From positions 1 to 64,000 of the IMG/VR virus record IMGVR_UViG_3300044630_002434: a stretch of 64,000 nucleotides of DNA. One strand, 5' to 3'. The translations under genes were made by a program, and so were the position numbers. Below are positions 1 through 64,000 of the stretch, one piece after another; position 1 is the first letter of the stretch; the number at the start of each line of letters is the position of its first letter. A model generated the notes under the pieces. It worked only from the letters and a program-made list of their open reading frames with translations, did not search any database and was not told where the DNA came from. The stretch comes from a virus.

Positions 1-498
1 AACAACCTGAGTAGATGTTGTCGAAAGAACTCTTTTAATACCAACAATACTTGTAGGTGCTGTGAATACTCCAACAGTTACGTTGTCTCCAGCAACAATT
101 CCGTGGCTTGAGCCAAGAACAACAGTTGCAGTGGTTCCACTAAAAGTAACTGCTGAAGTGGCAGTTACTGCAACTGCAGAGGATGTTGAGTAGTTCTTAG
201 ACAATAGAACGCCACCTGCAAGCAGAGCGGATAGTTCTGGGTCTGGTTCACAGATAGCAAGTTCCATTGTTGCACGCTTTAAGCGGTCTGGAGCCTTGTA
301 CGAGACACATACTGTGCCGTCGGCTGCCTTTTCTGTGATTTCTTCGCCGTCTTCATACTCTGGTGTGAAGGACATGCGAATGAATGCGGACGTTGTGTAA
401 CTGTCCAAGTCGCCATTCAGTAATCCGCCAGCCGCACTTAGGCGGGTGACGCGAATGGCAGCACCTTGAACGGATGCGGCGTAATCTTGAGTTGCCAT
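1..498 (-). CDS. major tail (tube) protein, runs off window start
   Basis: Own translation from ATG at 498: MATQDYAASVQGAAIRVTRL...FTPEYEDGEEITEKAADGTVCVSYKAPD...ELAICEPDPEL, resembling cluster-B-type actinophage major tail proteins; GGAG RBS upstream; follows capsid genes. Confidence 0.8.
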   Translation of the reverse strand, partial: MATQDYAASVQGAAIRVTRLSAAGGLLNGDLDSYTTSAFIRMSFTPEYEDGEEITEKAADGTVCVSYKAPDRLKRATMELAICEPDPELSALLAGGVLLSKNYSTSSAVAVTATSAVTFSGTTATVVLGSSHGIVAGDNVTVGVFTAPTSIVGIKRVLSTTSTQVV

Positions 499-524
499 GA
501 TGGGCTATCTCCTATGGTTGTTAA

Positions 525-1673
525 CTAGACGGATGCTGAAAAATCGACCCGGACTGCGTAATGACAATCTGGTTCAAAGTGGACAGCCGCTGCGCGGACG
601 GCTTTTATGCGCATGTCATTGGTGTTGGACGAAGCAGTTATGCCCTGTGCCAAACTTTCATTCACTACTTTAGTTGCACCAAGATGCACATCTACGTAAC
701 CAGTAGCAAACATCCACTCGGTTGTATTGCTTACTGCACGGTTAGCGTGTCCAATTGGACCAACTCCTGTGTACCCAGAACCCACAATTACTGGTGTTCC
801 TAGTTTGGTTACGAGAATCTGACCCTTTTTATTTACATCATCTTCATCAAGACGGGCTTGGAAATCTAAACGCTCTAAGAAGTCATAGCAAATACCAGCC
901 ATACGACGTGACATATGGATAACACCACGCAGACCTGCCGGGCTACCTGCAAGTGCGCCTTCAAGACGAGCCAAGGATACACGTGGTACGTCTCCGCCAG
1001 CAGTAACTGTTACATCTGTAGATGCTTTTTCTTTTACAAGATAATTGTTGCTTAGAGTAGCAATAGGGGTCGTGCCAAGCACTAGAGAGCCGTCTGTTGC
1101 GGTGTAAGCAATGATAAATGTTGTTGCAGTTCCAGCAGTGATTACGTAGTTATCGTAGCCACTTGCAGAAGTTAAGTTAAATACAGTAACAATGTCGCCA
1201 ACCTTAAACCCGTGGGCAGTTGCTGTTGTTACGGTAGCAAAGTTTGATGCCACAGTTGCGCTTGACACAACGTGTGAGGTGTAGCCAGTGAAGTGCTGAG
1301 CAGCAGAACCAAGCCATAGTTCGCTTTCTACAGCCTTTTGAGTTGCTGCATCCATAATCTTTTCAACGCGGTTGAAACGGTCCTGTGCAGGAAGGCTAAA
1401 AGTAGAGGAGAAGTCTTCAACTTCAATCCCGAAAGGAACATAGTTAGCAAAGCGTGGCTTTGTTGTTCCATCGTACAACTCGCCATTAGTAACGTCATCA
1501 TCGTTAATGGTAAGTAGACGCAAGGCAAATGCGTCAGAGTCAAACTCATGGGCTGCGAAACGTGCCCAATGGTCTTGTGCCTCGGTATATTGTGAAACGC
1601 TGGCGACGCTCAGAACCCCAAAAGGGTACGGAGTTAAGGGGTGAGGTGTCGTGATAGACAAATCCTGAGCCAT
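525..1673 (-). CDS. major capsid pentamer (second capsid) protein with an inserted beta-rich domain
   Basis: Directly downstream of the main capsid gene; PFGIEVED, ATQKAVESELW and WMFATGYVDVHLG segments typical of the cluster-B-like second capsid protein. Confidence 0.65.
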   Translation of the reverse strand: MAQDLSITTPHPLTPYPFGVLSVASVSQYTEAQDHWARFAAHEFDSDAFALRLLTINDDDVTNGELYDGTTKPRFANYVPFGIEVEDFSSTFSLPAQDRFNRVEKIMDAATQKAVESELWLGSAAQHFTGYTSHVVSSATVASNFATVTTATAHGFKVGDIVTVFNLTSASGYDNYVITAGTATTFIIAYTATDGSLVLGTTPIATLSNNYLVKEKASTDVTVTAGGDVPRVSLARLEGALAGSPAGLRGVIHMSRRMAGICYDFLERLDFQARLDEDDVNKKGQILVTKLGTPVIVGSGYTGVGPIGHANRAVSNTTEWMFATGYVDVHLGATKVVNESLAQGITASSNTNDMRIKAVRAAAVHFEPDCHYAVRVDFSASV

Positions 1674-1732
1674 TATCTTATTTCTCCTATGTTCTGAGCG
1701 TCGCCGTCGAGTTTCTTTAGAGTCTAATTAGA

Positions 1733-3715
1733 TTAGAACTCTACAGTTGCTGATGCTGTACCAGCAAGAGTGTCGCGCAATGCAGAGCGAGCACCGTTGA
1801 TGCTGATTGTTGAAGTTACCTTGATGGATTGAACGCCAACCTTGGCGATTCCTTCAAAGGTTTCAACGAACATCTTGTAGTCGTTGGTGCCAACAAGGGT
1901 TGAGTCACGAATAACTCCAAGGTCAAGCGTGCCACCATCTAGGAACAAGAATGTTCCTTCAGCGAATAGGTACCATACGAATGTGTCGTAGAACTCATTC
2001 ATAGCACCTGAACTCTGCGCAGCGTATGCATTTGCATCGTCCAAGTGGAATGTAGCGTTTACGCCACGGTCACGTAGGTAACCTTCGATTTCGCTGTCAG
2101 ATACAGACAACTTGTTGTCGCCTGGCATTTGCAGAGCAAAGTCAGCGCGAATAGCAGCCTTAATCCATGCTGGAGCAACAAGACGCAACTGAGCATCATC
2201 AGCCATACGGTGACGTGCACGGTACTGAGAAGCAGCGCGACTAATCTGAAGCAGGAAGTCTACGCCAAGACCAAGTACGTTGGTGCTTGTTACAGCAGTG
2301 GAACCGCTACTTAGAGCAGAAAGAAGGTTCTCTTCTGCTTCACGAGCGTGCTGAATCAGACCTAGTTCGTTGTGACGAGCAATAAGTTCTGGGTAAGCAC
2401 GAGTAGCAAGGTTACCGAACTGCATCTGCAGGGTTACTGCATCTGCAACTGCGGTTGTTTCGGTTGCAGCAGTTACAACAAGGTTTGCCTTGGTAGCACT
2501 TGAAGTAGCCGAATCGGTTACGTAAGCGGTGTCAAGAGCAGTTGTCCATACGCCAACAGCGTTGCCATATGAAGACAATACTGGTGGAACGATGTAACGG
2601 ATACCGCCACGGTCTGCTTGGAATGATGGCAAAGAGTCGCGGATTGGGCGAACATTGGAGCCAATTCCAAAGATTTCGTAACGGGTAGCAAATGGAGACT
2701 GGTATGAACCAGAAGCGGTAAGAGCACTTGGAGCACCCTTAATCTTTTCCATGTTTGCTTCTGCATCGCTACCAAGTTGCATTGATTCTGGGTATGCGGT
2801 GCTAAATGATGCAACGATGTGCTGTTCGCCGTCGCCACCGTTTACGCGGCGCAAGCCGTGTAGACGCTTGGCGAATGCATCTGCTACATCGCTCATGTCG
2901 GATAGTTCTGTACCTGCAGTCACACCTGGGATGTCAGCGCCAGCAGTAATTGCTACTGGAATGGCAGTTGTCATCGAAGCGGGACGGCGGTCGGCTGGGA
3001 CTTCAGGAGTTACATCCTGAGCGTCAAAAGCAGCGGCGGTCACTGTTGCCTCTTCCTGCACCTCTACTGGTGCATCAATTGGGGTTTCGGTTTCTTCGGT
3101 TGAAAGTTCAACAACTTCTTCTGTTGATAATTCAACAGTTTCTTCGGTTGAAAGTTCAATAGTTTCTTCTGTTGATAGTTCTGCTTCTGCAACTGGTGCT
3201 TCTTCGGCAACAGGTGCTTCTTCAGTAACTTCTGGTTCTTCGGTAGAAAGTTCGATAACTTCTTCCGCAATAGTTGATGCTTCTTCAACTGCTGATACTT
3301 CATCGGCTTCAGCAGATGCCATAACTGGCTTCTCTTCTTCCTTTTCCATACCTTCAGCGTCATCCTCTACTGGAGTCTCAGTCTCGACCTCTACTTCGGT
3401 CTCTTCTGGCATTTTTTCCATGTCAGTATCTTCCTCTGGTTGTTCGGTCGCGGCTTCCATCTCCTCGCCGTGCACACGAGCACTGGCTTCACTTGCTGTT
3501 GCAGCAAGTTCTTCAGCCTGTACTTCGCGACGCTGTACTTCAGAACGAACTGAATCAAGCATGTCGGCTAGTGAGGTCATCGCCTCAACTGTTTGGGGAG
3601 TTGGTTCTTCGCTTTCGACCGATTCGAACTGGCTGATGATTTCACTCTGAAGTTCGACCATTTGTTCGTCGGATAATTCAGGCATGTTTTCCATCATGTT
3701 TATAATGCGGTCCAC
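1733..3715 (-). CDS. major capsid (hexamer) protein with N-terminal acidic scaffold-like region
   Basis: C-terminal EGTFLFLDGGTLDLGVIRDSTLVGTNDYKMFVETFEG hallmark; acidic ELSTEE repeats; likely GTG start at 3715 behind GGAGGAGG (ORF track starts at 3751). Confidence 0.85.
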   Translation of the reverse strand: MDRIINMMENMPELSDEQMVELQSEIISQFESVESEEPTPQTVEAMTSLADMLDSVRSEVQRREVQAEELAATASEASARVHGEEMEAATEQPEEDTDMEKMPEETEVEVETETPVEDDAEGMEKEEEKPVMASAEADEVSAVEEASTIAEEVIELSTEEPEVTEEAPVAEEAPVAEAELSTEETIELSTEETVELSTEEVVELSTEETETPIDAPVEVQEEATVTAAAFDAQDVTPEVPADRRPASMTTAIPVAITAGADIPGVTAGTELSDMSDVADAFAKRLHGLRRVNGGDGEQHIVASFSTAYPESMQLGSDAEANMEKIKGAPSALTASGSYQSPFATRYEIFGIGSNVRPIRDSLPSFQADRGGIRYIVPPVLSSYGNAVGVWTTALDTAYVTDSATSSATKANLVVTAATETTAVADAVTLQMQFGNLATRAYPELIARHNELGLIQHAREAEENLLSALSSGSTAVTSTNVLGLGVDFLLQISRAASQYRARHRMADDAQLRLVAPAWIKAAIRADFALQMPGDNKLSVSDSEIEGYLRDRGVNATFHLDDANAYAAQSSGAMNEFYDTFVWYLFAEGTFLFLDGGTLDLGVIRDSTLVGTNDYKMFVETFEGIAKVGVQSIKVTSTISINGARSALRDTLAGTASATVEF

Positions 3716-3864
3716 TACTGTCCCTCCTCCGGGGCAGTCGGGGGAAACCATCTATGTATATGATTTCCCGGCTTATGTAGTCGAGATTGAGGGACTCCAA
3801 ACAGAAACCTGTAGGAGGCACTCCACCTATATCTGATAATACAGTATTCTTAAATACGCTATTT

Positions 3865-6800
3865 TTAAGTTAGCAGTCTAAGAAGTCTATTCATTTTGCT
3901 TGAAATCTCGCTCTGACTGTATACGTCTCCGCCAGCCATAAAAGATTTTAAGTCTTTAGTTACTTCGCCAGCATCTTCTTTACCAATTTTGGCTTCAACT
4001 TTTTGTATCATATCTTTCATTAAATCAGCCAAGGCAGATGGGACATCACTAAAGCGAATCTTCTGGGACTGGTTTTCGAAAGGTAAAGGTAGGTTTGAAA
4101 TTGTCTCTGCCAAAGCAGTAGCGCCAGTACGAACATTTGTTAAGGCTGTACTGTCCAAAGCACCTGTATCTATACGATTAACAGTGTCAATCACATCCCG
4201 AGCGCCCTGAGCAGCGCGGGCATAGTTACCAACATTGTCAAGGTTTTCTACCTCACCAATACGCTTAGAAAGCGCATCAAGTGATGCAACTCCTGAGTCC
4301 TTCTTCAAACGGGCTAAAACTAAGCGAAACTTGCCTCGAGCATCTCTAGGCTGAGTTTGGGCAGTGTATTTACCTTCAGACTGAGGAGCCTCGTTAGAGG
4401 CTGGTACTTTTGGGTCAACACCACCTGTGGCTTCCACAGTTGCGTCGGCTTGCATAATATCTGCAGCAGCAGTCAAAGAATTAGTAGAGATTTTGCTTCT
4501 CATATCTGCTAGAGAGATTGAAAGTTCCATTCTGCTTGCAGAAAGGTTTTTCCACTCATCTGGGACAAGGTCTGGTTTACCAAGAGCCTTAGCACGCTTA
4601 GTGATGTGACGACGAACTTTAGCGCGGTCAGATGGCTTAGAGCGACCATATGCTCTAACTGCTTTGCGCAAGTCAGATACGTTGCGGATTGGGTAAGAGC
4701 CATTTGGCAGTGCTTCACCTGATTCAGCCAACTTCTCGCGGATGGCTTCAGACGGACCAGCAGCAACTAAACCTTGCTCTTCAAGTGCTGAAAAAACTGT
4801 TTCAAAATTTATTTCTACAGGCTCATTTTCAGTCATTAGTAGTTCTACTTCACTAAGCGAAGAAGATAACTGCCATTGCCACTTCTGATGCATGTCAATT
4901 CGACCAGCAATAAAGTCAGCAACACCCTGCTCATTTGCAGCCTCAAGCATTTGGAACATAGCCTTAAGTTCATCAATTACTACTTCATTTGCAAGAAGCA
5001 AGTCTGCAGCGAGTGCCCGTGGGCTTCCGCCTGACAATTCAGAACCTGAAAGGCTAGACATATGTGCGTAGTCCGCTATAGAAATCTTAGGGAATCCTCC
5101 GAGTTTGCGGATATTTTCTCCCATAGGGTCTATTGAACTGTAGACATCTTCGTAGATTTCTTGGAATAGTTCGTGGTACTGAGCAAAGTCCGCACCAACT
5201 ACATTCCAGTGATAACCATGAGCACGGAAATATAGATTTACTACATCTGCCATTAAAGAGTGTAGAGAACTTAAGTAAAGAGGCTCTATGTCTCCTGCTC
5301 CACCTGCCGTGATACCAGACTCATTAATGAATTCTTCTTTAAGTGATGCAAAACGACTCTTTGCAATTTCTGCATATTGATTAAGCAATTCTGGGTCATC
5401 TTTTAGTCTCGCTAGGTAGTTTGCACCAGCAGCAACAAGAGCCATTACTTCGCCAGACGCTACGCGAGCGCGTGCAATTGGGAAACCTGGAACATTTACT
5501 TGGCAAACAGCAACAAGTTCAAGAGCGCCTTGAATTGGTCGCCAGTCACCTGATGGAGCAGAAGCGCGAATAGCGCGAACTTGGTGAGGAGTTACCTCTG
5601 GGCGAAGTGAGCCAGAGACCCAGATTCCAAATGAATCTTCGCCAGCGTGGACATCGGCAAATGCTGAAGCGGTATCGTCATAATGCTTTGCAGCAGACTT
5701 AGCCGATGCTTCTAGTGGAGCGTGTCCACCAGCAAGAGTTAGTTGACCTACTGGAACATCTGCGCCTTCTTCAGTACGGCAAACACCTGTATGGAAGTAG
5801 GAGTATCCGCTCTTTGAGCGAGGAGGCTTTGTTCCAAAACTAAGACCAATATGGTCTACATGCCAAGCAGCAATATGACCAAACACGCGACCGTCGTCAG
5901 TTACTGTAAGAGGTGTTGGACCAGTCAACTTAGGGTTTTCAAACCATGACTTAGGCGGGGTCATAGGGATGGAAGCAACTACAGCAGCACAAGCCACCAA
6001 AGCGCTCTCGCTAGAAACAGGCTTCTTAACCTGCATACCGATTGAACTCACAGGTTCCTCCTGTACATCGACGATTTCGTCAGTTAATAGTATTCTACAC
6101 TCTTGAAAGGCTGGCTTAGGAACTAAAGTAACGCCCATGATGCGTCCCTTAGTAATTTTTATTTTTCCTGTGCCCATTTTCTTATTTTCTTCAGAGGATG
6201 TTTCTTCCTCTGCGTCTGCTTCAAATCTATCTAAATCTGCAGATATTCCACGAATGAAACCACCGCGAACTAGACGCTCTGCTTCACGACCGTACTCACC
6301 TGAATCAAATACGCCATAGGCATTTCCAACACCATCAGCAGTACGTTCCATTTTGTCGATACGACCAACAACTACAGAACCGTCATGCCCTTGAGCAGTT
6401 TTAATCTGCCACATCAATGGAAGCGGAAGTTGACGCATGGTAACAGCACCTATAGAGAAACTCCGACCATCACCTGACTCTGCTCCTTCAGGTAGAACAA
6501 CAGGAATAAAAAACTCTGCTCCAGATGTTGCAGGGGCTTGGAATCCACCAGAAGCAACAAGAACTCTATTCTTTATCTCTTCTGCCTGAGCCGATAGTTC
6601 TGCGTTCGAAATAATCTCCGCACTAGAGCGAATGTAATCATCACTGTAGGTATTGAAAGCGCCCTTACGACCATACATTTGACGATGAGCCTTGTCGCCA
6701 GTCCAAAGACCAGTCATTTCTTTGTGACGAAGTGCGCAGTAGCCCTTGGCACGAGGACCCATGTATTTGGATAGTTGACGTACACAGCGAGTCCAATCTC

Positions 6801-8994
6801 CGCCAGTTCCCCAACGAATCTTTGCACCACCCTCACCAACAGTCCAATAACGACGTAGTGTCTCAGCGTTGCCACGGTTACGGTCCGCGCCACCTGCAGC
6901 AATAATTGCTAGAAGGTCACCAGTTGGACCCCAAAGAACAGACAATTGAGAATTAATCTCTTCTTGTTTTTGTAGTTCTTCTTGCTTCTCCATGCCATTT
7001 TTCTCCATCTGAACCATGACATCAGAGAGTGTTTCATCATCTAAAACAACTACAGGAGGTGGAGTAGGGCTGTTTAGGTCAGTTAAAATTGCTTCGTCTT
7101 TAACCCATTTACCTTCGTGACGCTTGAAGAGAGTAGGAGTTGTTGACTTATTGTCAGCAGGAATAAGAGCAACTAAATTCATTACAGCCTGGGGGTCATC
7201 CTGAGCAACAATTGCCATATAAATTGCTGGAATATCTGAATTTTCCGGGGTCAGAGCAGTCAAATCTGCAGCAGCAGTGATACTTTCGTAGACTGAAGTG
7301 TAGTTCTTAGTCGTTGTGACAATTCCATTTTTCATAGAGACATTTTTAGTCCACTTACCTGAGCCACTACCAGAACCGCCACTACGAGAAGGACCTCTGT
7401 ATCCTACAGATTTAGCACTTTCTTGTGATTCAATATCGTCAGTTCGTACTGGGTTATACCAAGAACGATTAGGGTAGGTTTTATTTGAACCCTTACCATA
7501 TACAGTATCCAACCAACGACGTAAGTATGGGTCGTTGTAAGCATTTGGAGCCAACTCATCGTCAGCCTGTGTATTAACTTTAACTTTAGGAATTTCTTGT
7601 CTATTTGCTTCATAAGATGCGCGCTGGTCTGAGACCCATGAGCCCCAGTCGTTAAGCATTATCTGCATACTGTCTGCAGTCAGAGGTGGAAGACGGTTAG
7701 GTAGTCCAGCAAGTTTAGGGTTTGTTGACTGACGAGGCTCTCCAAGAATTCCTGAAACATCTAGCGGTTGACCATAACGAGGTGGCGGAACTGCTGCAGG
7801 TGCTTGTTCTGCTGGTCTAGTGTCGCTAACAGCAACATCGGCAGTATTTCCGTTATCAAACTCGATGGTAGCCGTACCGCCACTTACCGCTCTGATAGTT
7901 CCTGTAGCCTGTGGGTTGTTTGCAACAGTTACTCGTCCGCCCATTTTTGCAAATTTGCCAGAAGCATCTCGTACTTGGCTTTCCACATTTTCTGCACGCT
8001 CGTCAGAAGTATAGTTTCCGTCAGCGTCAGATGCCTCAGCAAATGTAAGAGAATCTATGTAGCCCCAGTCGATGTCTGCAGATGCTGCTAATACCATTTC
8101 AGTTTCTGTAATATCGATGTTTTGGATGCCAGTAGCCAAAAATGGACTGGAATCTAAAAGAGCAGAAGCAACAAGAGCAGCCTCTTGGTCTACAGGGAAG
8201 TGATAGAAAAACTTTCCATCTACGTCAAAATCTAGGACAGAATCTATGTCTTGGAAAGATTTACAAGTCTCTCCTAAATTAAACCAAGAACCGTTATCCC
8301 AAACTTCAACTGAGTTGTCTTGGTGAACTGCATATAAGCGGTCAATGCCAGAGCCATTACCTTGAACTCTAATAGCAAAATCTACATTAGTAGAGTTTGA
8401 AAAATATGAAACATCAATGTTGTCTACTTTTTTATATATTGATGCAGTTACAGCCTTTTTGTTTTCGCGCTCTACAATTGCTGAAGCCCAACTCTTAGCA
8501 GAGTCACCACCCCAAAGTGCCCAAGCAATACGACCATTAGATGGGTAACCATCTTCTGCTGGTTTGTATCCCTTACCTCTTTTATCTACCTCATGGCGAG
8601 GAAAGTATTTTGCAATGTGACGAACCTTGCGAATACCGATTTGTCCGCCTTTTGCAAGGGTACGAGCAGTGTTAAGACCTACAGGAGTTCCACCGCGTCC
8701 TTCTTCTTTGCGCCACTCAAGTGCACGCTTGGCTTCTGACTGTACAGACTTTGGAATGGTGTACATGCGGTCGCTATCTGCAAAAACTTTAATGTCTAAA
8801 TCAACTGCATATCCCGTAGCAATCTCATAGGAAGTGGTTGAGGGTTCTTCCCCATGTTCGTTCCAAGAAACTGAAGCAAGTACTGAAGCAATATTATCTA
8901 CGGGGCTAACCTCGTTGGTGTCTTCGTTTACAATGACAGATACATTGTCGGATGTCAGGAGAACATCACTACCGTTGCGACCGACAAATTGCAT
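3865..8994 (-). CDS. capsid maturation protease multidomain protein (head-associated domains, protease, Dps ferritin-like domain)
   Basis: PEGAESGDGR..LPLPLMWQ..HDGSVVVGRI and LTVTDDGRVFGHIAAW..SGDWR..LELVAVCQVNVPGF protease segments; YFRAHGYHWNVVGADFAQYHELFQEIYE...HQKWQWQL Dps motif at ~4855-5280; lies just upstream of the capsid gene. Confidence 0.8.
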   Translation of the reverse strand: MQFVGRNGSDVLLTSDNVSVIVNEDTNEVSPVDNIASVLASVSWNEHGEEPSTTSYEIATGYAVDLDIKVFADSDRMYTIPKSVQSEAKRALEWRKEEGRGGTPVGLNTARTLAKGGQIGIRKVRHIAKYFPRHEVDKRGKGYKPAEDGYPSNGRIAWALWGGDSAKSWASAIVERENKKAVTASIYKKVDNIDVSYFSNSTNVDFAIRVQGNGSGIDRLYAVHQDNSVEVWDNGSWFNLGETCKSFQDIDSVLDFDVDGKFFYHFPVDQEAALVASALLDSSPFLATGIQNIDITETEMVLAASADIDWGYIDSLTFAEASDADGNYTSDERAENVESQVRDASGKFAKMGGRVTVANNPQATGTIRAVSGGTATIEFDNGNTADVAVSDTRPAEQAPAAVPPPRYGQPLDVSGILGEPRQSTNPKLAGLPNRLPPLTADSMQIMLNDWGSWVSDQRASYEANRQEIPKVKVNTQADDELAPNAYNDPYLRRWLDTVYGKGSNKTYPNRSWYNPVRTDDIESQESAKSVGYRGPSRSGGSGSGSGKWTKNVSMKNGIVTTTKNYTSVYESITAAADLTALTPENSDIPAIYMAIVAQDDPQAVMNLVALIPADNKSTTPTLFKRHEGKWVKDEAILTDLNSPTPPPVVVLDDETLSDVMVQMEKNGMEKQEELQKQEEINSQLSVLWGPTGDLLAIIAAGGADRNRGNAETLRRYWTVGEGGAKIRWGTGGDWTRCVRQLSKYMGPRAKGYCALRHKEMTGLWTGDKAHRQMYGRKGAFNTYSDDYIRSSAEIISNAELSAQAEEIKNRVLVASGGFQAPATSGAEFFIPVVLPEGAESGDGRSFSIGAVTMRQLPLPLMWQIKTAQGHDGSVVVGRIDKMERTADGVGNAYGVFDSGEYGREAERLVRGGFIRGISADLDRFEADAEEETSSEENKKMGTGKIKITKGRIMGVTLVPKPAFQECRILLTDEIVDVQEEPVSSIGMQVKKPVSSESALVACAAVVASIPMTPPKSWFENPKLTGPTPLTVTDDGRVFGHIAAWHVDHIGLSFGTKPPRSKSGYSYFHTGVCRTEEGADVPVGQLTLAGGHAPLEASAKSAAKHYDDTASAFADVHAGEDSFGIWVSGSLRPEVTPHQVRAIRASAPSGDWRPIQGALELVAVCQVNVPGFPIARARVASGEVMALVAAGANYLARLKDDPELLNQYAEIAKSRFASLKEEFINESGITAGGAGDIEPLYLSSLHSLMADVVNLYFRAHGYHWNVVGADFAQYHELFQEIYEDVYSSIDPMGENIRKLGGFPKISIADYAHMSSLSGSELSGGSPRALAADLLLANEVVIDELKAMFQMLEAANEQGVADFIAGRIDMHQKWQWQLSSSLSEVELLMTENEPVEINFETVFSALEEQGLVAAGPSEAIREKLAESGEALPNGSYPIRNVSDLRKAVRAYGRSKPSDRAKVRRHITKRAKALGKPDLVPDEWKNLSASRMELSISLADMRSKISTNSLTAAADIMQADATVEATGGVDPKVPASNEAPQSEGKYTAQTQPRDARGKFRLVLARLKKDSGVASLDALSKRIGEVENLDNVGNYARAAQGARDVIDTVNRIDTGALDSTALTNVRTGATALAETISNLPLPFENQSQKIRFSDVPSALADLMKDMIQKVEAKIGKEDAGEVTKDLKSFMAGGDVYSQSEISSKMNRLLRLLT

Positions 8995-9075
8995 GTTTTC
9001 GTCTCCAGATTCTAGACAGATATACTAATAATAACAAAAGAACAGAATGGTTATTTTGTTAAATTACTCGAATTA

Positions 9076-9774
9076 CTACTTTTCTTCGGTTACTGGTCCG
9101 CCAGCGACCCATGCATCACAGGTACGGGAAGAAGCGCACTTAAAATCAAATGCCTCGCAGTAGCCAAGTTCTCCAGCGTTAATAACGCCCCAAGCGTCGT
9201 TTCCTTGCTCGTTACCTAAGCCAGACTCGATGCAGTCAAGCATTCTAGGTGTCTTAATAAATACTGCGCAGTTTCCGCAAGTAGAAGACTTTGCCTCTTC
9301 AATATCCGTAGACCAGCGCTCAGCCTTTTTTTGCCAAAACTCGTTGTTTGGGCGAGCAGGGTTTAGTGGACCGTAGGCAGCAACCTTTATTGCGTTTTCA
9401 CGGTTCTGTAGGTTTAGACCGATATCTTGAGTTGCAGGTGGACAAGACCCGTTAGCAGCAGCAGTTATAGTTTCAGGACCAAACTCAAATTCTGGAGCAA
9501 CACCATAATCTTCTTGAACTGACTTTTGTTCTATACTCTGACCAACAGTGCCTGTAATAAGGTCAAATTCGTCAATAAAGTTTGGATTAACAAAAACAAT
9601 GTTTGCCCCAGAACCAATTGGAGATGTTTGACTAGTCAAAGGCAACCATTCGTTACGGATGCGTGAAAACGAACCCTCATTTGATTTATAAATAAGACCA
9701 GTTAAACGACCTTTTATATCAAAAGTTGCATACAAGTCCTGAGGCTTATCAGGTTTTTCGGGGGTAAATGCCAT
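9076..9774 (-). CDS. head-region protein with Cys-rich C-terminal domain
   Basis: CPPATQD..N..NR...YGPLNP, CGNC, GYCEAFDFKCASSRTC motif, seen in phage hypothetical proteins; in operon. Confidence 0.6.
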   Translation of the reverse strand: MAFTPEKPDKPQDLYATFDIKGRLTGLIYKSNEGSFSRIRNEWLPLTSQTSPIGSGANIVFVNPNFIDEFDLITGTVGQSIEQKSVQEDYGVAPEFEFGPETITAAANGSCPPATQDIGLNLQNRENAIKVAAYGPLNPARPNNEFWQKKAERWSTDIEEAKSSTCGNCAVFIKTPRMLDCIESGLGNEQGNDAWGVINAGELGYCEAFDFKCASSRTCDAWVAGGPVTEEK

Positions 9775-10385
9775 TAGTCTTTTTCCTTTGTCTCTGGTTC
9801 TTCGTAATTATATTTAGTGTTGTACCGATTAAGCACTAAACCTTTAGAGAAGTCTAATCCCTCAGTTTGACCAGCAAGCCAAGGCTCTAGCCAAGGATTT
9901 AAGTCGCGAGTTCCAGCAGCGTCAATCATGGAAAAAATAAAAGCCTTTTCTGCATCCTCCGAAATTGTGTCAGATTCCCCAATTGAGTAAGCATGAAAGT
10001 CTGGGTCCTCCAGCATTATATCTGCAGCAATATTCATTTTTTGCTCTGATAGACGTAAACCACTGACACCTGAAGGCTCTTTTAAAACTTTCTGCTCTTG
10101 ATTTACTGCATCTTTTACTGCCTTATACGGCTTTTCAGGCTGTACTTCTGAAGCAACATAGGAGTTAAGGTTAAATAAAGCAATGTTAAGCCAACCATTT
10201 GCAGTTGTTGGTTTTACACCGCCACGCGCTTCAATGATTCTATTAACTCTGTCAGCCCCATCAAAAGACTCTTGACCTTCAGGAAAGACATATCTAACAG
10301 AAGTGTCTGAGGCAACAATAGAGAAACTATGCTTTCCATCTCCATAGATAGAGTCACTCAGCCGTACTACTTTAATATTTGCCAC
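9774..10385 (-). CDS. hypothetical protein downstream of giant protein
   Basis: 203-aa ORF coupled to neighbours. Confidence 0.6.
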   Translation of the reverse strand: MANIKVVRLSDSIYGDGKHSFSIVASDTSVRYVFPEGQESFDGADRVNRIIEARGGVKPTTANGWLNIALFNLNSYVASEVQPEKPYKAVKDAVNQEQKVLKEPSGVSGLRLSEQKMNIAADIMLEDPDFHAYSIGESDTISEDAEKAFIFSMIDAAGTRDLNPWLEPWLAGQTEGLDFSKGLVLNRYNTKYNYEEPETKEKD

Positions 10386-10397
10386 TTGATGTCATTC

Positions 10398-13300
10398 CTA
10401 TCCGTAAATATCTGACCAGTTGTCAGTGGTGTAATTTAGTATCTCACTGGCTCTGTCAGAAATCATATCTAACACATCCTGTGGCATATATCCACTACTG
10501 TATCTGCTTTTTAGTTCTTGTAAAGCCTGTGCAATTCTTTTATCCATTAACATCTTGAATGTTACAGGACCCACTCTATCAAATATTTGCTTTCCAAGGT
10601 CATTACTTACTCCAAGACTTGTAGTTAGATAGTCGTAAGGACTTTGGTATCCATTACTAGTCTGTTCTATAGCAGTGCGAATAGCAACAGCATCAGCATG
10701 GTCAAACGGTATTGGAATCCATGCTTCAGCCACATTTTCGTGGACTGGAGTGTTGGGAACATCGTTTCCACGTACCATCATAACATTATTTGACCCGCGG
10801 TCATTATTCTGGATAATAGCATCCATAGCCAATATACCAAGAGCATTGTTAATGCTAACGTGACTAGCAACATCTACAGCATTTACATCAAATATTCCTG
10901 ATTCAGACATGCGGACTAGATGAGGAGTGTCAAGTTCTGGGCTACTATTTGCACCAACAACAAGTTCGTCACTGTTGATAGAAGGGATACTTAGGTTAGT
11001 CCCAAGTTCACTGGTGATTATTCTGGTGCTGTTTGCATCTCCTTGACGGTCAACAACTGGAAGACCAACAATACCAAGAGCGCGACCAACAATATTAGAT
11101 GCTATTTCGGACTGGACGTTGGTCTCTGTTGATACATTTTTTACAAAGAAACGCTCTTCAGTTTTGGTGCTTTGTACCAACCAGATATCACTTGCACCAG
11201 CGTAAGCACCTGAAATTGTAGGTCCATCCTCTGGGCTAGTTGTATTCTGTTGAACCAACTTTGTAATGGTGAATGGTAGAATCTCACCAGTTTCTTGGTT
11301 AGTAACATTTTTTGTTTCTCCAGGAGTCATGCTCGTATCAAATACTTCACTAGGAAGATTCTTTACAGTCTCTCCAGCCTCACTTAACTTTGTGCGGTTA
11401 GGCTCGAATGACAACCTATCTCTTTGAAGAGCATCAAGCATAGAAACAAAGTCAGCCTTAATTGAAGCATCCTTAGCCTTATCACTAGGGCTGTCTCCGT
11501 TAGTAAATACTGGGTCATTGCCATCAGCAAGAATAGTAGCAAGATACTTACCAAGTGCAGCCTTGGCAGGAGGCGATAGTTGGGATACAGAACGCTTTCC
11601 TTCGTAGCCAGTAAGTTGCGTCAACTCATCTGCATAAGGTGCAAGAATCTCTCCAATACCGTCATAGGTACTACGAGTAGCAAAATGGCTTTTAATTTTC
11701 TCATTATTTTCAAATGCATTAGCGCCACTAGCAGCCAACTTATCAATAGCCTTTTTCATGTTTTCGTATGCGCTGTTCTGGACTCGCTCTGTAGATGTTG
11801 GTATTAGAGTTTTCTTTCCTGAGAACCCTGTATCCATCGAGTAAGCCTTACCAAACCAATGCTGTTCGTTAGCGCGTAGGTCTGGTGTCCAACCAATCAT
11901 TGCCATTTCACGAGGAGTCGGGAATGTAGGAGCAAGTTCAGCATCTGATGTCATTGCTTGTCTTAGACCTTCCCAGTCTGAGACTCCATAAGCGTCAAAT
12001 GCTTGCTGAACAACTTTATCCATACTAGCCTTTGCTCTAGCATAGCCAGTACTACTACCGTAATAATCTACTCTTTCTCCACTAGTGTAGCCACGCTGTA
12101 TGTAGTCATAACGCGATTTTAGTTGGTTGTACCCTACCCCAGCGCCATTCCAGTTAAATCCAGTGATAGCCCAGACGTAACCGCCAGTAGCAGACCCAGG
12201 ATGGCTGAAGCCACCAGCCGCAGCAGATACCGTTATGGATTTAGCGCCATTTGCAATGTACCAGTTTTCAGCGTATTGATTGAATAGAGAAGAGAACCCT
12301 GAAGGTTTTGCTCCTTCAATAAACATGCTTGCATTGTAAACATTATCAAGTTTTCCATCTACAAATCTGAATTGCCTAGATGCACTGTAAGTTTTACCTG
12401 TTTCAGTACTCTTAATTCTTACACTTACATCCATGTTGCCAGTGCCAGATGAGTTAATACGTCCGCCAGCGCTAACGCCTTCAATAGTTAAATCGCCACC
12501 AAAGACGTTACCTACGCCCATGCCAAGTGCTACAGCCTTGTTTAGTTCTCTGCTGTCGCCACTTCTAATAAGTTCTATAACTCGGTCAATTGATGGTCTA
12601 GAAACACCAGCGTGCGCAATCTGGGCAGCCTTTTCTGCTTCCCATCCTTGGTCTTGGAAGTGCTTTTGAGTAACAGGGTCACCGTTAGGTGTTACTACAA
12701 AGTTGTCATCTATCCTGTCAAAGTTAGGATTAGAGACTCCTGCCATAGAACCATCAAACTCTATTTGCTGAACAGGGGTAAGTAGATTCTTAGCAATATT
12801 GAGGAATCTTCTGTGTAGAGGGATAGGATTTGGAGCAAGTTGTAGGTTAAGTTCAGCCTCTAATATCTCTTCAGCCTTAGCATCAGCGCGGGCTCGTTTT
12901 GTAGCCAAACTTTCTTCACTATTTGTTGTAGCAAGTTCGTCTACTTTGGTCTTAACGCTCTCTAATACAGTATCAAGATTAGCATTTGATGGAATTTCAT
13001 AACTATCCATAGTTCCATCAGGAGAAACAACAGTAACAATAGCAGTATTCTCACCCTTAGGGTCGATGTTTACATCAACTCTATACTCATTGACATATCC
13101 TGCTGGCTTATGAGTAAAGCCGTAGTCCCATGTTCCTTCAGAACCAGCAGAATCTACTCTAGCGCTCGCGCGGGAATTAGGTACGTAATCTTTTAACTCT
13201 TGCTGGAGAGTTTGCATACGAGTACGCTGAGCCTGAACCCTAGCCATGTGATAACCATCAACAGCATTTCTAGAAGACAAATTTATTCTATCTAGTGCTT

Positions 13301-16300
13301 CTTCTGTTCTTCTATAGCGTCCACTATTCTTAATAGTCCCATCGGTATTTAATGAAGAAAGAGTCCAACCACCTTGACTAGTATCTTGAGTTAAAATCAT
13401 TTCATGCTCTACTGAAGGAACACTAATCTTGTAGGAAAGACCAGTAAAACTATTATCATCAGATGCAATAGATACTTCTACTGGAGCACTTGCATTTAGT
13501 GCGGCTAGTCTTCCTTCAATAGCACTCTTAAGATTTGCTACTTCACGAGCATTAAGACGCTTTTCTCTAGGTGCTAGAGGATAAGGACGCGAAGCCGTTC
13601 CGCCAGTAGACCTTGGAACTTCAATAGCCTCTCGTTTTTCTAAGAACTTTTGTATGACCGCGTCGCCAGCGTCATCAACAGTGTCAAACTTGTTTGGGAA
13701 TTCAACACCGTCAGCAGTTGCTACATATTTACCACTTGCAGTTTCGTAGTAAACCATTCCTTGAGTCCCAGTTACCCTGTCAGTCATGTTGATTTCTTTT
13801 GTAGCCGAAGACTGAGAAACAGACAAGTTTTGACGAGCACCTGGAACTGCATAAGCCCTACTAGGGTATGACTCCAAATCCTGAATGTAAGCGTATGTGT
13901 TTGGTGCTTCGGTTATAGGATTACCTGGAAGAACCTGAGGATTAGCACCAGCAGGTCCTGAGTCTCCTCGCGAAGATGGGGAACCATTAGCACCAGCAAG
14001 ATAAAGATTTGCTTGCGCTGCTGCTTCATTTAGAGTATCAAAATCATCTGAGAAATCAGGATTTCTACCTTGTTGCATTGCCATTGACGCTAACCAAGCA
14101 GATGTTCTAAACTTACCCTCAGGAGTAGCAGTGATTGATACTGCTCTACCACTTGAACTATTTTCGTAGCCGCGTCTTGTCCAGAAAACACCCTTAAGGT
14201 TTTCATCTACTGTAGACATATTAGTTATTGCATATGAACCTGGAGCCTGAAGACCTGCATTTATAATCTTTTGATAAGCCTCTGTCTGCACATCAGGAGC
14301 ATCAGTGTCGGTAGGAGTGTCGCCCTCTCGAGAAGGTCTCAAATCAAGGAGACGGAACTCTGCTCGCGCAATTGCTACATCAAGGTTAGAAATGTACTCA
14401 GTCTCAAGTGAATCAAAATCAGATTCTATATCTACTGAATAGGTCTTACGGTCTTCATCCCATTCAATAGTAGCAACATTTGTCGCATCTATTTTATCGC
14501 TTAAGTCTCTTAATTTAATAAATTTGTTGCCTGCACTAGCCTCTATTGCCTTGTCATTTCTAACATTAAATGAGTCTGCAGAGTTTTGTAGTGCTCTTGT
14601 TCTTTCCTCATCAGTCATAGGGATAGGAGTCGGAGCCTGTGGAGTAGTAGGAGTTGGAGTGGTAGTAGAAGCGCGGTCTATATTTTCTTGTTCAATAGTG
14701 TTGATAATCTGTTTCGCTCTATAAGTTACACCTCCAAGGTTGTCAAAATACTCAATCTCTCCATAAGGACTTCCCTCAGCAAATGCTTGCAAAGAATAAG
14801 CCTGACGGTTTTCAGCCCATTCAATGTTTACTTGACCATCGCTGTCATCGCCTACGTTAGATATTTTAAGGATGTCTCCATCCATTTCAGCATCTCTTAG
14901 CCCATTATCTCTGTCAGCATTAAATATTTGCACATAGGTCTCTAGCGCTGCTGTTCTTTCTTCAGAGGATATTGCAGTAGGTGATGGCTCTGGTGTCGGG
15001 GTAGGAGTAGGTGTTTGAACCTGTGGAGTAGTAGGAGTTGGTTCTTCGCCTCTACCAGTAGCGCGTCGCCAAATTGGACCAAGAACTCGGTCTTTAGGGT
15101 CAGCAAGTTCAACAATTCTCTCGGATAGAGGCGGAAGACCAGCACGTTCGCGGTACTCGCGTACTCTTTCTTGGCGGTCTAGCCACATTTGGTAGGCACG
15201 GCGTGTTTCAGCAACACCCTTACTTAAACCAGTTCCACCTCGCTTTGATACGTATGGACGGATTACTGTCTTAAATTGAGCACCAGCACCTCTACCAGTG
15301 CCTTCAACTCTACGTACTTCAACAGTGTATTTTTCAGTTGTCTCAAACTTACGAGGCGCTTCAATTCCTTTTTGAATATTCAATAAAGGACGTTCCATGT
15401 TTCGTGCTTCGTCGGAAACTGGAGGAGCGAATCTTAGGTCTTCCGTATCTCTACCGCGACCATTCAAGAATAAGAAGTCAGTAGCATACGTTCCATAAGA
15501 ACCATCAGCAAATGCTACATAGGCATAACCCTTACGGGCACGGTCTCCTGAGTTTTCAATTGTCTCCCAAGCGACAATAACTCCTTCGCCTCTACCTTCG
15601 TTCCATCCGTCATACTGGTGAACGACGCGGTCGCCAAGACGAGCCTGATTTTGTCCATCGGCAAATATGTAGTTTTCTTCAGAGTAGCGTTGCCAATCTT
15701 TATCGCCAATCATTCTTACTCGGAAAGGCTCTTCTCCTGGTAGAAGTCCACTAGTAACAAATGGAGATGAGTCTCCAGCAGTAGCATCCTTTATATCCTG
15801 ACCAAAGTTAGGGTCACTGTTGTAGACTACTCGACCTTCAGCAAGAGCGCGTTGTAGGTCTGCATACATAATGTCTGCTTCTCCACGGCTTGATGCTTCT
15901 TGGTATGCAAGTTCAATATTGTTACGCTCTGGGTCACGAATGATTACGTTGTAGTGCTCTGGGTCGCCTTCAAAACCAGCGCCAGATTGAAGTTCAATAC
16001 TGAACTCTCTGCCATTAGGGTCAACTACTGTAGTACTATCAATCTGCCCATGAGGACGAACAATCCTATCTCCAATAGGAGTTCCAGGAGCAAATACTGT
16101 TGGCTCGTCTAACGCTTCTTCGCCAACATCAACAGTAGAGAGCGTGTCGCGGATTGCTTCTCCACCATCGATAATACGGGTAGCAGGCTGACCAAATACA
16201 CGACCTTCTGTTAGGTCTCCTGCTTGTTCAGGGTCACTCATGTCTAGTGGAACTTTTGAACCATCTGGATTTACCCAGTTAAATATGTCCACCCAGTCGC

Positions 16301-19300
16301 CACGGTCTGTCCAAGCCCGTCGCTCTGCACGATTGTCGCGCTCTAAATAAGCGCCATCTTGAATTCGCGAGCGTCTTTCATTTTGCTTTTGTTCCTTTGA
16401 GCGGGCTGGCTTCTTAGGAGTTTTTACTTCTGGCTGTAGGGACTTGCTAATTTCTTTGCCAGCAGATTTTGCATCCTCTAGAGTTTCAAATCTTTGGAAG
16501 TTGTCAATATCTGGTGCTTCTTCCCAGTTGCTTAAGCCACTATCCTTGAAGACACCAACTTCATAACCGCCACCAAAACGCTTAGGCATCTGCATAATTG
16601 TAATTCTGTAAGCATTGGCATCTTTATCAAATACTATTTCTTCAGACCTCTGTGTTGGGTAAGTAATATCTGAAATCTGCGAAGGCTTTTCTTCATTAGT
16701 AGGTTTTGTACCTTCCATAGATTCAAACATCTCTAAAGTAAGAGCAACAATGTCTTCATGCAATGCGCGTAATACGCTGTCTCCGACCTCTTGGGCTTCT
16801 TCAACAGAATTAACAATATTTTCTTGCTCGCCAACTAAGTCGCCATTGTCGTCAAATACCTTGGTAGTAGCGGTTAGTACTCCATCGCCACTTTCTTCAA
16901 TAGTTGTTTCAGCACTGAAATCATCAATGTTTTCATCAGAGTGCTCTAATCTTGGAGCAGGTTTTTCACTAGGCTCTACAACATTAGTTAGCGATGAGTC
17001 GCCTTCTTCACCAGTGTTTAGAGAGTTGGCGCTGATTGGACGACGAACATTATCAAGACGTGTTCCGCCCCAATAAGGACCGCTAGTAAATTCTTCGCCA
17101 GTTTCTAGGTCAACTCGGTGAATAGTAAATCGGTTTTCTTCAACCTCTTCAACTCCAACAACCTGAGACCAACGGTCACCCTTACGGGTACGCATAAAGT
17201 CACCAACTTCAAGAGAGTTAGCACGAACATCTTCGCGGTCTATTGGACGAGTGTTAGCGTCATCTAATACCCATTCGGCTGTACCTAAACGAGTTGGCTT
17301 TGATACTAAGTCTTTAGATGCCTTTACGCCAGCGATATCTTCAGCAGATTCTGGAGTAATAGTTGGAGTAGTGTTTTTTGAATCTTCAATTAACTGTTCA
17401 ACAGTGACCTCTTGACCAGCAAGTGCATTCTCCACAGCCTGAGCCATGTTCCATGCTTCAAGGTCGCGTAAGTAATTAGGGTAAGTTACTGAGTCGTAGA
17501 AGGCTAAATCCTCTGCGTGCTTAGCAGCAATTGCATCAACATCAAATTGACCATTGGCAAGATTTTCTGCTTGAGCGCGGTCTAGAAGTTTTTCAAAGAT
17601 TAACGCTGCTGCTTCTGCATCAGCATCGGCGCTATGCCAATTCTCTAGTGATACTCCATACTCTTCTGCAAGTTTACCTAATGCAACTCCCTTACGAGGG
17701 ACACCAGCATCAGCATTAATTGCTCTAGCAAGAGACTGAGGGTCAATGTAACCTGTAGGAGTGAAATCTACGCCTGTGTTAGATAGTGCATTCTCCAAGA
17801 ACCTACGGTCAAATCTAGAGTTCTGAGCGCCAAGAATTGTATCGGCTCCAGCCCAATCAGCAAATGCTTGATGAGCATCTGCCATGCTTGCTTGTTGTTG
17901 TAAGAAATCATCCGATAAAGGATTTCCATCGCCATCTTTAAGGTTGTCTTTTGACCAACCTTCAAGCGGTCTGCCTGGATTCATGTACATATTGAATCGG
18001 TCTACTACAACGCCATCTTTAATCTTTACAGCACCAAGTTGGACAGGGTTTTCTGTATTAGGGTCAAGACCAGTTGTTTCGTAGTCAAAGAACGTGAAAG
18101 TCATACCCTTTATATTTTCTCGAAGTTGTTCCCAACTTCCAGCGTCGCGCAACATCTGAGCAAATGCGCCCTGTGCGAATGGGTCACTTACTTCGAATGG
18201 GGAGCGTGGCTCGCGTGTAGGAACTGCGCGAGGTGCTTCTCTAAGGGCAGGATTGACTTCCTGAGGGTAGTCAACTTCTGGAGCATCGCTTGGGAAGTTA
18301 TAGAGTGATGCAGCGTTAGCAATATTTTGGTTGTACTGCTTAACAAACTCTGGGTCAGTGTTACGAACATAAACGCCGTCAATGACTTCGCCTTGATTAA
18401 TTGCAGGTAGCGGACCAGAATCAGGAAGTTCACTGTTACGAATAACTTCCATTTTGTATTCGCGACCGTTACGACCCTCTTGACGAGGTTTCCACATCTT
18501 TTCCTGTAATTCGTGTCCTGGGTAGTAACCCTTAACTACAAGAAGACCTTGAGAGATTGCATCTGCATGGTCTGGATTGTTTGGGTTAGGGTCGGAAACA
18601 CTAGCAATAACAAAATTACCCTTAGTTGGGTCAGCCATAACATCGCCAGGCTTAAGTTCATTTGCATGAACTTTTACGCGGTGAATGTCCGTGCCTGCGT
18701 CAAATTCGTAAGAGGCTACGTCGTATTTATTAGACCAACGCGCACGCGCTGCATTAATCATGCCGCGCCATCTAGCGTAGGTAAGTTTGAATTCTTGGCT
18801 GTTGCTTCCTCCAAGGAAATCCCCGTACTGAGGCTTATGAATCTCTGGGAGATTGCCTGACATAGGCATGTCTTCTTCTGGTATACCTCTTACAAAGTTA
18901 ATAGGAGTTATGTTCTTCCACAACTTCTCTTGTACTGGATGTCCTGGGAAGTAACCCTTAACAGAAAGTTTTCCGCGAGAATCTGGCTCGGTTCCAACTT
19001 CAGTAATAGTGAAGCAGTCGCCGATTGTTAAATCTCCAGGTTGCATACTTGTAACAGGAGCACTGAACTTTACAATGCTTGCTTTACTAGGAAGATTACT
19101 TTCCGTATTAGGACCCCAGATATCCTCAGGTAGAGTTCCATCTTTAGGAGGGTCTTGCATTATGAAATCAACAGTTTCTTTTGAAGTTTTATCTCTAGGA
19201 TAATCGTCCATTACGTACTCAAAGATTTCTTTTGAAGTTCCGCCCTTAGGAGGGTCTTGCATTATAAAATCTTCTCGCGGAGCCTGCTCAGGTACAACAA

Positions 19301-22300
19301 CTTTTTTCTGGGCACCTACAGCATCGCCGTAGTCAGAGAACATTTCGCCCTGACCAGCAGTATAACCAGCAGTGTCTTCTGGGTCGTAAGCCATAAATGT
19401 GACATCAGGCTGACCATTGTTAAAGTCTGAGAAGGTATCTTTGTTCCAGTCAGATGGCGCTTGTGAATCGTCCCAAGGTAGGCGGGCTACAGTCTTTAGA
19501 CCGTGGTCACCGTAGATTTCTGGAAGGGTGGTGTCAAATGCATCAGCAGTGATAGCACCTTCTTGCGTAGCAAGAGGAACCATTGCATGTGCGACACGCT
19601 TATCCTGCGTGTCACCCTTGAAAACAGAAACAAGGTCAGTACCCTTAAGGGCAAAACCTGACTTGCCATCTGCAGAAATAAACATACGCATATCTACGTA
19701 CTCTTCTGGGGTATAGATAAACACAGACGCGCCAAATTCGTTAGCATTCTTTGCATCAGTAATAGCCTGATGGAAAATTGCAGCATTTTCTGGACTTGAC
19801 TTTAGTTCGTGCATAGTTAGTGGTGTAATACCACCATCTTGCATTAATTCTATTGCTTCAGTAGACGGAGTGAATGAGTTTGCCGTCTCTACATTGCCTA
19901 CAGGTAAAGAGACATTGCCTTCGCCTGCTGAGGTGTAAAGTCGTACTCCTTCGCCATCTCTAAGTCCACGAAGTCGGTAGACGCTTGCTCTGGCTGGTTT
20001 TCCTGCACTGGCAAGTTCGTCTGCTCTGGCGTTGAGTCTTGAGGCTCGTTCTGCATTTGGTTCTCCAATTCTTTCTGGCTCTGGCTGAGCCTCTGTAATA
20101 ATACCCGATGGTACCTCTGGCTTGTCAAGTTCAGGCTCAATGCCTTCGCCGTCCATCATTGCTTGCATTTCTTCGTCAGATAGGTCACCAGATGAGCGAC
20201 CCTCTTCTACGTCAGAGGCAACTGGCTTGTTTTCAGCCTGTGCAGCCCAAGCGCGGTCTGCAATTTCTTGAAGGATTTCGTTGGTGTCTTCACCTTGAAG
20301 TTGGAGCGCATCTCGTATAAATTCTGAGGCAATGTCTACATAGAACTCATCGCCGTTTTCATCGAAGTATGTAAATGGTGTTACTCCTACTTCGTATTTG
20401 CTGCCCTCTTCGCGAGGCTCTAAGGAAAATTCGAGATTGTCAATTAATTCTTGAGTATCAAAATTTTGTGCAAGAACATATGGGTCATTAGTCCAACCTA
20501 CAGAAAAACCATCTTGATTTAAAGCATCGCCTTCTTCAACTGTGGTGATGTCTTCAAGAGCGACTGGATTAGGGTCAATCTGCGTGTAGCCTTCTGGAAG
20601 TTTAATATCTTCATTACTTGGCAAGAATGGAACGTGGTCAAAACCACTATCAACCCATGACTGCAGTTCATCTTCAGTCAAACCTTCAATAAGTGCTGGG
20701 TAGTTAGGGTCCTCTTCCTGAGCGTCTTCTTCGGCAGTGTTTACATCTTCAATTGGCTGTTCGCCCTTTGCAGGGGTTACTTCGCTAACTTCTGGAATAT
20801 CTTTAATGCGGTCAAGAGCGTCTGCAACATCCTCTCCCTTGACTTCTTCAATAAATCCACTCTTAGGAGGGTCGTAAAATGCAGTAATTTCTTCTTCGTC
20901 TTCTGCCTTGCTAGGTCCACTCTTAGGAGGGTCAGAAATTATATTAATTTCTTCGTCTTTTGCGCGGTCTAGACGAGCCTTACCCTTTTCATAAGTATCA
21001 GCAACAAACTTATCTGCATTCTTACCTTGCTTCTTAAGAGCAAAGTAAAGTGCTTCTGCTGAAACCTCTTCTATACCCTCGTTAAACTCTAAACCGCCGT
21101 ATCCTAATCCGTTAATACGGTCTAGGCTGTCTCCGATAAGAGCCTCTTGCAAAGCGTTAGCAATTTCCCGTGGCTTAAATTTAGTAGCAAGTGTTTCAGG
21201 GTCATCGGTGAAGTCAGTGCTGTCTTCATTTACGCGACCACTTGGGGTGTAGTCTCCTTGCTCAAGTTCGTAAGCGCCCTGCGGAACTTCAAGAGCAGGA
21301 ACAACTTTCTTAGGAAGTTGTGCAATAGGTTGTTTTTCTTCTTTTTTGTCTTGCTGTATTTCCTGTCCACCAAGTTTTTTAGTAATAGCCTCTGAGCCCT
21401 TACGGAAATCATCTTCAAAGCCTTGAAACTTCTTTTCAAATGTTTTTTGGTTAGGGTTTGTAGTTTCTTTATCGCCAGCAATTGCGTCAGCAATTCTTTT
21501 TGCTTGCTCGGCAAGTTGTTCAGGAGTTCGGTCTGAAGGAGCAGTACCGTCACGCAAAAAGTTTGCAATATTACTTGCTACGTCGCGAAGCGAACCTGCG
21601 GTTTCGTTGTTTGCAATTTCATCAAGACCACTAAGAAGCATGTCGTCAGTAAGTTCTGAAGGAGTTTCTGCTCCACCAAGAGCATCCTTGATGGACTCAT
21701 CAAGCATTGAGGTCCAGTTGTCGCCCTTAGCAACTTCGCCTCCGTTTTCGTCAATTAAACGGTAAGACTTGGAGCCATATTCATTGTTAGTCTGAGCAAC
21801 AGTGTAAACGCCATCCGAGAAAGCCTTTTCTCCTGCGTTTCCTTGGAAGTTCTCTACTGCTTCCCAGCCTGCAGGGGAGTCCACAAACTCTAAATCTGCT
21901 TCTGCAATAATGTCGGACTCATCTGCTGCTGTAGTACGAGCAGTGGCAGGGCTGTAGCCGTCTTTAGTTTTTCCTGGAAGATATGCTTCAATGCCTTCTG
22001 CAGAACTTGCAGGAACACGAACAATACCTTTAGGAGTTTCAACATCAAAAGTATTTGAATCAGCAGCAGCGCCAACCGAGCGACCAGTTAGCCAACGAAC
22101 TGAACCATCGCCAGTACGCACAAGAAGACGCATACCGCCACCTTGTTCAGCGAATCGACCTAAGCGGTCACGACGCTGGCGCATAGCACGCATACGACGT
22201 GCCCAGTACGAGTTGCCATCTCCAGAGAATGCTGCAGTAATTGTTTCAAAGGCTTGTACGCCTTCTTGAGTAGCACCTAAGCGAGTTGTAGCGTACTTAC

Positions 22301-22757
22301 GCTGTTCTTCGGTTGACTCAACCGAGAAAGCAGAAGCAAGAAGAGGAGCGTGTTCTTCAGAAATACGAGGGTCAGCCAAGTACCACTGCATTTGAGCATC
22401 TGCAAGAGCAGAAGCAGTCATTGCATGAGGTGCTGCTGAGAATGGGTGAGCGGTTGTAAGAAGGTCAGAGTACTTAGAAACTGAAGAGAAAGAAACGTGA
22501 CCTTGCGCAAGATTAATAAATGACTTAAGTTCATTGAATGCATAGTTACGACGACCAGCAAAAGAACTAAAGTGACGGCTTTCATTTAAAGCGCGCCAAA
22601 CTACTTCGACAGCAGATGTATCAGTTACTTGACGTAGTGGAGCAACTCTGGAGTTAGCAGAGGCAACAACAGCCAATACGTCTTGGCGGATTAAAAGAGC
22701 CTGTTCAACTGCGGAACGACGCTTTACGCCTTTAGTTACTTTAATTCTGTTATTCAC
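10398..22757 (-). CDS. giant polyvalent, probably virion-associated protein (GNAT-like, DnaQ exonuclease, GNAT-like, HipA/PI3K-like kinase)
   Basis: 4119-aa ORF between portal and protease; FDYETTG..QNSRFD..WHSADAD (DEDDh); GGYVWAITGF GNAT-like; FVK..SEIASN..DRGSNN..FDH kinase motifs. Confidence 0.8.
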   Translation of the reverse strand: MNNRIKVTKGVKRRSAVEQALLIRQDVLAVVASANSRVAPLRQVTDTSAVEVVWRALNESRHFSSFAGRRNYAFNELKSFINLAQGHVSFSSVSKYSDLLTTAHPFSAAPHAMTASALADAQMQWYLADPRISEEHAPLLASAFSVESTEEQRKYATTRLGATQEGVQAFETITAAFSGDGNSYWARRMRAMRQRRDRLGRFAEQGGGMRLLVRTGDGSVRWLTGRSVGAAADSNTFDVETPKGIVRVPASSAEGIEAYLPGKTKDGYSPATARTTAADESDIIAEADLEFVDSPAGWEAVENFQGNAGEKAFSDGVYTVAQTNNEYGSKSYRLIDENGGEVAKGDNWTSMLDESIKDALGGAETPSELTDDMLLSGLDEIANNETAGSLRDVASNIANFLRDGTAPSDRTPEQLAEQAKRIADAIAGDKETTNPNQKTFEKKFQGFEDDFRKGSEAITKKLGGQEIQQDKKEEKQPIAQLPKKVVPALEVPQGAYELEQGDYTPSGRVNEDSTDFTDDPETLATKFKPREIANALQEALIGDSLDRINGLGYGGLEFNEGIEEVSAEALYFALKKQGKNADKFVADTYEKGKARLDRAKDEEINIISDPPKSGPSKAEDEEEITAFYDPPKSGFIEEVKGEDVADALDRIKDIPEVSEVTPAKGEQPIEDVNTAEEDAQEEDPNYPALIEGLTEDELQSWVDSGFDHVPFLPSNEDIKLPEGYTQIDPNPVALEDITTVEEGDALNQDGFSVGWTNDPYVLAQNFDTQELIDNLEFSLEPREEGSKYEVGVTPFTYFDENGDEFYVDIASEFIRDALQLQGEDTNEILQEIADRAWAAQAENKPVASDVEEGRSSGDLSDEEMQAMMDGEGIEPELDKPEVPSGIITEAQPEPERIGEPNAERASRLNARADELASAGKPARASVYRLRGLRDGEGVRLYTSAGEGNVSLPVGNVETANSFTPSTEAIELMQDGGITPLTMHELKSSPENAAIFHQAITDAKNANEFGASVFIYTPEEYVDMRMFISADGKSGFALKGTDLVSVFKGDTQDKRVAHAMVPLATQEGAITADAFDTTLPEIYGDHGLKTVARLPWDDSQAPSDWNKDTFSDFNNGQPDVTFMAYDPEDTAGYTAGQGEMFSDYGDAVGAQKKVVVPEQAPREDFIMQDPPKGGTSKEIFEYVMDDYPRDKTSKETVDFIMQDPPKDGTLPEDIWGPNTESNLPSKASIVKFSAPVTSMQPGDLTIGDCFTITEVGTEPDSRGKLSVKGYFPGHPVQEKLWKNITPINFVRGIPEEDMPMSGNLPEIHKPQYGDFLGGSNSQEFKLTYARWRGMINAARARWSNKYDVASYEFDAGTDIHRVKVHANELKPGDVMADPTKGNFVIASVSDPNPNNPDHADAISQGLLVVKGYYPGHELQEKMWKPRQEGRNGREYKMEVIRNSELPDSGPLPAINQGEVIDGVYVRNTDPEFVKQYNQNIANAASLYNFPSDAPEVDYPQEVNPALREAPRAVPTREPRSPFEVSDPFAQGAFAQMLRDAGSWEQLRENIKGMTFTFFDYETTGLDPNTENPVQLGAVKIKDGVVVDRFNMYMNPGRPLEGWSKDNLKDGDGNPLSDDFLQQQASMADAHQAFADWAGADTILGAQNSRFDRRFLENALSNTGVDFTPTGYIDPQSLARAINADAGVPRKGVALGKLAEEYGVSLENWHSADADAEAAALIFEKLLDRAQAENLANGQFDVDAIAAKHAEDLAFYDSVTYPNYLRDLEAWNMAQAVENALAGQEVTVEQLIEDSKNTTPTITPESAEDIAGVKASKDLVSKPTRLGTAEWVLDDANTRPIDREDVRANSLEVGDFMRTRKGDRWSQVVGVEEVEENRFTIHRVDLETGEEFTSGPYWGGTRLDNVRRPISANSLNTGEEGDSSLTNVVEPSEKPAPRLEHSDENIDDFSAETTIEESGDGVLTATTKVFDDNGDLVGEQENIVNSVEEAQEVGDSVLRALHEDIVALTLEMFESMEGTKPTNEEKPSQISDITYPTQRSEEIVFDKDANAYRITIMQMPKRFGGGYEVGVFKDSGLSNWEEAPDIDNFQRFETLEDAKSAGKEISKSLQPEVKTPKKPARSKEQKQNERRSRIQDGAYLERDNRAERRAWTDRGDWVDIFNWVNPDGSKVPLDMSDPEQAGDLTEGRVFGQPATRIIDGGEAIRDTLSTVDVGEEALDEPTVFAPGTPIGDRIVRPHGQIDSTTVVDPNGREFSIELQSGAGFEGDPEHYNVIIRDPERNNIELAYQEASSRGEADIMYADLQRALAEGRVVYNSDPNFGQDIKDATAGDSSPFVTSGLLPGEEPFRVRMIGDKDWQRYSEENYIFADGQNQARLGDRVVHQYDGWNEGRGEGVIVAWETIENSGDRARKGYAYVAFADGSYGTYATDFLFLNGRGRDTEDLRFAPPVSDEARNMERPLLNIQKGIEAPRKFETTEKYTVEVRRVEGTGRGAGAQFKTVIRPYVSKRGGTGLSKGVAETRRAYQMWLDRQERVREYRERAGLPPLSERIVELADPKDRVLGPIWRRATGRGEEPTPTTPQVQTPTPTPTPEPSPTAISSEERTAALETYVQIFNADRDNGLRDAEMDGDILKISNVGDDSDGQVNIEWAENRQAYSLQAFAEGSPYGEIEYFDNLGGVTYRAKQIINTIEQENIDRASTTTPTPTTPQAPTPIPMTDEERTRALQNSADSFNVRNDKAIEASAGNKFIKLRDLSDKIDATNVATIEWDEDRKTYSVDIESDFDSLETEYISNLDVAIARAEFRLLDLRPSREGDTPTDTDAPDVQTEAYQKIINAGLQAPGSYAITNMSTVDENLKGVFWTRRGYENSSSGRAVSITATPEGKFRTSAWLASMAMQQGRNPDFSDDFDTLNEAAAQANLYLAGANGSPSSRGDSGPAGANPQVLPGNPITEAPNTYAYIQDLESYPSRAYAVPGARQNLSVSQSSATKEINMTDRVTGTQGMVYYETASGKYVATADGVEFPNKFDTVDDAGDAVIQKFLEKREAIEVPRSTGGTASRPYPLAPREKRLNAREVANLKSAIEGRLAALNASAPVEVSIASDDNSFTGLSYKISVPSVEHEMILTQDTSQGGWTLSSLNTDGTIKNSGRYRRTEEALDRINLSSRNAVDGYHMARVQAQRTRMQTLQQELKDYVPNSRASARVDSAGSEGTWDYGFTHKPAGYVNEYRVDVNIDPKGENTAIVTVVSPDGTMDSYEIPSNANLDTVLESVKTKVDELATTNSEESLATKRARADAKAEEILEAELNLQLAPNPIPLHRRFLNIAKNLLTPVQQIEFDGSMAGVSNPNFDRIDDNFVVTPNGDPVTQKHFQDQGWEAEKAAQIAHAGVSRPSIDRVIELIRSGDSRELNKAVALGMGVGNVFGGDLTIEGVSAGGRINSSGTGNMDVSVRIKSTETGKTYSASRQFRFVDGKLDNVYNASMFIEGAKPSGFSSLFNQYAENWYIANGAKSITVSAAAGGFSHPGSATGGYVWAITGFNWNGAGVGYNQLKSRYDYIQRGYTSGERVDYYGSSTGYARAKASMDKVVQQAFDAYGVSDWEGLRQAMTSDAELAPTFPTPREMAMIGWTPDLRANEQHWFGKAYSMDTGFSGKKTLIPTSTERVQNSAYENMKKAIDKLAASGANAFENNEKIKSHFATRSTYDGIGEILAPYADELTQLTGYEGKRSVSQLSPPAKAALGKYLATILADGNDPVFTNGDSPSDKAKDASIKADFVSMLDALQRDRLSFEPNRTKLSEAGETVKNLPSEVFDTSMTPGETKNVTNQETGEILPFTITKLVQQNTTSPEDGPTISGAYAGASDIWLVQSTKTEERFFVKNVSTETNVQSEIASNIVGRALGIVGLPVVDRQGDANSTRIITSELGTNLSIPSINSDELVVGANSSPELDTPHLVRMSESGIFDVNAVDVASHVSINNALGILAMDAIIQNNDRGSNNVMMVRGNDVPNTPVHENVAEAWIPIPFDHADAVAIRTAIEQTSNGYQSPYDYLTTSLGVSNDLGKQIFDRVGPVTFKMLMDKRIAQALQELKSRYSSGYMPQDVLDMISDRASEILNYTTDNWSDIYG

Positions 22758-23749
22758 GAAGAAGTACCCTTCTCGAACTGAGGCAATAAGTCAGCGTCTT
22801 TACTGTCGTATGTATATTCTGCCATATTTTTTACACGGCTATATGGGTCTTCGTTATCTTTGACTGCTCGCAACCAAGTTGCGCGAAGTGCTGGGATAAC
22901 TTCGTAACCTAAACCAGAAAATTCTGCCAAAGCAGTAATAGCATTCTCTGTTGATTCATATTCTTCTAAATCTTTAATAGTTACAGAAAGTTCTTCTTCG
23001 TAGTAAACATCGTCTACGTCTTGCTTTAGTTTTGCTCTGTCGTATTCAATGATTGCATCGGCACTAACAACACCGTCAGGAATTACAGCAAAACGACACT
23101 TACCTAAGTCTTCAATTGGAAGAGAGATAATTTGGCAGACATCTCCCTGCTCTGTCTCTTGGTAGAAGACGCAGTTCATGCAAACAACACCAATTTTTGC
23201 AACTTCGTTCTCTGCAGCAGGGGTGTAGCCAGCCCAAACGCCAATTTGGTCTTCGTTAAACTTTCCGTGCTTAGCAACAACTTCAAGTAGAGCCTTTGCT
23301 AGGTCTTGCTCTTCTGGAACCAAGCGAGCAGATGCCGTCAATGCCAAAGCAGAAGCAGAACTCTTCGTGCTACGAGGGTGAGAGGCAGGAAGCAAATCGT
23401 TATCTTGCTTGTAAGCAGAGTTAGAAGGCTTTCCAGACTTAAGAAGTTTTAGATAAGCGTTAACGCGACCCATAGCCCACTGGTCGCGACTCATTCCGGG
23501 ACGGTGGCTTGTTGAGAAAGCACCAGCACCTCGGCGGTAGACAGCCTTAAGCATTCCTAAAGTAGCCTTGCGACCTTCTTTAGCGTTTTCGTTGTGCTCG
23601 GAAACTTTATTCTCTAAAGACTTCTCTACTTTGGCAGAAAACTTAATAGCCTTAGATTTTCCAGTCGAAGCAGAGCCTTTAGGGTTCGTGCTAGAACCTT
23701 TGATTCTGTCTTTCTTTGGAGCAGGAGTCTTCGGGTCTGATTTAGGCAT
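22754..23749 (-). CDS. head-associated protein, basic N-terminal domain plus Cys-containing domain
   Basis: LKAVYRRGAGAF..SHRPG....QWAMGRVNAY domain common in phage head regions; CMNCVFY..CQII...GKCRF Cys cluster. Confidence 0.6.
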   Translation of the reverse strand: MPKSDPKTPAPKKDRIKGSSTNPKGSASTGKSKAIKFSAKVEKSLENKVSEHNENAKEGRKATLGMLKAVYRRGAGAFSTSHRPGMSRDQWAMGRVNAYLKLLKSGKPSNSAYKQDNDLLPASHPRSTKSSASALALTASARLVPEEQDLAKALLEVVAKHGKFNEDQIGVWAGYTPAAENEVAKIGVVCMNCVFYQETEQGDVCQIISLPIEDLGKCRFAVIPDGVVSADAIIEYDRAKLKQDVDDVYYEEELSVTIKDLEEYESTENAITALAEFSGLGYEVIPALRATWLRAVKDNEDPYSRVKNMAEYTYDSKDADLLPQFEKGTSS

Positions 23750-25493
23750 TTTCTACACCTTCTGTAGGTGGACCAAACAATTCAGGAAAGTTCTCTACTG
23801 TTGGCTCTAAGGGCGTGCCAACTTCAACTGGTTCTTCTGTAGGTGCCTGCGGAGTCTCTGGTGATGCTGGCTCTACTGGTGCTTCTGTTACTGGTTCACC
23901 TGAAAGGGCTTGCGCAACATTTTCAGGTAGCGGACCAACAGATGAAGCCTGTTGCGCACCCTTAATCTTTGTCATCATGTCAGGAGCAAGGGCAGCGAGT
24001 GCTGCTTCGGTAAGTTCAGGTGAGAGCATACCCTTTTCAAAGAACATTCGGATTGCAAGTTCTTCGGGGGTAGGTGCATCTGCATCAGAGAAACCGTGAG
24101 CATGTCGCCAAGTAGAAAGCGAGATTGCCATCTTGTCGAAACCTGCATCAGCATCAGCAGCGCGGTCATTACGAGTTGAAATTGCTGATGGGTCATACCA
24201 AACAACGATGCGGTCTACGTCTGATTCTGCAAAACCGTTTGCAAGTAGGTATGGACGCAAGTAAACAACTGTAAGAGCGTCTGCAATAAGAAGCATGAGT
24301 GGCTCAATGTGGGTCTTGTAGAGCGTCTCATCAATCTGCAGGGCGTTTGAGTACTTGACGTTGGCTAAGCCAGTGATTACGTCCTTAGGCACGTCTACGC
24401 CCTGCAGAATGCGTTCCAGTACGCGGTCAGCACGTTGGGCTAGGGCAGGGTCGAAGGAACGCTCAAACTTGAATTGCTTAATAGCATCGCCAAGTTCTGC
24501 AGGACCACGAATAATAAGTGGAACAACTGCGCTGGCAGAGTCCTCATCCTTAATAGGAGTTGTCATCGCGTCGATAAGTTGCTCTTCGAAGTCGTCTTGC
24601 TGTTCTTCAATAAGAATTTCTGGGTCTACATCTACATCATCAGAGTATGGGTAGTCAGGTTGAGCGTTTGCTGCAACGCTTAATCCATCTGGCAAGTAAA
24701 GTGCGCCAGCGTTTAGGCGTGAGCGCGCTGTTGCGCGGAATGTACGGTTAAGAAGTAGAAGTTCGGCGCAAAGGTCTAACAAACCACGTAGTGATGAATC
24801 TGCTTCATCAGAGAAGCGTGGGTGTGAGCGCCAAATGCGTCCTACAAATGCTTGATTACCTAGTTGATGAACAGACTTGTTCTGAGAACCACTCATACCG
24901 CTACCAGTTGATTGTTCTCTGCGACCAATTACGTTGTAGCCACCCTTAGGGTCTGCAAGAATTTCATCTACAGACTTAATATCCCAAGATTCAGAGGTTC
25001 CGTAGTTAGGTCGTGAAGGCATTTGCACTAAGTAGCATTCGCCAGCAACAGAAAGGTTAAGAGCAGCGTCGCGCAAGAGACCAGCCTGACCACCGTAAGC
25101 AGAATCTAAACGATTAAGAGCGCGTTCTGCGCCATCTTTCATGCGCTGGTCAATAATCGAGGAATCTCTAACATTTACAGGAGTTTCAGCAGGATTTTCT
25201 ACAACTGCTGCGTAAATACGGATACGTGAGATTACAGAGGCTACAAGATTGAATGCGTATTTAAGTTCGCCGATTGCATCGTAGTATTCCCAAGCCTCTT
25301 GTTGCCAAGAAGATGAGTTGGCAGAGCGACGTTGACGAAATTGTTCTGATTCCCCTTTGTCCCCAATTTTTACTTGTTGCGCTGCAGCAGTTAGAGGACG
25401 GATTGCTGAATATGGTAGCGGTTCTAGTGGAGTACCACCAGAATTGAAAGCGCGTACTGGACGGTCGGCATCATCGCGACTAAATACACCCAT
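23742..25493 (-). CDS. portal protein
   Basis: WQQEAWEYYDAIGELKYA, NLSVAGECYL, RIWRSHPR...ADSS, DEDSASAVVPLI motifs of actinophage portals; 583 aa. Confidence 0.85.
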   Translation of the reverse strand: MGVFSRDDADRPVRAFNSGGTPLEPLPYSAIRPLTAAAQQVKIGDKGESEQFRQRRSANSSSWQQEAWEYYDAIGELKYAFNLVASVISRIRIYAAVVENPAETPVNVRDSSIIDQRMKDGAERALNRLDSAYGGQAGLLRDAALNLSVAGECYLVQMPSRPNYGTSESWDIKSVDEILADPKGGYNVIGRREQSTGSGMSGSQNKSVHQLGNQAFVGRIWRSHPRFSDEADSSLRGLLDLCAELLLLNRTFRATARSRLNAGALYLPDGLSVAANAQPDYPYSDDVDVDPEILIEEQQDDFEEQLIDAMTTPIKDEDSASAVVPLIIRGPAELGDAIKQFKFERSFDPALAQRADRVLERILQGVDVPKDVITGLANVKYSNALQIDETLYKTHIEPLMLLIADALTVVYLRPYLLANGFAESDVDRIVVWYDPSAISTRNDRAADADAGFDKMAISLSTWRHAHGFSDADAPTPEELAIRMFFEKGMLSPELTEAALAALAPDMMTKIKGAQQASSVGPLPENVAQALSGEPVTEAPVEPASPETPQAPTEEPVEVGTPLEPTVENFPELFGPPTEGVENA

Positions 25494-25532
25494 TTATTAC
25501 TCCTTTGTCGTTTTTATTACGGAGCATGAGGG

Positions 25533-25832
25533 TTATTCCTTGTTCTCATACGCGGTAAGCAATCCAGCCATCGCAGAAAGTGCTAATGCAACTGCAAAAA
25601 AGCGGAATGTTGTTGAGTCGATTGTATACCAAGTTGCAAAGCCTAATCCTAGCCACACGCTGGAGCACCACTCGCAAGTAAGTAGGTATCCTGTGTGTGT
25701 AGTTTCTGGTGGATAGCGGTTCCATATCTTATTTCTGACGTTAGAAAAGATTTCATCCTGCGTAATTAGCCTTGTAGCGCGGTAAATTGCAAGTGAAAAC
25801 ACAATAAAATCAACAATATTTAGAGTTTGCAT
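25533..25832 (-). CDS. DUF1360-like membrane protein
   Basis: LAIYRATRLITQDEIF and YLLTCEWCSSVW motifs, hydrophobic helices; sits upstream of portal. Confidence 0.7.
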   Translation of the reverse strand: MQTLNIVDFIVFSLAIYRATRLITQDEIFSNVRNKIWNRYPPETTHTGYLLTCEWCSSVWLGLGFATWYTIDSTTFRFFAVALALSAMAGLLTAYENKE

Positions 25833-25840
25833 GTAATTCC

Positions 25841-26245
25841 TTAGTTAGCGCTCAAAATTGAGCCAACTGGTGACCAGTTTTTTAGCCGTGAACCGCACCC
25901 ACAAGATTTATCTTTTTTAACTGCGATAATTTTATTCGTAACTGTGATAAAACGTGTTATTTTTTGCTCGTCTGCTTCCCTTTTTGTGTATTGCTCCCTA
26001 AAAAACGTAACAGGACCAGTACTAGAGTCAACAGCAATGTAAATAGTTGTCTCATCTGCAATAACGCGAGCAGTAGGAAGCAATTTTGAGCCTCTTAGGG
26101 CTGAACTTTGGTGGTGGTTGATTTCATACATATCTACGTTGGGGTAGGTATCGCTCGGAGTGATGTGAACATTGGCTGGAAAAGTGTCAAAAAGTCTCAA
26201 GGGGGTTCCTATCGGACGTAGTGCGTGAATTGAAAGTCTTCCCAA
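25841..26245 (-). CDS. hypothetical protein
   Basis: 134-aa ORF with C-terminal SCGCGSRLKNW. Confidence 0.6.
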   Translation of the reverse strand: MGRLSIHALRPIGTPLRLFDTFPANVHITPSDTYPNVDMYEINHHQSSALRGSKLLPTARVIADETTIYIAVDSSTGPVTFFREQYTKREADEQKITRFITVTNKIIAVKKDKSCGCGSRLKNWSPVGSILSAN

Positions 26246-26496
26246 CCGAGAATTTCGGTAGCAAGTTCGGTGGAAATGATAATAGGCGATTCGGGGCTTG
26301 AACTGTTCAGACTTTTCTGGAAATCGTCTTCTGAATAAATGTAAGTAGCGTTTTTGAAGGCTTGTAGTTCCTCACGGGGGATGGAAAGTGGTTTTGGTGG
26401 GGTTCCGTGACTAGTTAGGGCTTGAAGAAGTCTTGATTGGGGGTGGTCTATACGTGATGGGTTTAGCCACACAACACAGCAAAGGTCAGTTGTCAT
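26209..26496 (-). CDS. hypothetical protein
   Basis: ATGA overlap with upstream gene. Confidence 0.5.
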   Translation of the reverse strand: MTTDLCCVVWLNPSRIDHPQSRLLQALTSHGTPPKPLSIPREELQAFKNATYIYSEDDFQKSLNSSSPESPIIISTELATEILGWEDFQFTHYVR

Positions 26497-26960
26497 AAGG
26501 TCGATAATCCTTTACTTACTCGGCGGAACATTGCCCGTGAAGAAACCCCGCAGGCTTTAGCGATTCTTTGGACAGGAACGCCTTTTAGGTATAACTCGGT
26601 GGCAAGTTGAGTTAGGTCGTCATTTGCTAGGCGAAACGGCGAAGATGGGGGCGTTTTTGCCCGACAGCGTTGCGCTAGATGAGCAAGACGCTTAAGTTCT
26701 GGGACAAGTTTAGGTGGGACCTTAGGGGATATTGGGCGTATAGGAAGATTAGGAGTTGGCAGAGGGGCTGGGTTCTCTTTGTCTATGTAGCCAGTGTTTT
26801 CCTGTTTAATCCAGTTGTAAACCGTAGATTTTGGGCGCGGAGGTGTTAAGGAGTCGCCTAGTTCTTTGAGAGACCAGCCAGCCTCGTGGAGCGCCAAAAG
26901 ACGGTTTGGAATAAGTGGTCCAAGTGAGTTCAGAAACTCTTTTTCAGATTCTGGGAGCAT
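26493..26960 (-). CDS. HTH DNA-binding protein (two HTH-like segments)
   Basis: GWSLKELGDSL...KSTVYNWI and GVPVQRIAKACGVSSRAMFRRV. Confidence 0.65.
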   Translation of the reverse strand: MLPESEKEFLNSLGPLIPNRLLALHEAGWSLKELGDSLTPPRPKSTVYNWIKQENTGYIDKENPAPLPTPNLPIRPISPKVPPKLVPELKRLAHLAQRCRAKTPPSSPFRLANDDLTQLATELYLKGVPVQRIAKACGVSSRAMFRRVSKGLSTL

Positions 26961-27225
26961 GGCTCTATTGTACAGAGTTTTCTCTTAAGTGTTTCTCCTC
27001 GCAGTCACGGGCGAGTTGGGGGACAACGTATTGTTTTCCGCACCAATCGCAGAACCAGAGATGGTCGTAGTTTGACTTCGAGTTGGACAAAGAGTTCCTT
27101 TCGACACTTACATTCTAAGCCGGGATAAGTTGAACGGAAAGACGAAAAAGGTGAACAGTAACTATATTTGGATTTGGTCGCTGAGGCGGCTGTCGTTGTT
27201 TCGTACACTTGTTCTAATCGTTTCG

Positions 27226-27838
<613 letters not shown>

Positions 27839-28028
27839 GTAAGGGCTTAGAGGGCTATCCGCAAGGGATAGGCAAGGGATAAGGTTATCCGCAAGGGGTT
27901 AGATAGTGTGACCTAACTCACACAACTAATTGAGTGAACTACCTTGCACTAAGTCAGGTATCTGATAGTCTTATCTTATAAGCAACACCGCAAGGCGCGG
28001 AACTGCTAAGAACTAAGGGAGTAACACA

Positions 28029-28280
28029 ATGGAACTATCAAACACACTAACCGCAGAACTAGCAACCTCTTTTGGAGTAGTGTTCGTAACTACTGACGGT
28101 ATGACCTACTCATACCACTTAGACACACTAGCCAGCGTTATCGAGTTAGTAGAGTCCGCTAAGAGAGTCATTAGCGTAGAGGTTACCGCTCAGCGTGACA
28201 ACAACTACAAGACTCTAAGCGTAGATGAGTTGCGCTCAGCAATCTACCTACACAACAACCCTCTATCTATCGCTATCTAA
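28029..28280 (+). CDS. hypothetical early protein
   Basis: Promoter TTGCAC..TAGTCT, AAGGGAG RBS, terminator at 28293-28330. Confidence 0.7.
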   Translation: MELSNTLTAELATSFGVVFVTTDGMTYSYHLDTLASVIELVESAKRVISVEVTAQRDNNYKTLSVDELRSAIYLHNNPLSIAI

Positions 28281-28420
28281 CTAGACAGCACCGCAACCCT
28301 CTAGCCGAAAGGTTAGGGGGTTGCTTGCTTTATGGTGTGTCTTAGTTTGACTATTGTCATAGATAGCCGTATACTTTAGGTATGAGGTTGCAGGGAGTAA
28401 CCGCAGAGAGGGGCAAGACA

Positions 28421-28531
28421 ATGGCTAAAGGTACTGGTGCTTTCACACCTAATCCAAATTGCGATAAGTGTAAAGATGATGACGCTGCTTGCATTAGTTG
28501 CTATATGAGCGCAGGCGGATACAACGACTAA
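28421..28531 (+). CDS. 36-aa CxxC..CxxC microprotein
   Basis: Own translation MAKGTGAFTPNPNCDKCKDDDAACISCYMSAGGYND; TTGACT-17-TATACT promoter, GAGGGG RBS, downstream terminator. Confidence 0.65.
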   Translation: MAKGTGAFTPNPNCDKCKDDDAACISCYMSAGGYND

Positions 28532-28804
28532 CCGCAAAGGATAGCCCTCAACCCGCAAGGGTTGGGGGTTATTTTTTTTTTTTTTTTTGGCTAACAGCAG
28601 GGAGATAGTTACCAGCCCAGAAGAGTTAGAAATTTTTAAGATAGATAACTGAAATTTTTTAGGGAAGGGGGAAGAACAGACAAAACGGACACCGCAAGCG
28701 TTACCAAATTGTGACACGCCGTATGTCTTTTTAGTTTGCATTAACCTGACTTTTGTGTAATAATTGTTCTATGAGGTTGCAAGGGGCAACCGCGAGAGGG
28801 AAGA

Positions 28805-29119
28805 ATGACAGTATCAGAATTAATCGAACAGTACCTAGAGGTTCTAAACGAGAAGGCAACTACTATTTCAACAACCGCTTACGGAGTAAGCAAGGGTCGT
28901 AAGTTTGCAAAGGTATTAGCACACGGTTCACAAACATCAGTCCACGCTTTTGTTAATCTAGAGAATGGTGATGTGATTAAGCCAGCAACATTCAATGCAC
29001 CGCAGAAGAACGCAGATGGTACTTTTGCAGTCCGCTACAACCTAGTAGACGACGAGTCACGCGAGTTGCTATTCGAGAAGGCAGAGTTTAGTGGGGGCTA
29101 CCTCTACCTTAATAGGTAG
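28805..29119 (+). CDS. conserved phage hypothetical protein
   Basis: GRKFAKV...SVHAFV....GDVIKPATFNAPQK..VRYNL motif; own promoter and terminator. Confidence 0.75.
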   Translation: MTVSELIEQYLEVLNEKATTISTTAYGVSKGRKFAKVLAHGSQTSVHAFVNLENGDVIKPATFNAPQKNADGTFAVRYNLVDDESRELLFEKAEFSGGYLYLNR

Positions 29120-29177
29120 CCAAATAGAAAGACCCCCCTCACCGCAAGGTGAAGGGGGCTTTCTTATTTACGAAAGA

Positions 29178-29447
29178 TTAAACGCTTTCGCTTTTCTTGC
29201 CCTTTGACTTTGTATCAACCGAGTTGAACACTTCATCAATTTCTGCATCAGACAAGTCACCGTCATTAATGTAGGCGCGTGATAAGCCCTCCACTACGGT
29301 AGCGACTCCACCGACTCCAGCCATAAGAATTGCTTGCCAGAGTTCTACTCCAGCAAGCGCTCCTGCACCGATAACCGATAGACCTGACGCAGAGAATACG
29401 GCAAGAATACGCAAGGTAATCTTCTGTATTTTTTTAGTTACTGTCAT
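29178..29447 (-). CDS. membrane protein, possibly holin-like
   Basis: Two hydrophobic helices, charged tail DGDLSDAEIDEVF. Confidence 0.55.
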   Translation of the reverse strand: MTVTKKIQKITLRILAVFSASGLSVIGAGALAGVELWQAILMAGVGGVATVVEGLSRAYINDGDLSDAEIDEVFNSVDTKSKGKKSESV

Positions 29448-29548
29448 AGTGTGTCGTCCTTCCAAGTTTTCACACGATGCTAAAACAATTTCAGCACCCA
29501 GTATTACGAGTTTATCGCAGGTACTGAGTGCTGAAATTTTTGTGGCAA

Positions 29549-29824
29549 CTACTTAACAACAATTCTCATCGCTGTAGGTGGAGTTACTTCAACAATTGGT
29601 GCAGATGCAGGTTCGACAACTGGTTCAATAATTGGTTCTGGTTCTGGCTCAACCGTAGGTTCAACTACGACTGGTGCAGGTGCAGACTTCCTACCTTTGT
29701 ATGTCTTTGCATCTGGTTCTTCTACCGTAACTTCCGCTACTGGTTCGACAATTAATTCAGGTGCAGACTCTTCGAGTTCTGCAACTTCATCAACTATCAC
29801 TTCAAGTTCTGGATTCAGTTCCAT
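29549..29824 (-). CDS. acidic Pro/Glu/Val-rich protein
   Basis: ATG at 29824 after AAAGGA; EPVVEP-type repeats. Confidence 0.6.
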   Translation of the reverse strand: MELNPELEVIVDEVAELEESAPELIVEPVAEVTVEEPDAKTYKGRKSAPAPVVVEPTVEPEPEPIIEPVVEPASAPIVEVTPPTAMRIVVK

Positions 29825-29880
29825 AGTATTCCTTTGTTGAGGTTGTGCCTTGTATCTATTGTAAGACACAACCTAACTTC

Positions 29881-30033
29881 CTAGTTCTCTCTAATAGAGA
29901 GCAACGCAAGGCTAATGGCATTAAGACCGAAAGCAAGTGTTAGTAAGTCCTTGCCTAGAGTTGCCGAAACTATCGCCAATACTCCTGAGGCAAGTGAGGC
30001 TACCGCCACCCAAATAATTTCAGTTCTATTCAC
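29881..30033 (-). CDS. small membrane protein (50 aa)
   Basis: Own translation from GTG: MNRTEIIWVAVASLASGVLAIVSATLGKDLLTLAFGLNAISLALLSIREN. Confidence 0.55.
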   Translation of the reverse strand: MNRTEIIWVAVASLASGVLAIVSATLGKDLLTLAFGLNAISLALLSIREN

Positions 30034-30220
30034 TAGAAACCTTTTTCGGTCGGGTTCTACCCTTCAATCGAGTAGACGAGTCACGCAATTCAACGCCTTC
30101 AGCCCACACCGCTTTGCGAGCAGTACGGTAGCAAACATCTAGTTCACTAGCAATTGTTTCAATTGACTTACCTTCTAAATACATTTCGCTTGCTTGCTTA
30201 CTAATTTTCTTTACAATCAT
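30026..30220 (-). CDS. small HTH DNA-binding protein
   Basis: YLEGKSIETIASELDVCYRTARKAV..EGVELR pattern. Confidence 0.7.
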   Translation of the reverse strand: MIVKKISKQASEMYLEGKSIETIASELDVCYRTARKAVWAEGVELRDSSTRLKGRTRPKKVSSE

Positions 30221-30268
30221 TATTTATTTTTCCTTTTCCTTTTCTATGTAAGGGCTTGCCCTACCCCC

Positions 30269-30427
30269 TTAGGGGTAGAGCAAGTCTTTACAACCTTGAG
30301 ACATCTGACTGATATCTACCTTGCACTTGTCTGGTGTAGTTGCGTTATCTACTGCCACGAACACTACGACTAGTAGTACCGCAATAAATAAGTTCCGTAC
30401 AATAACTCCGCGCTTAGTAAGTTTCAT
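30269..30427 (-). CDS. small membrane-anchored protein
   Basis: MKLTKRG plus one TM helix, AAGGAG RBS. Confidence 0.65.
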   Translation of the reverse strand: MKLTKRGVIVRNLFIAVLLVVVFVAVDNATTPDKCKVDISQMSQGCKDLLYP

Positions 30428-30468
30428 CTTGCTCTCCTTTTCGTTGAACCATTCAACTAAAGACAATC

Positions 30469-31413
30469 TTACGCATTAACCTGCACTTTGTCAAACCCAG
30501 ACACGCGAGTCTTTTCATAGACATTAGCCACTACTTCCGCCCAGATAGACGGGGTATGTGTATGAGGTTGGTAGCCTCCAGCACCGCCAATCAATACGCG
30601 CCCTTGCGAGTAAGTATTAGCAATGTCCGCAACTATGTCTGATGCGTATGCGTAGCCATCATAGTCAAATTGCAAACTAGCAAGCGGGTCAGTCTTGTGA
30701 CCATCCGCACCAGTAGCAAGCAACACAACGTCAGGCTTATACCTATCCGCAAGTTCGCGTATCTCATCCATAGCGTTAGCAAACTCCAAGTTTCCAGCAC
30801 CTCTAGGCAATGCCCAGTTGTAAACTGAATTCTTTTCGTCGTGACCACTACGCCCAGTTCCGGGGAATACAGTTCCGTCGTGAATACTCATAGTAGGAAT
30901 GTCGGTGTTGTAAAGCAATGCCTCAACTCCGTCGCCGTGATGAGCATCCCAGTCGATGTAGATAGTCCGCAAACCTGCTTCAGCAAACTTTTTAGCAGAC
31001 CAAGCAATGTCATTAAACACGCAGAAACCACTTGAGTAGTCATAGTTAGCGTGATGCTTTGCGCCTTGAGGATTAAAGCCAACTTGCACTTCTCCAGCAA
31101 TCATCTTCTCAACTAACCGAGCCGTACCTGCAAACATCTTGAGCGCAGTAAGACCAAGTTCTGGTTTAGTTCCTGCCCACTCATTCGATAAGCCAAGTAG
31201 CACTTCTTGAATGTAGGCAGGGTGATGCACTTTGTGTAGTTCTTTAATGTCTGCATCTGTGTATTTGGGTGCAACAATCTTCACGCTATCCTTACCTAAC
31301 TTGTCAATAAGCAAGTCGGCAGCAAGTAATGCGCGTTCTGGATTAGTAGGGTGACCTTCACCTAACTGCCAATCAAGATAATCATTTCCGTATGCAATGT
31401 GTAATTTTGTCAT
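30469..31413 (-). CDS. Zn-dependent histone deacetylase family (AcuC-like) deacylase
   Basis: HPTNPER, HHA, GFCVFND, IDWDAHHGDG, FPGTG, GADGH..DPL, GGY motifs all present. Confidence 0.92.
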   Translation of the reverse strand: MTKLHIAYGNDYLDWQLGEGHPTNPERALLAADLLIDKLGKDSVKIVAPKYTDADIKELHKVHHPAYIQEVLLGLSNEWAGTKPELGLTALKMFAGTARLVEKMIAGEVQVGFNPQGAKHHANYDYSSGFCVFNDIAWSAKKFAEAGLRTIYIDWDAHHGDGVEALLYNTDIPTMSIHDGTVFPGTGRSGHDEKNSVYNWALPRGAGNLEFANAMDEIRELADRYKPDVVLLATGADGHKTDPLASLQFDYDGYAYASDIVADIANTYSQGRVLIGGAGGYQPHTHTPSIWAEVVANVYEKTRVSGFDKVQVNA

Positions 31414-31920
31414 TTAGTCGTTTCCTTTCTCTTCTAAATTTAGTAACCACTTCTCGTAGTCTTTGTTGCAAAGGACAAGAACACTTCTTGTCTTTCGCAG
31501 GTGTGTAATAGTTTCTTCAGCCGTGTAGCCTCTACTGATTAACACTAATGCGCTAACTAATCCAGACCTATTAAGCCCAGACAAGCAACGAATCAAAACA
31601 TTCTTTCCCGCATCAAGTTCGTAGTTTACAAAGTCCACCAAAAATTTCAGTTCTTCTTCGTTAAACTCGGTAACACTTCCGTCTTGAAAGTGTTGCCGAA
31701 ACTCTCTAACGTGCCAATCCACGGGATTACTCCAAGCGTGTAGTGTCACCACGGTATCAAAGTCCTGCTTAGTAATCCGTGGCTCTATCTCTGGCTTGCC
31801 AACAATGTCATCTTCATCAGTACCACCCATAAATAAATTGGGATACACTTCTGTCCATAACTCTTTTGGCATCAGTTCCGCATAAGTTCCGAGTCCTTCT
31901 TCTTTTTCGTATTTCGTCAT
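31414..31920 (-). CDS. dual-specificity protein phosphatase
   Basis: EVYPNLFMG; CX5R loop VLIRCLSGLNRSG; abuts the HDAC gene. Confidence 0.88.
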   Translation of the reverse strand: MTKYEKEEGLGTYAELMPKELWTEVYPNLFMGGTDEDDIVGKPEIEPRITKQDFDTVVTLHAWSNPVDWHVREFRQHFQDGSVTEFNEEELKFLVDFVNYELDAGKNVLIRCLSGLNRSGLVSALVLISRGYTAEETITHLRKTRSVLVLCNKDYEKWLLNLEEKGND

Positions 31921-32025
31921 TTCTTCCTTTCTCCTGAACTATAACAAGTTAATAACCTCTTGTCAAATTGACAGGAAAGAAATAACCCCCGCACCGCAAG
32001 CGGTACAGGGGCTAGACCTTTTAGA

Positions 32026-32184
32026 CTATTCCGCCCAATGATGATTAAGTAGTTCCAACTCATCCGAGTTGTCAGACCACGCTTTCATCCTGATGATGTT
32101 CACTATCTGGTCAAAGGTTAGTTCCTCGTCTGCCTTGTAAGTGATGTTCAAGGTTAAAGGAATCTTTGCTGTGTAGTTTTCCAT
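32026..32184 (-). CDS. hypothetical early protein
   Basis: Cassette promoter at ~32234-32262, GAGGGA RBS. Confidence 0.55.
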   Translation of the reverse strand: MENYTAKIPLTLNITYKADEELTFDQIVNIIRMKAWSDNSDELELLNHHWAE

Positions 32185-32383
32185 TGTCTGGGTTTCCCTC
32201 TTTTCAGTTATACACCAACTTGGTGATAACACCATTCTATCATCTAACCTGACATTTGTCAAACACAAGTATTTACCGCGTGTCTGGTGTCAATTTGCTT
32301 TTTGTCAGGTTAATGTGGTATGCTTATCTTGTAGGACAACGAAGGGTCACACAGAAGAAAGCCTCCCGAAAGGGGGGCTTTCT

Positions 32384-32569
32384 TTATTTGTCTAGAATTC
32401 TAAATACGGGTTCGCAAGGGTCGCCACCCTCTTCAGCGTATTCCTGTTCTTCAGGTGTTAGGTAGTCCCAGCCACTATCGTGTACCGCACAATACTGTTC
32501 GCTAATCCACCCTTTTGTTATACCGAACAGCACCCATTCTGCGCGTTCATCCCATTCTTCGTCTTGCAT
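32384..32569 (-). CDS. small acidic phage protein
   Basis: WVLFGITKGWIS..YCAVHD....EEGGDPC motif. Confidence 0.65.
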   Translation of the reverse strand: MQDEEWDERAEWVLFGITKGWISEQYCAVHDSGWDYLTPEEQEYAEEGGDPCEPVFRILDK

Positions 32570-32587
32570 CTCGACCCCTTAAAAATT

Positions 32588-33148
32588 TCAGTTATCTTTA
32601 TACTGTACCGTAATGTGAATAGTTCCGCCAGTACCTGAATCCAAGTAAGACGAGATAGTTATGGCTTCCTTTAGGTAAGCCTTTGCTTCTTCCACTGTGA
32701 CCTTAGCCCCAACCATTGAATGCAATGCGCCAAGCGCGAATGATGAACCGCTACCAATACCGTAAATACCTGCAACATCTCTTGCCCAGCAGTAGTCGTT
32801 AGCAATTTCATAGACAATCCCATTGACACAAACTATGATGTCAAACTCTTGGTTTCCGTCTTTTGCGTAGCCATTTGTTTCAAAGTAGCCTCTGATTACT
32901 GGAATCAGTTTAGTAGAAACAAACTTATCGAGTTTAACTCCACTCAAGTTCTCCGCATCAGGCAAAGGAATGTCCGCAAGTAAGTTCACAGCCCTTAAAT
33001 CTCCCGCTGCGCCTACGAGATAGTTTCCGTTCTTAGATACTTTCTTTATCCCATTTGGTAAAAGATAGACTCTGTTGTCTGAGGAAATCTGAGAGTCGAA
33101 CCCAACAACCGTGAAACCCTCTCCCTGAATTGCTGCAATAGTTGTCAT
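32588..33148 (-). CDS. Ntn-hydrolase, proteasome-beta/HslV-like protease
   Basis: N-terminal MTTIAA (Thr1 nucleophile), DSQ, conserved Lys, GIGSGS, D..TGG. Confidence 0.85.
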   Translation of the reverse strand: MTTIAAIQGEGFTVVGFDSQISSDNRVYLLPNGIKKVSKNGNYLVGAAGDLRAVNLLADIPLPDAENLSGVKLDKFVSTKLIPVIRGYFETNGYAKDGNQEFDIIVCVNGIVYEIANDYCWARDVAGIYGIGSGSSFALGALHSMVGAKVTVEEAKAYLKEAITISSYLDSGTGGTIHITVQYKDN

Positions 33149-33165
33149 TGGAAAAAATTTCAGTC

Positions 33166-33432
33166 CTAAACTTCGTAGTCAATCGCGTCATCCCAAAGTA
33201 AATCTTTTAGTTCACTTTCGTATTTTGCTGAGTTCCAGCCATTAGTTTTTTCGGAGATGTCTTCCTCATCAACAATTGAATCTAAAGATAATACTGCCGT
33301 GTAGCCGTCATCCTCGAACATAACTATTAACTTGGTGTCATCTCTGTCCGCGTCATCAACAATAGCAACGACAAAGGACTCGCCCATACGATTAACGTGA
33401 TACGCGCTCTGGAGAATTTCTAATCTGCTCAT
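33166..33432 (-). CDS. hypothetical acidic protein
   Basis: 88-aa ORF. Confidence 0.6.
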   Translation of the reverse strand: MSRLEILQSAYHVNRMGESFVVAIVDDADRDDTKLIVMFEDDGYTAVLSLDSIVDEEDISEKTNGWNSAKYESELKDLLWDDAIDYEV

Positions 33433-33469
33433 AGCAAAAACATTACCGCATCCTAAGAGAGGCTATTTT

Positions 33470-33715
33470 TTACTTAGAAACCCTGCCTACATACACGGTA
33501 GTACGCCTATCGCTTAGGCTCACTACCTTGACAATCTTGCTAGTGTTGTCGAGATTAAGTTCTCTAATCAACGCACTAGCCCTTGGGTTATTGACCGTGC
33601 TAAGTTGCTTATGCGCGTAGGCAATCGCCAACCCCAAAGAGGTTTGAGTTCTACTCTCTAGGGGAGGCTTTATTTCCTTGCCCTTAGAGTTCATTAGTGT
33701 TACTGAATACTTCAT
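33470..33715 (-). CDS. hypothetical basic protein (leaderless start)
   Basis: ATG 6 nt after TAGACT -10. Confidence 0.6.
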   Translation of the reverse strand: MKYSVTLMNSKGKEIKPPLESRTQTSLGLAIAYAHKQLSTVNNPRASALIRELNLDNTSKIVKVVSLSDRRTTVYVGRVSK

Positions 33716-33741
33716 ACCTCTAGTCTACCTAAAAATTTCAG

Positions 33742-33989
33742 TTTGTCAAGTTAGTCAAAATACTCTATGACAACCGCGCCCACGAAAGAAACCGCACCAA
33801 TTACTAGAGTTGCGATTAGGTAGGTAGGTGTTATAACTACTGGCTTTAGTAATCCAATAAACATAAGTTGTAGTTCCAGTAATGCCAATGGCAATGAGCC
33901 AATAGCAACATAAGTTAGTACGGCTTGTAAGTTAAATAAAAACATCTTGCTCTCCTTTTCTTTATCGCCCCTTGCGATAACTCTATTAT
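33742..33989. repeat. 248-bp direct repeat, copy 1
   Basis: Identical by inspection to 40198-40445. Confidence 0.93.
33751..33945 (-). CDS. 64-aa two-TM membrane protein, copy 1
   Basis: MFLFNLQAVLTYVAIG...VIEYFD, AAGGAG RBS. Confidence 0.75.
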   Translation of the reverse strand: MFLFNLQAVLTYVAIGSLPLALLELQLMFIGLLKPVVITPTYLIATLVIGAVSFVGAVVIEYFD

Positions 33990-34171
33990 AACATAACTCT
34001 TTTGGCTTGTCAAGCATTACTAAACATACGGCAACATTTGATGAAACCAAGACAAATCGTCTTTAGTAATCTTTCCTAGTTTAAGACCAAGGTAGTAAAG
34101 GTCGGCAACTTTTTTCTTGTAGTTTCTATCCATAAAACTATTATAGAGTATTAACCTGACTTTGTCAAGTT

Positions 34172-34298
34172 AAACGCCAGACGCGCCACCGAAAGGGGTT
34201 AAGGTGACGCGCCTAGCATTTGTGAGTGGGGAGAAAGGGGGGCAACCCCACTCGTATTCGGAGCATAGGGAGAAGGGAGTAAACCCTTGCTCTACGAA
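34172..34298 (-). ncRNA. candidate sRNA with three C-rich (anti-SD) hairpin loops
   Basis: Three consecutive hairpins, no ORF, TGcTAAAGT extended -10 just upstream. Confidence 0.55.
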
Positions 34299-34447
34299 CT
34301 CCTCTACTTTAGCATAAAAAAATTTCAGTTATGCTTCCGTGTCGGAATTTTTAACAATCTCCGCAGACTGACTTGCTCGAAACTTTCTTCGAGTCAAGCC
34401 CAAACCTTTTACCGCATCTCCAGCAGTTAGTAAAGATAGTCACTACT

Positions 34448-34666
34448 TCACTCCCCAATCTCTGGAATGTCGTAGTCATTAAGAGTCTGGCACTTCGGGC
34501 AAGTCCAAACACCGCGACCCCAATCGTCAAAAGATACTTCCTCTTGACCCTCGTACTGGCAAGCAACTTCATCTAAACCAAGTTCGATAGTGCCTAAACA
34601 AACTACTTCAATGTCTGCTGAATCCGCGTAGAATCCTGACCCTCTTAGTGAACCTTCGTAACTCAT
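34448..34666 (-). CDS. small Cys-containing (Zn-ribbon-like) protein
   Basis: WTCPKCQ; promoter, leader hairpin and RBS present. Confidence 0.65.
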   Translation of the reverse strand: MSYEGSLRGSGFYADSADIEVVCLGTIELGLDEVACQYEGQEEVSFDDWGRGVWTCPKCQTLNDYDIPEIGE

Positions 34667-34985
34667 TTTGTTTCCCTTCTTTATCGCCCCTTGCGATAAC
34701 TCTATTATAGCATACTTCTTTTTAAGTTGTCAAGTTATCTAACAACCGTGCCGTTCCAGTCTGACGGTAGTAGGTATTTAGCCTTCAATGAGTCGTGACA
34801 GGTATCTACAACTATCTGACAAACATCATCTATTATGTGTTCGCCTATCCCGTCAAGGTAGGCTCTTAAATTTTCCTGCAACTGTTCTTGCAAATCTTTA
34901 ATGCTCATTTATTTCTCCTTTCATAAAAATAAATAAAAGTTCCCCGACCCTAAATTTCCAAAATTATCTAGGGGCGGGGAATTCT

Positions 34986-35180
34986 TTAGTTGTCGTTAAT
35001 ACCTAGCAAAGCGAAAATTTCATCTTCGTTTAAGACAGTAACCTTTTCTCCACTATCATCAACAATCTTTACGCTAGTCACGCGGTAAGAGTTAGCAACC
35101 AAGTCACGAACTTCTTGCGCCGTGTTAGCGGTAAAACTGTATTCGTTATCTTTCGACTTCATTGTTACGTTGTAAGCCAT
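34986..35180 (-). CDS. hypothetical protein
   Basis: MAYNVT start after AGAAGGGAG RBS. Confidence 0.65.
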   Translation of the reverse strand: MAYNVTMKSKDNEYSFTANTAQEVRDLVANSYRVTSVKIVDDSGEKVTVLNEDEIFALLGINDN

Positions 35181-35194
35181 TTCGTTCTCCCTTC

Positions 35195-35510
35195 TTGGCT
35201 CTACCCTTTCCGCACTTTGCGGAAAAGTTTTCAGTTTATGAAGTAGGTAGGTGGCTCTCTCAACCACCTGTATGCGCTTCCCCACGCTTCCTATTCGGCT
35301 ACCTACTTCAGTTTTGACTGGCGAACTACGCACCGCACTCCAGTTGTAGTTGTCTTATCTAGTGCAAGACCAGTCAAGTCTTAATAAAGTGAGCCTTGGT
35401 CTGCAATCATTGTTAGGTAGTTGTAGTCAGGCTATTTGCCTTTTCCGTTCACTAACGACCCGTTACCCGTTTATCCTCGGCACTCACTTCGTATCTCTAT
35501 TTAGTTATAA
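35195..35510 (-). ncRNA. candidate multi-domain structured RNA or long 5' leader
   Basis: Perfect stems 35239-50/35299-310, 35314-21/35370-77, 35387-93/35483-89; own promoter TTGCGA..TAGACT. Confidence 0.55.
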
Positions 35511-35544
35511 CCCTAGTCTATCATACTAGGTCTGCTTTCGCAAG

Positions 35545-35623
35545 TCCCAAGAGTAGGAATCGAACCTACCGTGCCAAAGCGAGTGATTTACAGTCACCTT
35601 CCCCACCTTGGGGAATCCTTGGG
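35545..35623 (-). tRNA. tRNA-Tyr(GTA), atypical, no encoded CCA
   Basis: Acceptor CCCAAGG/TCTTGGG+A, anticodon arm GGTGA-CTGTAAA-TCACT, T arm GTAGG-TTCGATT-CCTAC, 12-nt variable region. Confidence 0.8.
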
Positions 35624-35976
35624 GTTATTTAATTATGAGTCTAGTTTATCATACTAGTTATCTCTTGTCAAGTTCCTCGATTAGTCTTGTTCGGCGTACA
35701 ACATCTTTGGTACTCCAACCTTGACCAATCTCGGCGCAAGACTGTAAGTAATAATCTAAGTCTTGAATTTCATCGTGAAGTTCATTGACCGTGAGTTCTT
35801 CTACTTGTTTGTTTCTTGTAAGCATCTTTGCCCCTTTCGTTCCTCAAGTCTATAACATCTACCTGACAAATGCAAGTCACGGGGAAAGATAGTTTAACGA
35901 AGGCGGGACTCAGAATAAAAAATTTCAGTTATGCCCAAAAAAGAAACCCGCATTTCTGCGGGCTTCCATTTTTAGA

Positions 35977-36150
35977 TTAGTAGTTTTCGTTCACCCAATC
36001 CACAACGTCTTGCATTGTGTCCGCGCTACGCGCTACCGCTAGAAAGTTCTCATCTTCTAGCAATAGGTGTTCGGAAACCGTAGTTTCTCCCGCAACGAAA
36101 CCTAGTACCACTCTCAAATTTAGAGTTGTCATTAGTTGTCCTGTTGTCAT
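35977..36150 (-). CDS. hypothetical early protein
   Basis: Promoter at 36196, GAGGGG RBS. Confidence 0.6.
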   Translation of the reverse strand: MTTGQLMTTLNLRVVLGFVAGETTVSEHLLLEDENFLAVARSADTMQDVVDWVNENY

Positions 36151-36519
36151 TTTTTCACCCCTCTCCGTGTGATAACACGAGTCTATCATACCTACCTGAC
36201 AATTGCAAGCAAATAAGAAAACCCCCGTATTAACGGGGGCTTTCTCCGTATCGCTTAGGCGTAGATAACCTTAAACACTAAGTCCATAGCGTGACGCTCG
36301 GCATCTGACCAAGCACTTTCACCTCTAAACTTTTTAACTGTCTTGCCATTGACGCGAACGATACCACTCATTGAATCTGACTCAACGGTGATGCCGTGTC
36401 CATAATCTGTAGTTTCCATAACTACCCCTTTCGTTATCTCTATTGTAGCGTATTAACCTGACAAATGCAAGTCATAAAGAAAACCCCCTCCGTAGAGGGG
36501 GCTTTCCAAGGGGTTCGCG

Positions 36520-36828
36520 CTATACGTTGAATAGGTTCTGCACGGCGGTTAATGCTTTTGTATCTTTGCCACCAACGTGCCAACGGTAGTAACCGTAGTT
36601 AATTCCATTTTCGTAGTTCTTCCAATCGTAGATACTCGCGACAAAAACCTCGCCAGTTTCTTCATCTTCAAACTTTAGTAACCATTCTGCCTGTACCTTA
36701 TCTTCGGGGTATCCCGTGTAGTGAGGTTCTCCCAACTTTTCTACAATAGTTGCGTAGGTTGTATTGACGTACCCAACTAATGAAGTTCCGCTTATGTCTA
36801 CAGAATTACTTTTCTCTATAAGTTTCAT
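36520..36828 (-). CDS. conserved phage hypothetical protein
   Basis: GTSLVGY..TTY..IVEKLGEP..DKVQAEW...IYDWK..WHVGG. Confidence 0.75.
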   Translation of the reverse strand: MKLIEKSNSVDISGTSLVGYVNTTYATIVEKLGEPHYTGYPEDKVQAEWLLKFEDEETGEVFVASIYDWKNYENGINYGYYRWHVGGKDTKALTAVQNLFNV

Positions 36829-36984
36829 TTTTTCTCCTTTTCGTGGCATCTCCACTACCTAAAGTAAACCATACAACCTGACCTTTGTCAAGTTGTGCAA
36901 ACTCCCGCGCGTCCCTAAAAAATTTCAGTTTTAAGTTCCCGCGCAAAAAATAATCCGCCCCGTAGGGCGGACCATTTTTGTAGG

Positions 36985-37458
36985 TTAGAATCTGCGAGCG
37001 CAGACTGGACCAATACCGCGAGCAACCGAAACCTCATCAGTTAGTTCACGACCGCAAGCGACACACACGCCAAACTGCAAACCGTAGTCGCAAGCCTGTT
37101 CAAGAGTCATCTTGTCATTAGCCGAGATAGCGCGAATGTAACTAGGGTCATACTGGAATGACCCCCCAACCAATTTGGTTGCGTATGGGCGACCTGACGA
37201 CTGCGAAATTTTAACGCGGTAGACAACGCCCTCCTTAAAGTAAACGCCGACCTCAAGCGCGACAACTGGCGCGGTAGTGCGTGACTCGCGCGGTGCGTAT
37301 GGAAACGACCGCAGGGTGTCAATGAGGGTACTGGCTTCGCGCTTGGATAGCACGGTGATGTCGCCAATGGTGGCGCGGAATGTGTCCGAAACTTCGCGTG
37401 ACGCGAGCAGGGACTGGGCATACGAGATTTGGCTCTCGGTGGCTTGTGTTGTGTTCAT
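36985..37458 (-). CDS. DUF6011-like Zn-finger protein
   Basis: CVACGRELTDEVSVARGIGPVC C-terminus. Confidence 0.8.
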   Translation of the reverse strand: MNTTQATESQISYAQSLLASREVSDTFRATIGDITVLSKREASTLIDTLRSFPYAPRESRTTAPVVALEVGVYFKEGVVYRVKISQSSGRPYATKLVGGSFQYDPSYIRAISANDKMTLEQACDYGLQFGVCVACGRELTDEVSVARGIGPVCARRF

Positions 37459-37640
37459 AGAACAACACTATCAAGTAACCTGACAAAAGTCAAGCGAAGA
37501 ACTCAGAACTATTTTTTCCGGGCTGAGCCTGGCAAAAAGCCTGGCGACAAAACTGAAATTTTTTACCCCGCGCAAAATTAAAAAATTAAAACCAAAAACC
37601 CCCAGCGATTTGCTAGGGGTCATTGGCTAGGGGTTATTCG

Positions 37641-37865
37641 TTAAGCACTTATCTTTTCGCCGAGATAGATTTCTAACTCCGTGCTGTTTTCTCTTGTCTT
37701 TCGGTCTAGAACTTCTTGAACTTCGTCAAGAGATTTTCCAAACTCATACGACACGGTAAGAATTGCAGACAATACGCCGTATTCGTTTGTGTCTAGGCTT
37801 GGGTACTTTGCTATGTGCAAAGCATTGTAAGACTTTAGAAAGTCTTGAGTATTTAGTGTTTTCAC
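37641..37865 (-). CDS. hypothetical early protein
   Basis: GTG start after AAGGAG; promoter at 37924. Confidence 0.6.
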   Translation of the reverse strand: MKTLNTQDFLKSYNALHIAKYPSLDTNEYGVLSAILTVSYEFGKSLDEVQEVLDRKTRENSTELEIYLGEKISA

Positions 37866-37973
37866 TTCATTCTCCTTTTTAGTTGCCCTTTGCAACTTCA
37901 TAAAACAATCATAACACACTTGTCTGACAAATGCAAGTAAGGTGCGCCAGCCGTAGCCAGCGCACCCGTGAAC

Positions 37974-38318
37974 TTAAACGGCTAACCCAAATTCCTTTAG
38001 GAACTCTAATTGCTTTTGGGTGAGTCCAGTAGTTTCGCCCTCTCCGTCATTAGATGTAAGAAATACATCTCCAACGATTATGTCCGTACCAATTCCGTAC
38101 TTGTCCCAGAATAGGTTAGTGGCAATTCTGTTTGGCTCAAGTCCAATTAGTTTGCCTTCCTCGTTTAGCCATAGGTCAATGTCCTCGCCTACAACCGCGC
38201 ACTCAATCCAACCATTGACCGCGTTACGAATTACCTCGTAAGACTCGCCAACTGTGAACTCACGAGTTTCAACTGTGCCATCTACTCCAATGAATAGACC
38301 CTTTGCTTTGTCGCTCAT
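37974..38318 (-). CDS. DUF3846-like protein
   Basis: AVNGWIE...LWLNEEGKLIGLEPNRIAT...DIIVGDV. Confidence 0.8.
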   Translation of the reverse strand: MSDKAKGLFIGVDGTVETREFTVGESYEVIRNAVNGWIECAVVGEDIDLWLNEEGKLIGLEPNRIATNLFWDKYGIGTDIIVGDVFLTSNDGEGETTGLTQKQLEFLKEFGLAV

Positions 38319-38576
38319 CTCTTCCCTTTCTTTGTGGTATTTCCACTAATAGAAATAATACCACATCTCCCTGACATTTGCAAGTTAATTTTTCCGTGTG
38401 GGTTTCCGACCTAAAAAATTTCAGTTATCTAACTCAGCGCAAAAATTATTCTTCTATCGAATCAAAATAGTTGTTCACATCAACGATTGAGCAAGGTTCG
38501 CATTGCTCATAGTCACCATCAAGGCTGAACTTGTCTAGCGCATTACCGCACTCAATGCAAAGTTTTAATTCGTTCA

Positions 38577-38765
38577 TTACGCACCCCCTAATTCAGTTTC
38601 GAACTCGTATAAATCTTCGTCGTGTTCTGGACAGACCGCGTAGTAACCTTTGGTCACATCTTCGAAACTAACTTCAGTCTTGCAACGAGCGCAAACAACG
38701 CTTTCATCTTCGCCTAGTGCTTCTTCCGCACCGCGTAGTAACCATTCATCAAATCCTTGTAGCAC
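38577..38765 (-). CDS. small Cys-containing protein
   Basis: CARC...YYAVCPEHDEDLYEFE. Confidence 0.6.
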   Translation of the reverse strand: MLQGFDEWLLRGAEEALGEDESVVCARCKTEVSFEDVTKGYYAVCPEHDEDLYEFETELGGA

Positions 38766-38872
38766 TTTGCTACCTCCCTTTCTTGTATTTCTATTGTAGC
38801 GCATTAGTCTGACATTTGCAAGTAACCGCGCAAAAAGAAAGAGCGAGCCTTTCGGCTCGCCCCTCCTAGAGT

Positions 38873-39283
38873 TTAGTAACTCGCGTGAGTTCGATTAGAA
38901 CCTAAGTCACTAGCAAGTTCGTAAATGTGGTCAATGTTAATTGTCCGACTCTCGCCCTTGTTGTTGTACGCAGTAGCATCACCCGTAAAGTAGCGATACT
39001 TCTCGTAACCATTAGTAATGATTACCGCGACCCAATCATCTTGCAAGTGACGCTTAAATACATCAGCCCAGTCAATCTCGTCAAACTCTTCTGTTTCGTC
39101 ATTGTAGATTGACCAAATTTCTCCAGAACCATCATCATCATTGTCAAGAAATCCGTAAAGTGTTACGCCATCTTTCTCTTGAGTAATTACCTTTACAGGG
39201 TAGTTCTCAAGTTCTGCTGTAAACGCTTCCGCATCTTTTACCGCAAAGTAGTTGCTTCGCGTCTGTCCGTAGTAATTAGCCAT
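38873..39283 (-). CDS. conserved phage hypothetical protein
   Basis: MANYYGQTRSNYFAVKD..GYEKYRY. Confidence 0.75.
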   Translation of the reverse strand: MANYYGQTRSNYFAVKDAEAFTAELENYPVKVITQEKDGVTLYGFLDNDDDGSGEIWSIYNDETEEFDEIDWADVFKRHLQDDWVAVIITNGYEKYRYFTGDATAYNNKGESRTINIDHIYELASDLGSNRTHASY

Positions 39284-39353
39284 TTGGCTGTCCCTTCCGC
39301 AAGTAAGCCCTTCTCACTCGCTGTATCTATTATTTCTTATTACCTAACATTTG

Positions 39354-39656
39354 TCAAGTTGATTTAATAATTACGAGTCCCGTGTCCTGCGTTTCAAGTC
39401 CATAGCCCTCAGACAGTTCTTCTTCTAGCCATTGAGTTGAGTAATCAAAAACATAAAACAAATCTCTTTGCATTTCTTCGTCTGACTCTCCCGCAAAAAA
39501 ATTCAGTTTATCTTCTTCCCAGATTTCGGTGTTGATGTCATACCCATACTTCATAGCAAGTTCGACTACCGCAATCTGAAACCTGATGTGCGGGTCAGGT
39601 AGTTCACTCTCGTACCTAACCCACACGCCTAAGTCTTTCTCTGTGACCTTAATCAA
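39354..39656 (-). CDS. hypothetical acidic protein
   Basis: 100-aa ORF overlapping upstream gene. Confidence 0.6.
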   Translation of the reverse strand: MIKVTEKDLGVWVRYESELPDPHIRFQIAVVELAMKYGYDINTEIWEEDKLNFFAGESDEEMQRDLFYVFDYSTQWLEEELSEGYGLETQDTGLVIIKST

Positions 39657-39909
39657 CTCTTACTTCTTTCTCTCCTTGTAGTAATCCGCAAGACGAGCAA
39701 GGATAGTCGTCAATGTTGATGTCGTACACAAATCGGTGTTCGCAGTCTACACGCCAAATACCGTAGCACTCACAAACAAAACAACGGTGCTTGTCCTCGC
39801 CAAGTTCGATTACTTCATCTCGCTGGATAATCCAATTACAATCATCACACCGAAAAGATTTCACTTTTTCGTTCGAGTTGTTGCTGACAAAAATCCACTC
39901 TTCTGCCAT
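39649..39909 (-). CDS. Cys-rich protein
   Basis: Three CxxC pairs. Confidence 0.6.
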   Translation of the reverse strand: MAEEWIFVSNNSNEKVKSFRCDDCNWIIQRDEVIELGEDKHRCFVCECYGIWRVDCEHRFVYDINIDDYPCSSCGLLQGEKEVRVD

Positions 39910-40136
39910 TAGAACACTCTCCCGTACTCGTTCATAACTACTCCCCCGCCACCGCTAGGTGATGTAACTTCCCATTGTTCGTATGGTGTTGGGTCGTAAT
40001 TATCTCGGCACTCTTTACACCACAGAATGTCCATTCTGTCGTACTTCTCAAACATTTCCACTTTTGGGAAATCTTGTTCGCAGTCCACGCAGAAATCGTT
40101 TTCTGCTGGTATCTCAATTCCAAGCCATTGTGTCAT
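39909..40136 (-). CDS. small CxxC..CxxC protein
   Basis: MTQWLG start after AAGGGAG. Confidence 0.6.
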   Translation of the reverse strand: MTQWLGIEIPAENDFCVDCEQDFPKVEMFEKYDRMDILWCKECRDNYDPTPYEQWEVTSPSGGGGVVMNEYGRVF

Positions 40137-40197
40137 TTTGTTCTCCCTTTTCTTTATCGCCCTTTGCGATAGTTCTATCTTACGGACTTTTCTAACT

Positions 40198-40445
40198 TTT
40201 GTCAAGTTAGTCAAAATACTCTATGACAACCGCGCCCACGAAAGAAACCGCACCAATTACTAGAGTTGCGATTAGGTAGGTAGGTGTTATAACTACTGGC
40301 TTTAGTAATCCAATAAACATAAGTTGTAGTTCCAGTAATGCCAATGGCAATGAGCCAATAGCAACATAAGTTAGTACGGCTTGTAAGTTAAATAAAAACA
40401 TCTTGCTCTCCTTTTCTTTATCGCCCCTTGCGATAACTCTATTAT
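40198..40445. repeat. 248-bp direct repeat, copy 2
   Basis: Identical by inspection to 33742-33989. Confidence 0.93.
40207..40401 (-). CDS. 64-aa two-TM membrane protein, copy 2
   Basis: Identical to 33751-33945. Confidence 0.75.
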   Translation of the reverse strand: MFLFNLQAVLTYVAIGSLPLALLELQLMFIGLLKPVVITPTYLIATLVIGAVSFVGAVVIEYFD

Positions 40446-40771
40446 TCCATAAGGATTGACATTTGTCAAGCCTAGTTCGCTTCCGCGATAGCGTGTCGGC
40501 GTTGGGCAGACCTATCGCGGTTACGGCGTGTACGCCTATCCGCAAACTTTGCAGACTTCTGGTTTAGGACATAGTGTCCCGAACCTGTCACTAGATTGTC
40601 TAGTGGACTCTTGCGCTTAGCCATCTCTGACTCCTTTCAATAAATCTATTGTAGCACACTTCCCTGACATTTGTAAAATTACCCGCGCAAACTTTTAGTA
40701 AAAAATTTCAGTTATGAATTTTAAGAAAAAAGAAAACCTCGCCCTTTCGGGTGAGGCTCTCTTTCTACCTA

Positions 40772-40975
40772 CTAGACGGAAACTAACCGCCATTGTAGTT
40801 CCTCGAAACTATGGTGAGTGCGTAAGTCTTTGCACTCGGCTAGACAGTCTACGCAGACCTCAACTTCCGTTGAGTAGACAACTTTGCCTGAACCAACCAC
40901 ATCATACTGTGCCTTTACTATTTCAAAAGTGTTTGCTGACTCTACTCCGCAAGTGGCACATTCTAAGTTACTCAT
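40772..40975 (-). CDS. small Cys-containing protein
   Basis: CATC..CVDC; cassette promoter at 41036. Confidence 0.6.
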   Translation of the reverse strand: MSNLECATCGVESANTFEIVKAQYDVVGSGKVVYSTEVEVCVDCLAECKDLRTHHSFEELQWRLVSV

Positions 40976-41412
40976 TTTGTTCTCCCTCTATCAGTCACTC
41001 CCTGCAACTTGATAAATCAAGTTTAACATACTTACCTGACATTTGTCAAGTCACCGCGTGTTCGGCGTGTCGCAATTTTGTAGCACCCCTTTCCCTAAAA
41101 AATTTCAGTTATGAAAATAAGAAAACCCCACCTTTCGGTGGGGCTTTCCTTTGGTGGCTACTTACTTGGGTGACGGTGCATAGCCGAGTGAAGGTTGAGA
41201 TAACCCAACACATCATTACGAGTTAGGACTTCGCGACCCTGCGAGCAGGTTGGGCAGATAACTAACTTGCCTAGTCCTAGTGAAACTAGTGTGCGCTTTA
41301 GTGTATTCACGCTTTTCTCCTTTCCTTATGTAATAATTGTATCATACCTTTATGACATTTTCTGTATTTCGAGAAAATAAACCCCGCCCGTAGGCGGGGC
41401 TTATTTTAGTGG

Positions 41413-41604
41413 CTAACTAACTTGCACCACTTTTAGTTCCCGCGCGTAGCGAACCAATACTTTGTAGCCTAAACGCTTTGCGTCAGATTTATTTAGGTAT
41501 TGACCCGTGTAAGACTGAAAATCCAAATCGGCGTTCCAATCTGCTTTCACTTCGGCTTGAGATTTGTATTCTCTGCCGTATGCTGGCTTTGCTTCAATAA
41601 ACAT
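41413..41604 (-). CDS. conserved phage hypothetical protein
   Basis: PAYGREYKSQAEVKADW...DF. Confidence 0.7.
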   Translation of the reverse strand: MFIEAKPAYGREYKSQAEVKADWNADLDFQSYTGQYLNKSDAKRLGYKVLVRYARELKVVQVS

Positions 41605-41758
41605 TTGTGTCCTCCCTTCCGTTAAAACTATTCTAGCGTACTTACCTGACATTATCAAGTTAAACGCCAATTTATTTTTTTCCTCGTGTTCATAACTGAA
41701 ATTTTTTAGCGAGGCGACAAAAAAATCCGCGCAATCTTCCGCGCGGGCTTCTTTGTGT

Positions 41759-42034
41759 TTAGTATTTGTAGGTGATGTTTAGGTATTGGTACTTGTAAGG
41801 AATTGTGACTTCCCTGCGTACTGGCTCTTCATCATCTTCGTCAAAACTTTCGTCAGTTTCGTAGCGCACTAGGATTTCGCTATCCTCTAAAGTCACTTCG
41901 ATTAACTCGGTAGCGCGGTAATCATCTACATAGTTTTTCCATTGACTAGTAATGTCCGCGATAGCGGTGTCTAGTGTGTCGTACAACACTTCGCCGTCTA
42001 GTTCGATAATGTCTACTGTTCTAACATCTGACAT
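41759..42034 (-). CDS. hypothetical acidic protein
   Basis: Promoter at 42091, AAGGGA RBS. Confidence 0.65.
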   Translation of the reverse strand: MSDVRTVDIIELDGEVLYDTLDTAIADITSQWKNYVDDYRATELIEVTLEDSEILVRYETDESFDEDDEEPVRREVTIPYKYQYLNITYKY

Positions 42035-42157
42035 TTTGTTCCCTTTCTTTTGCAACTCCCTGTTGCTAGTACCTAGCGTACACTACTTCCCTGACATTTG
42101 CAAGTTGAAAGGGGGGCGAGTTTCCCCGCCCCCTTTTCGTGCGCCCCTTAGCGCGGA

Positions 42158-42631
42158 TTACCACGAACTATCGTAGGCAAAACTCCAGCCCTCTGGGACT
42201 TTAGATAGTATGCGCCCTAGTTGGACTAGGGTGTCCTCAATCTGTTCCCAATACCACTCGTCAATTTCAATCGAGCCGTAGAAGAAACCTACTTGAGTTG
42301 GTAGCAATTCTTCCGCCACTTCTTTGCTCTTGCTTGTCCAAACTTTCATACAGACATCATTAAGTTCCTGCAACTCTTCGCGAGTGACATAATGCTCTTT
42401 GCAATTATCCTCGCCGTCTTGCACATTGTCCACGAACCATTGGTGTATCTGGTTAGCCTTGCGCCAGTAGCCAACTTTTACATTGACTGAAATTGACGGC
42501 ATCTCCTCGTTCTCAAAATCGCCCGTGCCAAGCACTTCCGCAACTTTTGCGTATGCTTCTTGCTTTGCTTGCTCTTGCCACAAACCACCTGATAGGTAGT
42601 TAGTCGCATAAAGGTACTGGTCTAGTCCCAT
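42158..42631 (-). CDS. conserved phage hypothetical protein
   Basis: MGLDQYL...YWRKANQIHQWF...LLPTQVGFFYGS...YDSSW. Confidence 0.8.
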   Translation of the reverse strand: MGLDQYLYATNYLSGGLWQEQAKQEAYAKVAEVLGTGDFENEEMPSISVNVKVGYWRKANQIHQWFVDNVQDGEDNCKEHYVTREELQELNDVCMKVWTSKSKEVAEELLPTQVGFFYGSIEIDEWYWEQIEDTLVQLGRILSKVPEGWSFAYDSSW

Positions 42632-43031
42632 TTTAGTTTTCTCCTTCTTGTTCTTCGATTACTTCTACATAAACTTCGTCTTTTTTGTAGGTTTCAATTT
42701 CAGAGAAGAAACGATTTTTAACTTCAATTTCTATCTCTTGGTCGGTAAGGTTTTCACCTTTTATTTCAATGGTGATACTAGCCGTACAGATGTAGGTAGT
42801 CATTGTATTTCCCTTCTGTAAGCAAGTCCCTCTTGCCTACTCTGTAAGTGTATCATACTACTCTGACATTTTCAACTTGAACGCGAAACTATTTTTTCCG
42901 CGCCCGCCCCCGTAAAAAATTTCAGTTTTGAAAAATAGAGAAAGCGCGAATCTCTCCGCGCTCTCTCATTTGTTATTCGACTTCATTATCCGTAAGGATT
43001 TGCTCTACTAAATACTCAACCGTGTATTCTA

Positions 43032-43328
43032 TTATCGTACCTCGTACTCTCTGCTGACACCGTGGTATTCATAAAGGTTTAAGCCGTTGCTATCGCACTC
43101 TAGGCAATACAGTTCGGTATCGGTGACATCAGTAATGTCAAAATCTTCTGACAGGATTATGTCGCCGTTCTCATCTACTGTTGTCTTGTATTTATTCGCG
43201 ACAGACATGTAGTAATTTAAGTTGTGTTCTGGGTAATAACCCTGCTCGCCTTCACAAGTTTTGCAGAACGGTGTGCAGTCGAAACCGCCCCCGTGTTCTG
43301 GACACTCAATCATTTCTTGTTCGCTCAT
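43032..43328 (-). CDS. Cys-containing hypothetical protein
   Basis: CPEHGGGFDCTPFCKTCEG. Confidence 0.65.
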   Translation of the reverse strand: MSEQEMIECPEHGGGFDCTPFCKTCEGEQGYYPEHNLNYYMSVANKYKTTVDENGDIILSEDFDITDVTDTELYCLECDSNGLNLYEYHGVSREYEVR

Positions 43329-43422
43329 TTTGTTTCCCTTCTTAGAGTGAGTCCCTCTCGCTCTATGATAAGTATACGCCCCTAGCCTGACATTTGTCAA
43401 ATCAGGGGCGCATACCGCGTGT

Positions 43423-43653
43423 TTAATCTTGATGTGTCGTGTCTAGTAGCCGTGCAAGGCTGTCCTCAACTTCGTAGAGTCGGCTATGCATTTGGGGGTC
43501 GTCGCCTTCGCGTGGCTTGTACCACTCGTCGCCTGTCCAAACCTGACCGTCATAAAACTTTGCGTCAGTCGTTTCGGCATCTACAAAAAACTTCTTTGCT
43601 TCTGGGTCATACCTAACAACAAAGTGCATCTCAAAATCTAATTCGCTCATCAC
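43423..43653 (-). CDS. hypothetical protein
   Basis: Third of three coupled small ORFs. Confidence 0.6.
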   Translation of the reverse strand: MMSELDFEMHFVVRYDPEAKKFFVDAETTDAKFYDGQVWTGDEWYKPREGDDPQMHSRLYEVEDSLARLLDTTHQD

Positions 43654-43871
43654 AAATCCTCGCCGTTTTCGTCTTGGAAGATTAGGTCGCCTAAATTATT
43701 TTCGTGACCAAATCCGCAACCAAAATCCTCGTTTACCCAGCCCTCTATGTATTCCATAATGTCTGGCAGACTTACGTTAGTTCTACCTTGCTCTTGTAGT
43801 TCAGCAGTAATCCGCTCAACGTCATAGGTGACAACTTTCATCACATTTATGCGCTTTGGTAGTTCGCTCAT
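43650..43871 (-). CDS. hypothetical protein
   Basis: Coupled ORF ending LIFQDENGEDL. Confidence 0.6.
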   Translation of the reverse strand: MSELPKRINVMKVVTYDVERITAELQEQGRTNVSLPDIMEYIEGWVNEDFGCGFGHENNLGDLIFQDENGEDL

Positions 43872-44059
43872 CACGCCACTTCCTCTTCTACTTGCCACGC
43901 ATCGGCAACCTGTGTTCCGTTGCTTTCGGTAATGTAATCTGACTCTGGGCTATTCATTACAATTTCCCAGCCTATCTTTCGCGCCTCTTGCTCGCTACTG
44001 GCTTCCACCTGTAATGAGTGAGTCAGGCGTTCGTCTATGCGTACTTCGTACTTAGCCAT
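43871..44059 (-). CDS. small protein with VEASSEQEA motif
   Basis: Promoter at 44116, AAGGGA RBS. Confidence 0.65.
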   Translation of the reverse strand: MAKYEVRIDERLTHSLQVEASSEQEARKIGWEIVMNSPESDYITESNGTQVADAWQVEEEVA

Positions 44060-44239
44060 TTTTTTCCCTTCTCGGTAAGTCCCTCTCACCAATAACTCTA
44101 TAATACACTACTAGCCTGACATACGCAAGTCGAACACGAAATTATCTTTTCCCGCGCCTTCGCTGAGTCCGCCAGAAAAAATTTCAGTTATCGCTAAACC
44201 AAGAAACCCCTAGCCTTTCGGCTAGAGGCATCTTTTGGA

Positions 44240-44416
44240 TTAAGCGGTGATGAGTCCCTCATCTATCAAGGTGCTGGCAATCCTGCCGTAAGAACCTTGC
44301 AGTTGCCACGCTAGTCGCGTATCAACTAGTTTCTGAAACAAGTCAATCGTTTCTTCTCTGTCGAGAGTTCCTTCCTCAAACGCGATAATGAGGTTTGTTA
44401 TGTTGTCTAGTGACAT
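44240..44416 (-). CDS. conserved small phage protein
   Basis: LFQKLVDT.LAWQLQGSYGR.A..LI..GLI. Confidence 0.75.
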   Translation of the reverse strand: MSLDNITNLIIAFEEGTLDREETIDLFQKLVDTRLAWQLQGSYGRIASTLIDEGLITA

Positions 44417-44509
44417 TTGCTTCCCTTTCGTATTCGCCGTACTTCGGCTTATGTAATAAGGATACACTAAACCCCTGACATTTGTCAAGGGCTTAGTGTC
44501 CCTGCGTGT

Positions 44510-44791
44510 TTAGGCTACTTCTTCTTCTTCGGCATCAGGGCAAGTAACGCGCCCCCAATAAACGATTGTGTCGTACCCCATTGAGTCGGTACTGCTGTTG
44601 CTGATTAGTTCATCGCGCAGTTCCTCATCTTCTACTAGGCGTGAGATTGCTACGCCAAGTTCTAACAGATTGTGCGCCACAATACCTACGCAACTATCGC
44701 CGAACATTCCGCGCCCTGAATAATCGGCGCGTACACTTCCTTCAACTTCTTGAGCAATTTCTTCAAGTAGTTCGAGTGAGATTGTAAACAT
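44510..44791 (-). CDS. conserved phage hypothetical protein
   Basis: DYSGRGMFGDSCVGIV...DSMG...IVYW. Confidence 0.75.
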   Translation of the reverse strand: MFTISLELLEEIAQEVEGSVRADYSGRGMFGDSCVGIVAHNLLELGVAISRLVEDEELRDELISNSSTDSMGYDTIVYWGRVTCPDAEEEEVA

Positions 44792-44951
44792 CTTGCTCTC
44801 CTTCTATCAGTAAGTCCTTCTTGCTGATAAAACTATTATAACATACTTCCCTGACATTTGCAAATTAAGATTTTTAGCGCGTGTCGCCCTAAAAAATTTC
44901 AGTTTTGCCAAACAAAAAAATCCGCGCACTTGGCGCGGACTTTTTGTGAGG

Positions 44952-45263
44952 TTAGCGTTTCGAGCATTCCTCGTCGTGTTCAATTTCGCCCTCGTACTTG
45001 TCTGTTATTGAGTAACACTCTTGACAAGTTTCTATTGGCATCAACTTGTATTTGTAAACCGCGCTGGCTTCGTTATCGTCCAGTAGCGACTCCGCGATTT
45101 CGTCTGTCCAGTTCCACCACTTGCTAATAATGCTTTCGGCATCTGCGTATTCGTTGTGCTGTAAGTCGAAAGCAAACTTGCCAACTACTGTCGCAAACCT
45201 AATTGAATCCATTTCGGCTATTGCGTGGTACATACGCCTTGCGTTAATTGTTTCTCGACTCAT
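44952..45263 (-). CDS. hypothetical protein
   Basis: Promoter at 45321, AAGGGA RBS. Confidence 0.6.
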   Translation of the reverse strand: MSRETINARRMYHAIAEMDSIRFATVVGKFAFDLQHNEYADAESIISKWWNWTDEIAESLLDDNEASAVYKYKLMPIETCQECYSITDKYEGEIEHDEECSKR

Positions 45264-45355
45264 TTGAGTCCCCTTTCGTTTTGTCGTATTTCGACTATGA
45301 GATAAGGTTACACCCAACCCCTGACATTTGTCAAGGGCTGGGCTAACCTGCGTGT

Positions 45356-45670
45356 TTAGAGATTATTTAGTTCTATGTATTCGTAGGCTTTCTCGAAAGA
45401 CTTGACGACACTTTCTCTAGTTGCATCTAAGTCCTCAACAATAAAGTCCAGATACTTTTCATTAGCGTGGTCAATCAGGTAAGCAACATACTTTCCTGTA
45501 TCTGGGTTTTGGTTGAAACAAAACTCAAGCCCATCTTTTGGAAACGCGCTGGCTATGTAGCCAACCCCTGCGTCAAAGGTGTAAGCCATAAAACGAGGGT
45601 CAGTAATGCTTGCTAATAGTTCGCGCTGGTCTTTTGCATCTTGCGTTATGTAATCTGCGTGAGTATTCAC
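45356..45670 (-). CDS. hypothetical protein
   Basis: Promoter at 45734. Confidence 0.6.
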   Translation of the reverse strand: MNTHADYITQDAKDQRELLASITDPRFMAYTFDAGVGYIASAFPKDGLEFCFNQNPDTGKYVAYLIDHANEKYLDFIVEDLDATRESVVKSFEKAYEYIELNNL

Positions 45671-45906
45671 TTTGAGTGTTTATCCTTTTCTGTTAGTGAC
45701 TTTCACCAACAAGTACCACTTTAGCAGATTACCCTGACATTTCCAAATCGAGATTTTTGATGCGTGTTGCGGTAAAAAATTTCAGTTTTGCGCAAACGAA
45801 AACCCGCACCGAAAAAATTTCAGTACGGGCTTCGCTTAGAAACTGTCGGAAGGCTGACACACGCTGGAAGGACGATACCCCCCGACAGGGCTTATGGGTT
45901 ATTCAA

Positions 45907-47715
45907 TTATCCGTTACGGTTTCCCATAGCGGTTAGTGCTTTCGCACACGCTTGTCCGATAGCGTTGGACGCTTCCGTTGGAGAAGTCACTCCGCTTAAC
46001 GGCTCTACCGTTGTCCCCCTTAGGAGACTTCTGGCACTAGACCCGTTGTCGAACGGTATCCATACTACCGCAACGCCGTTACTCTCACATTGCGACACCC
46101 AACTCCTTGCTTTCTGGGACTCCTCATAGGTGAACACGCCGTCCGATACCACAACTAGAAGCCTAGCACCGTCGCCGTTAAGCAGATTTAACTCGCCGTC
46201 TACTGCCTTGAACGCCTTGTCAAACTTTTCAGTTCCGTCTGGCGCTGTGTAGACCGTTACATCCGTTAGGTGCTGACCACTCTTAAGGGTAGGGAACACA
46301 TCGTCACCGTAGTAAACCATCGCGCACTTACCTTGCACTCGCCGAGTTGCTTCCGACATTACCCACGCCGTTGTCGCCATCGGTTGCATAGCCGAGTTCA
46401 TCGAACCGCTAATGTCTACCAGCACGCCGACCTTTAGTGTTGGCTCGTCCGTTGTCTTGCGGACTCGCTTACGCCAAGGTTGCGCCGTTGGTTGCACGCC
46501 GATTGATTTGTGCGCTTCGTTCTGGATAGCCGAGCGAGTTCGTAGCCGTCCACCGGGGACAATGCTACGCACTTCGATAACATCGCGCTCGCGATACTTC
46601 GCACGCTCTAGTGCGCTCGCCACTTTCACCGCGCTAATGCGCTCGTCTGCCGTAGGCTTGCGAACCTCTATTGCGCGACTACGAGTACGGCTAGAGTCTG
46701 ATGGACCAGTGCCACGCCCGAAAACTTCTTGAGCAACTTTAATGTTCTCACGACTTTGCTTTGCACTGTCCGCGCGATTCTTAACTTCGTCTTTCCATTC
46801 CTCTGACTCCTCTTGGTCAGCAAGTTCGGAGTAGTTAGATACCGCAACATTGTCAGATGCTTCTTTCAACCTCTCAAGTAATTCTTTTAGTGCTTCACCA
46901 ATTTCAGATGTGGATTCGCCACTGCCACCAGAAGTGCTTTCGCTACCAGACGTATCCTCGCCACGTTCGTTTGCAAGGTCACGAATAATCTGTGCCCACT
47001 CACGCGCTAGAGGATAAACAGGTTCTAGGTTTCTGTGGTCTGTGTGTGTAATGAAACGCTCGATAACATTAGATAACTTTTCAACAGTTTCGTTGCCTAA
47101 GTATTCCTCTACAAAATCTGTAACTTCTAGAACATCATCGCGCTCTAAGATTCCACCAATGATTCGACCATGCACTAGTCCAACTAAAGTTGCAATGTTT
47201 GAAACAGTGCCTTGCGTTAAATCTGATGATTCAAAATCTGCGATAACAATTTCCATCGCGCTTGAGCGTAGGAATGCGCGATACCTAGCATCAAGCAAAA
47301 TACCTTGTGCTTCGATTCGTGTTTCCTCGAGTAGCATTAGTGCTTCGTATTCGTCTGACTTTAATGCGTCATAAGCAGACTCTAGACTCCACTTTGAGAA
47401 CCGCGCGTGAAATGCTTCGTGCATCACTGCGCCAGTAGCCTTTGGGAATTCGTACTGCGTTGAGCGTTCGTTGATGTCGCCAATGTGTTCTGGCTTAATG
47501 CCAAACCCAAAAGCAATTTCTGTGTTTACTTCAATCTCTGCAATCGCTGGTTTGTAGCACGCTGGCGCATTGCTACCTGCAACAGGAGATGCAAGCCCAA
47601 CTAAATCGCTACGACCTGCTACGCCATTTGCTAGTTGTGCAATCTGCGAACCAACTGCGTACCATTCTGGATGTCTATCTCCAGAAGTCTTACTATGTGT
47701 GTCAATGTGTGCCAT
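45907..47715 (-). CDS. VWA domain protein with N-terminal HExxH (CobT-like)
   Basis: HEAFH, LEETRIE, MIDAS DISGSM, GTE, VVSDG. Confidence 0.85.
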   Translation of the reverse strand: MAHIDTHSKTSGDRHPEWYAVGSQIAQLANGVAGRSDLVGLASPVAGSNAPACYKPAIAEIEVNTEIAFGFGIKPEHIGDINERSTQYEFPKATGAVMHEAFHARFSKWSLESAYDALKSDEYEALMLLEETRIEAQGILLDARYRAFLRSSAMEIVIADFESSDLTQGTVSNIATLVGLVHGRIIGGILERDDVLEVTDFVEEYLGNETVEKLSNVIERFITHTDHRNLEPVYPLAREWAQIIRDLANERGEDTSGSESTSGGSGESTSEIGEALKELLERLKEASDNVAVSNYSELADQEESEEWKDEVKNRADSAKQSRENIKVAQEVFGRGTGPSDSSRTRSRAIEVRKPTADERISAVKVASALERAKYRERDVIEVRSIVPGGRLRTRSAIQNEAHKSIGVQPTAQPWRKRVRKTTDEPTLKVGVLVDISGSMNSAMQPMATTAWVMSEATRRVQGKCAMVYYGDDVFPTLKSGQHLTDVTVYTAPDGTEKFDKAFKAVDGELNLLNGDGARLLVVVSDGVFTYEESQKARSWVSQCESNGVAVVWIPFDNGSSARSLLRGTTVEPLSGVTSPTEASNAIGQACAKALTAMGNRNG

Positions 47716-47849
47716 CTCTGGCTCCTTCCTTTGTACGCCCCTTTGACGTACTCTGTGAGTTTATCATACCTTTCTGGAATCTCCAAATTGGGGTAGGGGA
47801 GTCGGAAAACACTCACGAAAACCGACTCCCCCTTTAGCAAGGAAAGGGA

Positions 47850-48881
47850 CTAAATCCTTGCTGGCTTATACTCCGCACCAAACACTCGCGACAAAACATC
47901 TGCCACGATTGGTCTGTCCATCTCTGGTGCAGAAGCAAGTAAGTTCGAGATACCAAACGGAACCCCGAATGTTGTAACGATGTCGCGAAACGCTAGGAGT
48001 TCGCGCATCTGTGGAGCCCAAGATACTTCACCAGACTCTTGCTTCTTAGCAAGGTTCTGCGCAACAGTAACTAGGTTGCTAGGTACACCTAAGGTGCGAG
48101 CAAGTGACCAGTCAGTTGCCATCTCTGCTTGAACAGTAAAGCGAGATAGTAACGCTTCTGAAAGTCGTACCCCCGGAGCATTAGGGTTAGTTGCGCCCAC
48201 GACATAGAAGTCAGGGTGAACCTTGACAGTACCTCTATCTGGATTAGCAGTAACAGTAATTTCGCCACGTCCATCCATTGCGCCATACAAACCTGAAAGT
48301 TGCTTAGGGTCAATCAGACCAATTTCGTCAATAAACAAAACCGCACCTTCCTCTGCTGCTCGTACAAGTGGACCATCTACCCACTCGAAACCACCTGATG
48401 GATTCTGTACGAAACCACCAAGGAAGTCTGACATTTCAATGTCAGCAGTTCCAAGCACTGTGTACATGTTTCCAGCAAACGCTGCTTCGACTAATGCAGT
48501 CTTACCAGTTCCCGGTGCGCCATAAAGCAACGCGAACATTGGCGAACCAACTTTGTCTGTAACAGCCAAGGTAGTTGCTTCACGAGCCTTGCGTAGTGTC
48601 GCAACATCTTGATGCTCGCCCCAAGTTCGAGCGTGGTACACACTTCCATTTGGGCGAGTGTATTGACTACCACTTGACTCAAGTGTTACACCTGATGTTG
48701 TGATTGGTGTCGCTACGCGAGCCACGCGAGGTGCGCGTTCTACGAAACGACCTTGTGGTGATACCTGCGAGATTACTCTCATAGATGCTTCTGGTGATAC
48801 TGACTGCGCAACCATGTCGTCTAACATGGAAGTGAATTCAGTTCCCCACTTTGAATAAATTTCATTTTCTTTGATGCTCAT
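47850..48881 (-). CDS. MoxR/CbbQ/CobS-type AAA+ ATPase
   Basis: GAPGTGKT Walker A, WVDGPL, LFIDEI Walker B, ATNP, LSEALLSRF. Confidence 0.9.
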   Translation of the reverse strand: MSIKENEIYSKWGTEFTSMLDDMVAQSVSPEASMRVISQVSPQGRFVERAPRVARVATPITTSGVTLESSGSQYTRPNGSVYHARTWGEHQDVATLRKAREATTLAVTDKVGSPMFALLYGAPGTGKTALVEAAFAGNMYTVLGTADIEMSDFLGGFVQNPSGGFEWVDGPLVRAAEEGAVLFIDEIGLIDPKQLSGLYGAMDGRGEITVTANPDRGTVKVHPDFYVVGATNPNAPGVRLSEALLSRFTVQAEMATDWSLARTLGVPSNLVTVAQNLAKKQESGEVSWAPQMRELLAFRDIVTTFGVPFGISNLLASAPEMDRPIVADVLSRVFGAEYKPARI

Positions 48882-48897
48882 AATTTTCAGTCCCTTT

Positions 48898-49365
48898 CTA
48901 CGCTGTGAACATTTCTGGATAAGATAATGCAGTTCGAGTCTGATTGATTCGATGCACGACCTTAGTTGGAGTCTTGCTGTTTGTTACGTCAGTCAAGTCT
49001 TTCTGTGAAACTTCCACAAAAAATGGCTTGCCAACGATTGTGCTACTAATTGAAACGCGCTTCATAAGCCACGCTAGTGTCTCAATTCGTCCCTCGCGAT
49101 GTTCATCTGATGTAGACCCTGTTACTGGGTCAACAAGTTGACGCTGGAGTGTTTGTATTTTCCATTGCTTCTTTGGTTGTGAAACCGAAAGACGACGATA
49201 GTAAGCACGTGCTATTGAGAAATTTCCATGTTCGTTCCAACCATCTGGTGTAATGAACATCTGAAAAATCTGATGGTATTCATTTTTGAATTCCACATAC
49301 AAGGCAGTGCCTTGTACTTTCTTTTCTGGGTCTGTAAGCAGACCAAGAGGTGTTTCTAGTGACAT
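48898..49365 (-). CDS. hypothetical protein in AAA-VWA operon
   Basis: ORF directly upstream of the ATPase. Confidence 0.6.
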   Translation of the reverse strand: MSLETPLGLLTDPEKKVQGTALYVEFKNEYHQIFQMFITPDGWNEHGNFSIARAYYRRLSVSQPKKQWKIQTLQRQLVDPVTGSTSDEHREGRIETLAWLMKRVSISSTIVGKPFFVEVSQKDLTDVTNSKTPTKVVHRINQTRTALSYPEMFTA

Positions 49366-49487
49366 GAGTGTTTCCTTCCCTTTATGTCTTTGTCCCTGTG
49401 ACAAGTCTTACTTTAGCATAACTCTATGATGTAGTCAAATCGGGGTAGGAGTTTTTCTAAGGAGACCTACCCCGACCTGACCCCTAA

Positions 49488-49820
49488 CTACTTAGCGACA
49501 ATGATGTCGTAAGTAGAAACCTTGGCGCATTGTTCATACGCTTCGGGGTTCGACAACTTCAACTTCTCGGAGTCGATAGTCGTGCGAGAGCGTGGTGCGA
49601 GTTCAACCACTGGTAAACCCTTGACAGTACCTGTCTTGGCTGAACCAATGAGTTCGCGAATAGCATTGTCAATTTCTGACTTTGCCTTTTCGAGTTCCTT
49701 GATTGCAAGTTTTGCGTTAGCAAAATCTGCAAGCAGGTTCGCGATGTTGGTGTCGTCCAATTCAACAGTGGACGTTTCTGTGACAACCTGTGTTGTCGTT
49801 ACCTGTGTGCGTATGCTCAC
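49488..49820 (-). CDS. coiled-coil protein resembling the C-terminal part of YqaJ-type phage proteins
   Basis: IKELEKAKSEI...RTTIDSEKLK...PEAYE. Confidence 0.5.
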   Translation of the reverse strand: MSIRTQVTTTQVVTETSTVELDDTNIANLLADFANAKLAIKELEKAKSEIDNAIRELIGSAKTGTVKGLPVVELAPRSRTTIDSEKLKLSNPEAYEQCAKVSTYDIIVAK

Positions 49821-50133
49821 TTTGGCGATTCCCCTTTCAGGAGTATTCGATAGACCATCTAACGAACAGTTGCAACTTTACACGATGTCCCTGACATTTG
49901 TCAAATCGAGCGTGTCCACCCCAATTTCTTGGGCTGTTTCGTTCATAGAACCAATGTAACACACGAACCTGACAAAGCGCAACTTATTTAGATAACGATT
50001 TGATAACGGACCCGGAAATAAAAAATTTCAGTTCTGGGTTGTTGGAGGCAGGCTTCAATAAAAAATTTCAGTTTTAGGCAAAAAGAAACCCCCGTCCGAA
50101 ACTCGCTGGTTTCGATTTAACGGGGGCTAATCT

Positions 50134-50331
50134 TTATGGGGTTTCTAGTTCTTGTTCCCACTTTATGGTGTCGTACATTCCCCAGATTTCATCATCTGTG
50201 AAGTTCTCGTGCAACCAGATAGAGGCGCGAGTCTGGGTTACTGGGTTTTCGTCTACTGGCTTAGCAGTTCCGAAGATGCTACCCATAAGGGCGTTGTATG
50301 CGTGTGCGTTTGCTTCATGCGGTTTGTTCAT
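50134..50331 (-). CDS. hypothetical protein
   Basis: ATGA coupling to the glycosylase gene. Confidence 0.55.
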   Translation of the reverse strand: MNKPHEANAHAYNALMGSIFGTAKPVDENPVTQTRASIWLHENFTDDEIWGMYDTIKWEQELETP

Positions 50332-50792
50332 ACTCCTACGGTAACACGAGGCACTGACATTTCTTCAGGTGTCCAAATGTAGGGGAGGTCACTTGGCGTA
50401 TCAGAAAAAAATTCAGAATAATACTCAGGTGCTTTCCGTAAAAGATTCGAACGGTGTGATTCGTGGAACGCTAGGTTTCCGATGAACCACGGCAAGCCTT
50501 CGTACCGCTTACCTTCGACCGTCAGTTCTCGCATCCGTTGCACGAAGTACGGTAACAGGTTGTCCACGTATCCGCGACTCTTCCACTCCGACGACATCGC
50601 TGAACCGTAGTACGCGAGCACGAACTCGTAACCCGTCCACATCTTGGTCGCGGGATGGTTCACCCATCCCTTGGTCTCGCCGTTAAGTGCCATCAGTATC
50701 TGCTTGGTCTCTACCCGTTGCTTCCCAAGCCGTCGGTAGTCCAATACGCTCGCCGTCTTCTCGAAGTCCGCGTATGGCAGGAACGTCTGCAT
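50328..50792 (-). CDS. pyrimidine-dimer DNA glycosylase family (MSMEG_6728/endonuclease V-like)
   Basis: MQTFLPY..F...A..LD..RLGKQRVE..QI, HPA..MW.G, HESHRSNLLRK, LPYIW. Confidence 0.88.
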   Translation of the reverse strand: MQTFLPYADFEKTASVLDYRRLGKQRVETKQILMALNGETKGWVNHPATKMWTGYEFVLAYYGSAMSSEWKSRGYVDNLLPYFVQRMRELTVEGKRYEGLPWFIGNLAFHESHRSNLLRKAPEYYSEFFSDTPSDLPYIWTPEEMSVPRVTVGV

Positions 50793-50977
50793 TAGCGCTC
50801 GCCGTTCTCTCGAACTAGCGCGATTGCTCTCGCCATGCCTGCAGACCATCCGTCGTTGAACGCGACATCCACTTCGTTCTCTTCTTCAGCGTCCGTCATG
50901 TCTTCTTCGGTTACCCGTTCCCACTCCTCCATTAAAATTTCTAACAGCGTCATGCGGTCACGCCCGCCAACTTCCAC
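50792..50977 (-). CDS. hypothetical protein
   Basis: Coupled ORF. Confidence 0.5.
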   Translation of the reverse strand: MEVGGRDRMTLLEILMEEWERVTEEDMTDAEEENEVDVAFNDGWSAGMARAIALVRENGER

Positions 50978-51189
50978 GCCTTCTTTAGGTCGCGGTCGAA
51001 GTCGCGTTGCAGTTTAGCCCACGCCGTTTCGTCAAAAAGAATTGGGTGGACCTCTTGCTTGTTTCGGTTAAGTACTCGCCGTATAAAAGATTTCAGTTCT
51101 GTGTAGTTCATGTTTTGGTTCCTCCTTTGCCAAGCAAGGCACGCCGTGTGCCTCGCCGTCTTGATGTATTAACTTTATGATAAAAGTTT

Positions 51190-51474
51190 TTAGATGTCAA
51201 GCGCGTACTCTGGAAGTTCTAGACCTGCTCCGTTTAACGCTCGCCGTATTAAACCTTGCTGACGCGAGGTTGTCTGCGAGTATTTACCTACGTTCAGATA
51301 AGTAACCTGACGTTTTTCTGTGTTTACACTAGCCATCCGTGTTGAGTACGAGTAGATGTCGTAGATGATGTCGCCACTGGCATCAGACCACTTAGAGGCT
51401 TTCATGCTGTGACCGTGCTTGAATGGTTTAAACGCTGGAATAAATTCTTCTGCAATTTCTTTGTAACTAGGCAT
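51190..51474 (-). CDS. conserved phage hypothetical protein
   Basis: IYSYST.MA...KYSQTTSRQQ. Confidence 0.75.
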   Translation of the reverse strand: MPSYKEIAEEFIPAFKPFKHGHSMKASKWSDASGDIIYDIYSYSTRMASVNTEKRQVTYLNVGKYSQTTSRQQGLIRRALNGAGLELPEYALDI

Positions 51475-51560
51475 TTCTTAGTTCCCTTCTGTTGACGTGT
51501 CTCATCAACAAGAGCAACTCTATCATACCAACCTGACATCCGTCAACTCAGGGCACGCCG

Positions 51561-51908
51561 TTAAATTTCTTCAGGGTCAAGGTCAAAAAGATTTTCTTCG
51601 ACCATTCCCCAGAAAGTTTCGAAGGTCTTGGACTTCTCTTGAAGTTCCTCAATCGGTTCGTTGTACTCAACAACCGTTAGTTCAGGAACATGGTCCTCTT
51701 CGGGTTCGATGTGGTGGCTTTGGTAAATGTAGTCTCCGTCTTCGGTAATCAGGTACATGATTACGTACGCGCCACATTCGTTCTCGAATATGACTTGGTA
51801 CATTTTGGTCAACGGGTCGTAGATAGGGCATGACACAGAAAGCATGTCGTGCATGTAGGTCCCTTTGTGGATGATACGGCTTGGGTGAATCTTGTGGCGT
51901 TTGTTCAT
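51561..51908 (-). CDS. hypothetical protein (leaderless start)
   Basis: ATG just after -10 of promoter at 51931. Confidence 0.6.
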   Translation of the reverse strand: MNKRHKIHPSRIIHKGTYMHDMLSVSCPIYDPLTKMYQVIFENECGAYVIMYLITEDGDYIYQSHHIEPEEDHVPELTVVEYNEPIEELQEKSKTFETFWGMVEENLFDLDPEEI

Positions 51909-52143
51909 ACCAGCAGTATTGCACGCCTGCCTGACATTTGCAAATCGGTCGGGGGCACGCCGTCATAAAAAATTTCAGTTTTTAATTTGCACGGATGGAT
52001 TTTACGGACCCCTCCCGGAAAATATAAAAAGGAGGCGGGTGTGGCCTGGCGGCTTCTTCCAGGCTCAGCGGCTATCCGTTTAAAAAATTACGTCGACAAT
52101 CAGTGCGGCTATGAGAAGCGCTCCAAGTAGCGCGAATGGAAAC

Positions 52144-52344
52144 TTAAACTCGGTCATCGGTTGACTCGGCGGTTAGTAGGTTGAACAGTTCAGTCGCGCG
52201 GTTTGCTCTCGCCGTTACGCGGATGTGCTCTTCGCGGGTTTTGCATAGCGGGATGTCATCCGTTAAGTTCCGGGCTAGTTCTTCAGCAATCGCTAGTAAA
52301 TTATTCGGCATCCGTGCTCGCCGCCTGGCCGCCTGAGATGTCAT
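52144..52344 (-). CDS. hypothetical protein
   Basis: Overlaps end of upstream gene. Confidence 0.5.
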   Translation of the reverse strand: MTSQAARRRARMPNNLLAIAEELARNLTDDIPLCKTREEHIRVTARANRATELFNLLTAESTDDRV

Positions 52345-53287
52345 CCGTTATTATATTTTCCGGGCTCTCTTCAGGATTGGATACAATCTCAGCATCCGTT
52401 ATCTCGTAGGTTTCAAACGCTTTTGCTTGGGACTCTTCTGGGGACAGGACGCTATAGACACTCGCCGCTCCTGCAGCAAGCCGTTGTAATCTTTCGGCAA
52501 CAATGACATGCGGTGGACGCGCATCGTTAACTTCGATGTCCACACTCAGGTCCGTTCCTCCGCGCACGCCTGCACGGTCAAGAATTTCTGTAGCGGCTTT
52601 AAGTTTTACGGGTTCCGACTCAGCGTTCTCCATCATATCTTCTAGAACGTCGACTGCGTATGGTGCGGCTTGGATGAGTTTGCGTCTCGCCCGTTCCACA
52701 TCTTCGCCCGGTTTGCGGACGGACTTTAAGTGGGCTCGGCACAAGCCGTCATCTTTGAGGCGACCCGATGCCCAAAGCATGCATCGCAAGCCGTCTTCCT
52801 TTACGGTTCGGCATCGAGTCGGAAGAACTGCGGGTTGCTTCCTTTCGCTCGCCGTTGGTTCGTTTTGCTCCGTTACCCACTTACGGGTCGCGCCGATAAC
52901 CCAAGGTGGGGAAATCTTCATGGCGGTGTCATCAAGGAGAAGGTCCACGCCCGTTAGGTAATCTGAATTATTATTTGAACCGTCAACTAAAAGCGGTCGC
53001 TTCTCAACCAGTGATAGGACACGCCGTTCGCGCATTGCCTCTGGAGACCGTGCGGCTATCATGCCCGTTGGGTTACCCGTTGCGTCGTAAACGGAATCCC
53101 AGTTGTAGTGGGCACGCCGTAATGTGGAACGGTTGTCGTAGGTGTCATCGCACACGCCCCGTTCGTGCTCTATGATACCGAGTTCCGAAAGGTCGGGGCG
53201 TAGGTCTAGTGGTGTATCAAGGCGTGGCGCTCTATCGGTTGGGTCATCTTTGGGACCCTCCGACTCGAATTTAATTACTTCGCTCAT
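52301..53287 (-). CDS. putative terminase small subunit
   Basis: RCRTVKEDGLRC...LCRAH Zn motif followed by AVDVLEDMMENAESEPVKLKAATEILDRAG, a pattern seen in actinophage TerS-like proteins. Confidence 0.55.
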   Translation of the reverse strand: MSEVIKFESEGPKDDPTDRAPRLDTPLDLRPDLSELGIIEHERGVCDDTYDNRSTLRRAHYNWDSVYDATGNPTGMIAARSPEAMRERRVLSLVEKRPLLVDGSNNNSDYLTGVDLLLDDTAMKISPPWVIGATRKWVTEQNEPTASERKQPAVLPTRCRTVKEDGLRCMLWASGRLKDDGLCRAHLKSVRKPGEDVERARRKLIQAAPYAVDVLEDMMENAESEPVKLKAATEILDRAGVRGGTDLSVDIEVNDARPPHVIVAERLQRLAAGAASVYSVLSPEESQAKAFETYEITDAEIVSNPEESPENIITDDISGGQAASTDAE

Positions 53288-53405
53288 GTCTCGCCGTTCA
53301 ATAAAAAATTTCAGTTATCGTTCCACATTGTGAGACGACTTGCTCGCCGTTAAAAAATTTCAGTTTTCGCGTGCGGGGCAAGCCGCCTTCACCTGGAAGT
53401 TGTAA

Positions 53406-53612
53406 TTACTTTTTCTTGGGGGCGGGAGTCGCCGTCTTCTTCTTGGCGGGTGCCTTTTTAGCCGGGGCTTTCTTGGTTGGTGCCTTTGTTGCGGATGGTG
53501 CAACAATTGGTTCTGGGACTTTAAGGAACTTGCCGTCTTTGTCGCGTGGCATTTGTTCGGCGGCTTTGCGACGTGCGCGGCTGTTCAGGAAGTTCTTTAA
53601 TTTTTTAAGCAT
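53406..53612 (-). CDS. small basic protein with PAKK (histone H1/HupB-like) tail
   Basis: PRDKDGKF plus KAPTKKAPAKKAPAKKK. Confidence 0.65.
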   Translation of the reverse strand: MLKKLKNFLNSRARRKAAEQMPRDKDGKFLKVPEPIVAPSATKAPTKKAPAKKAPAKKKTATPAPKKK

Positions 53613-53628
53613 GGAAGGGGGTTCCGTT

Positions 53629-53850
53629 CTAGTTTTTTGTCAGGGATGCGGACTCTGGGTCGCCGACCTGTGTGGATGCGATACTGGACAAAACGGACAA
53701 AAGAGCAGCGCCGAGTGAGACCTTTAGGGTGTCTACGGTTGCGATGGTAAAGATGCCAGCCATGTCTGAACCTGTGAGGGCAATGAAGGTCTGGGCAAAG
53801 GTTTTAATCGCTCTTTCGGCGAGGTCGTTCAAGAACTTTTTATTATACAT
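53629..53850 (-). CDS. holin (r1t-like)
   Basis: AERAIKTFAQT...AALLSVLSSIAS signature. Confidence 0.8.
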   Translation of the reverse strand: MYNKKFLNDLAERAIKTFAQTFIALTGSDMAGIFTIATVDTLKVSLGAALLSVLSSIASTQVGDPESASLTKN

Positions 53851-54163
53851 AAAATGTCTCCGTTGTCAAATCCAGTGTGTATCTTTTATAACTATTAGAT
53901 AACAAGATGATAACGGTTTAAATCTCGGACGATTTTTTGGCGCGTGGAGAGACAGGCGAGCCGTTTTGCCCCTTCTATAAAGAGAACCCCATAGAATAAG
54001 GGTTTTCTAGAATCAAAGTATTATATAAGTTTAGCCCGAAAAAAGTGTTTATATTTGGGCGTGTCGCATTACTTTTTTGGGTCTAGAACTGCCCAGACTG
54101 CCCAAGCGCAGATTCCAACACCGATAAACAAACCAGCAACTAATCCAACTAGAAACGCAAACA

Positions 54164-54637
54164 TCAGACTTCCTCTCTACATTCCTGACATAATAAAGCA
54201 TCATACCCTGTTGGCTGGGATGTAGCGTGACCGCTCTTGGTTACAGGAACGGGTGTCACAATCTCGTCAACTTTTCCGCATCTGTCGCACTTCAAATCAA
54301 CAATCCATTCTGCTGATTTACCTGACATAATTAGCGCACTCAATCCGCGACTCAAGGCGTGCATAGCCCCACCGCCTACGGTCTTTCGCAGGAACGCACG
54401 AGTATCATCAACTTCTAGAACTGCTCTAGGAGATTTGCAAGGACAATCCAACCGAGACGGTTTGCACATAATCTGACCTGCATATTCCTTGTGTCGGGAC
54501 ATTCCGTGTCCACAGATACAGATTCGGCTATCCCTGTCCTTACCCCTTTGAGTATGGGCAGTATCCGTTATAACAGCCATATCTGGGTCAACCCCAATGG
54601 CAATCAAGGCATTTCTTGCGCTGTCGTCAGTCGTCAT
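54164..54637 (-). CDS. multi-Zn-finger hypothetical protein
   Basis: CICGH..H, C..CPC, CDRC, CQEC. Confidence 0.65.
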   Translation of the reverse strand: MTTDDSARNALIAIGVDPDMAVITDTAHTQRGKDRDSRICICGHGMSRHKEYAGQIMCKPSRLDCPCKSPRAVLEVDDTRAFLRKTVGGGAMHALSRGLSALIMSGKSAEWIVDLKCDRCGKVDEIVTPVPVTKSGHATSQPTGYDALLCQECREEV

Positions 54638-54884
54638 AATTTTCCATCTCTTTCGATAAGTTTTCCGCGATTTCGATAAAGGTCATTTCGTCCTCTATGC
54701 TCTTTTTCAACTCGGTATAGAACCCCAGCAAGGCTTGCGTTTTCTTGAAATTAAGGTATGATGTATAGCCAATTATAGCCAGACCTGCACCCAAGAAAGC
54801 GCTAATCCCCATCAACAGATATTCCATCAGCGAATCCCCTATCTCTTGTTTCCAATAGTACTTCCGATACCCCGTGACTGTCAA
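54627..54884 (-). CDS. small membrane-anchored protein
   Basis: One TM helix; start may be the internal M of MEYLL. Confidence 0.55.
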   Translation of the reverse strand: MTVTGYRKYYWKQEIGDSLMEYLLMGISAFLGAGLAIIGYTSYLNFKKTQALLGFYTELKKSIEDEMTFIEIAENLSKEMENYDD

Positions 54885-55023
54885 GCAGTGAACTCACAAC
54901 TTCCTCAGCCTTGGCTTCCCATCTATCTTTTTCTTCCTGACTTAAGTCAGCCATTCCATCAGGGAACCAATACCTCAAGGTATCCTCCACAAAATCCTCA
55001 TAGGCTCTCTTCATCCGACTCAC
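54802..55023 (-). CDS. hypothetical protein
   Basis: GTG start after AAGGAG. Confidence 0.55.
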   Translation of the reverse strand: MSRMKRAYEDFVEDTLRYWFPDGMADLSQEEKDRWEAKAEEVVSSLLDSHGVSEVLLETRDRGFADGISVDGD

Positions 55024-55038
55024 GCTAACTCCTTAAAG

Positions 55039-55405
55039 TTATCCACAGGCTTGCTCTAAATATTTTATTAAAGTCAACCATAACATAAAAAAACCAAACA
55101 TAAAACCAGCAAACATAAAAGTCAACTATATTTTACCAACCCCCCTAAGCGTATGCATACGCGCGTAAGAGAAATATAGTTAACTTTTATGTATGGTGTA
55201 TAGTTACTTTTATAATACTAGTCAAAATAATTTATCCGAAAATGTTTTTTCTTGCTAGTAACACCATCATCAACCAAACATAAAAACATAAAAAAACCAT
55301 ACACCATTAAACCAAACATTAAACATAAAACAACCAAACACTAAACATAAAAGTCAACTATATTTCCCAGACTAAAAACGCAAATCCAGAGAAAAGTTAT
55401 CCACA
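55039..55405. other. putative replication origin
   Basis: Perfect DnaA boxes TTATCCACA at 55039 and 55397 bracket AT-rich DNA with AAACATAAAA repeats and a 23-bp direct repeat; located at a divergent strand switch. Confidence 0.6.
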
Positions 55406-55452
55406 GCCCTACCCCTCTTGACAGACCAAAATCCAAGGAGTAATCTACCGAT

Positions 55453-55752
55453 ATGAATTCTGAAATATACCTAACCCTTGAAGAGTACAACGACTTTGTT
55501 TCCAAAGCGCACTCTCAATATATGATAAACCGTCTGCAACATACTCCAGCACATGCCTATAAAAAGCATCACCCTGCTGACCTTGCAATCGAAACCGCAT
55601 CATTCTTTGAAGCATCCTATCTAGTCCTTGATTCCTATCTAGATGTAGTTACCGCACGACTAAGGGATGAGAGGGAACGAAAAGAGAAATCTCTAGAGCC
55701 CACCGAAAACAAGAAACCAAAGAAGGAAAGAAAACAGGTAAAAGAAAGATGA
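55453..55752 (+). CDS. hypothetical protein (leaderless)
   Basis: TTGACA(55418)-17-TAATCT then ATG. Confidence 0.65.
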   Translation: MNSEIYLTLEEYNDFVSKAHSQYMINRLQHTPAHAYKKHHPADLAIETASFFEASYLVLDSYLDVVTARLRDERERKEKSLEPTENKKPKKERKQVKER

Positions 55753-55809
55753 AATACCTACTAGATAAAATTAAAACAGCAAAGACTAACCGCTTACTAA
55801 AAAAGCACG

Positions 55810-56007
55810 TTGGCAAATCAACGTACTGGGATTAATATGATTAAACAAGGTTTCTTTATTCGAACATTTACCTTAGTCACGTTTACAGGTCTTGCTTGGC
55901 TTTTACTTTTTGACCAGTTAAACCAAGAAACTATTATACAAACTACCCTGTTTTCATTATTTCTTTCTTTTGCACTATCTTTGATTAAGAGCAACCAAGA
56001 AAAATAA
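55810..56007 (+). CDS. small membrane protein
   Basis: Two hydrophobic segments. Confidence 0.5.
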   Translation: MANQRTGINMIKQGFFIRTFTLVTFTGLAWLLLFDQLNQETIIQTTLFSLFLSFALSLIKSNQEK

Positions 56008-56080
56008 ATAAACAATTCATTATATCCGCAACGACAACAAAATTTGGACAATCGAAAAAGTCCAATAAAGAAAGGGTTTT

Positions 56081-56371
56081 ATGTTACTCAGAAAATATAT
56101 CGGAGAGACACTACTAAAAGAACGTACAAAGCAGGAAAGAACACTAAGAGATGTATCTGCTCAAGCAACCGTTTCCTTGGGCTACCTATCCGAACTAGAG
56201 AGAGGACTTAAAGAAGCGTCCTCCGAAGTCCTAAACTCAATCTGCGAAGCATTAGTTATGAGCCCTGTTGACCTACTAATAGATGTAACAGCATCTATGA
56301 GTAAAGACTTAGGAAGGGAATTAGATAATGAGTTTTATTCCGTCCAATCTAAAGAAACACTTAATATCTAG
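56081..56371 (+). CDS. ClgR-like XRE transcription regulator
   Basis: LLR..IG..L...R..Q.RTLRDVS..A.VSLGYLSELERGLKEASSEVL.SICEAL, closely matching actinobacterial ClgR. Confidence 0.85.
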   Translation: MLLRKYIGETLLKERTKQERTLRDVSAQATVSLGYLSELERGLKEASSEVLNSICEALVMSPVDLLIDVTASMSKDLGRELDNEFYSVQSKETLNI

Positions 56372-56603
56372 GCTAATAACTTTAGATGAAAAGATAGGAT
56401 TCCTTAGAGACCAGAACCCCTCTTTCAGGGCACTAACATGCACATCAATCTTTGAAGAAGTTGAGAAGGGGATTAGAGAGTGCATTGTAAGTGAGATATA
56501 TGCTTGGCATGATGTTGATTGCGCCAACGGTATTAACTGTAACTGCCCTGAAATTGCTAACTTAATTGCACCAGATTTAGGAGGATATGAAAGTGAAGAC
56601 TAA
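56328..56603 (+). CDS. hypothetical protein
   Basis: In plus-strand operon. Confidence 0.5.
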   Translation: MSFIPSNLKKHLISRLITLDEKIGFLRDQNPSFRALTCTSIFEEVEKGIRECIVSEIYAWHDVDCANGINCNCPEIANLIAPDLGGYESED

Positions 56604-57042
56604 AGCAACTAGAGAAGTGTCAGGTAATCCGTTGACGCGGTTTTTATCCGATACCGCAATGAACGTAGCCTCAAGTCTAATAAAGGTTGCTTCATCTAGA
56701 GCACTTATGTATGAAGTTTACGACTGGGATGAAGATTTTGATTCAACAATATTTTACGAAGATACAGAGAACTTAGTAGAAATCTCCAGACTTTTAGATG
56801 AAGCATATGACAACTACTTCACTAAATCACCAGACGGTTCTGCTAAAGGTAGTGACGGTTCTTTGACTGCATCTTTCGGTACATATTTCGACCGCAAGGG
56901 TGCTGGAATAAAGGTAACCAATGTTCGTATCTTCTCTTACATTTTTTGTAAAGAAAGAAGCATAGATTTCTCTACCACCGAAAAAGCCCTAGCAGAAGTT
57001 AAGAAGTGGCACGCAAAAGAGACGGGACTTTCTAGTGACTAA
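56587..57042 (+). CDS. hypothetical protein
   Basis: GGAGG RBS, 151 aa. Confidence 0.6.
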   Translation: MKVKTKATREVSGNPLTRFLSDTAMNVASSLIKVASSRALMYEVYDWDEDFDSTIFYEDTENLVEISRLLDEAYDNYFTKSPDGSAKGSDGSLTASFGTYFDRKGAGIKVTNVRIFSYIFCKERSIDFSTTEKALAEVKKWHAKETGLSSD

Positions 57043-57445
57043 GAACTCTGACTTCGACATTGACTTCTCTAACGGAAGAGCAGGGGAAGATTCGATTGCA
57101 TATGCACTAAACATCTCAACCGTTGAGGTTAAACGCGACCTAAAGTGGTTCGACACAAACAACTTCTTTATAGAGTACGAATGCTTTAACATAACCCAAA
57201 ACCAATACATCCCAAGCGGTTTGAAGACTACTAAATCTACGCATTATGTTTTTGTTTTAGGTGACACTTTTATAGGGCTCCCGACCCAACAACTAAAAGA
57301 TTTAATCAACAAGAAGCATCACGAAGGAACTCTTAGAGATGTAGACTGTTACATACCACCAAACCAAAGTAGGGGTTATCTTGTCACGGTTCAAGACATT
57401 CTGGAATTCCAAAAAGAAAAAGGAAGAGAACTCACAAATGCATAG
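57035..57445 (+). CDS. PD-(D/E)xK-like phage protein
   Basis: FDID...G..GE...VEVKRD...NFFIEY...PSGL.TTKS. Confidence 0.6.
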   Translation: MTKNSDFDIDFSNGRAGEDSIAYALNISTVEVKRDLKWFDTNNFFIEYECFNITQNQYIPSGLKTTKSTHYVFVLGDTFIGLPTQQLKDLINKKHHEGTLRDVDCYIPPNQSRGYLVTVQDILEFQKEKGRELTNA

Positions 57446-57791
57446 TTCCACCAACCCAAATGATATTGCTTCCTATGGTGAACTCCTAGAGGAACTTCAT
57501 AGACACCAAAAGATGACTGCAAACCTTGCTAAGTTTCAAGACATTGTTTACGAGTTAGCAACCGTTCATCAAAGAAAAGGAGACATCTGTTTAGGTTGTC
57601 CCCGTTCTATGACTGCCAAAGATGGAGTTATTTACGGAAAGTATTCTGAATGTAGTGTTGCTATCTGCATTGAAAAGCATAAGATAACCTCTAACCTTAT
57701 GACCCGTCACGATATGGGCATACAGATTAACAGTCTTACAAATAAGATAAACAAACTAGAAGAGCAACTTAGAAAAACAGAAGAAGAATGA
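57381..57791 (+). CDS. hypothetical protein
   Basis: ORF; likely start at the internal M of MHSS. Confidence 0.5.
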   Translation: MSRFKTFWNSKKKKEENSQMHSSTNPNDIASYGELLEELHRHQKMTANLAKFQDIVYELATVHQRKGDICLGCPRSMTAKDGVIYGKYSECSVAICIEKHKITSNLMTRHDMGIQINSLTNKINKLEEQLRKTEEE

Positions 57792-58115
57792 ACCACTGCG
57801 AAGTAATAGAAGACGTTTGTAAGTTAGACCCCTGCCCAGTAAGGCATTTTTGCATAAAGGGCGGATTCACTAAACTGTCAGCACACTCACAACTACCTCA
57901 CCATCTAAAAGATTGGTCTCGCGAAGAAGAGAAGAATAAAAAGTAATGGAATACTACACACCTACATTTATAAAAAAGAACATGGATGCTATCAAGCGCA
58001 TCCGAGAACTACACCGCTCTGCAATATGGAGTTTGCATGATGTTAAAGATGCGTGTTCGGAGTGTAAAGTGCCTTACCCCTGTAACACCATAAAAGCATT
58101 AGAAGGAGAGAAGTA

Positions 58116-58385
58116 GTGCGCGAACAGTTAATTAAAAACATAGAAGAACTCTTAAACAGAGGGAACCCCGAAGAATTAAAATCTACTCTTACAATTAGTG
58201 TTATTGATTTATTTATTGAAGCAATAAACGAAATGATAAAAGAAGAAGTTGACCACATCAACAAAGCGTTAAGTAGTGAAGATAGCCAACCTGACATTAG
58301 ACAAGCATCTCTTTGCTACGAAGCAATGGCAGCGTATTCTGTTTTAAAAGATTCCTTATCTGAACCAAAAGAAGAAAACGCTTAG
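58116..58385 (+). CDS. hypothetical protein
   Basis: AAGGAG RBS, GTG start. Confidence 0.55.
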   Translation: MREQLIKNIEELLNRGNPEELKSTLTISVIDLFIEAINEMIKEEVDHINKALSSEDSQPDIRQASLCYEAMAAYSVLKDSLSEPKEENA

Positions 58386-58552
58386 ATGTTAAAGGCTCAT
58401 ACCTGCAAGTTTTGCGGAGAAGTTCTTAAAGCGACATCTATAAAAAAGATTGAAAAAGAGTACGAACTTCATATCAAAACCGACTACCATATATCACAGG
58501 TAGATTTAATAAAAGAGATACGCAAACAAAGACTTATTTCATTAGGAACCAG

Positions 58553-58840
58553 ATGAGCGACCAAGAAAACGAAGAAGAGTTAGAGAAGTTCCTACTAGAA
58601 ACACGCGAATCTATAAAAGGTTTGTCTGATGCTCTAACAGCAAGACTAGAGAGAATGCAAATGTTTCATAAGTACACCCAAGCGATGATGAAAGATGACT
58701 TCGTTGGGATGATAGATGCTTTAGGTTATTCTGAAGAAATCCTTGAAGGTATGACATACCCAGAGATAATGGAATCAATGGTTGTACGAGTAGCAGACTT
58801 AGCAAAGGAAGTTGGCTTCGACATAAATGGGAAAGACTAA
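58553..58840 (+). CDS. hypothetical protein
   Basis: 95-aa ORF. Confidence 0.55.
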   Translation: MSDQENEEELEKFLLETRESIKGLSDALTARLERMQMFHKYTQAMMKDDFVGMIDALGYSEEILEGMTYPEIMESMVVRVADLAKEVGFDINGKD

Positions 58841-59018
58841 AAGGTTTAAATAATGTGTAATCAAATGGAAAATGCTGCGCATATCCATAAACTGAAAAAA
58901 GAAGTTTGGTTAGAAGTGTTAAGCGATTACCCAAGCGAAGGTGAAGAAGAGCGGTTATGGCATTGCTTGCATGGCAGGGCTTATGGAATCAACTGCAAGA
59001 AGTGTGAGAGAGACGACG

Positions 59019-59435
59019 ATGAATAAACCAAAAGCAATCATTGTTGACATTGATGGAACTGTTGCGCACAAAACCGACAGAGATATCTATGAATACGAAA
59101 AGGCTCTTAGTGATTCCTCTGACGCAGTAATTATTGAAGTAATCAAAGCACTCTGGCTTCAGGATTATAAGATTATTTTTATCTCTGGACGTTCAGATGA
59201 ATGCATTCAAGTTACTCGCGAGTGGCTTCGACTTCACTGTCCTCCATATATCGGTCTCCATATGCGACAAGCAAAAGACTTTCGTAAAGATGCAATCGTT
59301 AAGAAAGAACTCTACGAACAATATGTTAAAGACCACTACGACGTACTCTGCGTTTTTGATGACCGTAATCAAGTTGTAGATATGTGGCGCGAGATTGGTC
59401 TTAAGTGTCTACAAGTACAGCCCGGAGATTTCTAA
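59019..59435 (+). CDS. HAD-family phosphatase (polynucleotide kinase 3'-phosphatase domain-like)
   Basis: IVDIDGT, ISGR, MR...DFRKD..VK, FDDRNQVVDMWR..GL.CLQV..GDF. Confidence 0.88.
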   Translation: MNKPKAIIVDIDGTVAHKTDRDIYEYEKALSDSSDAVIIEVIKALWLQDYKIIFISGRSDECIQVTREWLRLHCPPYIGLHMRQAKDFRKDAIVKKELYEQYVKDHYDVLCVFDDRNQVVDMWREIGLKCLQVQPGDF

Positions 59436-60079
59436 TACATACATATGACGTAAGACAGATAGAATCCAAAGAGACGCATGACTACCTTCTTAATATCCAT
59501 TATGCAAAGCGTCTGCCACAGATTATGTATGCATACGGACTATTCAGAGACGACAACCTAGTAGGGGTTATTACTTATGGTCGTCCCCCTGCACCGTCTG
59601 TATCTAAAGGTGTTCTAGGAACAGAGCATAAAAACCTAGTCCTTGAACTCAATCGTTTATGTCTCAAAGACAATCTTAAAAACGAAGCATCACAACTTGT
59701 TGCAGGTTCTTTCAAACTTCTTCCTAAACCTCTTGCAGTTATTTCTTATGCGGATACATCACATGACCATCTCGGTATTGTTTATCAAGCAACAAACTTT
59801 TTTTACACAGGGCTTTCTTCCAAGCACACAGACTGGGCGGTAGAAGGAATGGAAGGAACTCATACGAGAACCTTTAACCATATTGCCGATGCAATTCCCG
59901 GAGATAAAAAGAATCTTGAAAAAATCAAAGAACTTTATGGTGACCGTTTTTACTACATTGACAGACCAAGAAAACATCGATACATTATCTTGTTAGGGAG
60001 CAAGTCAGAAAAAAGAACGCTAAAGAGTCTTCTAAAGTACCCAGTTCTTCCGTACCCAAAAAGGAGTAAAGATGCTTGA
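59405..60079 (+). CDS. Mom-like adenine-modifying (GNAT-fold) enzyme
   Basis: HYAKR, GLF..LVGVITYG.P, LELNRL, NEAS, ISYAD, H.G.VYQATNF.YTG, KHRY; true start uncertain. Confidence 0.8.
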   Translation: MSTSTARRFLIHTYDVRQIESKETHDYLLNIHYAKRLPQIMYAYGLFRDDNLVGVITYGRPPAPSVSKGVLGTEHKNLVLELNRLCLKDNLKNEASQLVAGSFKLLPKPLAVISYADTSHDHLGIVYQATNFFYTGLSSKHTDWAVEGMEGTHTRTFNHIADAIPGDKKNLEKIKELYGDRFYYIDRPRKHRYIILLGSKSEKRTLKSLLKYPVLPYPKRSKDA

Positions 60080-60308
60080 TAAAAATGGGGATTATCACCC
60101 TAACGACCCATCTGCAGAGAATGAAAGACTGTACAGAATTTTAGATAAACTGAACAGTATTAGAAAGCATTCTCAAGTACGAGGAGACTCAGAGCAGTTT
60201 ATTCTTGGCATCTTACTAAGTACTGATATCGTAACTGCTGAAATACGTGGAGAAATTCACAAAATAGATGGCAGTACTATCCACCCCGACCAAATACCCC
60301 TAATCTAG
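60072..60308 (+). CDS. hypothetical protein
   Basis: AAGGAG RBS. Confidence 0.55.
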   Translation: MLDKNGDYHPNDPSAENERLYRILDKLNSIRKHSQVRGDSEQFILGILLSTDIVTAEIRGEIHKIDGSTIHPDQIPLI

Positions 60309-60361
60309 CACTGCTAGTATTTTAACTCTTACTCAAATACCACCCCCAAAAAAGGATACCT

Positions 60362-62419
60362 ATGTCTACCGTTACTTTTGTTTTTCGTCTAAACGAAGAG
60401 TTTGTTGCTTCTTTCAAAGAAAAGAAAGCACCGTTTGGGTATAGAGATGCAGGTGGTAATTCGGTAGGCGAGATTACATTCTTACGCACATACTCACGCA
60501 AGAAAGAAGATGGAACTAAAGAGACTTGGGTAGATGTCTGCGAGCGAGTTATCAACGGTATGTACTCACTTCAAAAAGAACATTGCAAGACTAACCGTTT
60601 ACCTTGGTCAGATGCTAAGGCTCAGGCTTCTGCAAAAGAAGCGTTTGACCGTCTATTCAATCTAAAGTGGACACCACCAGGTCGCGGACTTTGGGTTATG
60701 GGAACCCCAATTGTAAACGTACAAAAGAACTCTGCTGCTCTGCAGAACTGTGCGTTTGTTTCAACACTTGAAATGACAAAACTAAATCCTGCTAAGCCAT
60801 TTGGTTTCTTGATGGAAGCGTCAATGCTTGGCGTTGGTGTTGGTTTTGATGATAAGGGCGCTGAAAAAGAATTCACCATCTACGCACCTAAGTCAGAGTG
60901 CACAACAATGGTTATCCCAGATACTCGCGAAGGCTGGGTCGAGTCAACCGTTGAACTTCTTAACTCATACCTAAAGGCAGACCATAATTGCCTAGAGTTT
61001 GACTACTCAGAGATTCGTCCTGAAGGTGCGCCTATTGCAACCTTTGGTGGAACTGCAGCAGGTCACGAACCACTAGAGCGTCTACATAACTACATCCACA
61101 AACTATTCAAAGGACGCGCTGGTGAACTCATCACTAAAAAAGATATTGCAGATATTGGCAATCTTATTGGTGTATGTGTGGTATCTGGCAATGTTCGTCG
61201 TAGTGCTGAACTCCTAATTGGTTCTATTGACGACCAAGACTTCTTAAATCTTAAGAACGCAGAAGTTTTCCCAGAACGTAACTCATACGACCCAGCAACA
61301 CCAGGCTGGGGCTGGATGTCTAACAACTCTGTTGCTGTCAGCGTAGGTCAAGACCTTTCTCCTATCGTTGATGGTATTGCTCGCAATGGAGAGCCCGGCG
61401 TTATTTGGATGGACGTATCTCGTAAGTATGGTCGTCTTGCAGATGCACCTAACAACAAAGACCATCGCATCGCTGGTTACAATCCTTGCGCAGAGCAATC
61501 CCTTGAGTCATTTGAGATGTGCACCTTGGTTGAAACATACCTAAACCGTCACGACTCACTAGAGGACTATAACCGAACTCTTAAGTTCGCGTACCTCTAC
61601 GCTAAGACTGTAACTCTTCTTCCAACCCATTGGGAAGAAACCAACGCAATCATGCAACGTAACCGTCGTATCGGAACTTCAATGTCTGGCGTAGCAAACT
61701 TTGCTGACCGTAAGGGCTTACCTGTTCTCCGTGACTGGATGGATAAAGGCTACGAGAACATCAAGAAGTATGACACCATCTATTCAGAATGGCTAGGTAT
61801 CCGTGAATCAATCAAGACAACAACCGTTAAGCCATCAGGCACAGTGTCTATCCTTGCTGGAGAGTCGCCCGGCGTTCACTGGACACCAGGTGGAAAGTTC
61901 TTCAACCGAGCAATACGCTTTGCAAATTCTGACCCTATGCTCCCACTTTTCAAGATGGCAAACTACCGAGTCGAACCAGCATCAGAATCCCCAGACACAA
62001 CCTCTGTCGTATTCTTCCCAATTAAGTCTGATGCAGAACGCGCAGAACGCGATGTAACAATCTTTGAGAAGATGTCACTTGCTGCAGTTGCGCAGCGTTA
62101 CTGGTCTGATAACTCGGTATCCGTTACCGTTTCGTTTGACCCAGAAACCGAAGCAGAGCATGTTGGAACTGTTCTACATATGTATGACGGTCAACTAAAG
62201 ACTGTTTCATTCTTACCATCTGGTAACTTCACCTATCCTCAAATGCCTTACACGCAGATTACTGAAGAGGAGTACCATGAAGATGGAGAACTAAAGTTGT
62301 TCCCTATTGACTTCTCAGGTGTTTATGCAGGTATGGCAGCAGACGCAATCGGCGAGGCTTACTGCACCACCGACGCTTGTGAAATCAAACTCATTACAGA
62401 AAACAATAAGGATAAGTAA
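60362..62419 (+). CDS. nrdJ: class II (adenosylcobalamin-dependent, monomeric-type) ribonucleotide reductase
   Basis: PPGRGLW, NCAF, GNVRRSA, NPCAEQ.LE..E.C.LVE, TTVKPSGT, C-terminal CTTDAC. Confidence 0.93.
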   Translation: MSTVTFVFRLNEEFVASFKEKKAPFGYRDAGGNSVGEITFLRTYSRKKEDGTKETWVDVCERVINGMYSLQKEHCKTNRLPWSDAKAQASAKEAFDRLFNLKWTPPGRGLWVMGTPIVNVQKNSAALQNCAFVSTLEMTKLNPAKPFGFLMEASMLGVGVGFDDKGAEKEFTIYAPKSECTTMVIPDTREGWVESTVELLNSYLKADHNCLEFDYSEIRPEGAPIATFGGTAAGHEPLERLHNYIHKLFKGRAGELITKKDIADIGNLIGVCVVSGNVRRSAELLIGSIDDQDFLNLKNAEVFPERNSYDPATPGWGWMSNNSVAVSVGQDLSPIVDGIARNGEPGVIWMDVSRKYGRLADAPNNKDHRIAGYNPCAEQSLESFEMCTLVETYLNRHDSLEDYNRTLKFAYLYAKTVTLLPTHWEETNAIMQRNRRIGTSMSGVANFADRKGLPVLRDWMDKGYENIKKYDTIYSEWLGIRESIKTTTVKPSGTVSILAGESPGVHWTPGGKFFNRAIRFANSDPMLPLFKMANYRVEPASESPDTTSVVFFPIKSDAERAERDVTIFEKMSLAAVAQRYWSDNSVSVTVSFDPETEAEHVGTVLHMYDGQLKTVSFLPSGNFTYPQMPYTQITEEEYHEDGELKLFPIDFSGVYAGMAADAIGEAYCTTDACEIKLITENNKDK

Positions 62420-62420
62420 T

Positions 62421-62696
62421 ATGAAAAGACGCACAAAGAAAAACAATGAAGAATCTATGCTAGTCAAAGAAGACCAATACCGCGCAGTCATTACCTACCT
62501 ACCAAATAAGAATGGATATAAAGCATCCGTTCAACGTAGAATCGGCATAGATGAGTGGGTTAAAGTTCAATGTGGACTTAAAGGAGTAGTTTTTGCTTCA
62601 AAAGAGTCTGCTGAAAACAGAGCAAGATATAAAATTAAAGAACAAAAAGGTATGGACAATGCAGAAAAAAACTCTTACATTGTTTACGATGATTAG
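62421..62696 (+). CDS. hypothetical basic protein
   Basis: Starts just after the nrdJ stop (MKRRTKK or the later MLVKE). Confidence 0.5.
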   Translation: MKRRTKKNNEESMLVKEDQYRAVITYLPNKNGYKASVQRRIGIDEWVKVQCGLKGVVFASKESAENRARYKIKEQKGMDNAEKNSYIVYDD

Positions 62697-62710
62697 GATA
62701 GAATACTGAT

Positions 62711-62899
62711 ATGCCTACATACGACTACATCTGTTCAAGCGACCACCTCTATACAGAAGAGCGTTCAATCCACGAGGACCAAAAAGTATTTGAATGCCCA
62801 GAGTGCAAAGAAACTCTTAAGCGTGTTTTCATTGCTGTCCCAGTTACTTTCCAAGCACCCGGCTTCTACGCAAGCGAGCGAAAGGGTATGGGGTTATGA
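62711..62899 (+). CDS. FmdB-family zinc-ribbon protein
   Basis: MPTYDYIC...H...CPEC...LKRVF....F...GFY. Confidence 0.85.
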   Translation: MPTYDYICSSDHLYTEERSIHEDQKVFECPECKETLKRVFIAVPVTFQAPGFYASERKGMGL

Positions 62900-63165
62900 G
62901 CCTTCAACCACTAACAGGTTCAGGTATCCAATTGGATACAGTGACCGATACTGCTCCAGCAGAGCCCGGCGACCACGATAAGTTTGCTCACTATGCCCCG
63001 AAAGATGAGATTACCTACGCACTTATATATGGCGTTCCAATCATTGCCCTTTGCGGTAAACAATGGATTCCATCCAGAGACCCCAAGGGTTTTAGCGTTT
63101 GTCCTGCTTGTAAAGAAATCTACGAACAACTATCTAAAGACAATCCTGACGACTATATGTCTTGA
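62896..63165 (+). CDS. DUF3039 family protein
   Basis: GDHDKFAHY...ALCGKQWIPSRDP....VCPACKEIYE. Confidence 0.85.
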   Translation: MSLQPLTGSGIQLDTVTDTAPAEPGDHDKFAHYAPKDEITYALIYGVPIIALCGKQWIPSRDPKGFSVCPACKEIYEQLSKDNPDDYMS

Positions 63166-63241
63166 TAAACTGGACGTTGACATACGTTTGGCATAGTAAT
63201 TAGGACTGTGCCTGTTTGTAACTGGAAGTACAGGCAGGAAT

Positions 63242-63727
63242 ATGAAGAAGTTAGTAATTTTATTTGTTGTTTTTTCTCTATCCGTTTTTGGTGTTACCTC
63301 TTCTAAGGCTAATCCAATAAACAAAATGAAGAAAGATACAAGCACCGTAACATTAAAAATTGGTAAGTGGAGAGATGTTCCCTTTAATGGAAACAATGCT
63401 TTTACCTTAAACGGAGAGCGCACCCTATGGGCAGCCCAACTCCATGTAACCTGTAAAAAGGCTCCCAAGTATATTAAAATGAGATTTGCTCGTAACCTGC
63501 CAAATGGCAAGATAGACAGTACTGGAACCAATACTTGGATGCTTAATGGTAAGAAGCCTAATAAGTCTTGGCAAGGTTCCCTTGTCTGGGAAACAACCAG
63601 TGACCATCCCATGACTGTTCAATACAAGATTATGGGCGGTAAAAACTGCAAGTCTAACTCCCGTCAGTTTAAGTACTGGCAACCAGGAGATAGCGTTCAA
63701 GACTTGCTGATACCGCCAACAGGCTAA
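63242..63727 (+). CDS. exported protein with signal peptide
   Basis: MKKLVILFVVFSLSVFGVTSSKA signal-like N-terminus. Confidence 0.65.
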   Translation: MKKLVILFVVFSLSVFGVTSSKANPINKMKKDTSTVTLKIGKWRDVPFNGNNAFTLNGERTLWAAQLHVTCKKAPKYIKMRFARNLPNGKIDSTGTNTWMLNGKKPNKSWQGSLVWETTSDHPMTVQYKIMGGKNCKSNSRQFKYWQPGDSVQDLLIPPTG

Positions 63728-63769
63728 ATAGGTGTACACTTAAAGTTCACCACCTAGATAAGGATAACT

Positions 63770-64000
63770 ATGAGCATAGAATATGTTTCGTGGAAAGCGG
63801 GCGACCCAAAGATTAAGCCGTCCCCTCAAACCATTCGTCCAAAAGTATGGACACAACTTGATTTTGGCGCACAAGATTCAATTGTTCCAAAGAATACAGG
63901 TCACGCTAACTGGGCTTTTTACATTAACGTAAAAGAACTTGGCGGAGCCAAAGAAATGAAAATTCGTTTTACCCGCGATATCGGAACTAAAGATGCAGAC
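63770..64000 (+). CDS. hypothetical protein, truncated by window end
   Basis: Own translation MSIEYVSWKAGDPKIKPSPQTIRPKVWTQLDF...MKIRFTRD; AAGGA RBS. Confidence 0.55.
   Translation, partial: MSIEYVSWKAGDPKIKPSPQTIRPKVWTQLDFGAQDSIVPKNTGHANWAFYINVKELGGAKEMKIRFTRDIGTKDAD

What the first reader, a model, noticed from the sequence alone, without database searches (positions are those of the whole stretch)
32234..51945. At least 21 phage promoters carry the PafBC / RecA-NDp DNA-damage signature TGTCAG-N10-TAnnnT
Seen: 21 promoters have exactly 10 nt between TGTCAG and TAnnnT, e.g. TGTCAG-ggaagtatgt-TATAAT (44851) and TGTCAG-gttaatacgc-TACAAT (36458). The -35 varies (TTGACA, TTGCAA, TTGGAA, TTGCGT) while TGTCAG is constant. 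Established: the LexA-independent actinobacterial DNA-damage promoter is TGTC(G/A)G-N10-TAnnnT, read by sigma-A when adapted by the WYL activator PafBC, which senses single-stranded nucleic acid. Inference: the phage wires much of its early regulon to the host damage response, or to its own WYL-type factor. A UV-repair glycosylase lies in this region.
Basis: partly seen in the sequence, partly recalled or inferred. Interest (0 to 1): 0.88.

Follow-up and report, generated by a model that had tools for sequence, protein, structure and literature searches.

The report
Lake phage promoters with PafBC-type box
An uncultured lake phage of actinobacteria starts about two dozen small early genes from promoters that carry, at exactly the right place, the short DNA box that its hosts' DNA-damage activator PafBC reads, so the phage may plug into that host switch, but nothing has been tested at the bench.

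Summary
Observation confirmed. TGTCAG-N10-TAnnnT occurs 23 times in the window against 0.62 expected. Of these, 22 lie in the stated interval, 21 on the minus strand, and the spacing peaks sharply at N10. The sites are sigma-70-type early promoters in front of small genes.

The phage host is an actinobacterium: the genome has two WhiB genes and actinophage-like capsid genes. The box matches the published PafBC -26 element tGTCgg(N10)tA(N3)T in sequence and position.

- Small low-GC actinobacterial genomes carry TGTCAG-N10-TAnnnT before recA and have tandem pafBC-like genes.
- Related lake phages keep the box. One relative often lacks any -35. A higher-GC subgroup uses YGTCRS, so only the GTC core and the spacing stay fixed.
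- No phage WYL, PafB/C, AsiA or MotA homologue was found.

Against the reading:
- 19 of 21 sites here also have a normal -35.
- Likeness to host sites stops at the core hexamer, the spacing and the -10.
- The host is unknown and binding is untested.

The palindromic-operator rival is not supported. The scan noted the same motif before in at least 89 other genomes. Reading partly supported, confidence about 0.45.

The parts
35847..35876 (-). early promoter: TTGCAT, then TGTCAG box, N10, TAGACT
   Evidence: start codon 22 nt after the -10
36180..36209 (-). early promoter: TTGCAA, TGTCAG box, N10, TAGACT; a terminator hairpin lies just upstream
36442..36471 (-). early promoter: TTGCAT, TGTCAG box, N10, TACAAT
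37908..37937 (-). early promoter: TTGCAT, TGTCAG box, N10, TATGAT
38355..38384 (-). early promoter: TTGCAA, TGTCAG box, N10, TATTAT; precedes the DUF3846 gene 37974-38318
38793..38822 (-). early promoter: TTGCAA, TGTCAG box, N10, TACAAT
40648..40677 (-). early promoter: TTTACA, TGTCAG box, N10, TACAAT
41020..41049 (-). early promoter: TTGACA (18-nt spacer), TGTCAG box, N10, TAAACT
41630..41659 (-). early promoter: TTGATA, TGTCAG box, N10, TAGAAT; an RNA-library contig covers 41411-41611 downstream
42075..42104 (-). early promoter: TTGCAA, TGTCAG box, N10, TACGCT
42847..42876 (-). early promoter: TTGAAA, TGTCAG box, N10, TACACT
43371..43400 (-). early promoter: TTGACA (18-nt spacer), TGTCAG box, N10, TATACT; sits inside a palindrome with 14-bp arms
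44100..44129 (-). early promoter: TTGCGT, TGTCAG box, N10, TATTAT
44459..44488 (-). early promoter: TTGACA (18-nt spacer), TGTCAG box, N10, TATCCT; sits inside a palindrome with 12-bp arms
45305..45334 (-). early promoter: TTGACA (18-nt spacer), TGTCAG box, N10, TAACCT; sits inside a palindrome with 10-bp arms
45718..45747 (-). early promoter: TTGGAA, TGTCAG box, N10, TAAAGT
49875..49904 (-). early promoter: TTGACA (18-nt spacer), TGTCAG box, N10, TAAAGT; downstream member of a tandem pair with 49974
49953..49982 (-). early promoter: TTGCGC, TGTCAG box, N10, TACATT; upstream member of the tandem pair
50338..50359 (-). host-like site without a -35: TGTCAGTG..., N10, TACCGT, then an ATG 6 nt later (leaderless layout); lies inside the 3' end of the glycosylase gene; identical in relative G002
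   Evidence: the only early-arm site that a recA-derived matrix scores at 12 bits or more
51517..51546 (-). early promoter: TTGACG, TGTCAG box, N10, TAGAGT
51915..51944 (-). promoter variant: TTGCAA, TGTCAG box, N10, AATACT; missed by the exact pattern; same form in G002
32234..32262 (-). promoter variant: TTGACA-AA-TGTCAG with N9 before TAGAAT (17-nt spacer)
32295..32324 (+). plus-strand site TGTCAG, N10, TATGCT; faces away from the promoter at 32234-32262
33985..35671 (-). stretch holding five consensus-type promoters without the box (slots at 34006, 34161 with AGTCAG, 34725, 35536, 35664); the one at 35664 lies just upstream of tRNA-Tyr
   Evidence: the tRNA promoter is box-less in G002 too
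35544..35623 (-). tRNA-Tyr (gta)
50328..50849 (-). pyrimidine-dimer DNA glycosylase gene (Pfam Pyr_excise, E 9.2e-22)

Best explanation
The interval is the early arm of a roughly 120-kb, apparently lytic, uncultured lake siphovirus of actinobacteria. It holds some 40 sigma-A (sigma-70-type) promoters, most in front of a small gene.

About two thirds of them carry an 11-bp block, CAAA-TGTCAG-G, whose TGTCAG sits at about -28 to -23, exactly 10 nt before the -10. This is the place and core sequence of the -26 element read by the HTH of PafB, part of the actinobacterial WYL activator PafBC.

Proposed mechanism (inferred): the promoters work in two modes. Plain sigma-A holoenzyme can use the -35 and the often extended -10. 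Holoenzyme 'adapted' by PafBC that has bound single-stranded DNA can use the box instead. Such PafBC-adapted enzyme should build up once phage DNA ends or nuclease action produce single strands. The phage's early genes would then stay favoured, or be boosted, just when the host turns on its damage response.

Shown here: the sites, their spacing, their gene context, their conservation in relatives, the actinobacterial host signal, and the same core and spacing at recA of candidate host lineages.

For: 1. Enrichment and exact spacing: 23 matches against 0.62 expected. The count is 25 at N10 and 0-4 at each other spacing.

2. Match to the published motif tGTCgg(N10)tA(N3)T: box at -23 to -28, GTC strictly conserved, PafB HTH reading the two G:C pairs (passages of PMC8635444).

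3. Actinobacterial host: two WhiB genes, and capsid and ATPase nearest to actinophages.

4. Host side. Of 20 small actinobacterial genomes (my choice among 195 with RecA), 17 have one TGTC[AG]G-N10-TAnnnT before recA. The other three have CGTCGG or TGTCGC at N10. Six of the 17 use TGTCAG. Five 1.4-Mb genomes of one lineage use it and also have tandem WYL ORFs next to tatC. Sampled segments of these five have 47.7% GC; the phage has 43.4%.

5. The box stands alone. In relative G001, whose early proteins are 33-73% identical and whose ATPase is 68% identical, 11 of 18 box promoters have no TTG -35. Loci L236 and L249 have TGTCAC or TGTCAA plus an extended -10 and no -35.

6. The pattern of variation mirrors PafBC sites. 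Three relatives with 55-56% GC use CGTCAC, CGTCGC, TGTCGC, CGTCAG or TGTCGG at N10 before TATAAT: 14-15 sites at N10 against 1-6 at other spacings.

7. Purifying selection. All 19 promoter pairs with a detectable orthologue in G002 keep TGTCAG. Meanwhile the -35 zone changed at 34 of 162 positions and the spacer at 34 of 180.

8. No phage-encoded reader was found: no WYL, no PafB/C-like ORF among 2,428 ORFs (best E 0.12), and no AsiA or MotA. No early gene is present in all 14 motif-bearing loci and absent from the motif-free ones.

9. Some host sites also combine TTGC at -7 to -4 with the box: 4 of 20 sites, 3 of them followed by a LexA-type box.
Against: 1. PafBC promoters are defined as lacking a -35. 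Here 19 of 21 have TTG at a 17- or 18-nt spacer and 11 of 21 have an extended -10. They should therefore fire without any activator.

2. A full-width matrix built from 15 distinct recA sites scores only 50359 and 88818 at 12 bits or more. Shuffled genomes gave 0-3 hits. The likeness is therefore limited to the hexamer, the spacing and TAnnnT. Host sites mostly read TGTCAG-TG, whereas phage sites read TGTCAG-G in 19 of 23 cases.

3. The host is unknown. The five candidate genomes show only a slight excess of the pattern over its reversed control: 10 v 8, 11 v 4, 7 v 5, 5 v 4, 9 v 4.

4. Many relatives do without the box. Twenty-seven loci of 15 kb or more have no peak. Neither do DSL-LC01, Pumpernickel, Phendrix, Sixama or GMA2.

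5. Box promoters are only slightly further from consensus than box-less ones: 8.81 v 9.78 of 12, with n = 21 and 9.

6. TGTCA is also the reverse complement of the -35 core. Some of the resemblance could therefore have arisen from a palindrome.

7. The downstream genes are mostly unknown small proteins, not repair genes.

Confidence: 0.45

Rival explanations
1. The box is the site of a regulator that is not PafBC. It could be phage-encoded, delivered in the virion, or another host factor. One example is a repressor that shuts off early promoters after the early phase. Another is an activator of a delayed-early class, working like the T4 MotA box. On this view the likeness to the PafBC element is coincidence or convergence.
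For: The promoters have good -35 and -10 elements, so an added site in the spacer suits repression.

There is a separate box-less class of consensus promoters (34006-35664), one of them before the tRNA. This suggests two regulatory classes.

Most of the 50 early proteins have no known family: 18 Pfam families matched among them. An unknown DNA-binding protein could therefore hide among them.

The box is limited to sub-clades of the phage group, as a phage-specific system would be.

The base after the box differs from host sites.
Against: No helix-turn-helix or other DNA-binding family was found among the 50 early proteins.

No gene co-occurs with the box in all 14 box-bearing loci; the best is 7 of 14. 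These loci cover only about 20 kb each.

The exact coincidence of core, spacing and GTC-only conservation with the PafBC element would have to be chance.

In G001, L236 and L249 the box stands where a -35 should be. That fits a positive element better than an operator.
Confidence: 0.3
2. The box is an intrinsic promoter element. It would be contacted by the actinobacterial holoenzyme itself or shape the spacer DNA. It would have spread because the promoters are copies of one another, with no dedicated factor involved.
For: The promoters share much more than the box: the -35 flank, an extended -10 and an AGnGTTAT start region. This is consistent with copying of one promoter cassette.
Against: Box-less promoters of the same family are at least as close to consensus, so the box is not needed for the core.

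The flanks diverge by about 20% between G000 and G002 while the box does not change.

Distant relatives keep only GTC and the spacing. That points to selection on a specific contact. I know of no holoenzyme contact at -26 (recalled).
Confidence: 0.12
3. TGTCAG is the right half of a symmetric TGACA-N2-TGTCA operator for a dimeric repressor that overlaps the -35.
For: Six exact N10 sites read TTGACA-AA-TGTCAG, and a seventh (32255) does so with N9. Three promoters (43392, 44480, 45326) sit in palindromes with 10-14-bp arms centred there, and relatives have the same.
Against: The left half is TGACA in only 8 of the 23 sites tallied, and the TTG shifts by one base relative to the box.

In G001, 11 of 18 sites have no left half. 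L236, L249 and L258-260 do not have one either.

The sixth base is always G, not the A that symmetry would need.
Confidence: 0.03

Closest known systems
PafBC-dependent promoters of Mycobacterium and other Actinobacteria (RecA-NDp, recA P1 type), read by sigma-A holoenzyme through 'sigma adaptation' (PMC8635444, passages read; PMC11804915, passages read)
   Same: The core hexamer contains an invariant GTC and sits at -28 to -23. It lies exactly 10 nt before a TAnnnT -10. Sigma-A-type -10 elements are used. Related phages show the same kind of degeneracy (YGTCRN) as bacterial recA promoters.
   Different: A normal -35 is present in 19 of 21 sites. The spacer is AT-rich, and G rather than T follows the box. 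The genes served are small phage genes of unknown function, about two dozen in one 20-kb arm. No evidence of PafBC binding or of damage induction exists.
T4 middle promoters (a MotA box at about -30 replaces the -35; AsiA and MotA carry out 'sigma appropriation')
   Same: A phage promoter class is defined by a box next to or replacing the -35, combined with a host-type -10. It may redirect the host's primary-sigma holoenzyme (comparison drawn in PMC8635444).
   Different: No AsiA or MotA homologue was found. The box sequence and position differ. Here the putative reader would be a host protein.
Stoperators of cluster A mycobacteriophages such as L5 (many copies of an asymmetric repressor site). 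This comparison is recalled and comes from no call.
   Same: Tens of copies of an asymmetric short site, in one orientation relative to transcription, in an actinophage.
   Different: Here every copy is locked 10 nt before a -10. No integrase or immunity repressor was seen; the only recombinase is a 220-aa serine recombinase outside the window.
Arrays of strong early promoters in lytic phages such as T5 or SPO1 host-takeover modules (recalled)
   Same: Many closely spaced strong sigma-70-type promoters, each serving one or a few small genes, with terminators between them: 46 promoter-like sites v 27 expected and 41 terminator-like sites v 19 expected.
   Different: An invariant extra box lies in the spacer.

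Membership tests
PafBC-dependent (RecA-NDp) promoter | -26 element tGTCgg with invariant GTC at -28 to -23 | tested here: met
   TGTCAG occurs in 23 of 23 pattern matches. It also fills the slot in 23 of 42 sites found by a matrix that ignores the hexamer. The motif definition comes from PMC8635444.
PafBC-dependent (RecA-NDp) promoter | exactly 10 nt between the hexamer and a TAnnnT -10 | tested here: met
   25 matches at N10 v 0-4 at each other spacing from 6 to 14. Four box-like variants have N9.
PafBC-dependent (RecA-NDp) promoter | no -35 element (hybrid promoter) | tested here: not met
   19 of 21 sites have TTG at a 17- or 18-nt spacer. Only 50359 and 40669 lack it. In relative G001, 11 of 18 lack it.
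PafBC-dependent (RecA-NDp) promoter | host encodes PafB and PafC | tested here: inconclusive
   The host is unknown. All 5 candidate low-GC actinobacterial genomes have tandem WYL ORFs of 307-343 aa next to tatC.
PafBC-dependent (RecA-NDp) promoter | PafBC plus single-stranded DNA forms a complex with RNAP on the promoter and activates it; induced by DNA damage | not testable with these tools
   Needs biochemistry or reporters.
PafBC-dependent (RecA-NDp) promoter | overall likeness to bona fide sites beyond the core | tested here: not met
   A matrix from 15 distinct recA sites scores only 50359 and 88818 at 12 bits or more; shuffles gave 0-3. That matrix is overfitted to GC-rich orthologues.
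sigma-70 / sigma-A type promoter | -35 TTGACA-like, 16-18-nt spacer, -10 TAnnnT, upstream of a gene | tested here: met
   Mean 8.81 of 12 matches and an extended -10 in 11 of 21. There are 46 promoter-like sites v 27.0 expected in 32001-52000. A called start codon lies 8-55 nt downstream at 17 of 21 sites.
symmetric TGACA-N2-TGTCA repressor operator | both half-sites conserved at fixed spacing | tested here: not met
   The left half is TGACA in 8 of the 23 sites tallied. It is absent in 11 of 18 G001 sites.
T4-type sigma appropriation (MotA box) | phage-encoded AsiA and MotA | tested here: not met
   No match to PF09010 or PF09114 at E<=1 in the 119.7-kb record, which is 89% complete.
phage-encoded WYL regulator system | a WYL-domain gene in the phage | tested here: not met
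   No PF13280 match in G000. None scored over the cut-off in 14 related records.

The most novel reading that the evidence does not exclude
A whole clade of lake actinophages takes over host transcription through the host's own single-stranded-DNA alarm. Their early promoters carry both a -35 and the PafBC -26 element. Once infection produces single-stranded DNA (the early arm holds a RecE-like exonuclease family hit), PafBC-adapted RNA polymerase loses its -35 reading and is channelled to phage promoters. The two dozen boxes per genome copy may also soak up PafBC and blunt the host's repair response. This would be the first phage use of sigma adaptation by a WYL activator.
Probability: 0.3. 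Interest if true: 0.85.

Novelty: new variant of a known kind. Interest (0 to 1): 0.7.

Why it matters
PafBC 'sigma adaptation' is so far described only for host damage genes. If a phage clade has written that element into its early promoters, it would show several things:
- a new route of phage takeover that needs no phage-encoded factor;
- natural promoters that combine a -35 with a -26 element, which gives a direct test of how the two modes of the holoenzyme compete;
- a link between phage infection and the LexA-independent damage response in abundant freshwater actinobacteria.

I found no paper that describes this. The searches were PafBC+RecA-NDp (3 papers), PafBC+phage+promoter (54 papers, of which I saw 15 titles and abstract starts) and TGTCAG+phage+promoter+actinobacteria (1 irrelevant paper). 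Thirty-nine of the 54 papers were not looked at.

If the reading is wrong, the box still marks a conserved, unassigned regulatory site that defines one of two early promoter classes.

Tried and rejected
Relatives in the phage collection. A megablast of 10 kb of the early arm found nothing.

PafBC matrix test. A full-width matrix from recA sites did not pick up the phage promoters. I keep this as evidence against a close likeness. The matrix is overfitted to 15 related GC-rich sites.

Upstream ACACGC element. [AG]ACACGC lies upstream of about 10 promoters and also before recA in five genomes of one lineage. Among the other host sites only L177 has it, so I do not use it as a host link.

Core strength. 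Comparing core-promoter scores of box and box-less promoters gave only a small difference on small numbers.

Phyletic search. No early gene co-occurs with the box across all box-bearing loci. This is weak evidence, because each locus covers only about 20 kb and box-bearing loci are also each other's closest kin.

RNA evidence. One metatranscriptome run (contigs only) gave 5 contigs on the early arm. Contigs cannot show transcript starts, and DNA carry-over is possible. Parts without cover mean nothing.

Rfam. No family matched at gathering score in 31500-53500.

Literature. One search was badly framed, because PafBC was not required, and told me nothing.

Temperate lifestyle. The only recombinase is a 220-aa serine recombinase, so I dropped the immunity-repressor idea as a main reading.

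Cultured relatives have WhiB next to the ATPase gene but no box, so I rejected this.

The list of PafBC ChIP-seq sites from the earlier mycobacterial work could show whether natural PafBC promoters with a -35 exist, and I could not see it.

The wording tTGTCRgtg-N8-TAnnnT for RecA-NDp, the L5 stoperators, and the T5 and SPO1 comparisons are recalled and come from no call.

Unpublished genomes: seven genomes flagged as unpublished (G012, G020, G029, G035, G037, G041, G048) enter only the RecA tally.

Full report
**What is there**

The window is the first 64 kb of a 119,711-bp IMG/VR virus record with 43.4% GC, rated 89% complete. The pattern TGTCAG-N10-TAnnnT occurs 23 times in the window against 0.62 expected. 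Over the whole record, TGTC[AG]G-Nx-TAnnnT gives 25 hits at x=10 and 0-4 at every other spacing from 6 to 14. All 25 read TGTCAG.

The aligned sites show a full promoter:
- a -35 zone (T at -7 in 22 of 23, C at -4 in 17 of 23, A at -3 in 17 of 23);
- the box, followed by G in 19 of 23;
- an often extended -10 (T at +11 in 20 of 23, G at +14 in 16 of 23);
- TAnnnT, then a conserved start region.

Seventeen of the 21 minus-strand sites have a called start codon with a Shine-Dalgarno sequence 8-55 nt after the -10. Site 49974 is the upstream member of a tandem pair, 133 nt from the same start as 49896. At 41651 and 44480 the flanks show an ATG about 27 and 45 nt downstream. Site 50359 lies inside a gene. 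The 20-kb arm is rich in promoter-like sites (46 v 27.0 expected) and terminator-like sites (41 v 18.9 expected).

**Is the constancy of the box real?**

A matrix built from all positions except the hexamer finds 42 promoter-like sites in the genome. Twenty-three hold TGTCAG in the slot. Four hold a box-like word one base closer to the -10 (32255 TGTCAG, 36884 GGTCAG, 40462 TGTCAA, 39350 TGTTAG). The rest hold unrelated hexamers.

The box-less promoters include three perfect 12-of-12 consensus promoters (34006, 34161, 34725) and the promoter just upstream of tRNA-Tyr (35664). There are therefore two promoter classes, and the box is an addition to an otherwise complete promoter.

The conserved block is really CAAA-TGTCAG-G. 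The TTG of the -35 sits either 17 nt (TTGCAA-A-box) or 18 nt (TTGACA-AA-box) from the -10, whereas the box never moves.

**Host and gene content**

The capsid protein is nearest to Actinomycetia phage DSL-LC01 (65%) and to Microbacterium, Gordonia and Mycobacterium phages. The record has two WhiB genes outside the window. Its class II RNR is nearest to Saccharopolyspora and Actinotalea. The DNA is held by many lake-water metagenome runs. The host is therefore an actinobacterium, probably a low-GC freshwater one (inference).

Among 50 early-arm proteins, Pfam finds a pyrimidine-dimer glycosylase (50328-50849), an AAA_5 ATPase, a holin, a proteasome/HslV-like peptidase and several DUFs. It finds no DNA-binding family.

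**Comparison with PafBC promoters**

The passages I read of PMC8635444 give the in vivo motif tGTCgg(N10)tA(N3)T. The upstream part lies at -23 to -28 and is read by the HTH of PafB through the GTC triplet. No -35 is present, and PafC's HTH sits on sigma region 4. Passages of PMC11804915 say that complex formation needs single-stranded DNA. The phage box matches in core, spacing and position.

To see what candidate hosts use, I took 20 small genomes out of the 195 of 201 sampled Actinomycetia genomes that have RecA. I chose them for small size, and none is flagged as unpublished.
- Seventeen of the 20 have exactly one TGTC[AG]G-N10-TAnnnT within about 500 nt upstream of recA. Six of those use TGTCAG. 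The other three genomes have CGTCGG or TGTCGC at N10.
- Five 1.4-Mb genomes of one lineage use TGTCAG followed by a LexA-type box. Each has two adjacent WYL ORFs of 307-343 aa next to tatC, which is the pafBC arrangement.
- These five genomes show only a slight excess of the pattern over its reversed control. Most of their sites read TGTCAG-TG and many sit 6 nt before an ATG, a leaderless layout.
- Four of the 20 host sites fetched have TTGC at -7 to -4, as the phage has. Three of those carry a LexA-type box.

**Relatives**

The exact 14-mer TTGCAAATGTCAGG led to two related virus records. G002 (110.9 kb) has 20 sites on one strand. G001 (32.5 kb, 40% GC) has 18, with zero matches to the reversed control. 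G002 is close, mostly 80-97% protein identity. G001 is distant but syntenic: early proteins 33-73% identical, ATPase 68%.

In G001, 11 of 18 box promoters have no TTG. An A/T-rich run precedes the box instead.

Between G000 and G002, all 18 paired promoters and the variant at 51936 keep TGTCAG. Over the same pairs the -35 zone changed at 34 of 162 positions and the spacer at 34 of 180. The three remaining sites have no detectable orthologous gene in the part of G002 that I fetched. The tRNA promoter is box-less in both genomes.

Eighty further loci around homologues of the early ATPase (56-97% identity) split into groups:
- Fourteen have 8 or more [TC]GTC[AG]N-N10-TAnnnT on the gene strand.
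- Twenty-seven loci of 15 kb or more have 2 or fewer.
- Low-GC loci use TGTCAG.
- L236 and L249 use TGTCAC or TGTCAA with no -35.
- Three loci of 55-56% GC use CGTCAC, CGTCGC, TGTCGC, CGTCAG or TGTCGG before TATAAT, with 14-15 sites at N10 against 1-6 at other spacings.

Only GTC, the purine after it and the spacing stay fixed. The published description of PafBC sites, and the recA sites I collected, show the same pattern.

Cultured relatives (Phendrix, Sixama, GMA2, Pumpernickel) and DSL-LC01 show no such peak in 41-kb stretches.

**A phage-encoded reader?**

- No WYL domain in this record.
- None over the cut-off in 14 related records, two of which are 90% or more complete.
- No ORF like PafB or PafC among 2,428 ORFs of G000, G001 and 35 kb of G002. 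The best phmmer E was 0.12 and the best profile E was 2.1.
- No AsiA or MotA.
- No early gene is present in all 14 box-bearing loci and absent from the box-free ones. The best is 7 of 14, and this test is weak.
- WhiB does not track the box.

**Weighing**

For the PafBC reading:
- an exact match of core, position and spacing;
- the same degeneracy pattern across phage sub-clades;
- a box that stands where the -35 should be in several relatives;
- an actinobacterial host;

Against it:
- the -35 and extended -10 make these promoters self-sufficient on paper, which departs from the family's definition;
- a recA-derived matrix finds only 50359 and 88818;
- the base after the box differs from host sites;
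- the host is unknown;
- many relatives lack the box;
- part of the resemblance could come from the TGACA/TGTCA symmetry, which three promoters extend into long palindromes.

I put the host-PafBC, two-mode reading at about 0.45. Another factor, phage or host, acting as repressor or activator, gets 0.30. An intrinsic element gets 0.12. The symmetric operator gets 0.03.

**Relation to earlier notes of this scan**

A word search after I had formed this reading returned 100 notes in at least 89 genomes. They describe the same TGTCAG-N10-TAnnnT promoters in lake actinophages, and follow-up agents reached similar verdicts. These are AI notes on related DNA and are not independent evidence.

- the two promoter classes;
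- the floating -35;
- the -35-less relatives;
- the YGTCRS sub-clade;
- the negative matrix test;
- the negative cultured relatives;
- the host-side recA and pafBC checks.

**Verdict**

This is a new variant of a known promoter kind. It is unpublished as far as my searches reach, and it can be tested with existing PafBC biochemistry.

Noticed in passing
window 33985-35671, minus strand: Five consensus-type promoters lack the box: three are perfect TTGACA-N17/18-TATAAT, and one lies just upstream of tRNA-Tyr (35544-35623). Others face stretches without an obvious ORF. They look like a separate, unregulated promoter class, perhaps for RNA genes. Rfam finds nothing there.
   Followed up: partly
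window 40496-49916, minus strand, 14-31 nt upstream of the box: The word [AG]ACACGC lies upstream of about 10 box promoters, where 0.13 would be expected from its genome-wide frequency. The same word sits at -20 to -14 before the TGTCAG of recA in five 1.4-Mb actinobacterial genomes (L137-L141) and in one other host site (L177).
   Followed up: partly
window 43365-43406, 44464-44499, 45300-45340: Three box promoters sit in palindromes with 10-14-bp arms centred on TGACA-AA-TGTCA. Random positions rarely reach a 10-bp stem: 5 of 2000. The same is seen in relatives L186, L187, L255, L256 and L262. They may form cruciforms or hairpins, or act as terminators of the upstream gene.
   Followed up: partly
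window 33161-53365: The polar word AACTGAAATTTTTT occurs 15 times on the minus strand and 3 times on the plus strand. All copies are in or next to the early arm, often just upstream of promoters.
   Followed up: partly
window 50338-50359: A host-style site (TGTCAGTG..., no -35, ATG 6 nt after the -10, leaderless layout) lies inside the 3' end of the glycosylase gene. It precedes a 65-aa ORF and is identical in G002.
   Followed up: partly
window 32234-32330: Back-to-back promoters: a minus-strand TTGACA-AA-TGTCAG-N9-TAGAAT and a plus-strand TGTCAG-N10-TATGCT. The plus-strand one would read antisense into the end of the early arm and is followed by a strong hairpin at 32354-32385.
   Followed up: no
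window 10398-22757 and 3865-8994, minus strand: A 4,119-aa ORF has an RNase_T exonuclease domain. A 1,709-aa ORF has head-morphogenesis-like and DNA-binding PHROG matches. Both lie beside the portal and capsid genes. In a motif-free relative (G215), a 5,184-aa ORF has sub-threshold WYL-like matches.
   Followed up: no
G000:C1:64001-119711 (outside the window): Two WhiB genes (82683-82883 and 83691-83891). A 220-aa serine recombinase (71796-72458). Pfam hits, not located, to a Mom-family protein, ThyX, a Prim-Pol/D5 primase, and a histone-deacetylase-like and a dual-specificity phosphatase gene; these last two are probably the window's 30469-31920.
   Followed up: no
unnamed bacterial genomes G145:C1:439654-467143, G186:C1:927137-960928, G100:C1:450915-474346: In each of three small actinobacterial genomes, 5-8 TGTCAG-N10-TAnnnT sites cluster in a region of about 30 kb. 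Most read TGTCAGTG and several are leaderless, in front of genes of unknown function. This may be an island under PafBC control.
   Followed up: no
window 35131-35354, 41176-41313, 41411-41611, 44511-44765, 48352-48499: Five contigs of one lake metatranscriptome run lie on the early arm at 95-100% identity. They show that this phage, or a near relative, is present in an RNA library. They show neither transcript starts nor strand.
   Followed up: partly

Follow-up and report, generated by a model that had tools for sequence, protein, structure and literature searches.

The window analysed here, a stretch of 64,000 nucleotides, belongs to a lytic phage whose record comprises 119,711 bases (~120 kb, 89% complete) and which, by its two WhiB genes and DUF3039, is an actinophage from lake actinobacteria. 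Its intergenic regions carry a series of promoters with a TGTCAG box exactly 10 nucleotides from a TAnnnT -10 element. We favor the explanation, drawn from sequence comparison, that these are sigma-A promoters that carry the host regulator PafBC's -26 element and are read by host PafBC, and that the phage probably borrows the damage alarm of its host to switch on its own genes. They would then probably represent a known promoter class that appears here in a new variant form on a phage. The RecA-NDp/PafBC-dependent promoters of Actinobacteria operate by sigma adaptation (PMC8635444, PMC6789036, PMC11804915). PMC8635444 gives the consensus tGTCgg(N10)tA(N3)T, places the -26 element at -23 to -28, has its GTC triplet read by PafB residues R46 and R50, and describes the defined promoters as having no -35 element.

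The window holds 23 exact copies of the pattern TGTCAG-N10-TAnnnT where 0.62 would be expected (standard deviation 0.84, largest 3, with none of 100 shuffles reaching 23), an excess to be read with some look-elsewhere discount because the finding was chosen for its likeness to a known motif. Over the full record the count rises to 25, with 2 copies on the forward and 23 on the reverse strand, compared with 0 and 0 for the reversed pattern. The original prediction of at least 21 such promoters is borne out, as 21 of the window matches lie in promoter context, 20 on the minus strand (35,847–51,538) and one on the plus strand (32,303):

32303..32324 (+): sole plus-strand box promoter, TATGCT -10
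35847..35868 (-): TAGACT, cTTGCATT before the box, start codon 21 nt downstream
36180..36201 (-): TAGACT, just downstream of terminator hairpin 36246-36215
36442..36463 (-): TACAAT, just downstream of terminator hairpin 36499-36484
37908..37929 (-): TATGAT
38355..38376 (-): TATTAT, drives the DUF3846 gene at 37977-38318
38793..38814 (-): TACAAT
40648..40669 (-): TACAAT
41020..41041 (-): TAAACT, TTGACA -35 at 18 bp, TGACA-AA-TGTCA palindrome
41630..41651 (-): TAGAAT
42075..42096 (-): TACGCT
42847..42868 (-): TACACT
43371..43392 (-): TATACT, TTGACA -35, within a longer inverted repeat
44100..44121 (-): TATTAT, drives a DpnD/PcfM-like gene
44459..44480 (-): TATCCT, TTGACA -35, centre of the 16-pair inverted repeat 44499-44464, drives a DUF7417 gene
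44835..44856 (-): consensus TATAAT, an example given in the original prediction
45305..45326 (-): TAACCT, TTGACA -35
45718..45739 (-): TAAAGT
49875..49896 (-): TAAAGT, TTGACA -35, heads the operon of an AAA_5 ATPase (47853-48881) and its 602-aa partner (45910-47715)
49953..49974 (-): TACATT, in tandem, 78 nt upstream of the 49896 site
51517..51538 (-): TAGAGT, first promoter upstream of a gene run including the glycosylase

Beyond the window, at 65,046(-), there is a 22nd box promoter. A conserved coding motif accounts for the match at 88,818(-), which was rejected as a promoter, and the two remaining window matches, which lack the flanking consensus, were taken as chance occurrences:

50338..50359 (-): inside the glycosylase ORF
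10421..10442 (+): inside a 4,119-aa ORF, on the opposite strand

The promoter-context boxes occupy intergenic gaps, lie on the transcribed strand in all but one case and stand 21–54 nt before starts. In our own gene annotation, a start codon preceded by a Shine-Dalgarno sequence follows 21–47 nt after the end of 16 of the 20 minus-strand sites; at 41041, 42868 and 49896, unselected ORF starts follow 43–54 nt downstream. The plus-strand promoter is followed by a strong terminator hairpin (32354-32385), from which an RNA of ~60 nt is predicted. The genes downstream are mostly small ORFs that a profile search assigns to no known family or only to DUFs. One operon holds the UV-repair glycosylase that the original prediction had placed in this region:

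50331..50792 (-): gene for a pyrimidine-dimer DNA glycosylase (Pyr_excise, E 7e-22)

The promoters share the consensus cTTG(a)CAAA-TGTCAGG-nnAgTatGn-TAnAnT, with the box at -28 to -23. Most have a TTGACA or TTGCAA -35-like hexamer at 17–18 bp and an A-tract just upstream of the box, and often a TGn before the -10 element. The box is followed by GGA, GTT or GTA here and mostly by TGG, GGG or AGG in host sites and other phages. The good -35 at most sites and the different bases after the box both count against a PafBC reading. Spacing is tight in this genome, with 23 matches at N10, 3 at N9 and none at N11. A hexamer-blind matrix scan and a sigma-70 scan found about 10 further promoter-like sites without TGTCAG between 30 and 41 kb, and two near-variants were seen:

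34704..34733 (-): box-free second class, TTGACA-18-TATAAT, followed by the hairpin TTATCGCAAGGGGCGATAA
34013-33985 (-): box-free promoter
35671-35643 (-): box-free promoter
34140..34161 (-): variant AGTCAG-N10-TATAAT with a TTGACA -35
32234..32262 (-): variant TTGACA..TGTCAG-N9-TAGAAT, spacing 9, the left boundary of the region as originally predicted

The earlier statement that TGTCAG is constant thus holds within the box class and fails beyond it, given these box-free promoters and the variants at 34161 and 32255. That this stretch also holds some ten promoters with no box is a further observation against PafBC.

The spread of the element was assessed in 55 non-redundant related lake phages, out of 72 loci (L015-L086). 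At N10 these hold 97 gene-strand matches versus 4 on the other strand, with only 7 and 6 matches at N9 and N11. Among 240 letter permutations, TGTCAG ranked first (78) and TGTCGG second (19), the next best scoring 10 and the median 2. Counted over whole records, the cluster strand and the other strand hold 11/0 (G084), 8/1 (G087), 8/0 (G094), 6/0 (G095), 6/1 (G085), 19/3 (G061) and 20/3 (G001) matches, so that the box persists in relatives whose surrounding sequence has changed. Variants at box positions 2–4 (GTC) stay at background (0–5 versus 0–5), position 5 is A in 78, G in 19, T in 12 and C in 5 cases, and changes at positions 1 and 6 are better tolerated. The first position is likewise variable in the recA boxes of hosts, as it is in the AGTCAG variant. 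Sequence, rigid spacing and GTC-centred tolerance are the same as for the PafBC element of PMC8635444, in support of the motif's identification with PafBC in the original prediction.

Comparison with a close relative (G001, 94–97% identity), to which 11 of 20 promoters can be aligned, revealed 1 change in 66 box positions, 22 in 110 of the spacer, 10 in 88 of the -35 region and 109 in 1,130 of the flanks (Fisher p 1.6e-4, 0.024 and 0.025 for the box against spacer, -35 region and flanks). The box is thus under purifying selection, and a chance origin is unlikely. These figures bear on the idea that the promoters are plain sigma-A promoters in which TGTCAGG is a readerless passenger, spread by duplication and shuffling of promoter-gene cassettes. 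The promoters do form sub-families sharing long flanks, their -35 and TGn/-10 elements look sufficient alone, and a natural strain variant has lost whole cassettes between adjacent promoters (joints 36214>36477, 42633>42808 and 33993>34160). The box, however, is kept while spacer and -35 region drift. Moreover, the relatives keep the box, at N10 only, in front of spacers unrelated in sequence and even where a -35 is lacking (39 of 97 sites match it no better than random, at most 3 of 6), and high-scoring promoter-like sites have either an intact box or unrelated sequence, with little in between. We therefore regard this explanation as very improbable. In the ~90%-identical natural strain, the 22 nt of the 45718..45739 promoter are unchanged and its flanks differ, among the 40 of 1,206 differences listed.

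A different role for the box would be as one half of a symmetric operator, TGACA-N2-TGTCA, at which a dimeric repressor covers the -35 element. Perfect TGACA-AA-TGTCA palindromes are present at 41041, 43392, 44480, 45326 and 49896, those at 43392, 44480 and 45326 within longer inverted repeats, and there is a precedent in SiwR, a mycobacterial WYL regulator whose palindromic site lies between -35 and -10 (PMC10693628). The second half-site, however, is restricted to 5 of the 22 sites here and to 16 of 97 among the relatives, contrary to the half-site interpretation named in the original prediction as its refutation. TTGC replaces the left half at ten sites, the left half drifts at the background rate in contrast to the fixed right half, and the spacing is set relative to the -10 element rather than to the symmetry centre. 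An operator of this kind is thus extremely unlikely.

Which protein, then, would read the box? The suggestion of a WYL-type factor of the phage's own found no support: the 119.7-kb record (89% complete) has no match to the WYL domain (PF13280) at E up to 1, and no PafB or PafC homologue was detected among 1,210 six-frame ORFs (best phmmer E 1.2). A phage DNA-binding protein unrelated in sequence to PafBC might instead recognize TGTCRG, either as an activator that is made early and serves a middle class or as a repressor for shut-off. The resemblance to the PafBC box would then be coincidence or deliberate competition with PafBC. Such a protein could hide among the dozens of small ORFs without known family in the profile search, and the nearby box-free promoters, with TTGACA and TATAAT almost perfect, could form the genuine immediate-early class. 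The distribution of the trait in part of one phage group also fits. Syntenic relatives have other conserved boxes: DSL-LC01, with 0 box matches, uses GATTCTAAAGnTGTTATAAT instead, and one clade has CCTGATATAAT as its promoter type. Four cultured Microbacterium and Gordonia relatives have 0–2 matches each, and only 1 of 37 WhiB-bearing viral contigs of at least 20 kb is enriched for the box. Such lineage restriction, as expected for a phage-specific factor, weighs against PafBC. Nevertheless, a random 6-mer would match TGTCRG at exactly N10 only about once in 2,000, and the intolerance confined to GTC would have to coincide as well. The sole conserved helix-turn-helix candidate, a sigma-r4/HTH_23-like protein of 155 aa, occurs in 13 of 15 records irrespective of their promoter type. 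In the ATPase tree (a quick tree only), each of the two deep branches includes phages with the box, with box-less lineages between them. Overall, we consider a phage-encoded reader unlikely.

Host PafBC, the reader we favor, has counterparts in candidate hosts. Tandem WYL ORFs of ~320 aa are present in four of five lake actinobacterial genomes; in one (G002) the pair consists of a PafB-like protein (7p5x_AY, E 4e-36), whose RMFERDK stretch, which holds R46/R50, is identical, and an HTH_PafC protein. In the family of this genome, 29 of 30 loci have nGTCRG-N10-TAnnnT in front of recA, and in candidate hosts the box precedes recA, LysM, DUF6504 and UvrD genes, with 5–17 raw pattern matches per genome of 0.9–1.4 Mb. 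Nanopelagicaceae and Rhodoluna, which have both pafBC and a box before recA, are candidate host lineages, and each offers a promoter near the phage layout (cTTGACAAAA-TGTCGG at Rhodoluna LysM; cTTGCCGA-TGTCAG in Nanopelagicaceae). The full arrangement TTG-N5-TGTCRG-N10-TAnnnT is rare in the candidate host family, with 6 matches versus 3 in the control (41 genomes), which also counts against PafBC. The best cellular DUF3039 matches are only ~50% identical and scatter over many families.

We propose the following model. Host PafBC, a constitutively present WYL activator that responds to single-stranded DNA, may be activated upon infection or UV exposure. The PafB helix-turn-helix would then engage the GTC core, with PafBC bridging to sigma-A region 4, and the loaded polymerase would fire ~21 promoters, each serving one small early gene or short operon at 35.8–51.5 kb, including the operon with the UV-dimer glycosylase. 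Retention of a -35-like hexamer and often TGn at most promoters suggests a dual mode, in which they could be used by the plain sigma-A holoenzyme and would still be usable, or even boosted, once PafBC on sigma region 4 has blinded the polymerase to ordinary -35 promoters. The requirement of PafBC for single-stranded DNA, perhaps absent at the very start of infection, speaks against PafBC as reader.

How does this arrangement compare with known systems? SiwR of fast-growing mycobacteria likewise is a WYL regulator acting between -35 and -10, but it binds a palindrome and controls a few adjacent genes (PMC10693628). The likeness to PafBC promoters is closer, comprising TGTC(A/G)G at -28 to -23, exactly 10 nt to TAnnnT, a change-intolerant GTC core, a non-palindromic site and an actinobacterial setting. 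Unlike them, the phage copies lie on a lytic phage genome rather than in a host damage regulon, at a density of ~22 in 120 kb versus 5–17 per 0.9–1.4 Mb; most have a -35-like hexamer and A-tract just upstream, and the genes that follow are mostly unknown small ORFs. The stoperators of mycobacteriophages L5 and Bxb1 (that of L5 contains TGTCAAG) are also short asymmetric sites in more than 20 copies and one orientation in an actinophage genome. They are, however, repressor sites of temperate phages and are not known to keep a fixed distance to a -10, whereas the phage box is held at rigid -10 spacing and neither repressor nor integrase was seen in this phage. The PeSL cassettes of T4-type phages resemble the present layout in combining a terminator hairpin, a strong early promoter and a small gene in many repeats, at which recombination adds or removes cassettes, as at the strain-variant joints; their promoters, however, are of the plain sigma-70 type and are not known to carry a borrowed activator box. 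In T4 middle promoters, a MotA box at -30 acts with AsiA in sigma appropriation, both factors being phage-encoded. No phage factor was found here, and the box would be the host's own. In common with T4, the -10 is kept and copies are many, and an activator box would take the place of -35 recognition, or overrule it, via a remodelled sigma region 4 and so control a temporal set of phage genes. An analogy between PafBC and T4 sigma appropriation is itself drawn in PMC8635444.

Our analysis of this lake actinophage revealed a recurrent promoter box, TGTCAG at -28 to -23, that has the sequence, position and spacing of the DNA-damage element read by the host WYL-type activator PafBC. We counted 23 instances of TGTCAG-N10-TAnnnT in the window, against 0.62 in dinucleotide-preserving shuffles (largest count 3; none of 100 shuffles reaches 23), and 25 in the whole 119,711-base record, with 2 forward and 23 reverse matches and none for the reversed-pattern control. 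Of the predicted box promoters, 20 occupy the minus strand (35,847 to 51,538) and one, at 32,303, the plus strand, so that the 21 of the original prediction are recovered in promoter context; the matches at 10421 (+) and 50359 (-) fall within ORFs, lack the shared flanks and are read as chance. A match outside the window, at 88,797-88,818 (-), was rejected as a promoter. The same 22-mer is present in other phage records (G001, G051, G052, G055, G056, G060, G065, G084-G087 and G091) and, since it is widespread among phages and its variation is confined to every third base, represents a conserved coding motif of an SNF2 helicase that mimics the promoter pattern.

The box sites are intergenic, and at 16 of the 20 on the minus strand the -10 ends 21-47 nt upstream of a called start codon. 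At sites 41041, 42868 and 49896 an ORF starts 43-54 nt downstream, displaced by the crude gene caller, and site 49974 forms a tandem pair with site 49896, from which it lies 78 nt upstream. The 21 sites yield the consensus cTTG(a)CAAA-TGTCAGG-nnAgTatGn-TAnAnT. Downstream of the predicted promoters, small ORFs, either lacking a known family or assigned only to DUFs, make up a leftward block that also holds an AAA_5 ATPase, its 602-aa partner and the UV-repair glycosylase described below. Most leaders begin with a short hairpin directly before the Shine-Dalgarno sequence (e.g., 44792-44828, 43329-43364 and 42035-42068, all minus strand), often with (A)GAGGGAC or GGGAG in the loop and with fold z-scores of -1.5 to -5.7; these hairpins are possible 5' stabilisers or regulator sites. 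A second motif, (A/G)ACACGC(C), is found 15-56 nt upstream of the box (e.g., at 44856, 44480, 43392 and 41041), often between a T-tract and an A-tract, and occurs also in the related loci L053, L056, L058, L072, L075 and L084. The shorter form ACACG is enriched, preceding 21 of 97 box sites in relatives compared with 116 of 2,000 random 70-nt windows, at a varying distance from the box.

How closely does the phage box resemble the published element? As described in PMC8635444, the in vivo PafBC consensus is tGTCgg(N10)tA(N3)T, the helix-turn-helix of PafB touches positions -23 to -28 (the "-26 element"), R46 and R50 read the conserved GTC triplet, and PafBC is placed between the DNA and sigma region 4. 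With the -10 set at -12 to -7, the phage box falls exactly on -28 to -23, and the identity proposed originally holds for sequence, place and the N10 spacing to the -10.

An alignment of the AAA ATPase led to 73 related IMG/VR loci, and the counts that follow refer to 55 non-redundant phage loci among the 72 numbered L015-L086. There, the N10 spacing gives 97 matches on the gene strand and 4 on the other, compared with 7 for N9 and 6 for N11. Among the 240 permutations of the box letters, TGTCAG (78) and TGTCGG (19) are the two most frequent; the next reaches 10 and the median is 2. The N10 spacers are unrelated between phage lineages, and at least three sites are present in 14 of the 55 loci. 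Whole records show the same strand bias (cluster strand/other strand: G001 20/3, G061 19/3, G084 11/0, G087 8/1, G094 8/0, G095 6/0, G085 6/1; controls 0-2). Against G001, a relative of 94-97% identity in which 11 of the 20 promoters can be aligned, differences affect 1 of 66 box positions, compared with 22 of 110 in the spacer, 10 of 88 in the -35 region and 109 of 1,130 in the flanks. The box could be a passenger sequence copied along with duplicating cassettes, a reading that we regard as very unlikely given this comparative evidence from relatives, which shows the box to be under selection as an element of its own, linked to the -10. Nor do we favor the caveat attached to the original prediction, that TGTCAG is only half of a symmetric operator; the TGACA/TGTCA palindrome does exist at some sites, but at just 5 of 22 here and 16 of 97 in relatives, and such an operator seems highly improbable.

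The question of which factor reads the box is less clear-cut. Single-base variants in relatives indicate intolerance at positions 2-4 (GTC) only, with positions 1 and 6 looser and position 5 occupied by A in 78, G in 19, T in 12 and C in 5 cases; this tolerance profile mirrors the published PafBC readout of GTC. Several observations argue against PafBC. The PafBC promoters described in PMC8635444 have no -35, whereas most phage box promoters here carry a -35-like hexamer. This combined pattern of box and -35 is rare in the candidate host family (6 versus 3 control matches in 41 genomes), and the -35 is optional in relatives, where 5-6 of the 6 TTGACA positions are matched at 35 of 97 sites and 39 of 97 resemble the hexamer no more than random sequence does. 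Host sites also prefer other bases in the three positions after the box, and the box trait is lineage-restricted among phages. We consider an unrelated phage factor recognizing the same hexamer an unlikely reader of an element that matches the PafBC site in sequence, place and spacing. On the sequence comparisons taken together, PafBC is the probable reader of the phage box.

The lineage restriction is apparent in DSL-LC01 (locus L009), which is syntenic here, has 0 box matches and instead carries ~24-30 copies of GATTCTAAAGnTGTTATAATnGAATC, while one related clade uses CCTGATATAAT in place of the box. In the syntenic early-promoter regions, GATTCTAAAGnTGTTATAATnGAATC is found in L009, L033, L034 and L078 (7-24 copies per locus) and (A)CCTGATATAAT(T/A) in L032, L036-L048 and L076 (7-17 copies per locus). 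Further short motifs repeated in relatives' early regions are gAGGTAAAAAAT, GTATCCACTTTTT and, after a T-rich stretch, GTATT(T/C)ATTTTTTC; repeats of these types occur in L015, L019-L029, L046, L056-L058, L068, L077 and L081-L083. Four cultured Microbacterium and Gordonia relatives have 0-2 box matches. Beyond the phage group, 36 of 37 WhiB-bearing viral contigs of at least 20 kb are not enriched and one is, most of them being fragments of 15-35% completeness. In a quick tree of the ATPase, box-bearing lineages sit on both deep branches, interleaved with box-less ones.

The box is constant, as first claimed, within its own class, but not across the phage's promoters: a hexamer-masked promoter matrix and an independent sigma-70 scan found ~10 promoter-like sites without it in the 30-41 kb region. 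They include perfect TTGACA/TATAAT promoters at 34733-34704, 34168-34140 and 34013-33985; box variants also occur, with AGTCAG at 34161 and N9 spacing at 32255. The phage thus has at least two promoter classes, and the box-free one, with its consensus hexamers, may differ in its timing. One box-free family consists of TTGACA-17/18-TATAAT (or AATAAT/TAAGAT) followed directly by AGAG and the hairpin TTATCGCAAGGGGCGATAA, one copy of which folds with a z-score of -5.5:

33955-33984, minus-strand transcript, hairpin copy
34681-34699, minus-strand transcript, hairpin copy
40154-40172, minus-strand transcript, hairpin copy
40418-40436, minus-strand transcript, hairpin copy

In the stretch 32303-32395 (+), the only plus-strand box promoter is followed ~30 nt downstream by a 14-pair terminator hairpin (z -5.6) and is divergent from a minus-strand promoter at 32262-32234. 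Its predicted RNA of ~60 nt is a possible small RNA; an Rfam search of 30-54 kb, including this RNA, returned no family match. A gene for tRNA-Tyr (GTA) at 35544-35623 (-) lies among the early cassettes, its 3' end overlapped by a box-free promoter-like site (~35552-35515). A strain ~90-95% identical, from one lake run, lacks whole promoter-gene cassettes, with joints (36214>36477, 42633>42808 and 33993>34160) between neighboring promoters; the promoter repeats apparently serve as points of recombination at which genes are gained and lost.

The phage is a lytic-looking actinophage of 43% G+C from lake-water metagenomes, encoding two WhiB proteins, DUF3039, DUF6011 and DUF3846 proteins, a terminase, a primase-helicase, PolA, ThyX, a class II RNR and tail proteins. 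The one RNA run represents the stretch by a few short contigs. The UV-repair glycosylase noted in the region is borne out as a Pyr_excise pyrimidine-dimer glycosylase at 50331-50792. The suggestion that the phage might supply its own WYL-type factor is not supported: a search of the 119.7-kb record, which is 89% complete, found no WYL domain encoded, and a phmmer search with PafB and PafC of a lake actinobacterium against all 1,210 six-frame ORFs gave no homologue (best E 1.2). A 155-aa HTH_23/sigma-r4-like protein was rejected as box reader, since it occurs in 13 of 15 records irrespective of promoter type. The 40-46 kb segment had no megablast match in the phage collection. Other features of the window are:

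3868-8994, minus strand, 1,709-aa ORF with a ferritin-like domain at residues 1244-1385
10401-22757, minus strand, 4,119-aa ORF with an RNase_T-type exonuclease domain at residues 1556-1721
30472-31413, minus strand, histone-deacetylase-family protein (E 2e-52)
31417-31920, minus strand, dual-specificity phosphatase
32591-32989, minus strand, weak proteasome/HslV-like match (E 4e-4, below cut-off; an HslV-like subunit is annotated in DSL-LC01)
59405-60076, plus strand, Mom-family protein (E 3e-40)

A search for the host with DUF3039 yielded 80 loci, ~44-64% identical and dispersed over many actinobacterial families; given this low identity and spread, no host can be named from it, and a histone-deacetylase query of genome contigs confirmed no relative. 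Four of five lake actinobacterial genomes, candidates only and taken from the DUF3039 search, contain WYL ORFs of ~320 aa as an adjacent pair (two Rhodoluna genomes, a Nanopelagicaceae MAG and one further MAG). The Nanopelagicaceae pair comprises a PafB-like protein (PDB 7p5x chain AY, E 4e-36), in which the RMFERDK stretch with R46 and R50 is identical, and an HTH_PafC-domain protein. In 29 of 30 Nanopelagicaceae-family loci sampled, nGTCRG-N10-TAnnnT lies at most 500 nt upstream of the recA P-loop codon, mostly as CGTC(A/G)GTGG..TACCTT; Rhodoluna recA carries TGTCGGTAG-..-TA(T/A)TGT. The candidate hosts also have sites ahead of LysM, DUF6504 and UvrD genes and of an HTH gene adjoining recA, several of them followed by TCGAAC-N4-GTTCGA, which we take to be the actinobacterial LexA box. 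Two host LysM promoters read cTTGACAAAA-TGTCGG and cTTGCCGA-TGTCAG. Position 5 is mostly G at Rhodoluna sites and mostly A at Nanopelagicaceae sites common to two genomes. Raw matches number 5-17 per candidate host genome (controls 0-7), fewer than in this one phage.

What might a phage gain from such promoters? We propose the following model, in which PafBC is always present in the host and would be loaded by ssDNA arising from infection, phage replication or UV damage; ssDNA is named as the activating signal of PafBC in the abstract of PMC11804915. The PafBC-sigma-A holoenzyme would recognize the box and -10 of the phage promoters, and the plain holoenzyme should also be able to use them, because a -35 is kept, often with TGn. 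Phage promoters would consequently work with either form of the polymerase, while host -35 promoters would be at a disadvantage once PafBC occupies sigma region 4. More tentatively, and as a joint proposition that we hold to be possible but doubtful, the group of 110-150 kb lake actinophages may have taken over PafBC both as a dual-state switch and as a sink that starves the host regulon. In such a take-over, PafBC would be loaded onto sigma-A by ssDNA, whether produced in the course of infection or by UV in surface water, and the loaded polymerase, blind to host -35 promoters, would be sent to the 6-25 phage promoters per genome. As a replicating phage genome offers more boxes than the candidate host chromosome, PafBC could be soaked up and the damage and defense regulon of the host starved.

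The promoter class itself is known. What appears to be new, judging from sequence, is a PafBC box on a virus, in many copies and paired with a -35; our full-text literature search, with subscription journals outside its coverage, turned up no phage described as carrying PafBC-type promoters. A 2025 ACS Infect Dis paper dealing with pafBC and mycobacteriophage resistance is cited in PMC12848934. If the model is correct, a WYL damage sensor would be open to exploitation by a virus, beyond guarding against it, and in freshwater bacteria of very high abundance the expression of phage genes would be linked to UV and DNA-damage stress. Sigma adaptation could also be dissected with the ~100 diverse PafBC-type promoters of these phages, a natural library in which some have a -35 and others lack it. 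PafBC and sigma adaptation have so far been described as a host damage response; their use by these phages would constitute a host-factor counterpart of the MotA/AsiA take-over of T4.

Follow-up and report, generated by a model that had tools for sequence, protein, structure and literature searches.

The RNA element described here lies on the minus strand of IMG/VR virus record IMGVR_UViG_3300044630_002434, a sequence of 119,711 bases that is estimated to be 89% complete. The window referred to throughout is the stretch that was analysed, the first 64 kb of this record. The large genes of the window represent a phage head module, with genes for the major head protein, for the portal and for an RNase T domain protein of 4119 aa. 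A query with the major capsid protein returned 745 phage records, nearly all of them actinophages, with Actinomycetia phage DSL-LC01 as the best match (65%); because of these capsid relatives, the phage itself looks actinobacterial. From about 27 to 56 kb, small minus-strand genes with many sigma-70-like promoters form an array of early genes, and a promoter scan of 28-46 kb yielded 44 promoter-like sites where 25.2 were expected. The RNA element is located inside this early array, between the stop codon of a 30-aa open reading frame (34351) and a TTGACA-17-TATAAT promoter (34168-34140) that is followed, 6 nt 3' of its -10, by the ATG of a leaderless gene. The features of the locus are listed in Table 1.

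Table 1 Features of the RNA locus in 5' to 3' order of the minus strand (window coordinates)
Feature	Position	Strand	Remarks
Zinc-ribbon miniprotein gene, 30 aa (…CWRCG…CGDC)	34351..34443	-	Syntenic partner of the RNA, upstream
A/T-rich 14-bp box AACTGAAATTTTTT	34317..34330	-	Abuts the -10 of the RNA gene
Extended -10 TGCTAAAGT (TGnTAnnnT)	34306..34314	-	Predicted promoter element
H1 as originally predicted, GAGCAAGGG-[UUUACUCCCUUCU]-CCCUAUGCUC	34292-34261	-	
H1 in full	34256..34299	-	Outer stem GUUCG/CGAAU, inner stem GAGC/GCUC and GGG/CCC; loop 34283-34271, core CUCCCUU
H2, GAGUGGGG-[UUGCCCCCCUUUCU]-CCCCACUC	34253-34224	-	Loop 34245-34232
H3, GCGCGUCACC-[UUAACCCCUUUC]-GGUGGCGCGU within a longer 19-bp stem	34221-34172	-	Loop 34202-34191; conserved 14-bp part 34216-34177
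Next promoter, TTGACA-17-TATAAT, with leaderless ATG at 34133	34133..34168	-	Promoter scan score 12/12; downstream bound of the RNA gene

Reading the sequence directly confirmed that the three hairpins of the original prediction are present on the minus strand, and that the extended -10 and the 14-bp box, the copies of which were mapped as well, are exactly as described there. H1 extends further than had been described: an additional outer stem, formed by GUUCG (34299-34295) and CGAAU (34260-34256), covaries in relatives. All three hairpins carry runs of C, with CCC in the loop of H1, six C in a row in H2 and CCCC in H3. The 151-nt stretch folds at -67.3 kcal/mol, compared with -40.2 +/- 3.7 kcal/mol for 200 shuffled sequences, none of which folds as well (z -7.35). 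When folding begins at the predicted start (34300), the minimum free energy structure consists of the three hairpins, with the loop motifs 88-98% unpaired and at most 0.4 kcal/mol needed to open them. With upstream sequence attached, H1 refolds and its loop becomes partly paired. The genome contains the element as a single copy. Rfam cmscan returned no match for the whole window at the gathering score, and none for 34100-34400 at E <= 10 among 4227 families.

Relatives of the element were reached by way of its neighbours. With the neighbouring 72-aa protein as the query, a close relative (L003) was found, in which the element is 95% and the flanking protein 73% identical; another locus from the same query (L004) is an unrelated zinc-finger region and was discarded. 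The proteasome-like gene 1 kb downstream led to 80 related loci. By means of nhmmer, two DNA patterns and a covariance model, 13 distinct versions of the element from about six lineages were collected (the window, L003, L007, L008, L089, L009, L010, L011, L013, L021, L015, L085 and L096).

The helices covary across these 13 homologues, as the original prediction, which had named covariation in relatives as a check, would have it. In alignment A4, 98.1% of the 432 pair cells hold standard pairs and compensatory changes occur in 19 of 34 pairs; the alignment is model-guided and fitted to the structure, which favours the structure, but the margin is large nonetheless: none of 500 shuffles does as well, and sliding the partners by 1-3 columns reduces the paired cells to 37-44%. 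Both-side changes were found in 6 of the 12 pairs counted in helices 1-3 (H1). Helix 4 (H2) has 8 pairs, of which 7 are compensatory, with 98% of cells paired, and helix 5 (H3) has 14 pairs, 6 of them compensatory, with all cells paired. An unfitted MAFFT alignment already contains 8 compensatory pairs, mostly in H3; as RNAalifold on this raw alignment gave only H3 and three pairs of H1, the model-guided alignment was needed. The strand is settled by the same data. G-U pairs occupy 32 cells and A-C combinations 2, and standard pairs make up 98.1% of cells on the minus strand compared with 91.2% on the opposite one. The RNA strand is thus the minus strand of the window, and the alternative of a plus-strand RNA with G-rich loops, which had been raised originally, is rejected. 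The loops are better conserved than the stems: column identity amounts to 98% in loop 1, 87% in loop 3 and 84% in the stems. While the stems vary, the loop core YCCCUU is kept, and most relatives retain CCCUU(U) in the loop of H2. Most homologues have 3-4 C per loop. With its strong comparative support, the RNA represents a new family that Rfam does not contain.

Transcription of the RNA would start from the extended -10. Positions T1, G2, T4, A5 and T9 of TGnTAnnnT are invariant in 13 of 13 distinct homologues, with variation at the n positions, and the motif is also present in the divergent loci L041, L018 and L040. Across the homologues, H1 begins 5-10 nt 3' of the -10; the predicted 5' end, 6-8 nt past the -10, would coincide with the first base of the H1 outer stem. 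At the other end, H3 is probably the terminator. A run of at least five U follows its stem in 9 of 13 homologues, and only three U are found in the window and in L003. None of the three hairpins was listed in a terminator scan of 28000-46000. A cluster of intrinsic terminators, each with a G+C-rich stem, a loop of 3-8 nt and a U-tract, was considered and set aside: the loops measure 12-14 nt and a U-tract occurs only after H3, in the relatives. The comparison supports a discrete, conserved and structured RNA gene on the minus strand, with a conserved extended -10 and a predicted terminator hairpin. In the clade of L085, a fourth strong hairpin (8263-8304) is located between the stop codon of the miniprotein gene and the -10 of the RNA, and its loop, GCCUCCUU, includes the canonical anti-Shine-Dalgarno (anti-SD) core. 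The RNA may be longer in this clade, or the hairpin may belong to an upstream 3' end with an anti-SD loop of its own.

The A/T-rich box next to the -10 is a repeated element. AACTGAAATTTT is found in 21 copies in the 119.7-kb genome, all of them within 28.6-53.4 kb (window 28647-53365). A/T-rich boxes of about 12-16 bp in the early region are clade-specific, each phage clade having its own repeat: AACTGAAATTTTTT with 21 copies in the window, GGAAAAAAAT with 11 in L085, AAAAAGTAAAA with 14 in L027 and a GAAAAAATCTTTG-like box with 5 in L041. In related clades (L085, L027, L041, L040), one copy of the box is again located just 5' of the -10 of the RNA. A clade-specific box placed against this -10 suggests that regulation of the RNA differs from that of the early promoters. 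The box itself was dropped as a promoter candidate, as the other 20 copies of AACTGAAATTTTTT lack TAnnnT at a fixed distance. Typically, boxes in the window follow a terminator and precede the next promoter by tens of bases; a -10 after the box is found at the small-RNA gene only and not at the other copies.

The gene upstream of the RNA is conserved among the closer members. Of the 12 closer members examined, 11 (the window, L005, L008-L011, L013, L015, L021, L085 and L096) have a miniprotein with the pattern CWRCG…C(C)G(D/K)(C/Y), 30-35 aa in length, that ends 25-90 nt 5' of the RNA and in some cases forms the C-terminal part of a longer open reading frame; the twelfth member, L007, is too near a contig end to judge. 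Divergent clades keep the RNA, but the upstream gene differs. The miniprotein and its neighbours matched no Pfam or PHROG family above the cut-off. Downstream, the leaderless 37-aa gene (34133-34020) and its promoter (together 34020-34168 in the window) are missing at the matching spot in the close relative L003 (3505-3575), in which the RNA is directly followed by the next gene led by a Shine-Dalgarno (SD) sequence. About 150 bp have been inserted or deleted here, with promoter elements at the edges.

More distant members were found with a second covariance model (R2), built from A4, for which the weaker matches have E values of 3e-4 to 1.5e-2. All 13 weaker matches are on the gene strand. 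Eleven of them (L024-L033 and L041) lie 300-430 nt 5' of the proteasome-like gene, and those in L018 and L037 about 300-450 nt upstream; L016, L019 and L040 are three further members. The divergent members share a common plan, in which an A/T-rich box and a -10 are followed by a pyrimidine-loop hairpin, then by another hairpin and a terminator; the loop sequences read UUAAUCCCCUUUU and CACCCCUUC, or ACUCCCUA(G). The element was found in 27 of the 80 loci, many of the others having too little upstream DNA to judge. By these matches, the RNA family spans at least seven lineages of abundant lake phages; the lake-water habitat label derives from DNA runs, possibly including the source sample itself.

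Searches beyond these loci gave chance matches. The H1 pattern was found in 63 stretches of viral contigs, and model R1 was run on 53 sources (L085, L089, L096 and 50 new loci, L098-L147); L085, L089 and L096 are the real members among them, and the rest look like chance. In bacterial genome contigs, the H3 pattern occurred in three stretches (Robertmurraya, a Muribaculaceae MAG and a Kordiimonadaceae MAG), none of them a true member: they match the model over only 20-22 nt, which is put down to chance. In DSL-LC01, the only R2 match (E 0.39) is antisense inside an annotated Fpg/Nei gene and was rejected. The blanks of the R2 genome search mean little, since it did not return divergent members in G002-G004, which had been detected by cmsearch on the loci. 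A blastn search of 33700-34900 with the setting 'distant' returned no match among 50,697 phage records, and the exact 22-mer of H2 was found in none of the viral contigs. When the 80 loci were scanned without bias for neighbouring hairpins with any common 6-nt loop motif, no second kind of multi-loop RNA came to light. An array of seven UCUCCCUUU 'hairpins' in L051 was discarded; by eye, it looks like a 45-nt repeat at a contig end, possibly a collagen-like coding repeat.

Metatranscriptome-type libraries usually lose RNAs of about 130 nt. Among the contigs of the RNA runs X21, X23 and X24 and the putative RNA run X22, none equals the small RNA; these runs contain only about one tenth of the words of 33500-35500, and the parts left uncovered are uninformative. 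One RNA contig enters the element, namely record 9 of X24 (34261-34715), which comes in from the upstream operon and breaks off where H1 ends.

The loop core YCCCUU is complementary to SD sequences of the RAAGGGR type. SD classes were assigned from the sequence 5-17 nt before the ATG or GTG of open reading frames of at least 40 codons, a crude rule rather than a gene caller, and AGGG[AG], GGGAG and AAGGG were counted as the GGG type. In accordance with the original claim that the loops complement G-rich ribosome-binding sites (RBSs) typical of early genes, GGG-type SDs were found at 29 of 55 SD-bearing starts in the minus-strand array (27-56 kb) compared with 17 of 89 elsewhere (Fisher p = 4e-5); the remaining 26 early SDs are of the GGA type. 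Perfect complements of at least 8 nt to a loop are present at 15 of the 55 early sites and 5 of the 89 others, although part of this enrichment may reflect strong SDs, since early SDs also have longer matches to the anti-SD tail of 16S rRNA (at least 7 nt in 15/55 versus 6/89, with an assumed tail motif). Typical facing sites are CGAAAGGGG for H3 and H2 and AGAAGGGA for H1.

The individual target sites that had been named were largely recovered. GAAAGGGG is present at 35831 and 36425, with further minus-strand copies at 41086, 45270 and 49831; in all, it has 9 matches where 1.6 are expected, a number that none of 100 shuffles reaches. AGAAGGGAG was recovered at 35187-35195, its only minus-strand position, the other match in the window being the antisense of the RNA's own loop. 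At the second position claimed for it, 44798, the window search gave no exact match; the start near this position (gene 44510-44791 of the crude gene list) is preceded by AGAAGGAGAG. About 13 early leaders (window 28392-47745; for example 33973, 34692, 42061 and 44084) have a short hairpin immediately 5' of the SD, with (A)AGGG(A/G) as its loop. These leader hairpins differ in their stems while the AGGG loop is kept, and the same device is found in L041 and L085. Pairing of the RNA with such leader loops, which had also been proposed, is possible in the window, but L008, L009 and L010 keep the RNA and have no AGGG loop (one leader read in each).

The preference for GGG-type SDs is also found among related loci. 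Their median share is 0.49 in 26 RNA-bearing loci (291/589) and 0.17 in 32 loci (117/561) in which the RNA is missing at the syntenic place and at least 2.5 kb of upstream DNA is available; as the compared loci are related to each other, a p-value overstates this difference and the comparison is confounded by relatedness.

Most telling among these results is that loop and SD have changed jointly in one clade. The loops of L040 and L041 read CUCCCUA(G), and UAGGGAG is found as the SD at 9 of 33 and 10 of 47 sites, respectively. Each of 12 other loci, with YCCCUU loops and RAAGGGR SDs, has UAGGGAG at 0-1 sites. To our knowledge, the UA flank of UAGGGAG plays no obvious part in pairing with the anti-SD tail of the ribosome, and loop pairing is the simplest explanation for the joint change. 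This is the one clear independent switch of loop and SD that was found. The L027 clade points in the same direction: it has CCCCUU in two loops, and AAGGGG occurs at 8-12 of about 30 sites. Inside the main clade block, the loops of a locus fit its own sites no better than do the loops of other loci. The covariation of loop and SD makes the anti-SD idea directly testable.

The element may thus encode a trans-acting, multivalent anti-SD small RNA with a predicted length of about 125-135 nt that is directed mainly against the phage's own early mRNAs, a reading to which about an even chance is given. The multivalent SD-blocking RNA of the original prediction is borne out as far as the conserved RNA gene, the predicted openness of the loops (88-98% unpaired), the RBS complementarity and one co-switch of loop and SD are concerned. 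Like the seed of an SD-blocking RNA, the loops are predicted to be accessible, and they are complementary to initiation regions and, in L040/L041, co-varying with them. We infer the following course. The RNA would be transcribed from the minus strand, probably by host RNA polymerase, starting from an extended -10 promoter without a -35, and the abutting A/T-rich repeated box may set the timing. The third hairpin would terminate the transcript. The three stems would merely present three open pyrimidine loops that share the core YCCCUU. Each loop would pair in vivo with 6-9 nt of the RAAGGGR-type, purine-rich RBSs of the early array; the loops may also pair with the AGGG loops of early 5' leader hairpins. 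Such pairing would occlude the SD and block 30S binding, probably with faster decay of the mRNA, and as the RNA accumulates the early gene set would be turned down. The timing is conjecture, since constitutive expression is what an extended -10 by itself would suggest. Host mRNAs may form a second group of targets, and the RNA may also have a protein partner.

More tentatively, and with some doubt, the early genes could be governed by a private translation code. Dozens of their mRNAs would have a clade-specific SD 'dialect' in common (RAAGGGR, or UAGGGAG in another clade), often doubled by an AGGG leader loop, and one three-headed, co-evolving RNA would silence the whole early class; the box may gate its expression and the miniprotein may assist. 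The RNA would then be an RNA counterpart of T4 RegB/RegA.

Other readings of the element have to be weighed against a repressor of early phage mRNAs. It is unlikely that the same RNA, with the same loop mechanism, mainly targets host mRNAs with G-rich RBSs in the manner of the actinobacterial 6C RNA and thereby arrests host growth or replication. The C-rich loops of 6C bind G-rich RBSs chaperone-free, its targets in mycobacteria are dnaB and panD, and its overexpression arrests growth (PMC6486639). The six consecutive C of H2 would fit such a role, as would the apparently actinobacterial nature of the phage (745 capsid matches, nearly all to actinophages, with DSL-LC01 the best at 65%). Against it, the Rfam model of 6C gave no match even at E <= 10, the loop core of most homologues is YCCCUU and not a C run, and the loops track the phages' own SD motif up to the UAGGGAG switch, which a target in the host only would not predict. 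This joint switch, like the complementarity of the loops to the SD dialect, would also be left unexplained by a protein-binding RNA (a decoy, sponge or scaffold), whose loops would serve as sites for the zinc-ribbon miniprotein, a host pyrimidine-loop binder or a factor acting on the anti-SD end of 16S rRNA. We regard such a function as improbable, even though conserved loops on covarying stems agree with recognition by a protein no less than with pairing. Synteny of the CWRCG miniprotein gene is found in 11 of the 12 closer members that were examined, one RNA contig joins the upstream operon to H1, and cuckoo-type RNAs of Rhodobacter are co-transcribed with the gene of a small RNA-binding protein (PMC8034643, PMC4615179); however, the miniprotein matches no known RNA-binding family, and in the divergent clades the gene that precedes the retained RNA is a different one.

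That the divergent clades keep the element after another gene is equally at odds with the view that there is no separate gene at all and that the hairpins are a 3'-UTR structure of the upstream two-gene operon, acting as tandem terminators or as a stabiliser against 3'-exonucleases and insulating the next promoter. Loops of 12-14 nt whose sequence is conserved across lineages with rewritten stems are atypical of terminators, and the invariant TGnTAnnnT (13/13) stands between the stop codon and H1. A 3'-UTR structure is therefore considered very improbable, despite the location of the element, which has a stop codon (34351) on its 5' side and the next promoter (34168) on its 3' side, the terminator-like H3 and record 9 of X24, which runs from the upstream operon into H1.

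Several known RNAs resemble the phage RNA in architecture or presumed mechanism. RsaE/RoxS and LhrC carry UCCC-type motifs in several loops, including the terminator loop, that bind SD regions. The 6C family has two loops, each with about six or more cytosines. Together with RNAIII, the first two are cellular regulators of Firmicutes, unrelated to the phage RNA in sequence and host, and none of their Rfam models was matched. The analogy with RNAIII and RsaE drawn in the original prediction is apt with regard to the mechanism and does not extend to relatedness, as there is no sequence or Rfam link. In RNAIII, too, UCCC-type motifs in several loops, among them the terminator loop, are described to bind SD regions (PMC4615179). 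The RNA is likewise no member of the 6C (B11) family: 6C is a cellular gene with runs of six or more C, whereas the phage RNA has YCCCUU loops with such a run in H2 only and does not match the covariance model. The likeness to 6C lies in the host phylum (inferred from the capsid match), the three loops and the dispensability of a chaperone (PMC6486639). In Actinobacteria, loops L2 and L3 of 6C, which are C-rich, pair with G-rich RBSs by loop-loop or loop-to-single-strand contacts (PMC6486639).

The closest architectural parallel is drawn with the cuckoo/alpha-r14 RNAs (NfeR1, CcsR1-4/RSs0680; Rfam ar14), described as having between two and four hairpins side by side, with stems that vary and loops that all carry the same anti-SD-like pyrimidine motif (PMC4615179, PMC10746234). 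Their loops measure 9-27 nt and some members come after a small protein gene (PMC4615179, PMC10746234). In NfeR1, the three motifs act redundantly on translation-initiation regions, independently of Hfq (PMC4615179, PMC10746234). The phage RNA has the same architecture, with three adjacent hairpins, the YCCCUU core and 19 of 34 pairs with compensatory changes. Membership was rejected on the grounds of motif, taxon and Rfam model (no match at E <= 10). The cuckoo motif is CCUCCUCCC (PMC4615179) in contrast to YCCCUU in the phage RNA, and it was found in none of the three window loops or the loops of the 13 homologues. Furthermore, cuckoo RNAs are encoded on alphaproteobacterial chromosomes or plasmids, whereas the phage RNA would be an actinophage gene with the phage's own early genes as predicted targets.

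Among phage regulators, T4 RegB is an endoribonuclease that inactivates early phage mRNAs as a class by way of the SD sequence GGAG (PMC1702504). RegB and the RegA repressor follow the same logic as that proposed here, a likeness in function only: RegB is a protein nuclease that ribosomal protein S1 assists, whereas in the present case the agent would be an antisense RNA. Loops of the c4 antisense RNA of P1/P7 pair around an RBS and block translation (PMC12197685). Its target is a single gene (ant), and it derives by processing from the same transcript, in contrast to the three generic loops of the phage RNA that would face dozens of sites. A literature search, with subscription journals mostly outside its scope, found no such RNA described in actinophages, and a term search of a 2025 review of phage base-pairing RNAs returned neither an actinobacterial phage nor an RNA with C-rich loops (PMC12197685). 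Very few phage-encoded base-pairing RNAs are understood. Silencing of a phage's own early mRNAs as a class through their RBSs, if true, would be a new viral way to time gene expression, and the RNA would provide a compact, chaperone-free and multivalent translational repressor for Actinobacteria.

Two further features of the early array were observed. Many early promoters (34140-34168, 36900-36930, 44835-44864 and others) have TTGACAAA(T/G)GTCAGG in common, with a TGACA..TGTCA inverted repeat over the -35. In addition, a structured non-coding stretch on the minus strand (35281-35491) adjoins a tRNA-Tyr gene (35544-35623) and is covered by a metatranscriptome contig with a depth of 122; this contig stems from a relative and skips 71 nt, and neighbouring contigs of the same run have depths of about 9-13.

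Follow-up and report, generated by a model that had tools for sequence, protein, structure and literature searches.

Several structured RNAs that lie beside phage tRNA genes, including RNAC and RNAD of phage T4 as well as GOLLD and ROOL, are still without a known function. ROOL is much larger than the 65-105-nt modules described below. RNAC and RNAD are described as small RNAs from the T4 tRNA region (PMC3014915), and GOLLD and ROOL as phage or prophage RNAs of unknown function that often lie near tRNA islands, with many GOLLD members over 800 nt long (PMC12286853). HDV-like theta ribozymes likewise adjoin phage tRNAs, with a cleavage site that abuts the tRNA 3′ end (PMC10879173). Small or ornate RNAs of unexplained role beside phage tRNAs are thus a kind that is already known (PMC3014915; PMC12286853). 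New with respect to Rfam 15, and to a limited literature search on such RNAs in freshwater actinophages that returned nothing relevant, are the RNA families D1-D3 and their behaviour as cassettes.

These families were found in a 64,000-nt stretch (the window) that makes up the first 64 kb of the record IMGVR_UViG_3300044630_002434 (119.7 kb, estimated to be 89% complete). Around the modules lie small minus-strand genes, most of them without a Pfam family, and the tRNA-Tyr (GTA) next to the modules is the sole tRNA that ARAGORN detected in the whole 119.7-kb record. Because the record carries a WhiB gene (82422-82919 of the record), which we take to indicate an actinobacterial host, the host of this uncultured lake phage group is probably actinobacterial. 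The structured sequence at 35195-35510 is real and non-coding, and it looks like three separate small RNA genes, not a single large RNA or a riboswitch. Our main reading, to which we assign a probability of roughly 55%, is that D1, D2 and D3 form an array of autonomous, co-transcribed small structured RNA genes within an 'RNA-gene island' anchored by tRNA-Tyr in lake phages whose host is probably actinobacterial. The features of the locus are as follows:

35643-35671, minus strand: promoter P1 of the tRNA (TTGACA, 17-nt spacer, TAAACT, TG before the -10 hexamer; 10 of 12 consensus positions)
35544-35623, minus strand: tRNA-Tyr (anticodon GTA) without encoded CCA, found by ARAGORN
35515-35543, minus strand: promoter-like site P2, beginning right behind the tRNA (TTGCGA at 35543-35538, 17-nt spacer, TAGACT at 35520-35515, TGA before the -10)
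35494-35508, minus strand: AU-rich leader AUAACUAAAUAGAGA of 15 nt, common to the RNA cassettes
35386-35490, minus strand: module D1, an unbranched irregular hairpin of ~105 nt with six homologues and covariation
35314-35377, minus strand: module D2, a three-way junction of ~64 nt with hairpin-2 loop GAGYG
35239-35310, minus strand: module D3, a cloverleaf-shaped four-way junction of ~72 nt, seen from folding energy and perfect arms
35205-35227, minus strand: generic 5′-UTR hairpin CUUUUCCGCAAAGUGCGGAAAGG, seen from the fold
34986-35194, minus strand: RBS (AAGGGAG; GGGAG at 35191-35187) and a 64-aa ORF (ORF64) with its ATG at 35180
3′ of ORF64, minus strand: large hairpin and U-run

Like T4 RNAC and RNAD, the array belongs to a phage tRNA region: it lies directly 3′ of tRNA-Tyr, carries the promoter repeat of that tRNA and is covered in parts by contigs from RNA libraries. 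It differs in phage group and host, and in that its cassettes shuffle and have a promoter and leader in common. GOLLD and ROOL, whose family traits include large size and a multimeric cage, differ from these separable 65-105-nt modules, which have no Rfam match. Unlike the tRNA neighbours of theta ribozymes, this tRNA is flanked at its 3′ side by the P2 repeat and the AU-rich leader, and there is no Rfam match to the HDV family.

The three domains with closing stems of the original prediction were all found on the minus strand, with stems that now measure 9, 8 and 11-12 bp. D1 is closed by 35490-35482 with 35394-35386 (seven Watson-Crick and two G-U pairs), D2 by 35377-35369 with 35322-35314 (eight Watson-Crick pairs and a U-G) and D3 by 35310-35299 and 35250-35239 (12 nt, 100% complementary). 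Each module is a self-contained fold with its own long closing helix. The own promoter and the A/U-rich start like that of the tRNA, which had also been proposed, correspond to a 32-nt direct repeat (84% identical; 35498-35529 and 35626-35657), in which P2 and its leader are a copy of P1 and the leader of the tRNA. By eye, P2 agrees with the consensus at 8 of 12 positions, and our promoter scan, with its threshold of 9 of 12, did not call it; the homologous sites in the relatives L039 and L045 read CTTGACA, the consensus version.

P1 overlaps the palindrome CTAGTATGATAAACTAG at 35657-35641. More generally, a palindrome CTAGT-N7-ACTAG spans the extended -10 of RNA-gene promoters (35513-35529 and 35641-35657 in the window; also in L039 and L045), and it could be an operator or form an RNA hairpin in read-through transcripts. 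Rfam in gathering mode lists no tRNA at 35544-35624; the best clan member in E-value mode is tRNA-Sec (34.3 bits against a cut-off of 47), and the tRNA copy of L043 scores 37 bits on RF00005 (cut-off 29). The missing entry looks like the result of clan competition rather than of an odd tRNA.

As a whole, the minus strand of 35181-35543 folds at -103.2 kcal/mol (z = -3.07; 1 of 100 shuffles as stable), compared with -87.3 kcal/mol (z = -2.09) for the plus strand of the same stretch. D2 and D3 together gave z = -4.27 (0 of 200 shuffles), with z = -3.26 for D3 (2 of 200) and -1.75 for D2 (12 of 200), while the energy of D1 was no better than that of its shuffles (z = -0.68; 43 of 200). The family, which the first inspection had not recognised, gave no match either when we searched the whole window against Rfam 15 at gathering scores; at E ≤ 10, the stretch 34900-35900 gave seven matches, all of which lie outside 35195-35510. 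For the modules of the relatives, too, Rfam had no match, and a distant blastn search of 34900-35900 against INPHARED phages returned none. Comparing the array with the whole 119.7-kb record on both strands by short words yielded only 10-13-mers at chance level, apart from the promoter repeat.

A 9-mer, ACUACAACU, had been noted in two of the domains, and it is indeed present at 35342-35350 and 35419-35427. The window contains five copies, compared with 0.71 expected. Since two of these belong to a duplicated gene and homologues do not conserve the motif (it is altered in four of the six D1 homologues, where only UACAA is invariant, and replaced in the L044 copy of D2), we gave it no weight and rejected it as a meaningful conserved feature.

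We searched viral and metagenome contigs for relatives using flanking proteins as anchors, a word from the tRNA and words from D1. The flanking small proteins each matched just the one close relative. The layouts of the relatives were as follows:

L002 (= G001): tRNA, P2 and leader, then D2, D3, hairpin and ORF64; exactly the 111 nt of D1 are absent and the rest is 96-100% identical
L043: tRNA, P2, D1, D2 and D3, then a non-coding stretch F in place of ORF64
L044: tRNA, P2, D1 and a variant D2 (D2′), no D3, then F
L039 (= G002): tRNA, promoter and leader, module E, a third promoter and leader, D1, U-run, then a promoter with generic hairpin
L045: promoter, D1, promoter and E, with no tRNA in 8.8 kb
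G003 (L040, L068): D1 among protein genes, flanked by two copies of an mRNA-type promoter, with no tRNA in the fragment

The presence, absence and order of the modules therefore vary independently among the relatives. Because domains are gained and lost independently in this way, the predicted RNA of ~320 nt is better described as three units with separate histories: of the proposed novel multi-branched ncRNA, the structured, non-coding character and the lack of an Rfam match held up, and the single molecule did not, as its modules are separable. D1 lies behind the tRNA-proximal P2 in three of its six loci (the window, L043 and L044) and directly behind a promoter of its own in the other three (L039, L045 and G003). 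Apart from the D2 hairpin that is replaced and the modules that are missing, the modules of the window are 96-100% identical to those of L002, L043 and L044, as is the tRNA-Tyr; the upstream ORF (ORF55) is 90-93% identical in the relatives, and ORF64 95% in L002. By these identities, evolution is slower in the modules than in the flanking ORFs.

The two additional modules, E and F, are absent from the phage of the window. Module E (L039:6345-6635, minus strand; also L045:7565-7870) is a very stable RNA of ~290 nt behind the same promoter and leader (z = -4.64), with unpaired C/U-rich stretches that contain CCUCC and one hairpin that covaries strongly between L039 and L045. Its last domain has a tRNA-like geometry: the closing stem has 7 bp, and a hairpin of 5 bp with a loop of 7 nt abuts the 3′ strand of that stem. 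Behind this domain comes the same A-CTTGACA that follows the real tRNA. Module F (L043:975-1095, and L044 on the minus strand behind D2′) is a conserved non-coding stretch of ~120 nt that ends in a terminator with a covarying stem and has no Rfam match.

D1 is conserved as an RNA and shows compensatory base changes. We aligned six sequences from related phages (89% mean column identity) and obtained as their consensus fold a single unbranched hairpin built from five helices, in which 96.7% of the cells pair. Both sides have changed in 6 of 25 pairs, compared with a shuffled mean of 1.9 and with 0-2 in slid controls, and none of 500 shuffles reached six, a significance that these controls overstate because there are only six sequences and the phages are closely related. 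Covariance-model scores were 126-137 bits. The homologues differ by 1-nt indels in four alignment regions, which excludes a coding sequence; coding-type conservation, which would have spoken against an RNA, was not seen. Several pairs, invariant or frequent, are G-U on the minus strand and would be A-C mismatches if read on the plus strand, so that the minus strand is the functional one. Long unpaired stretches are invariant as well, which argues for a specific partner. One of them, UACAA, is identical in all six copies amid variable flanks and mostly unpaired in the predicted ensembles (per-base probability 0.35-1.0).

The D1 model (R1) detected a single copy in each of G000, G002 and G003 and gave no match in G001, and four of the six D1 loci lie within 500 nt of a tRNA-Tyr. 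Among genome contigs, D1 words occurred in 13 stretches, none of which was D1 by R1 (best 17.9 bits, E = 0.035). The word pattern recurred in six contigs of one Planctomycetota MAG (L055, L057, L059, L062, L065 and L067) and three of one Betaproteobacteria MAG (L060, L063 and L064), none of them D1 by the covariance model; these are probably matches to an unrelated repeated element of those genomes. The metagenome scan for D1 gave five stretches, of which L041 was discarded as a GC-rich chance match and L042 as the same 41,292-base contig as L039.

The covariation expected of a structured RNA was found for D1, to some extent for D2 and not for D3. In D2, 3 of 24 predicted pairs are compensatory, all owed to the one divergent sequence, L044, where hairpin 2 has a different sequence that still pairs in the same architecture. 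The three copies of D3 are near-identical, with a single variable site that lies in a loop, so its fold is backed by folding energy and not by covariation. Letters that vary in L002, L043 and the RNA contigs fall into loops or spacers (at 35272, 35358 and 35386, and as one added base at 35311). D3 is flanked by direct repeats of AACUGAA (35313-35307 and 35236-35230), and L044, which lacks D3, has a single ACUGAA at the corresponding place. With its model (R2), D3 was found only in G000, G001 and L043 among the four records and 12 loci searched, and nothing was found in L044. In viral contigs, D3 words marked 35 and 10 stretches in two scans, of which BLAST showed only L023 to be real, and D2 words marked one stretch, L023 again. 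Genome contigs had no stretch with D3 words and one with D2 words, which we judged a chance match as it lies in a coding region of an archaeal MAG contig.

The spacers behind D2 and D3 start with the same AACUGAA as a recurrent intergenic motif, AACTGAAATTTTTT, which occurs in the window at ~34310-34325, ~33735-33750, ~35915-35935 and ~44895-44910 and also in L002 and L045, mostly between terminators and the next promoter.

In the window, neither D2 nor D3 has its own promoter, and both are contiguous with ORF64, so that a long 5′ leader is physically what is transcribed. The region could be one multi-domain RNA, a riboswitch-like or otherwise cis-acting leader that controls ORF64, as had been suggested at the outset. 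This would agree with our scan, which found no terminator-like site on the minus strand from the tRNA, and hence from P2, to the ORF; with RNA-library contigs that link D2-D3 with the ORF; and with the order D2, D3, hairpin, ORF64 being kept in L002. We nevertheless consider it unlikely. ORF64, which has no Pfam family, follows the modules only in the window and L002 and is swapped for unrelated sequence behind the same modules in L043 and L044, and D1 precedes D2, a promoter, module E or other genes depending on the locus. No riboswitch family in Rfam matches, and neither a terminator nor an RBS-sequestering helix was found. The hairpin that had been predicted before the RBS and ATG of the 34986-35180 ORF does exist (35227-35205); it ends 13 nt before the RBS GGGAG, which it leaves untouched, and has no U-tract on the minus strand. 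An A-to-G change in L002 keeps a U-G pair on that strand. Related hairpins with the loop CGCAARGNGCG precede other early genes of the window (~33975, ~40435 and ~40165) and occur in L039 and L045; the loop (CGCAAAGUGCG) and the position ~20 nt before the RBS recur, with compensatory stem changes in L039 and L045. The final hairpin is thus a generic 5′-UTR element of early genes and not part of a switch.

Two such hairpins belong to a near-identical duplicated segment (window 33751-34010 and 40208-40470, minus strand), each copy of which contains a 5′-UTR hairpin (UAUCGCAAGGGGCGAUA) and an RBS and encodes the same hydrophobic protein of 64 aa (MFLFNLQAVL…).

The position next to a tRNA gene raises another reading, in which D3 would be a tRNA-derived mimic or decoy, or D1 would bind tRNA-Tyr in trans through its invariant, exposed UAC-A (Tyr codon plus purine). 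In T-box RNAs, the specifier loop of Stem I binds tRNA through a codon followed by a purine. D1 resembles Stem I as an unbranched irregular hairpin of ~100 nt beside a tRNA-Tyr gene with UACA on the 3′ side of an internal loop, invariant in all six copies and mostly unpaired, although a motif this short may occur by chance: a codon of 3-4 nt is fairly often expected in a 12-nt loop. Four of the six D1 loci are near tRNA-Tyr, but in L045 and the G003 fragment D1 is found without a tRNA. Furthermore, D1 has no match to RF00230 at E ≤ 10, no antiterminator, T-box sequence or UGGN bulge was seen, and D1 does not lie upstream of an aminoacyl-tRNA synthetase or amino-acid gene, being an independent gene in other phages. 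GGUGGUU in D3 sits in a perfect stem. D3 itself folds into a four-way cloverleaf, one hairpin of which abuts the 3′ strand of the closing stem, and has a 9-mer, GUGGGGAAG, in common with the tRNA, yet its stems of 11, 2, 4 and 7 bp and loops of 5, 6 and 5 nt are not of tRNA length. ARAGORN finds only the tRNA-Tyr, and no tRNA-clan, T-box or YrlA model of Rfam matches D1-D3, so we did not accept D3 as tRNA-like. YrlA RNAs are modular, have a tRNA-like domain and also occur in phages; unlike them, the array lacks an Rfam match, and none of the 97 ORFs scanned (47 + 50; small ORFs only in part) contained a TROVE/Ro60, RtcB or RNA-ligase domain. Phage tRNAs are known counter-defences (PMC11555353), and this would suit a tRNA-related role. 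On balance we regard such a relationship as improbable.

A bolder version, which we think distinctly unlikely, would see the island as an RNA toolkit for counter-defence or takeover around the single tRNA-Tyr, built of swappable cassettes with one common promoter and leader, in which D1 recognises tRNA-Tyr through UAC-A like a free-standing T-box Stem I and D2, D3, E and F are alternative decoys. Were this true, D1 could protect, sequester or sense a tRNA that is targeted by host anticodon nucleases, and the putative decoys would be traded among phages as part of an arms race. tRNA-Tyr is reportedly among the phage tRNAs that act in counter-defence. Phage tRNAs can counter retron effectors (PMC11555353), so an anti-defence role of the island is conceivable.

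The patchy presence and absence of the modules, and the narrow distribution of D3 between short direct repeats, might also be expected of neutral or selfish sequence, such as small mobile inserts or the remains of duplicated tRNA/promoter cassettes, whose folds would be stable yet without function. This is highly unlikely given that the modules are more conserved than the flanking ORFs, that the pairing of D1 is kept by compensatory changes next to long invariant unpaired stretches, and that the variant sites of D2 and D3 lie in loops or spacers. Finally, a self-assembling architectural RNA in the manner of GOLLD and ROOL is extremely improbable: it would fit the phage context beside a tRNA, a 5′ part that varies more than the 3′ part, as described for GOLLD (PMC12286853), and the palindromic CUAG in the conserved loop of D2 hairpin 1, but GOLLD and ROOL of Rfam do not match and the array is 320 nt in all, made of separable modules.

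The 15-nt leader stands behind a TTGAC…TGATAG-type promoter ahead of D1, of D2 (in L002) and of E, and the tRNA carries a variant leader. Behind the promoters of protein genes of these phages, in the cases examined, the generic hairpin takes the place of this leader. The promoter and leader of the RNA genes also precede an unrelated candidate sRNA in at least nine further viral contigs (L079, L102, L120, L125, L140, L147, L158, L164 and L176). We infer from these sequence patterns that promoter and leader may be a dedicated expression cassette for RNA genes and that recombination between its copies would move the modules. The candidate sRNA of those contigs has two to four copies of UGAGCCUAGCAAAUAAG alternating with short hairpins in a sponge-like layout (e.g. 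L176 minus strand, ~880-1110 on the reverse complement).

Transcription would start at P2, with additional read-through from the tRNA promoter P1, and would run through D1-D2-D3 into ORF64. Host RNases may then cut the AU-rich single-stranded spacers, while the closing helices would shield the ends, so that stable RNAs of ~65-105 nt could accumulate as tRNAs do. The autonomy of the modules, their strong conservation, their closing helices and the AU-rich spacers fit stable trans-acting RNAs from a tRNA-containing precursor. D1, D2 and D3 would thus probably act in trans, without cis control of ORF64, and the invariant unpaired stretches suggest that D1 may bind or titrate a specific protein or RNA of host or phage. 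Cassettes would be shuffled by recombination between the promoter and leader repeats and between the short AACUGAA repeats. To our knowledge, the actinobacterial host group lacks Hfq, ProQ and CsrA. Pairing of D1, D2 and D3 with a neighbouring candidate sRNA (34172-34298) was equalled by 8, 82 and 24 of 100 mononucleotide shuffles, respectively. A comparison with the phage genome gave no pairing either, and no target or binding partner turned up.

Parts of the array are present in RNA libraries. Five RNA-labelled runs contain some of the sampled words of the stretch, and we compared the contigs of four; among DNA runs, fourteen contain at least half of these words. Contigs from three studies, 95-99% identical to the window, cover 34976-35362 (X15 and X16, from one study), 35297-35479 (X19) and 35573-35807 (X18); they indicate presence in RNA libraries and carry no strand, ends, level or proof of a single transcript, with DNA carry-over possible. 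X19 (35297-35479) bridges D1 and D2, and X15 (35131-35362) and X16 (34992-35345) bridge D2, D3, the hairpin and the ORF. We drew no conclusion from those parts of 34000-36300 that no RNA contig covers.

The locus provides small modules that can be separated, D1 with its covariation support among them, and these are moved like gene cassettes behind a common promoter and leader in abundant lake phages. Natural variants that have or lack a module are ready-made deletion controls, and the modules are small enough for structure probing and partner pull-downs. Should they turn out to be decoys or tRNA binders, the phage-host conflict would gain an RNA layer.

The phage also carries unusual genes (window 30469-33148, 58941-60079 and 10398-22757), among them a histone-deacetylase-like protein, a dual-specificity phosphatase and a proteasome-subunit-like protein. 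The same regions encode a PNKP-type phosphatase, Mom and an ORF of 4119 aa, to which the WhiB gene elsewhere in the record can be added.
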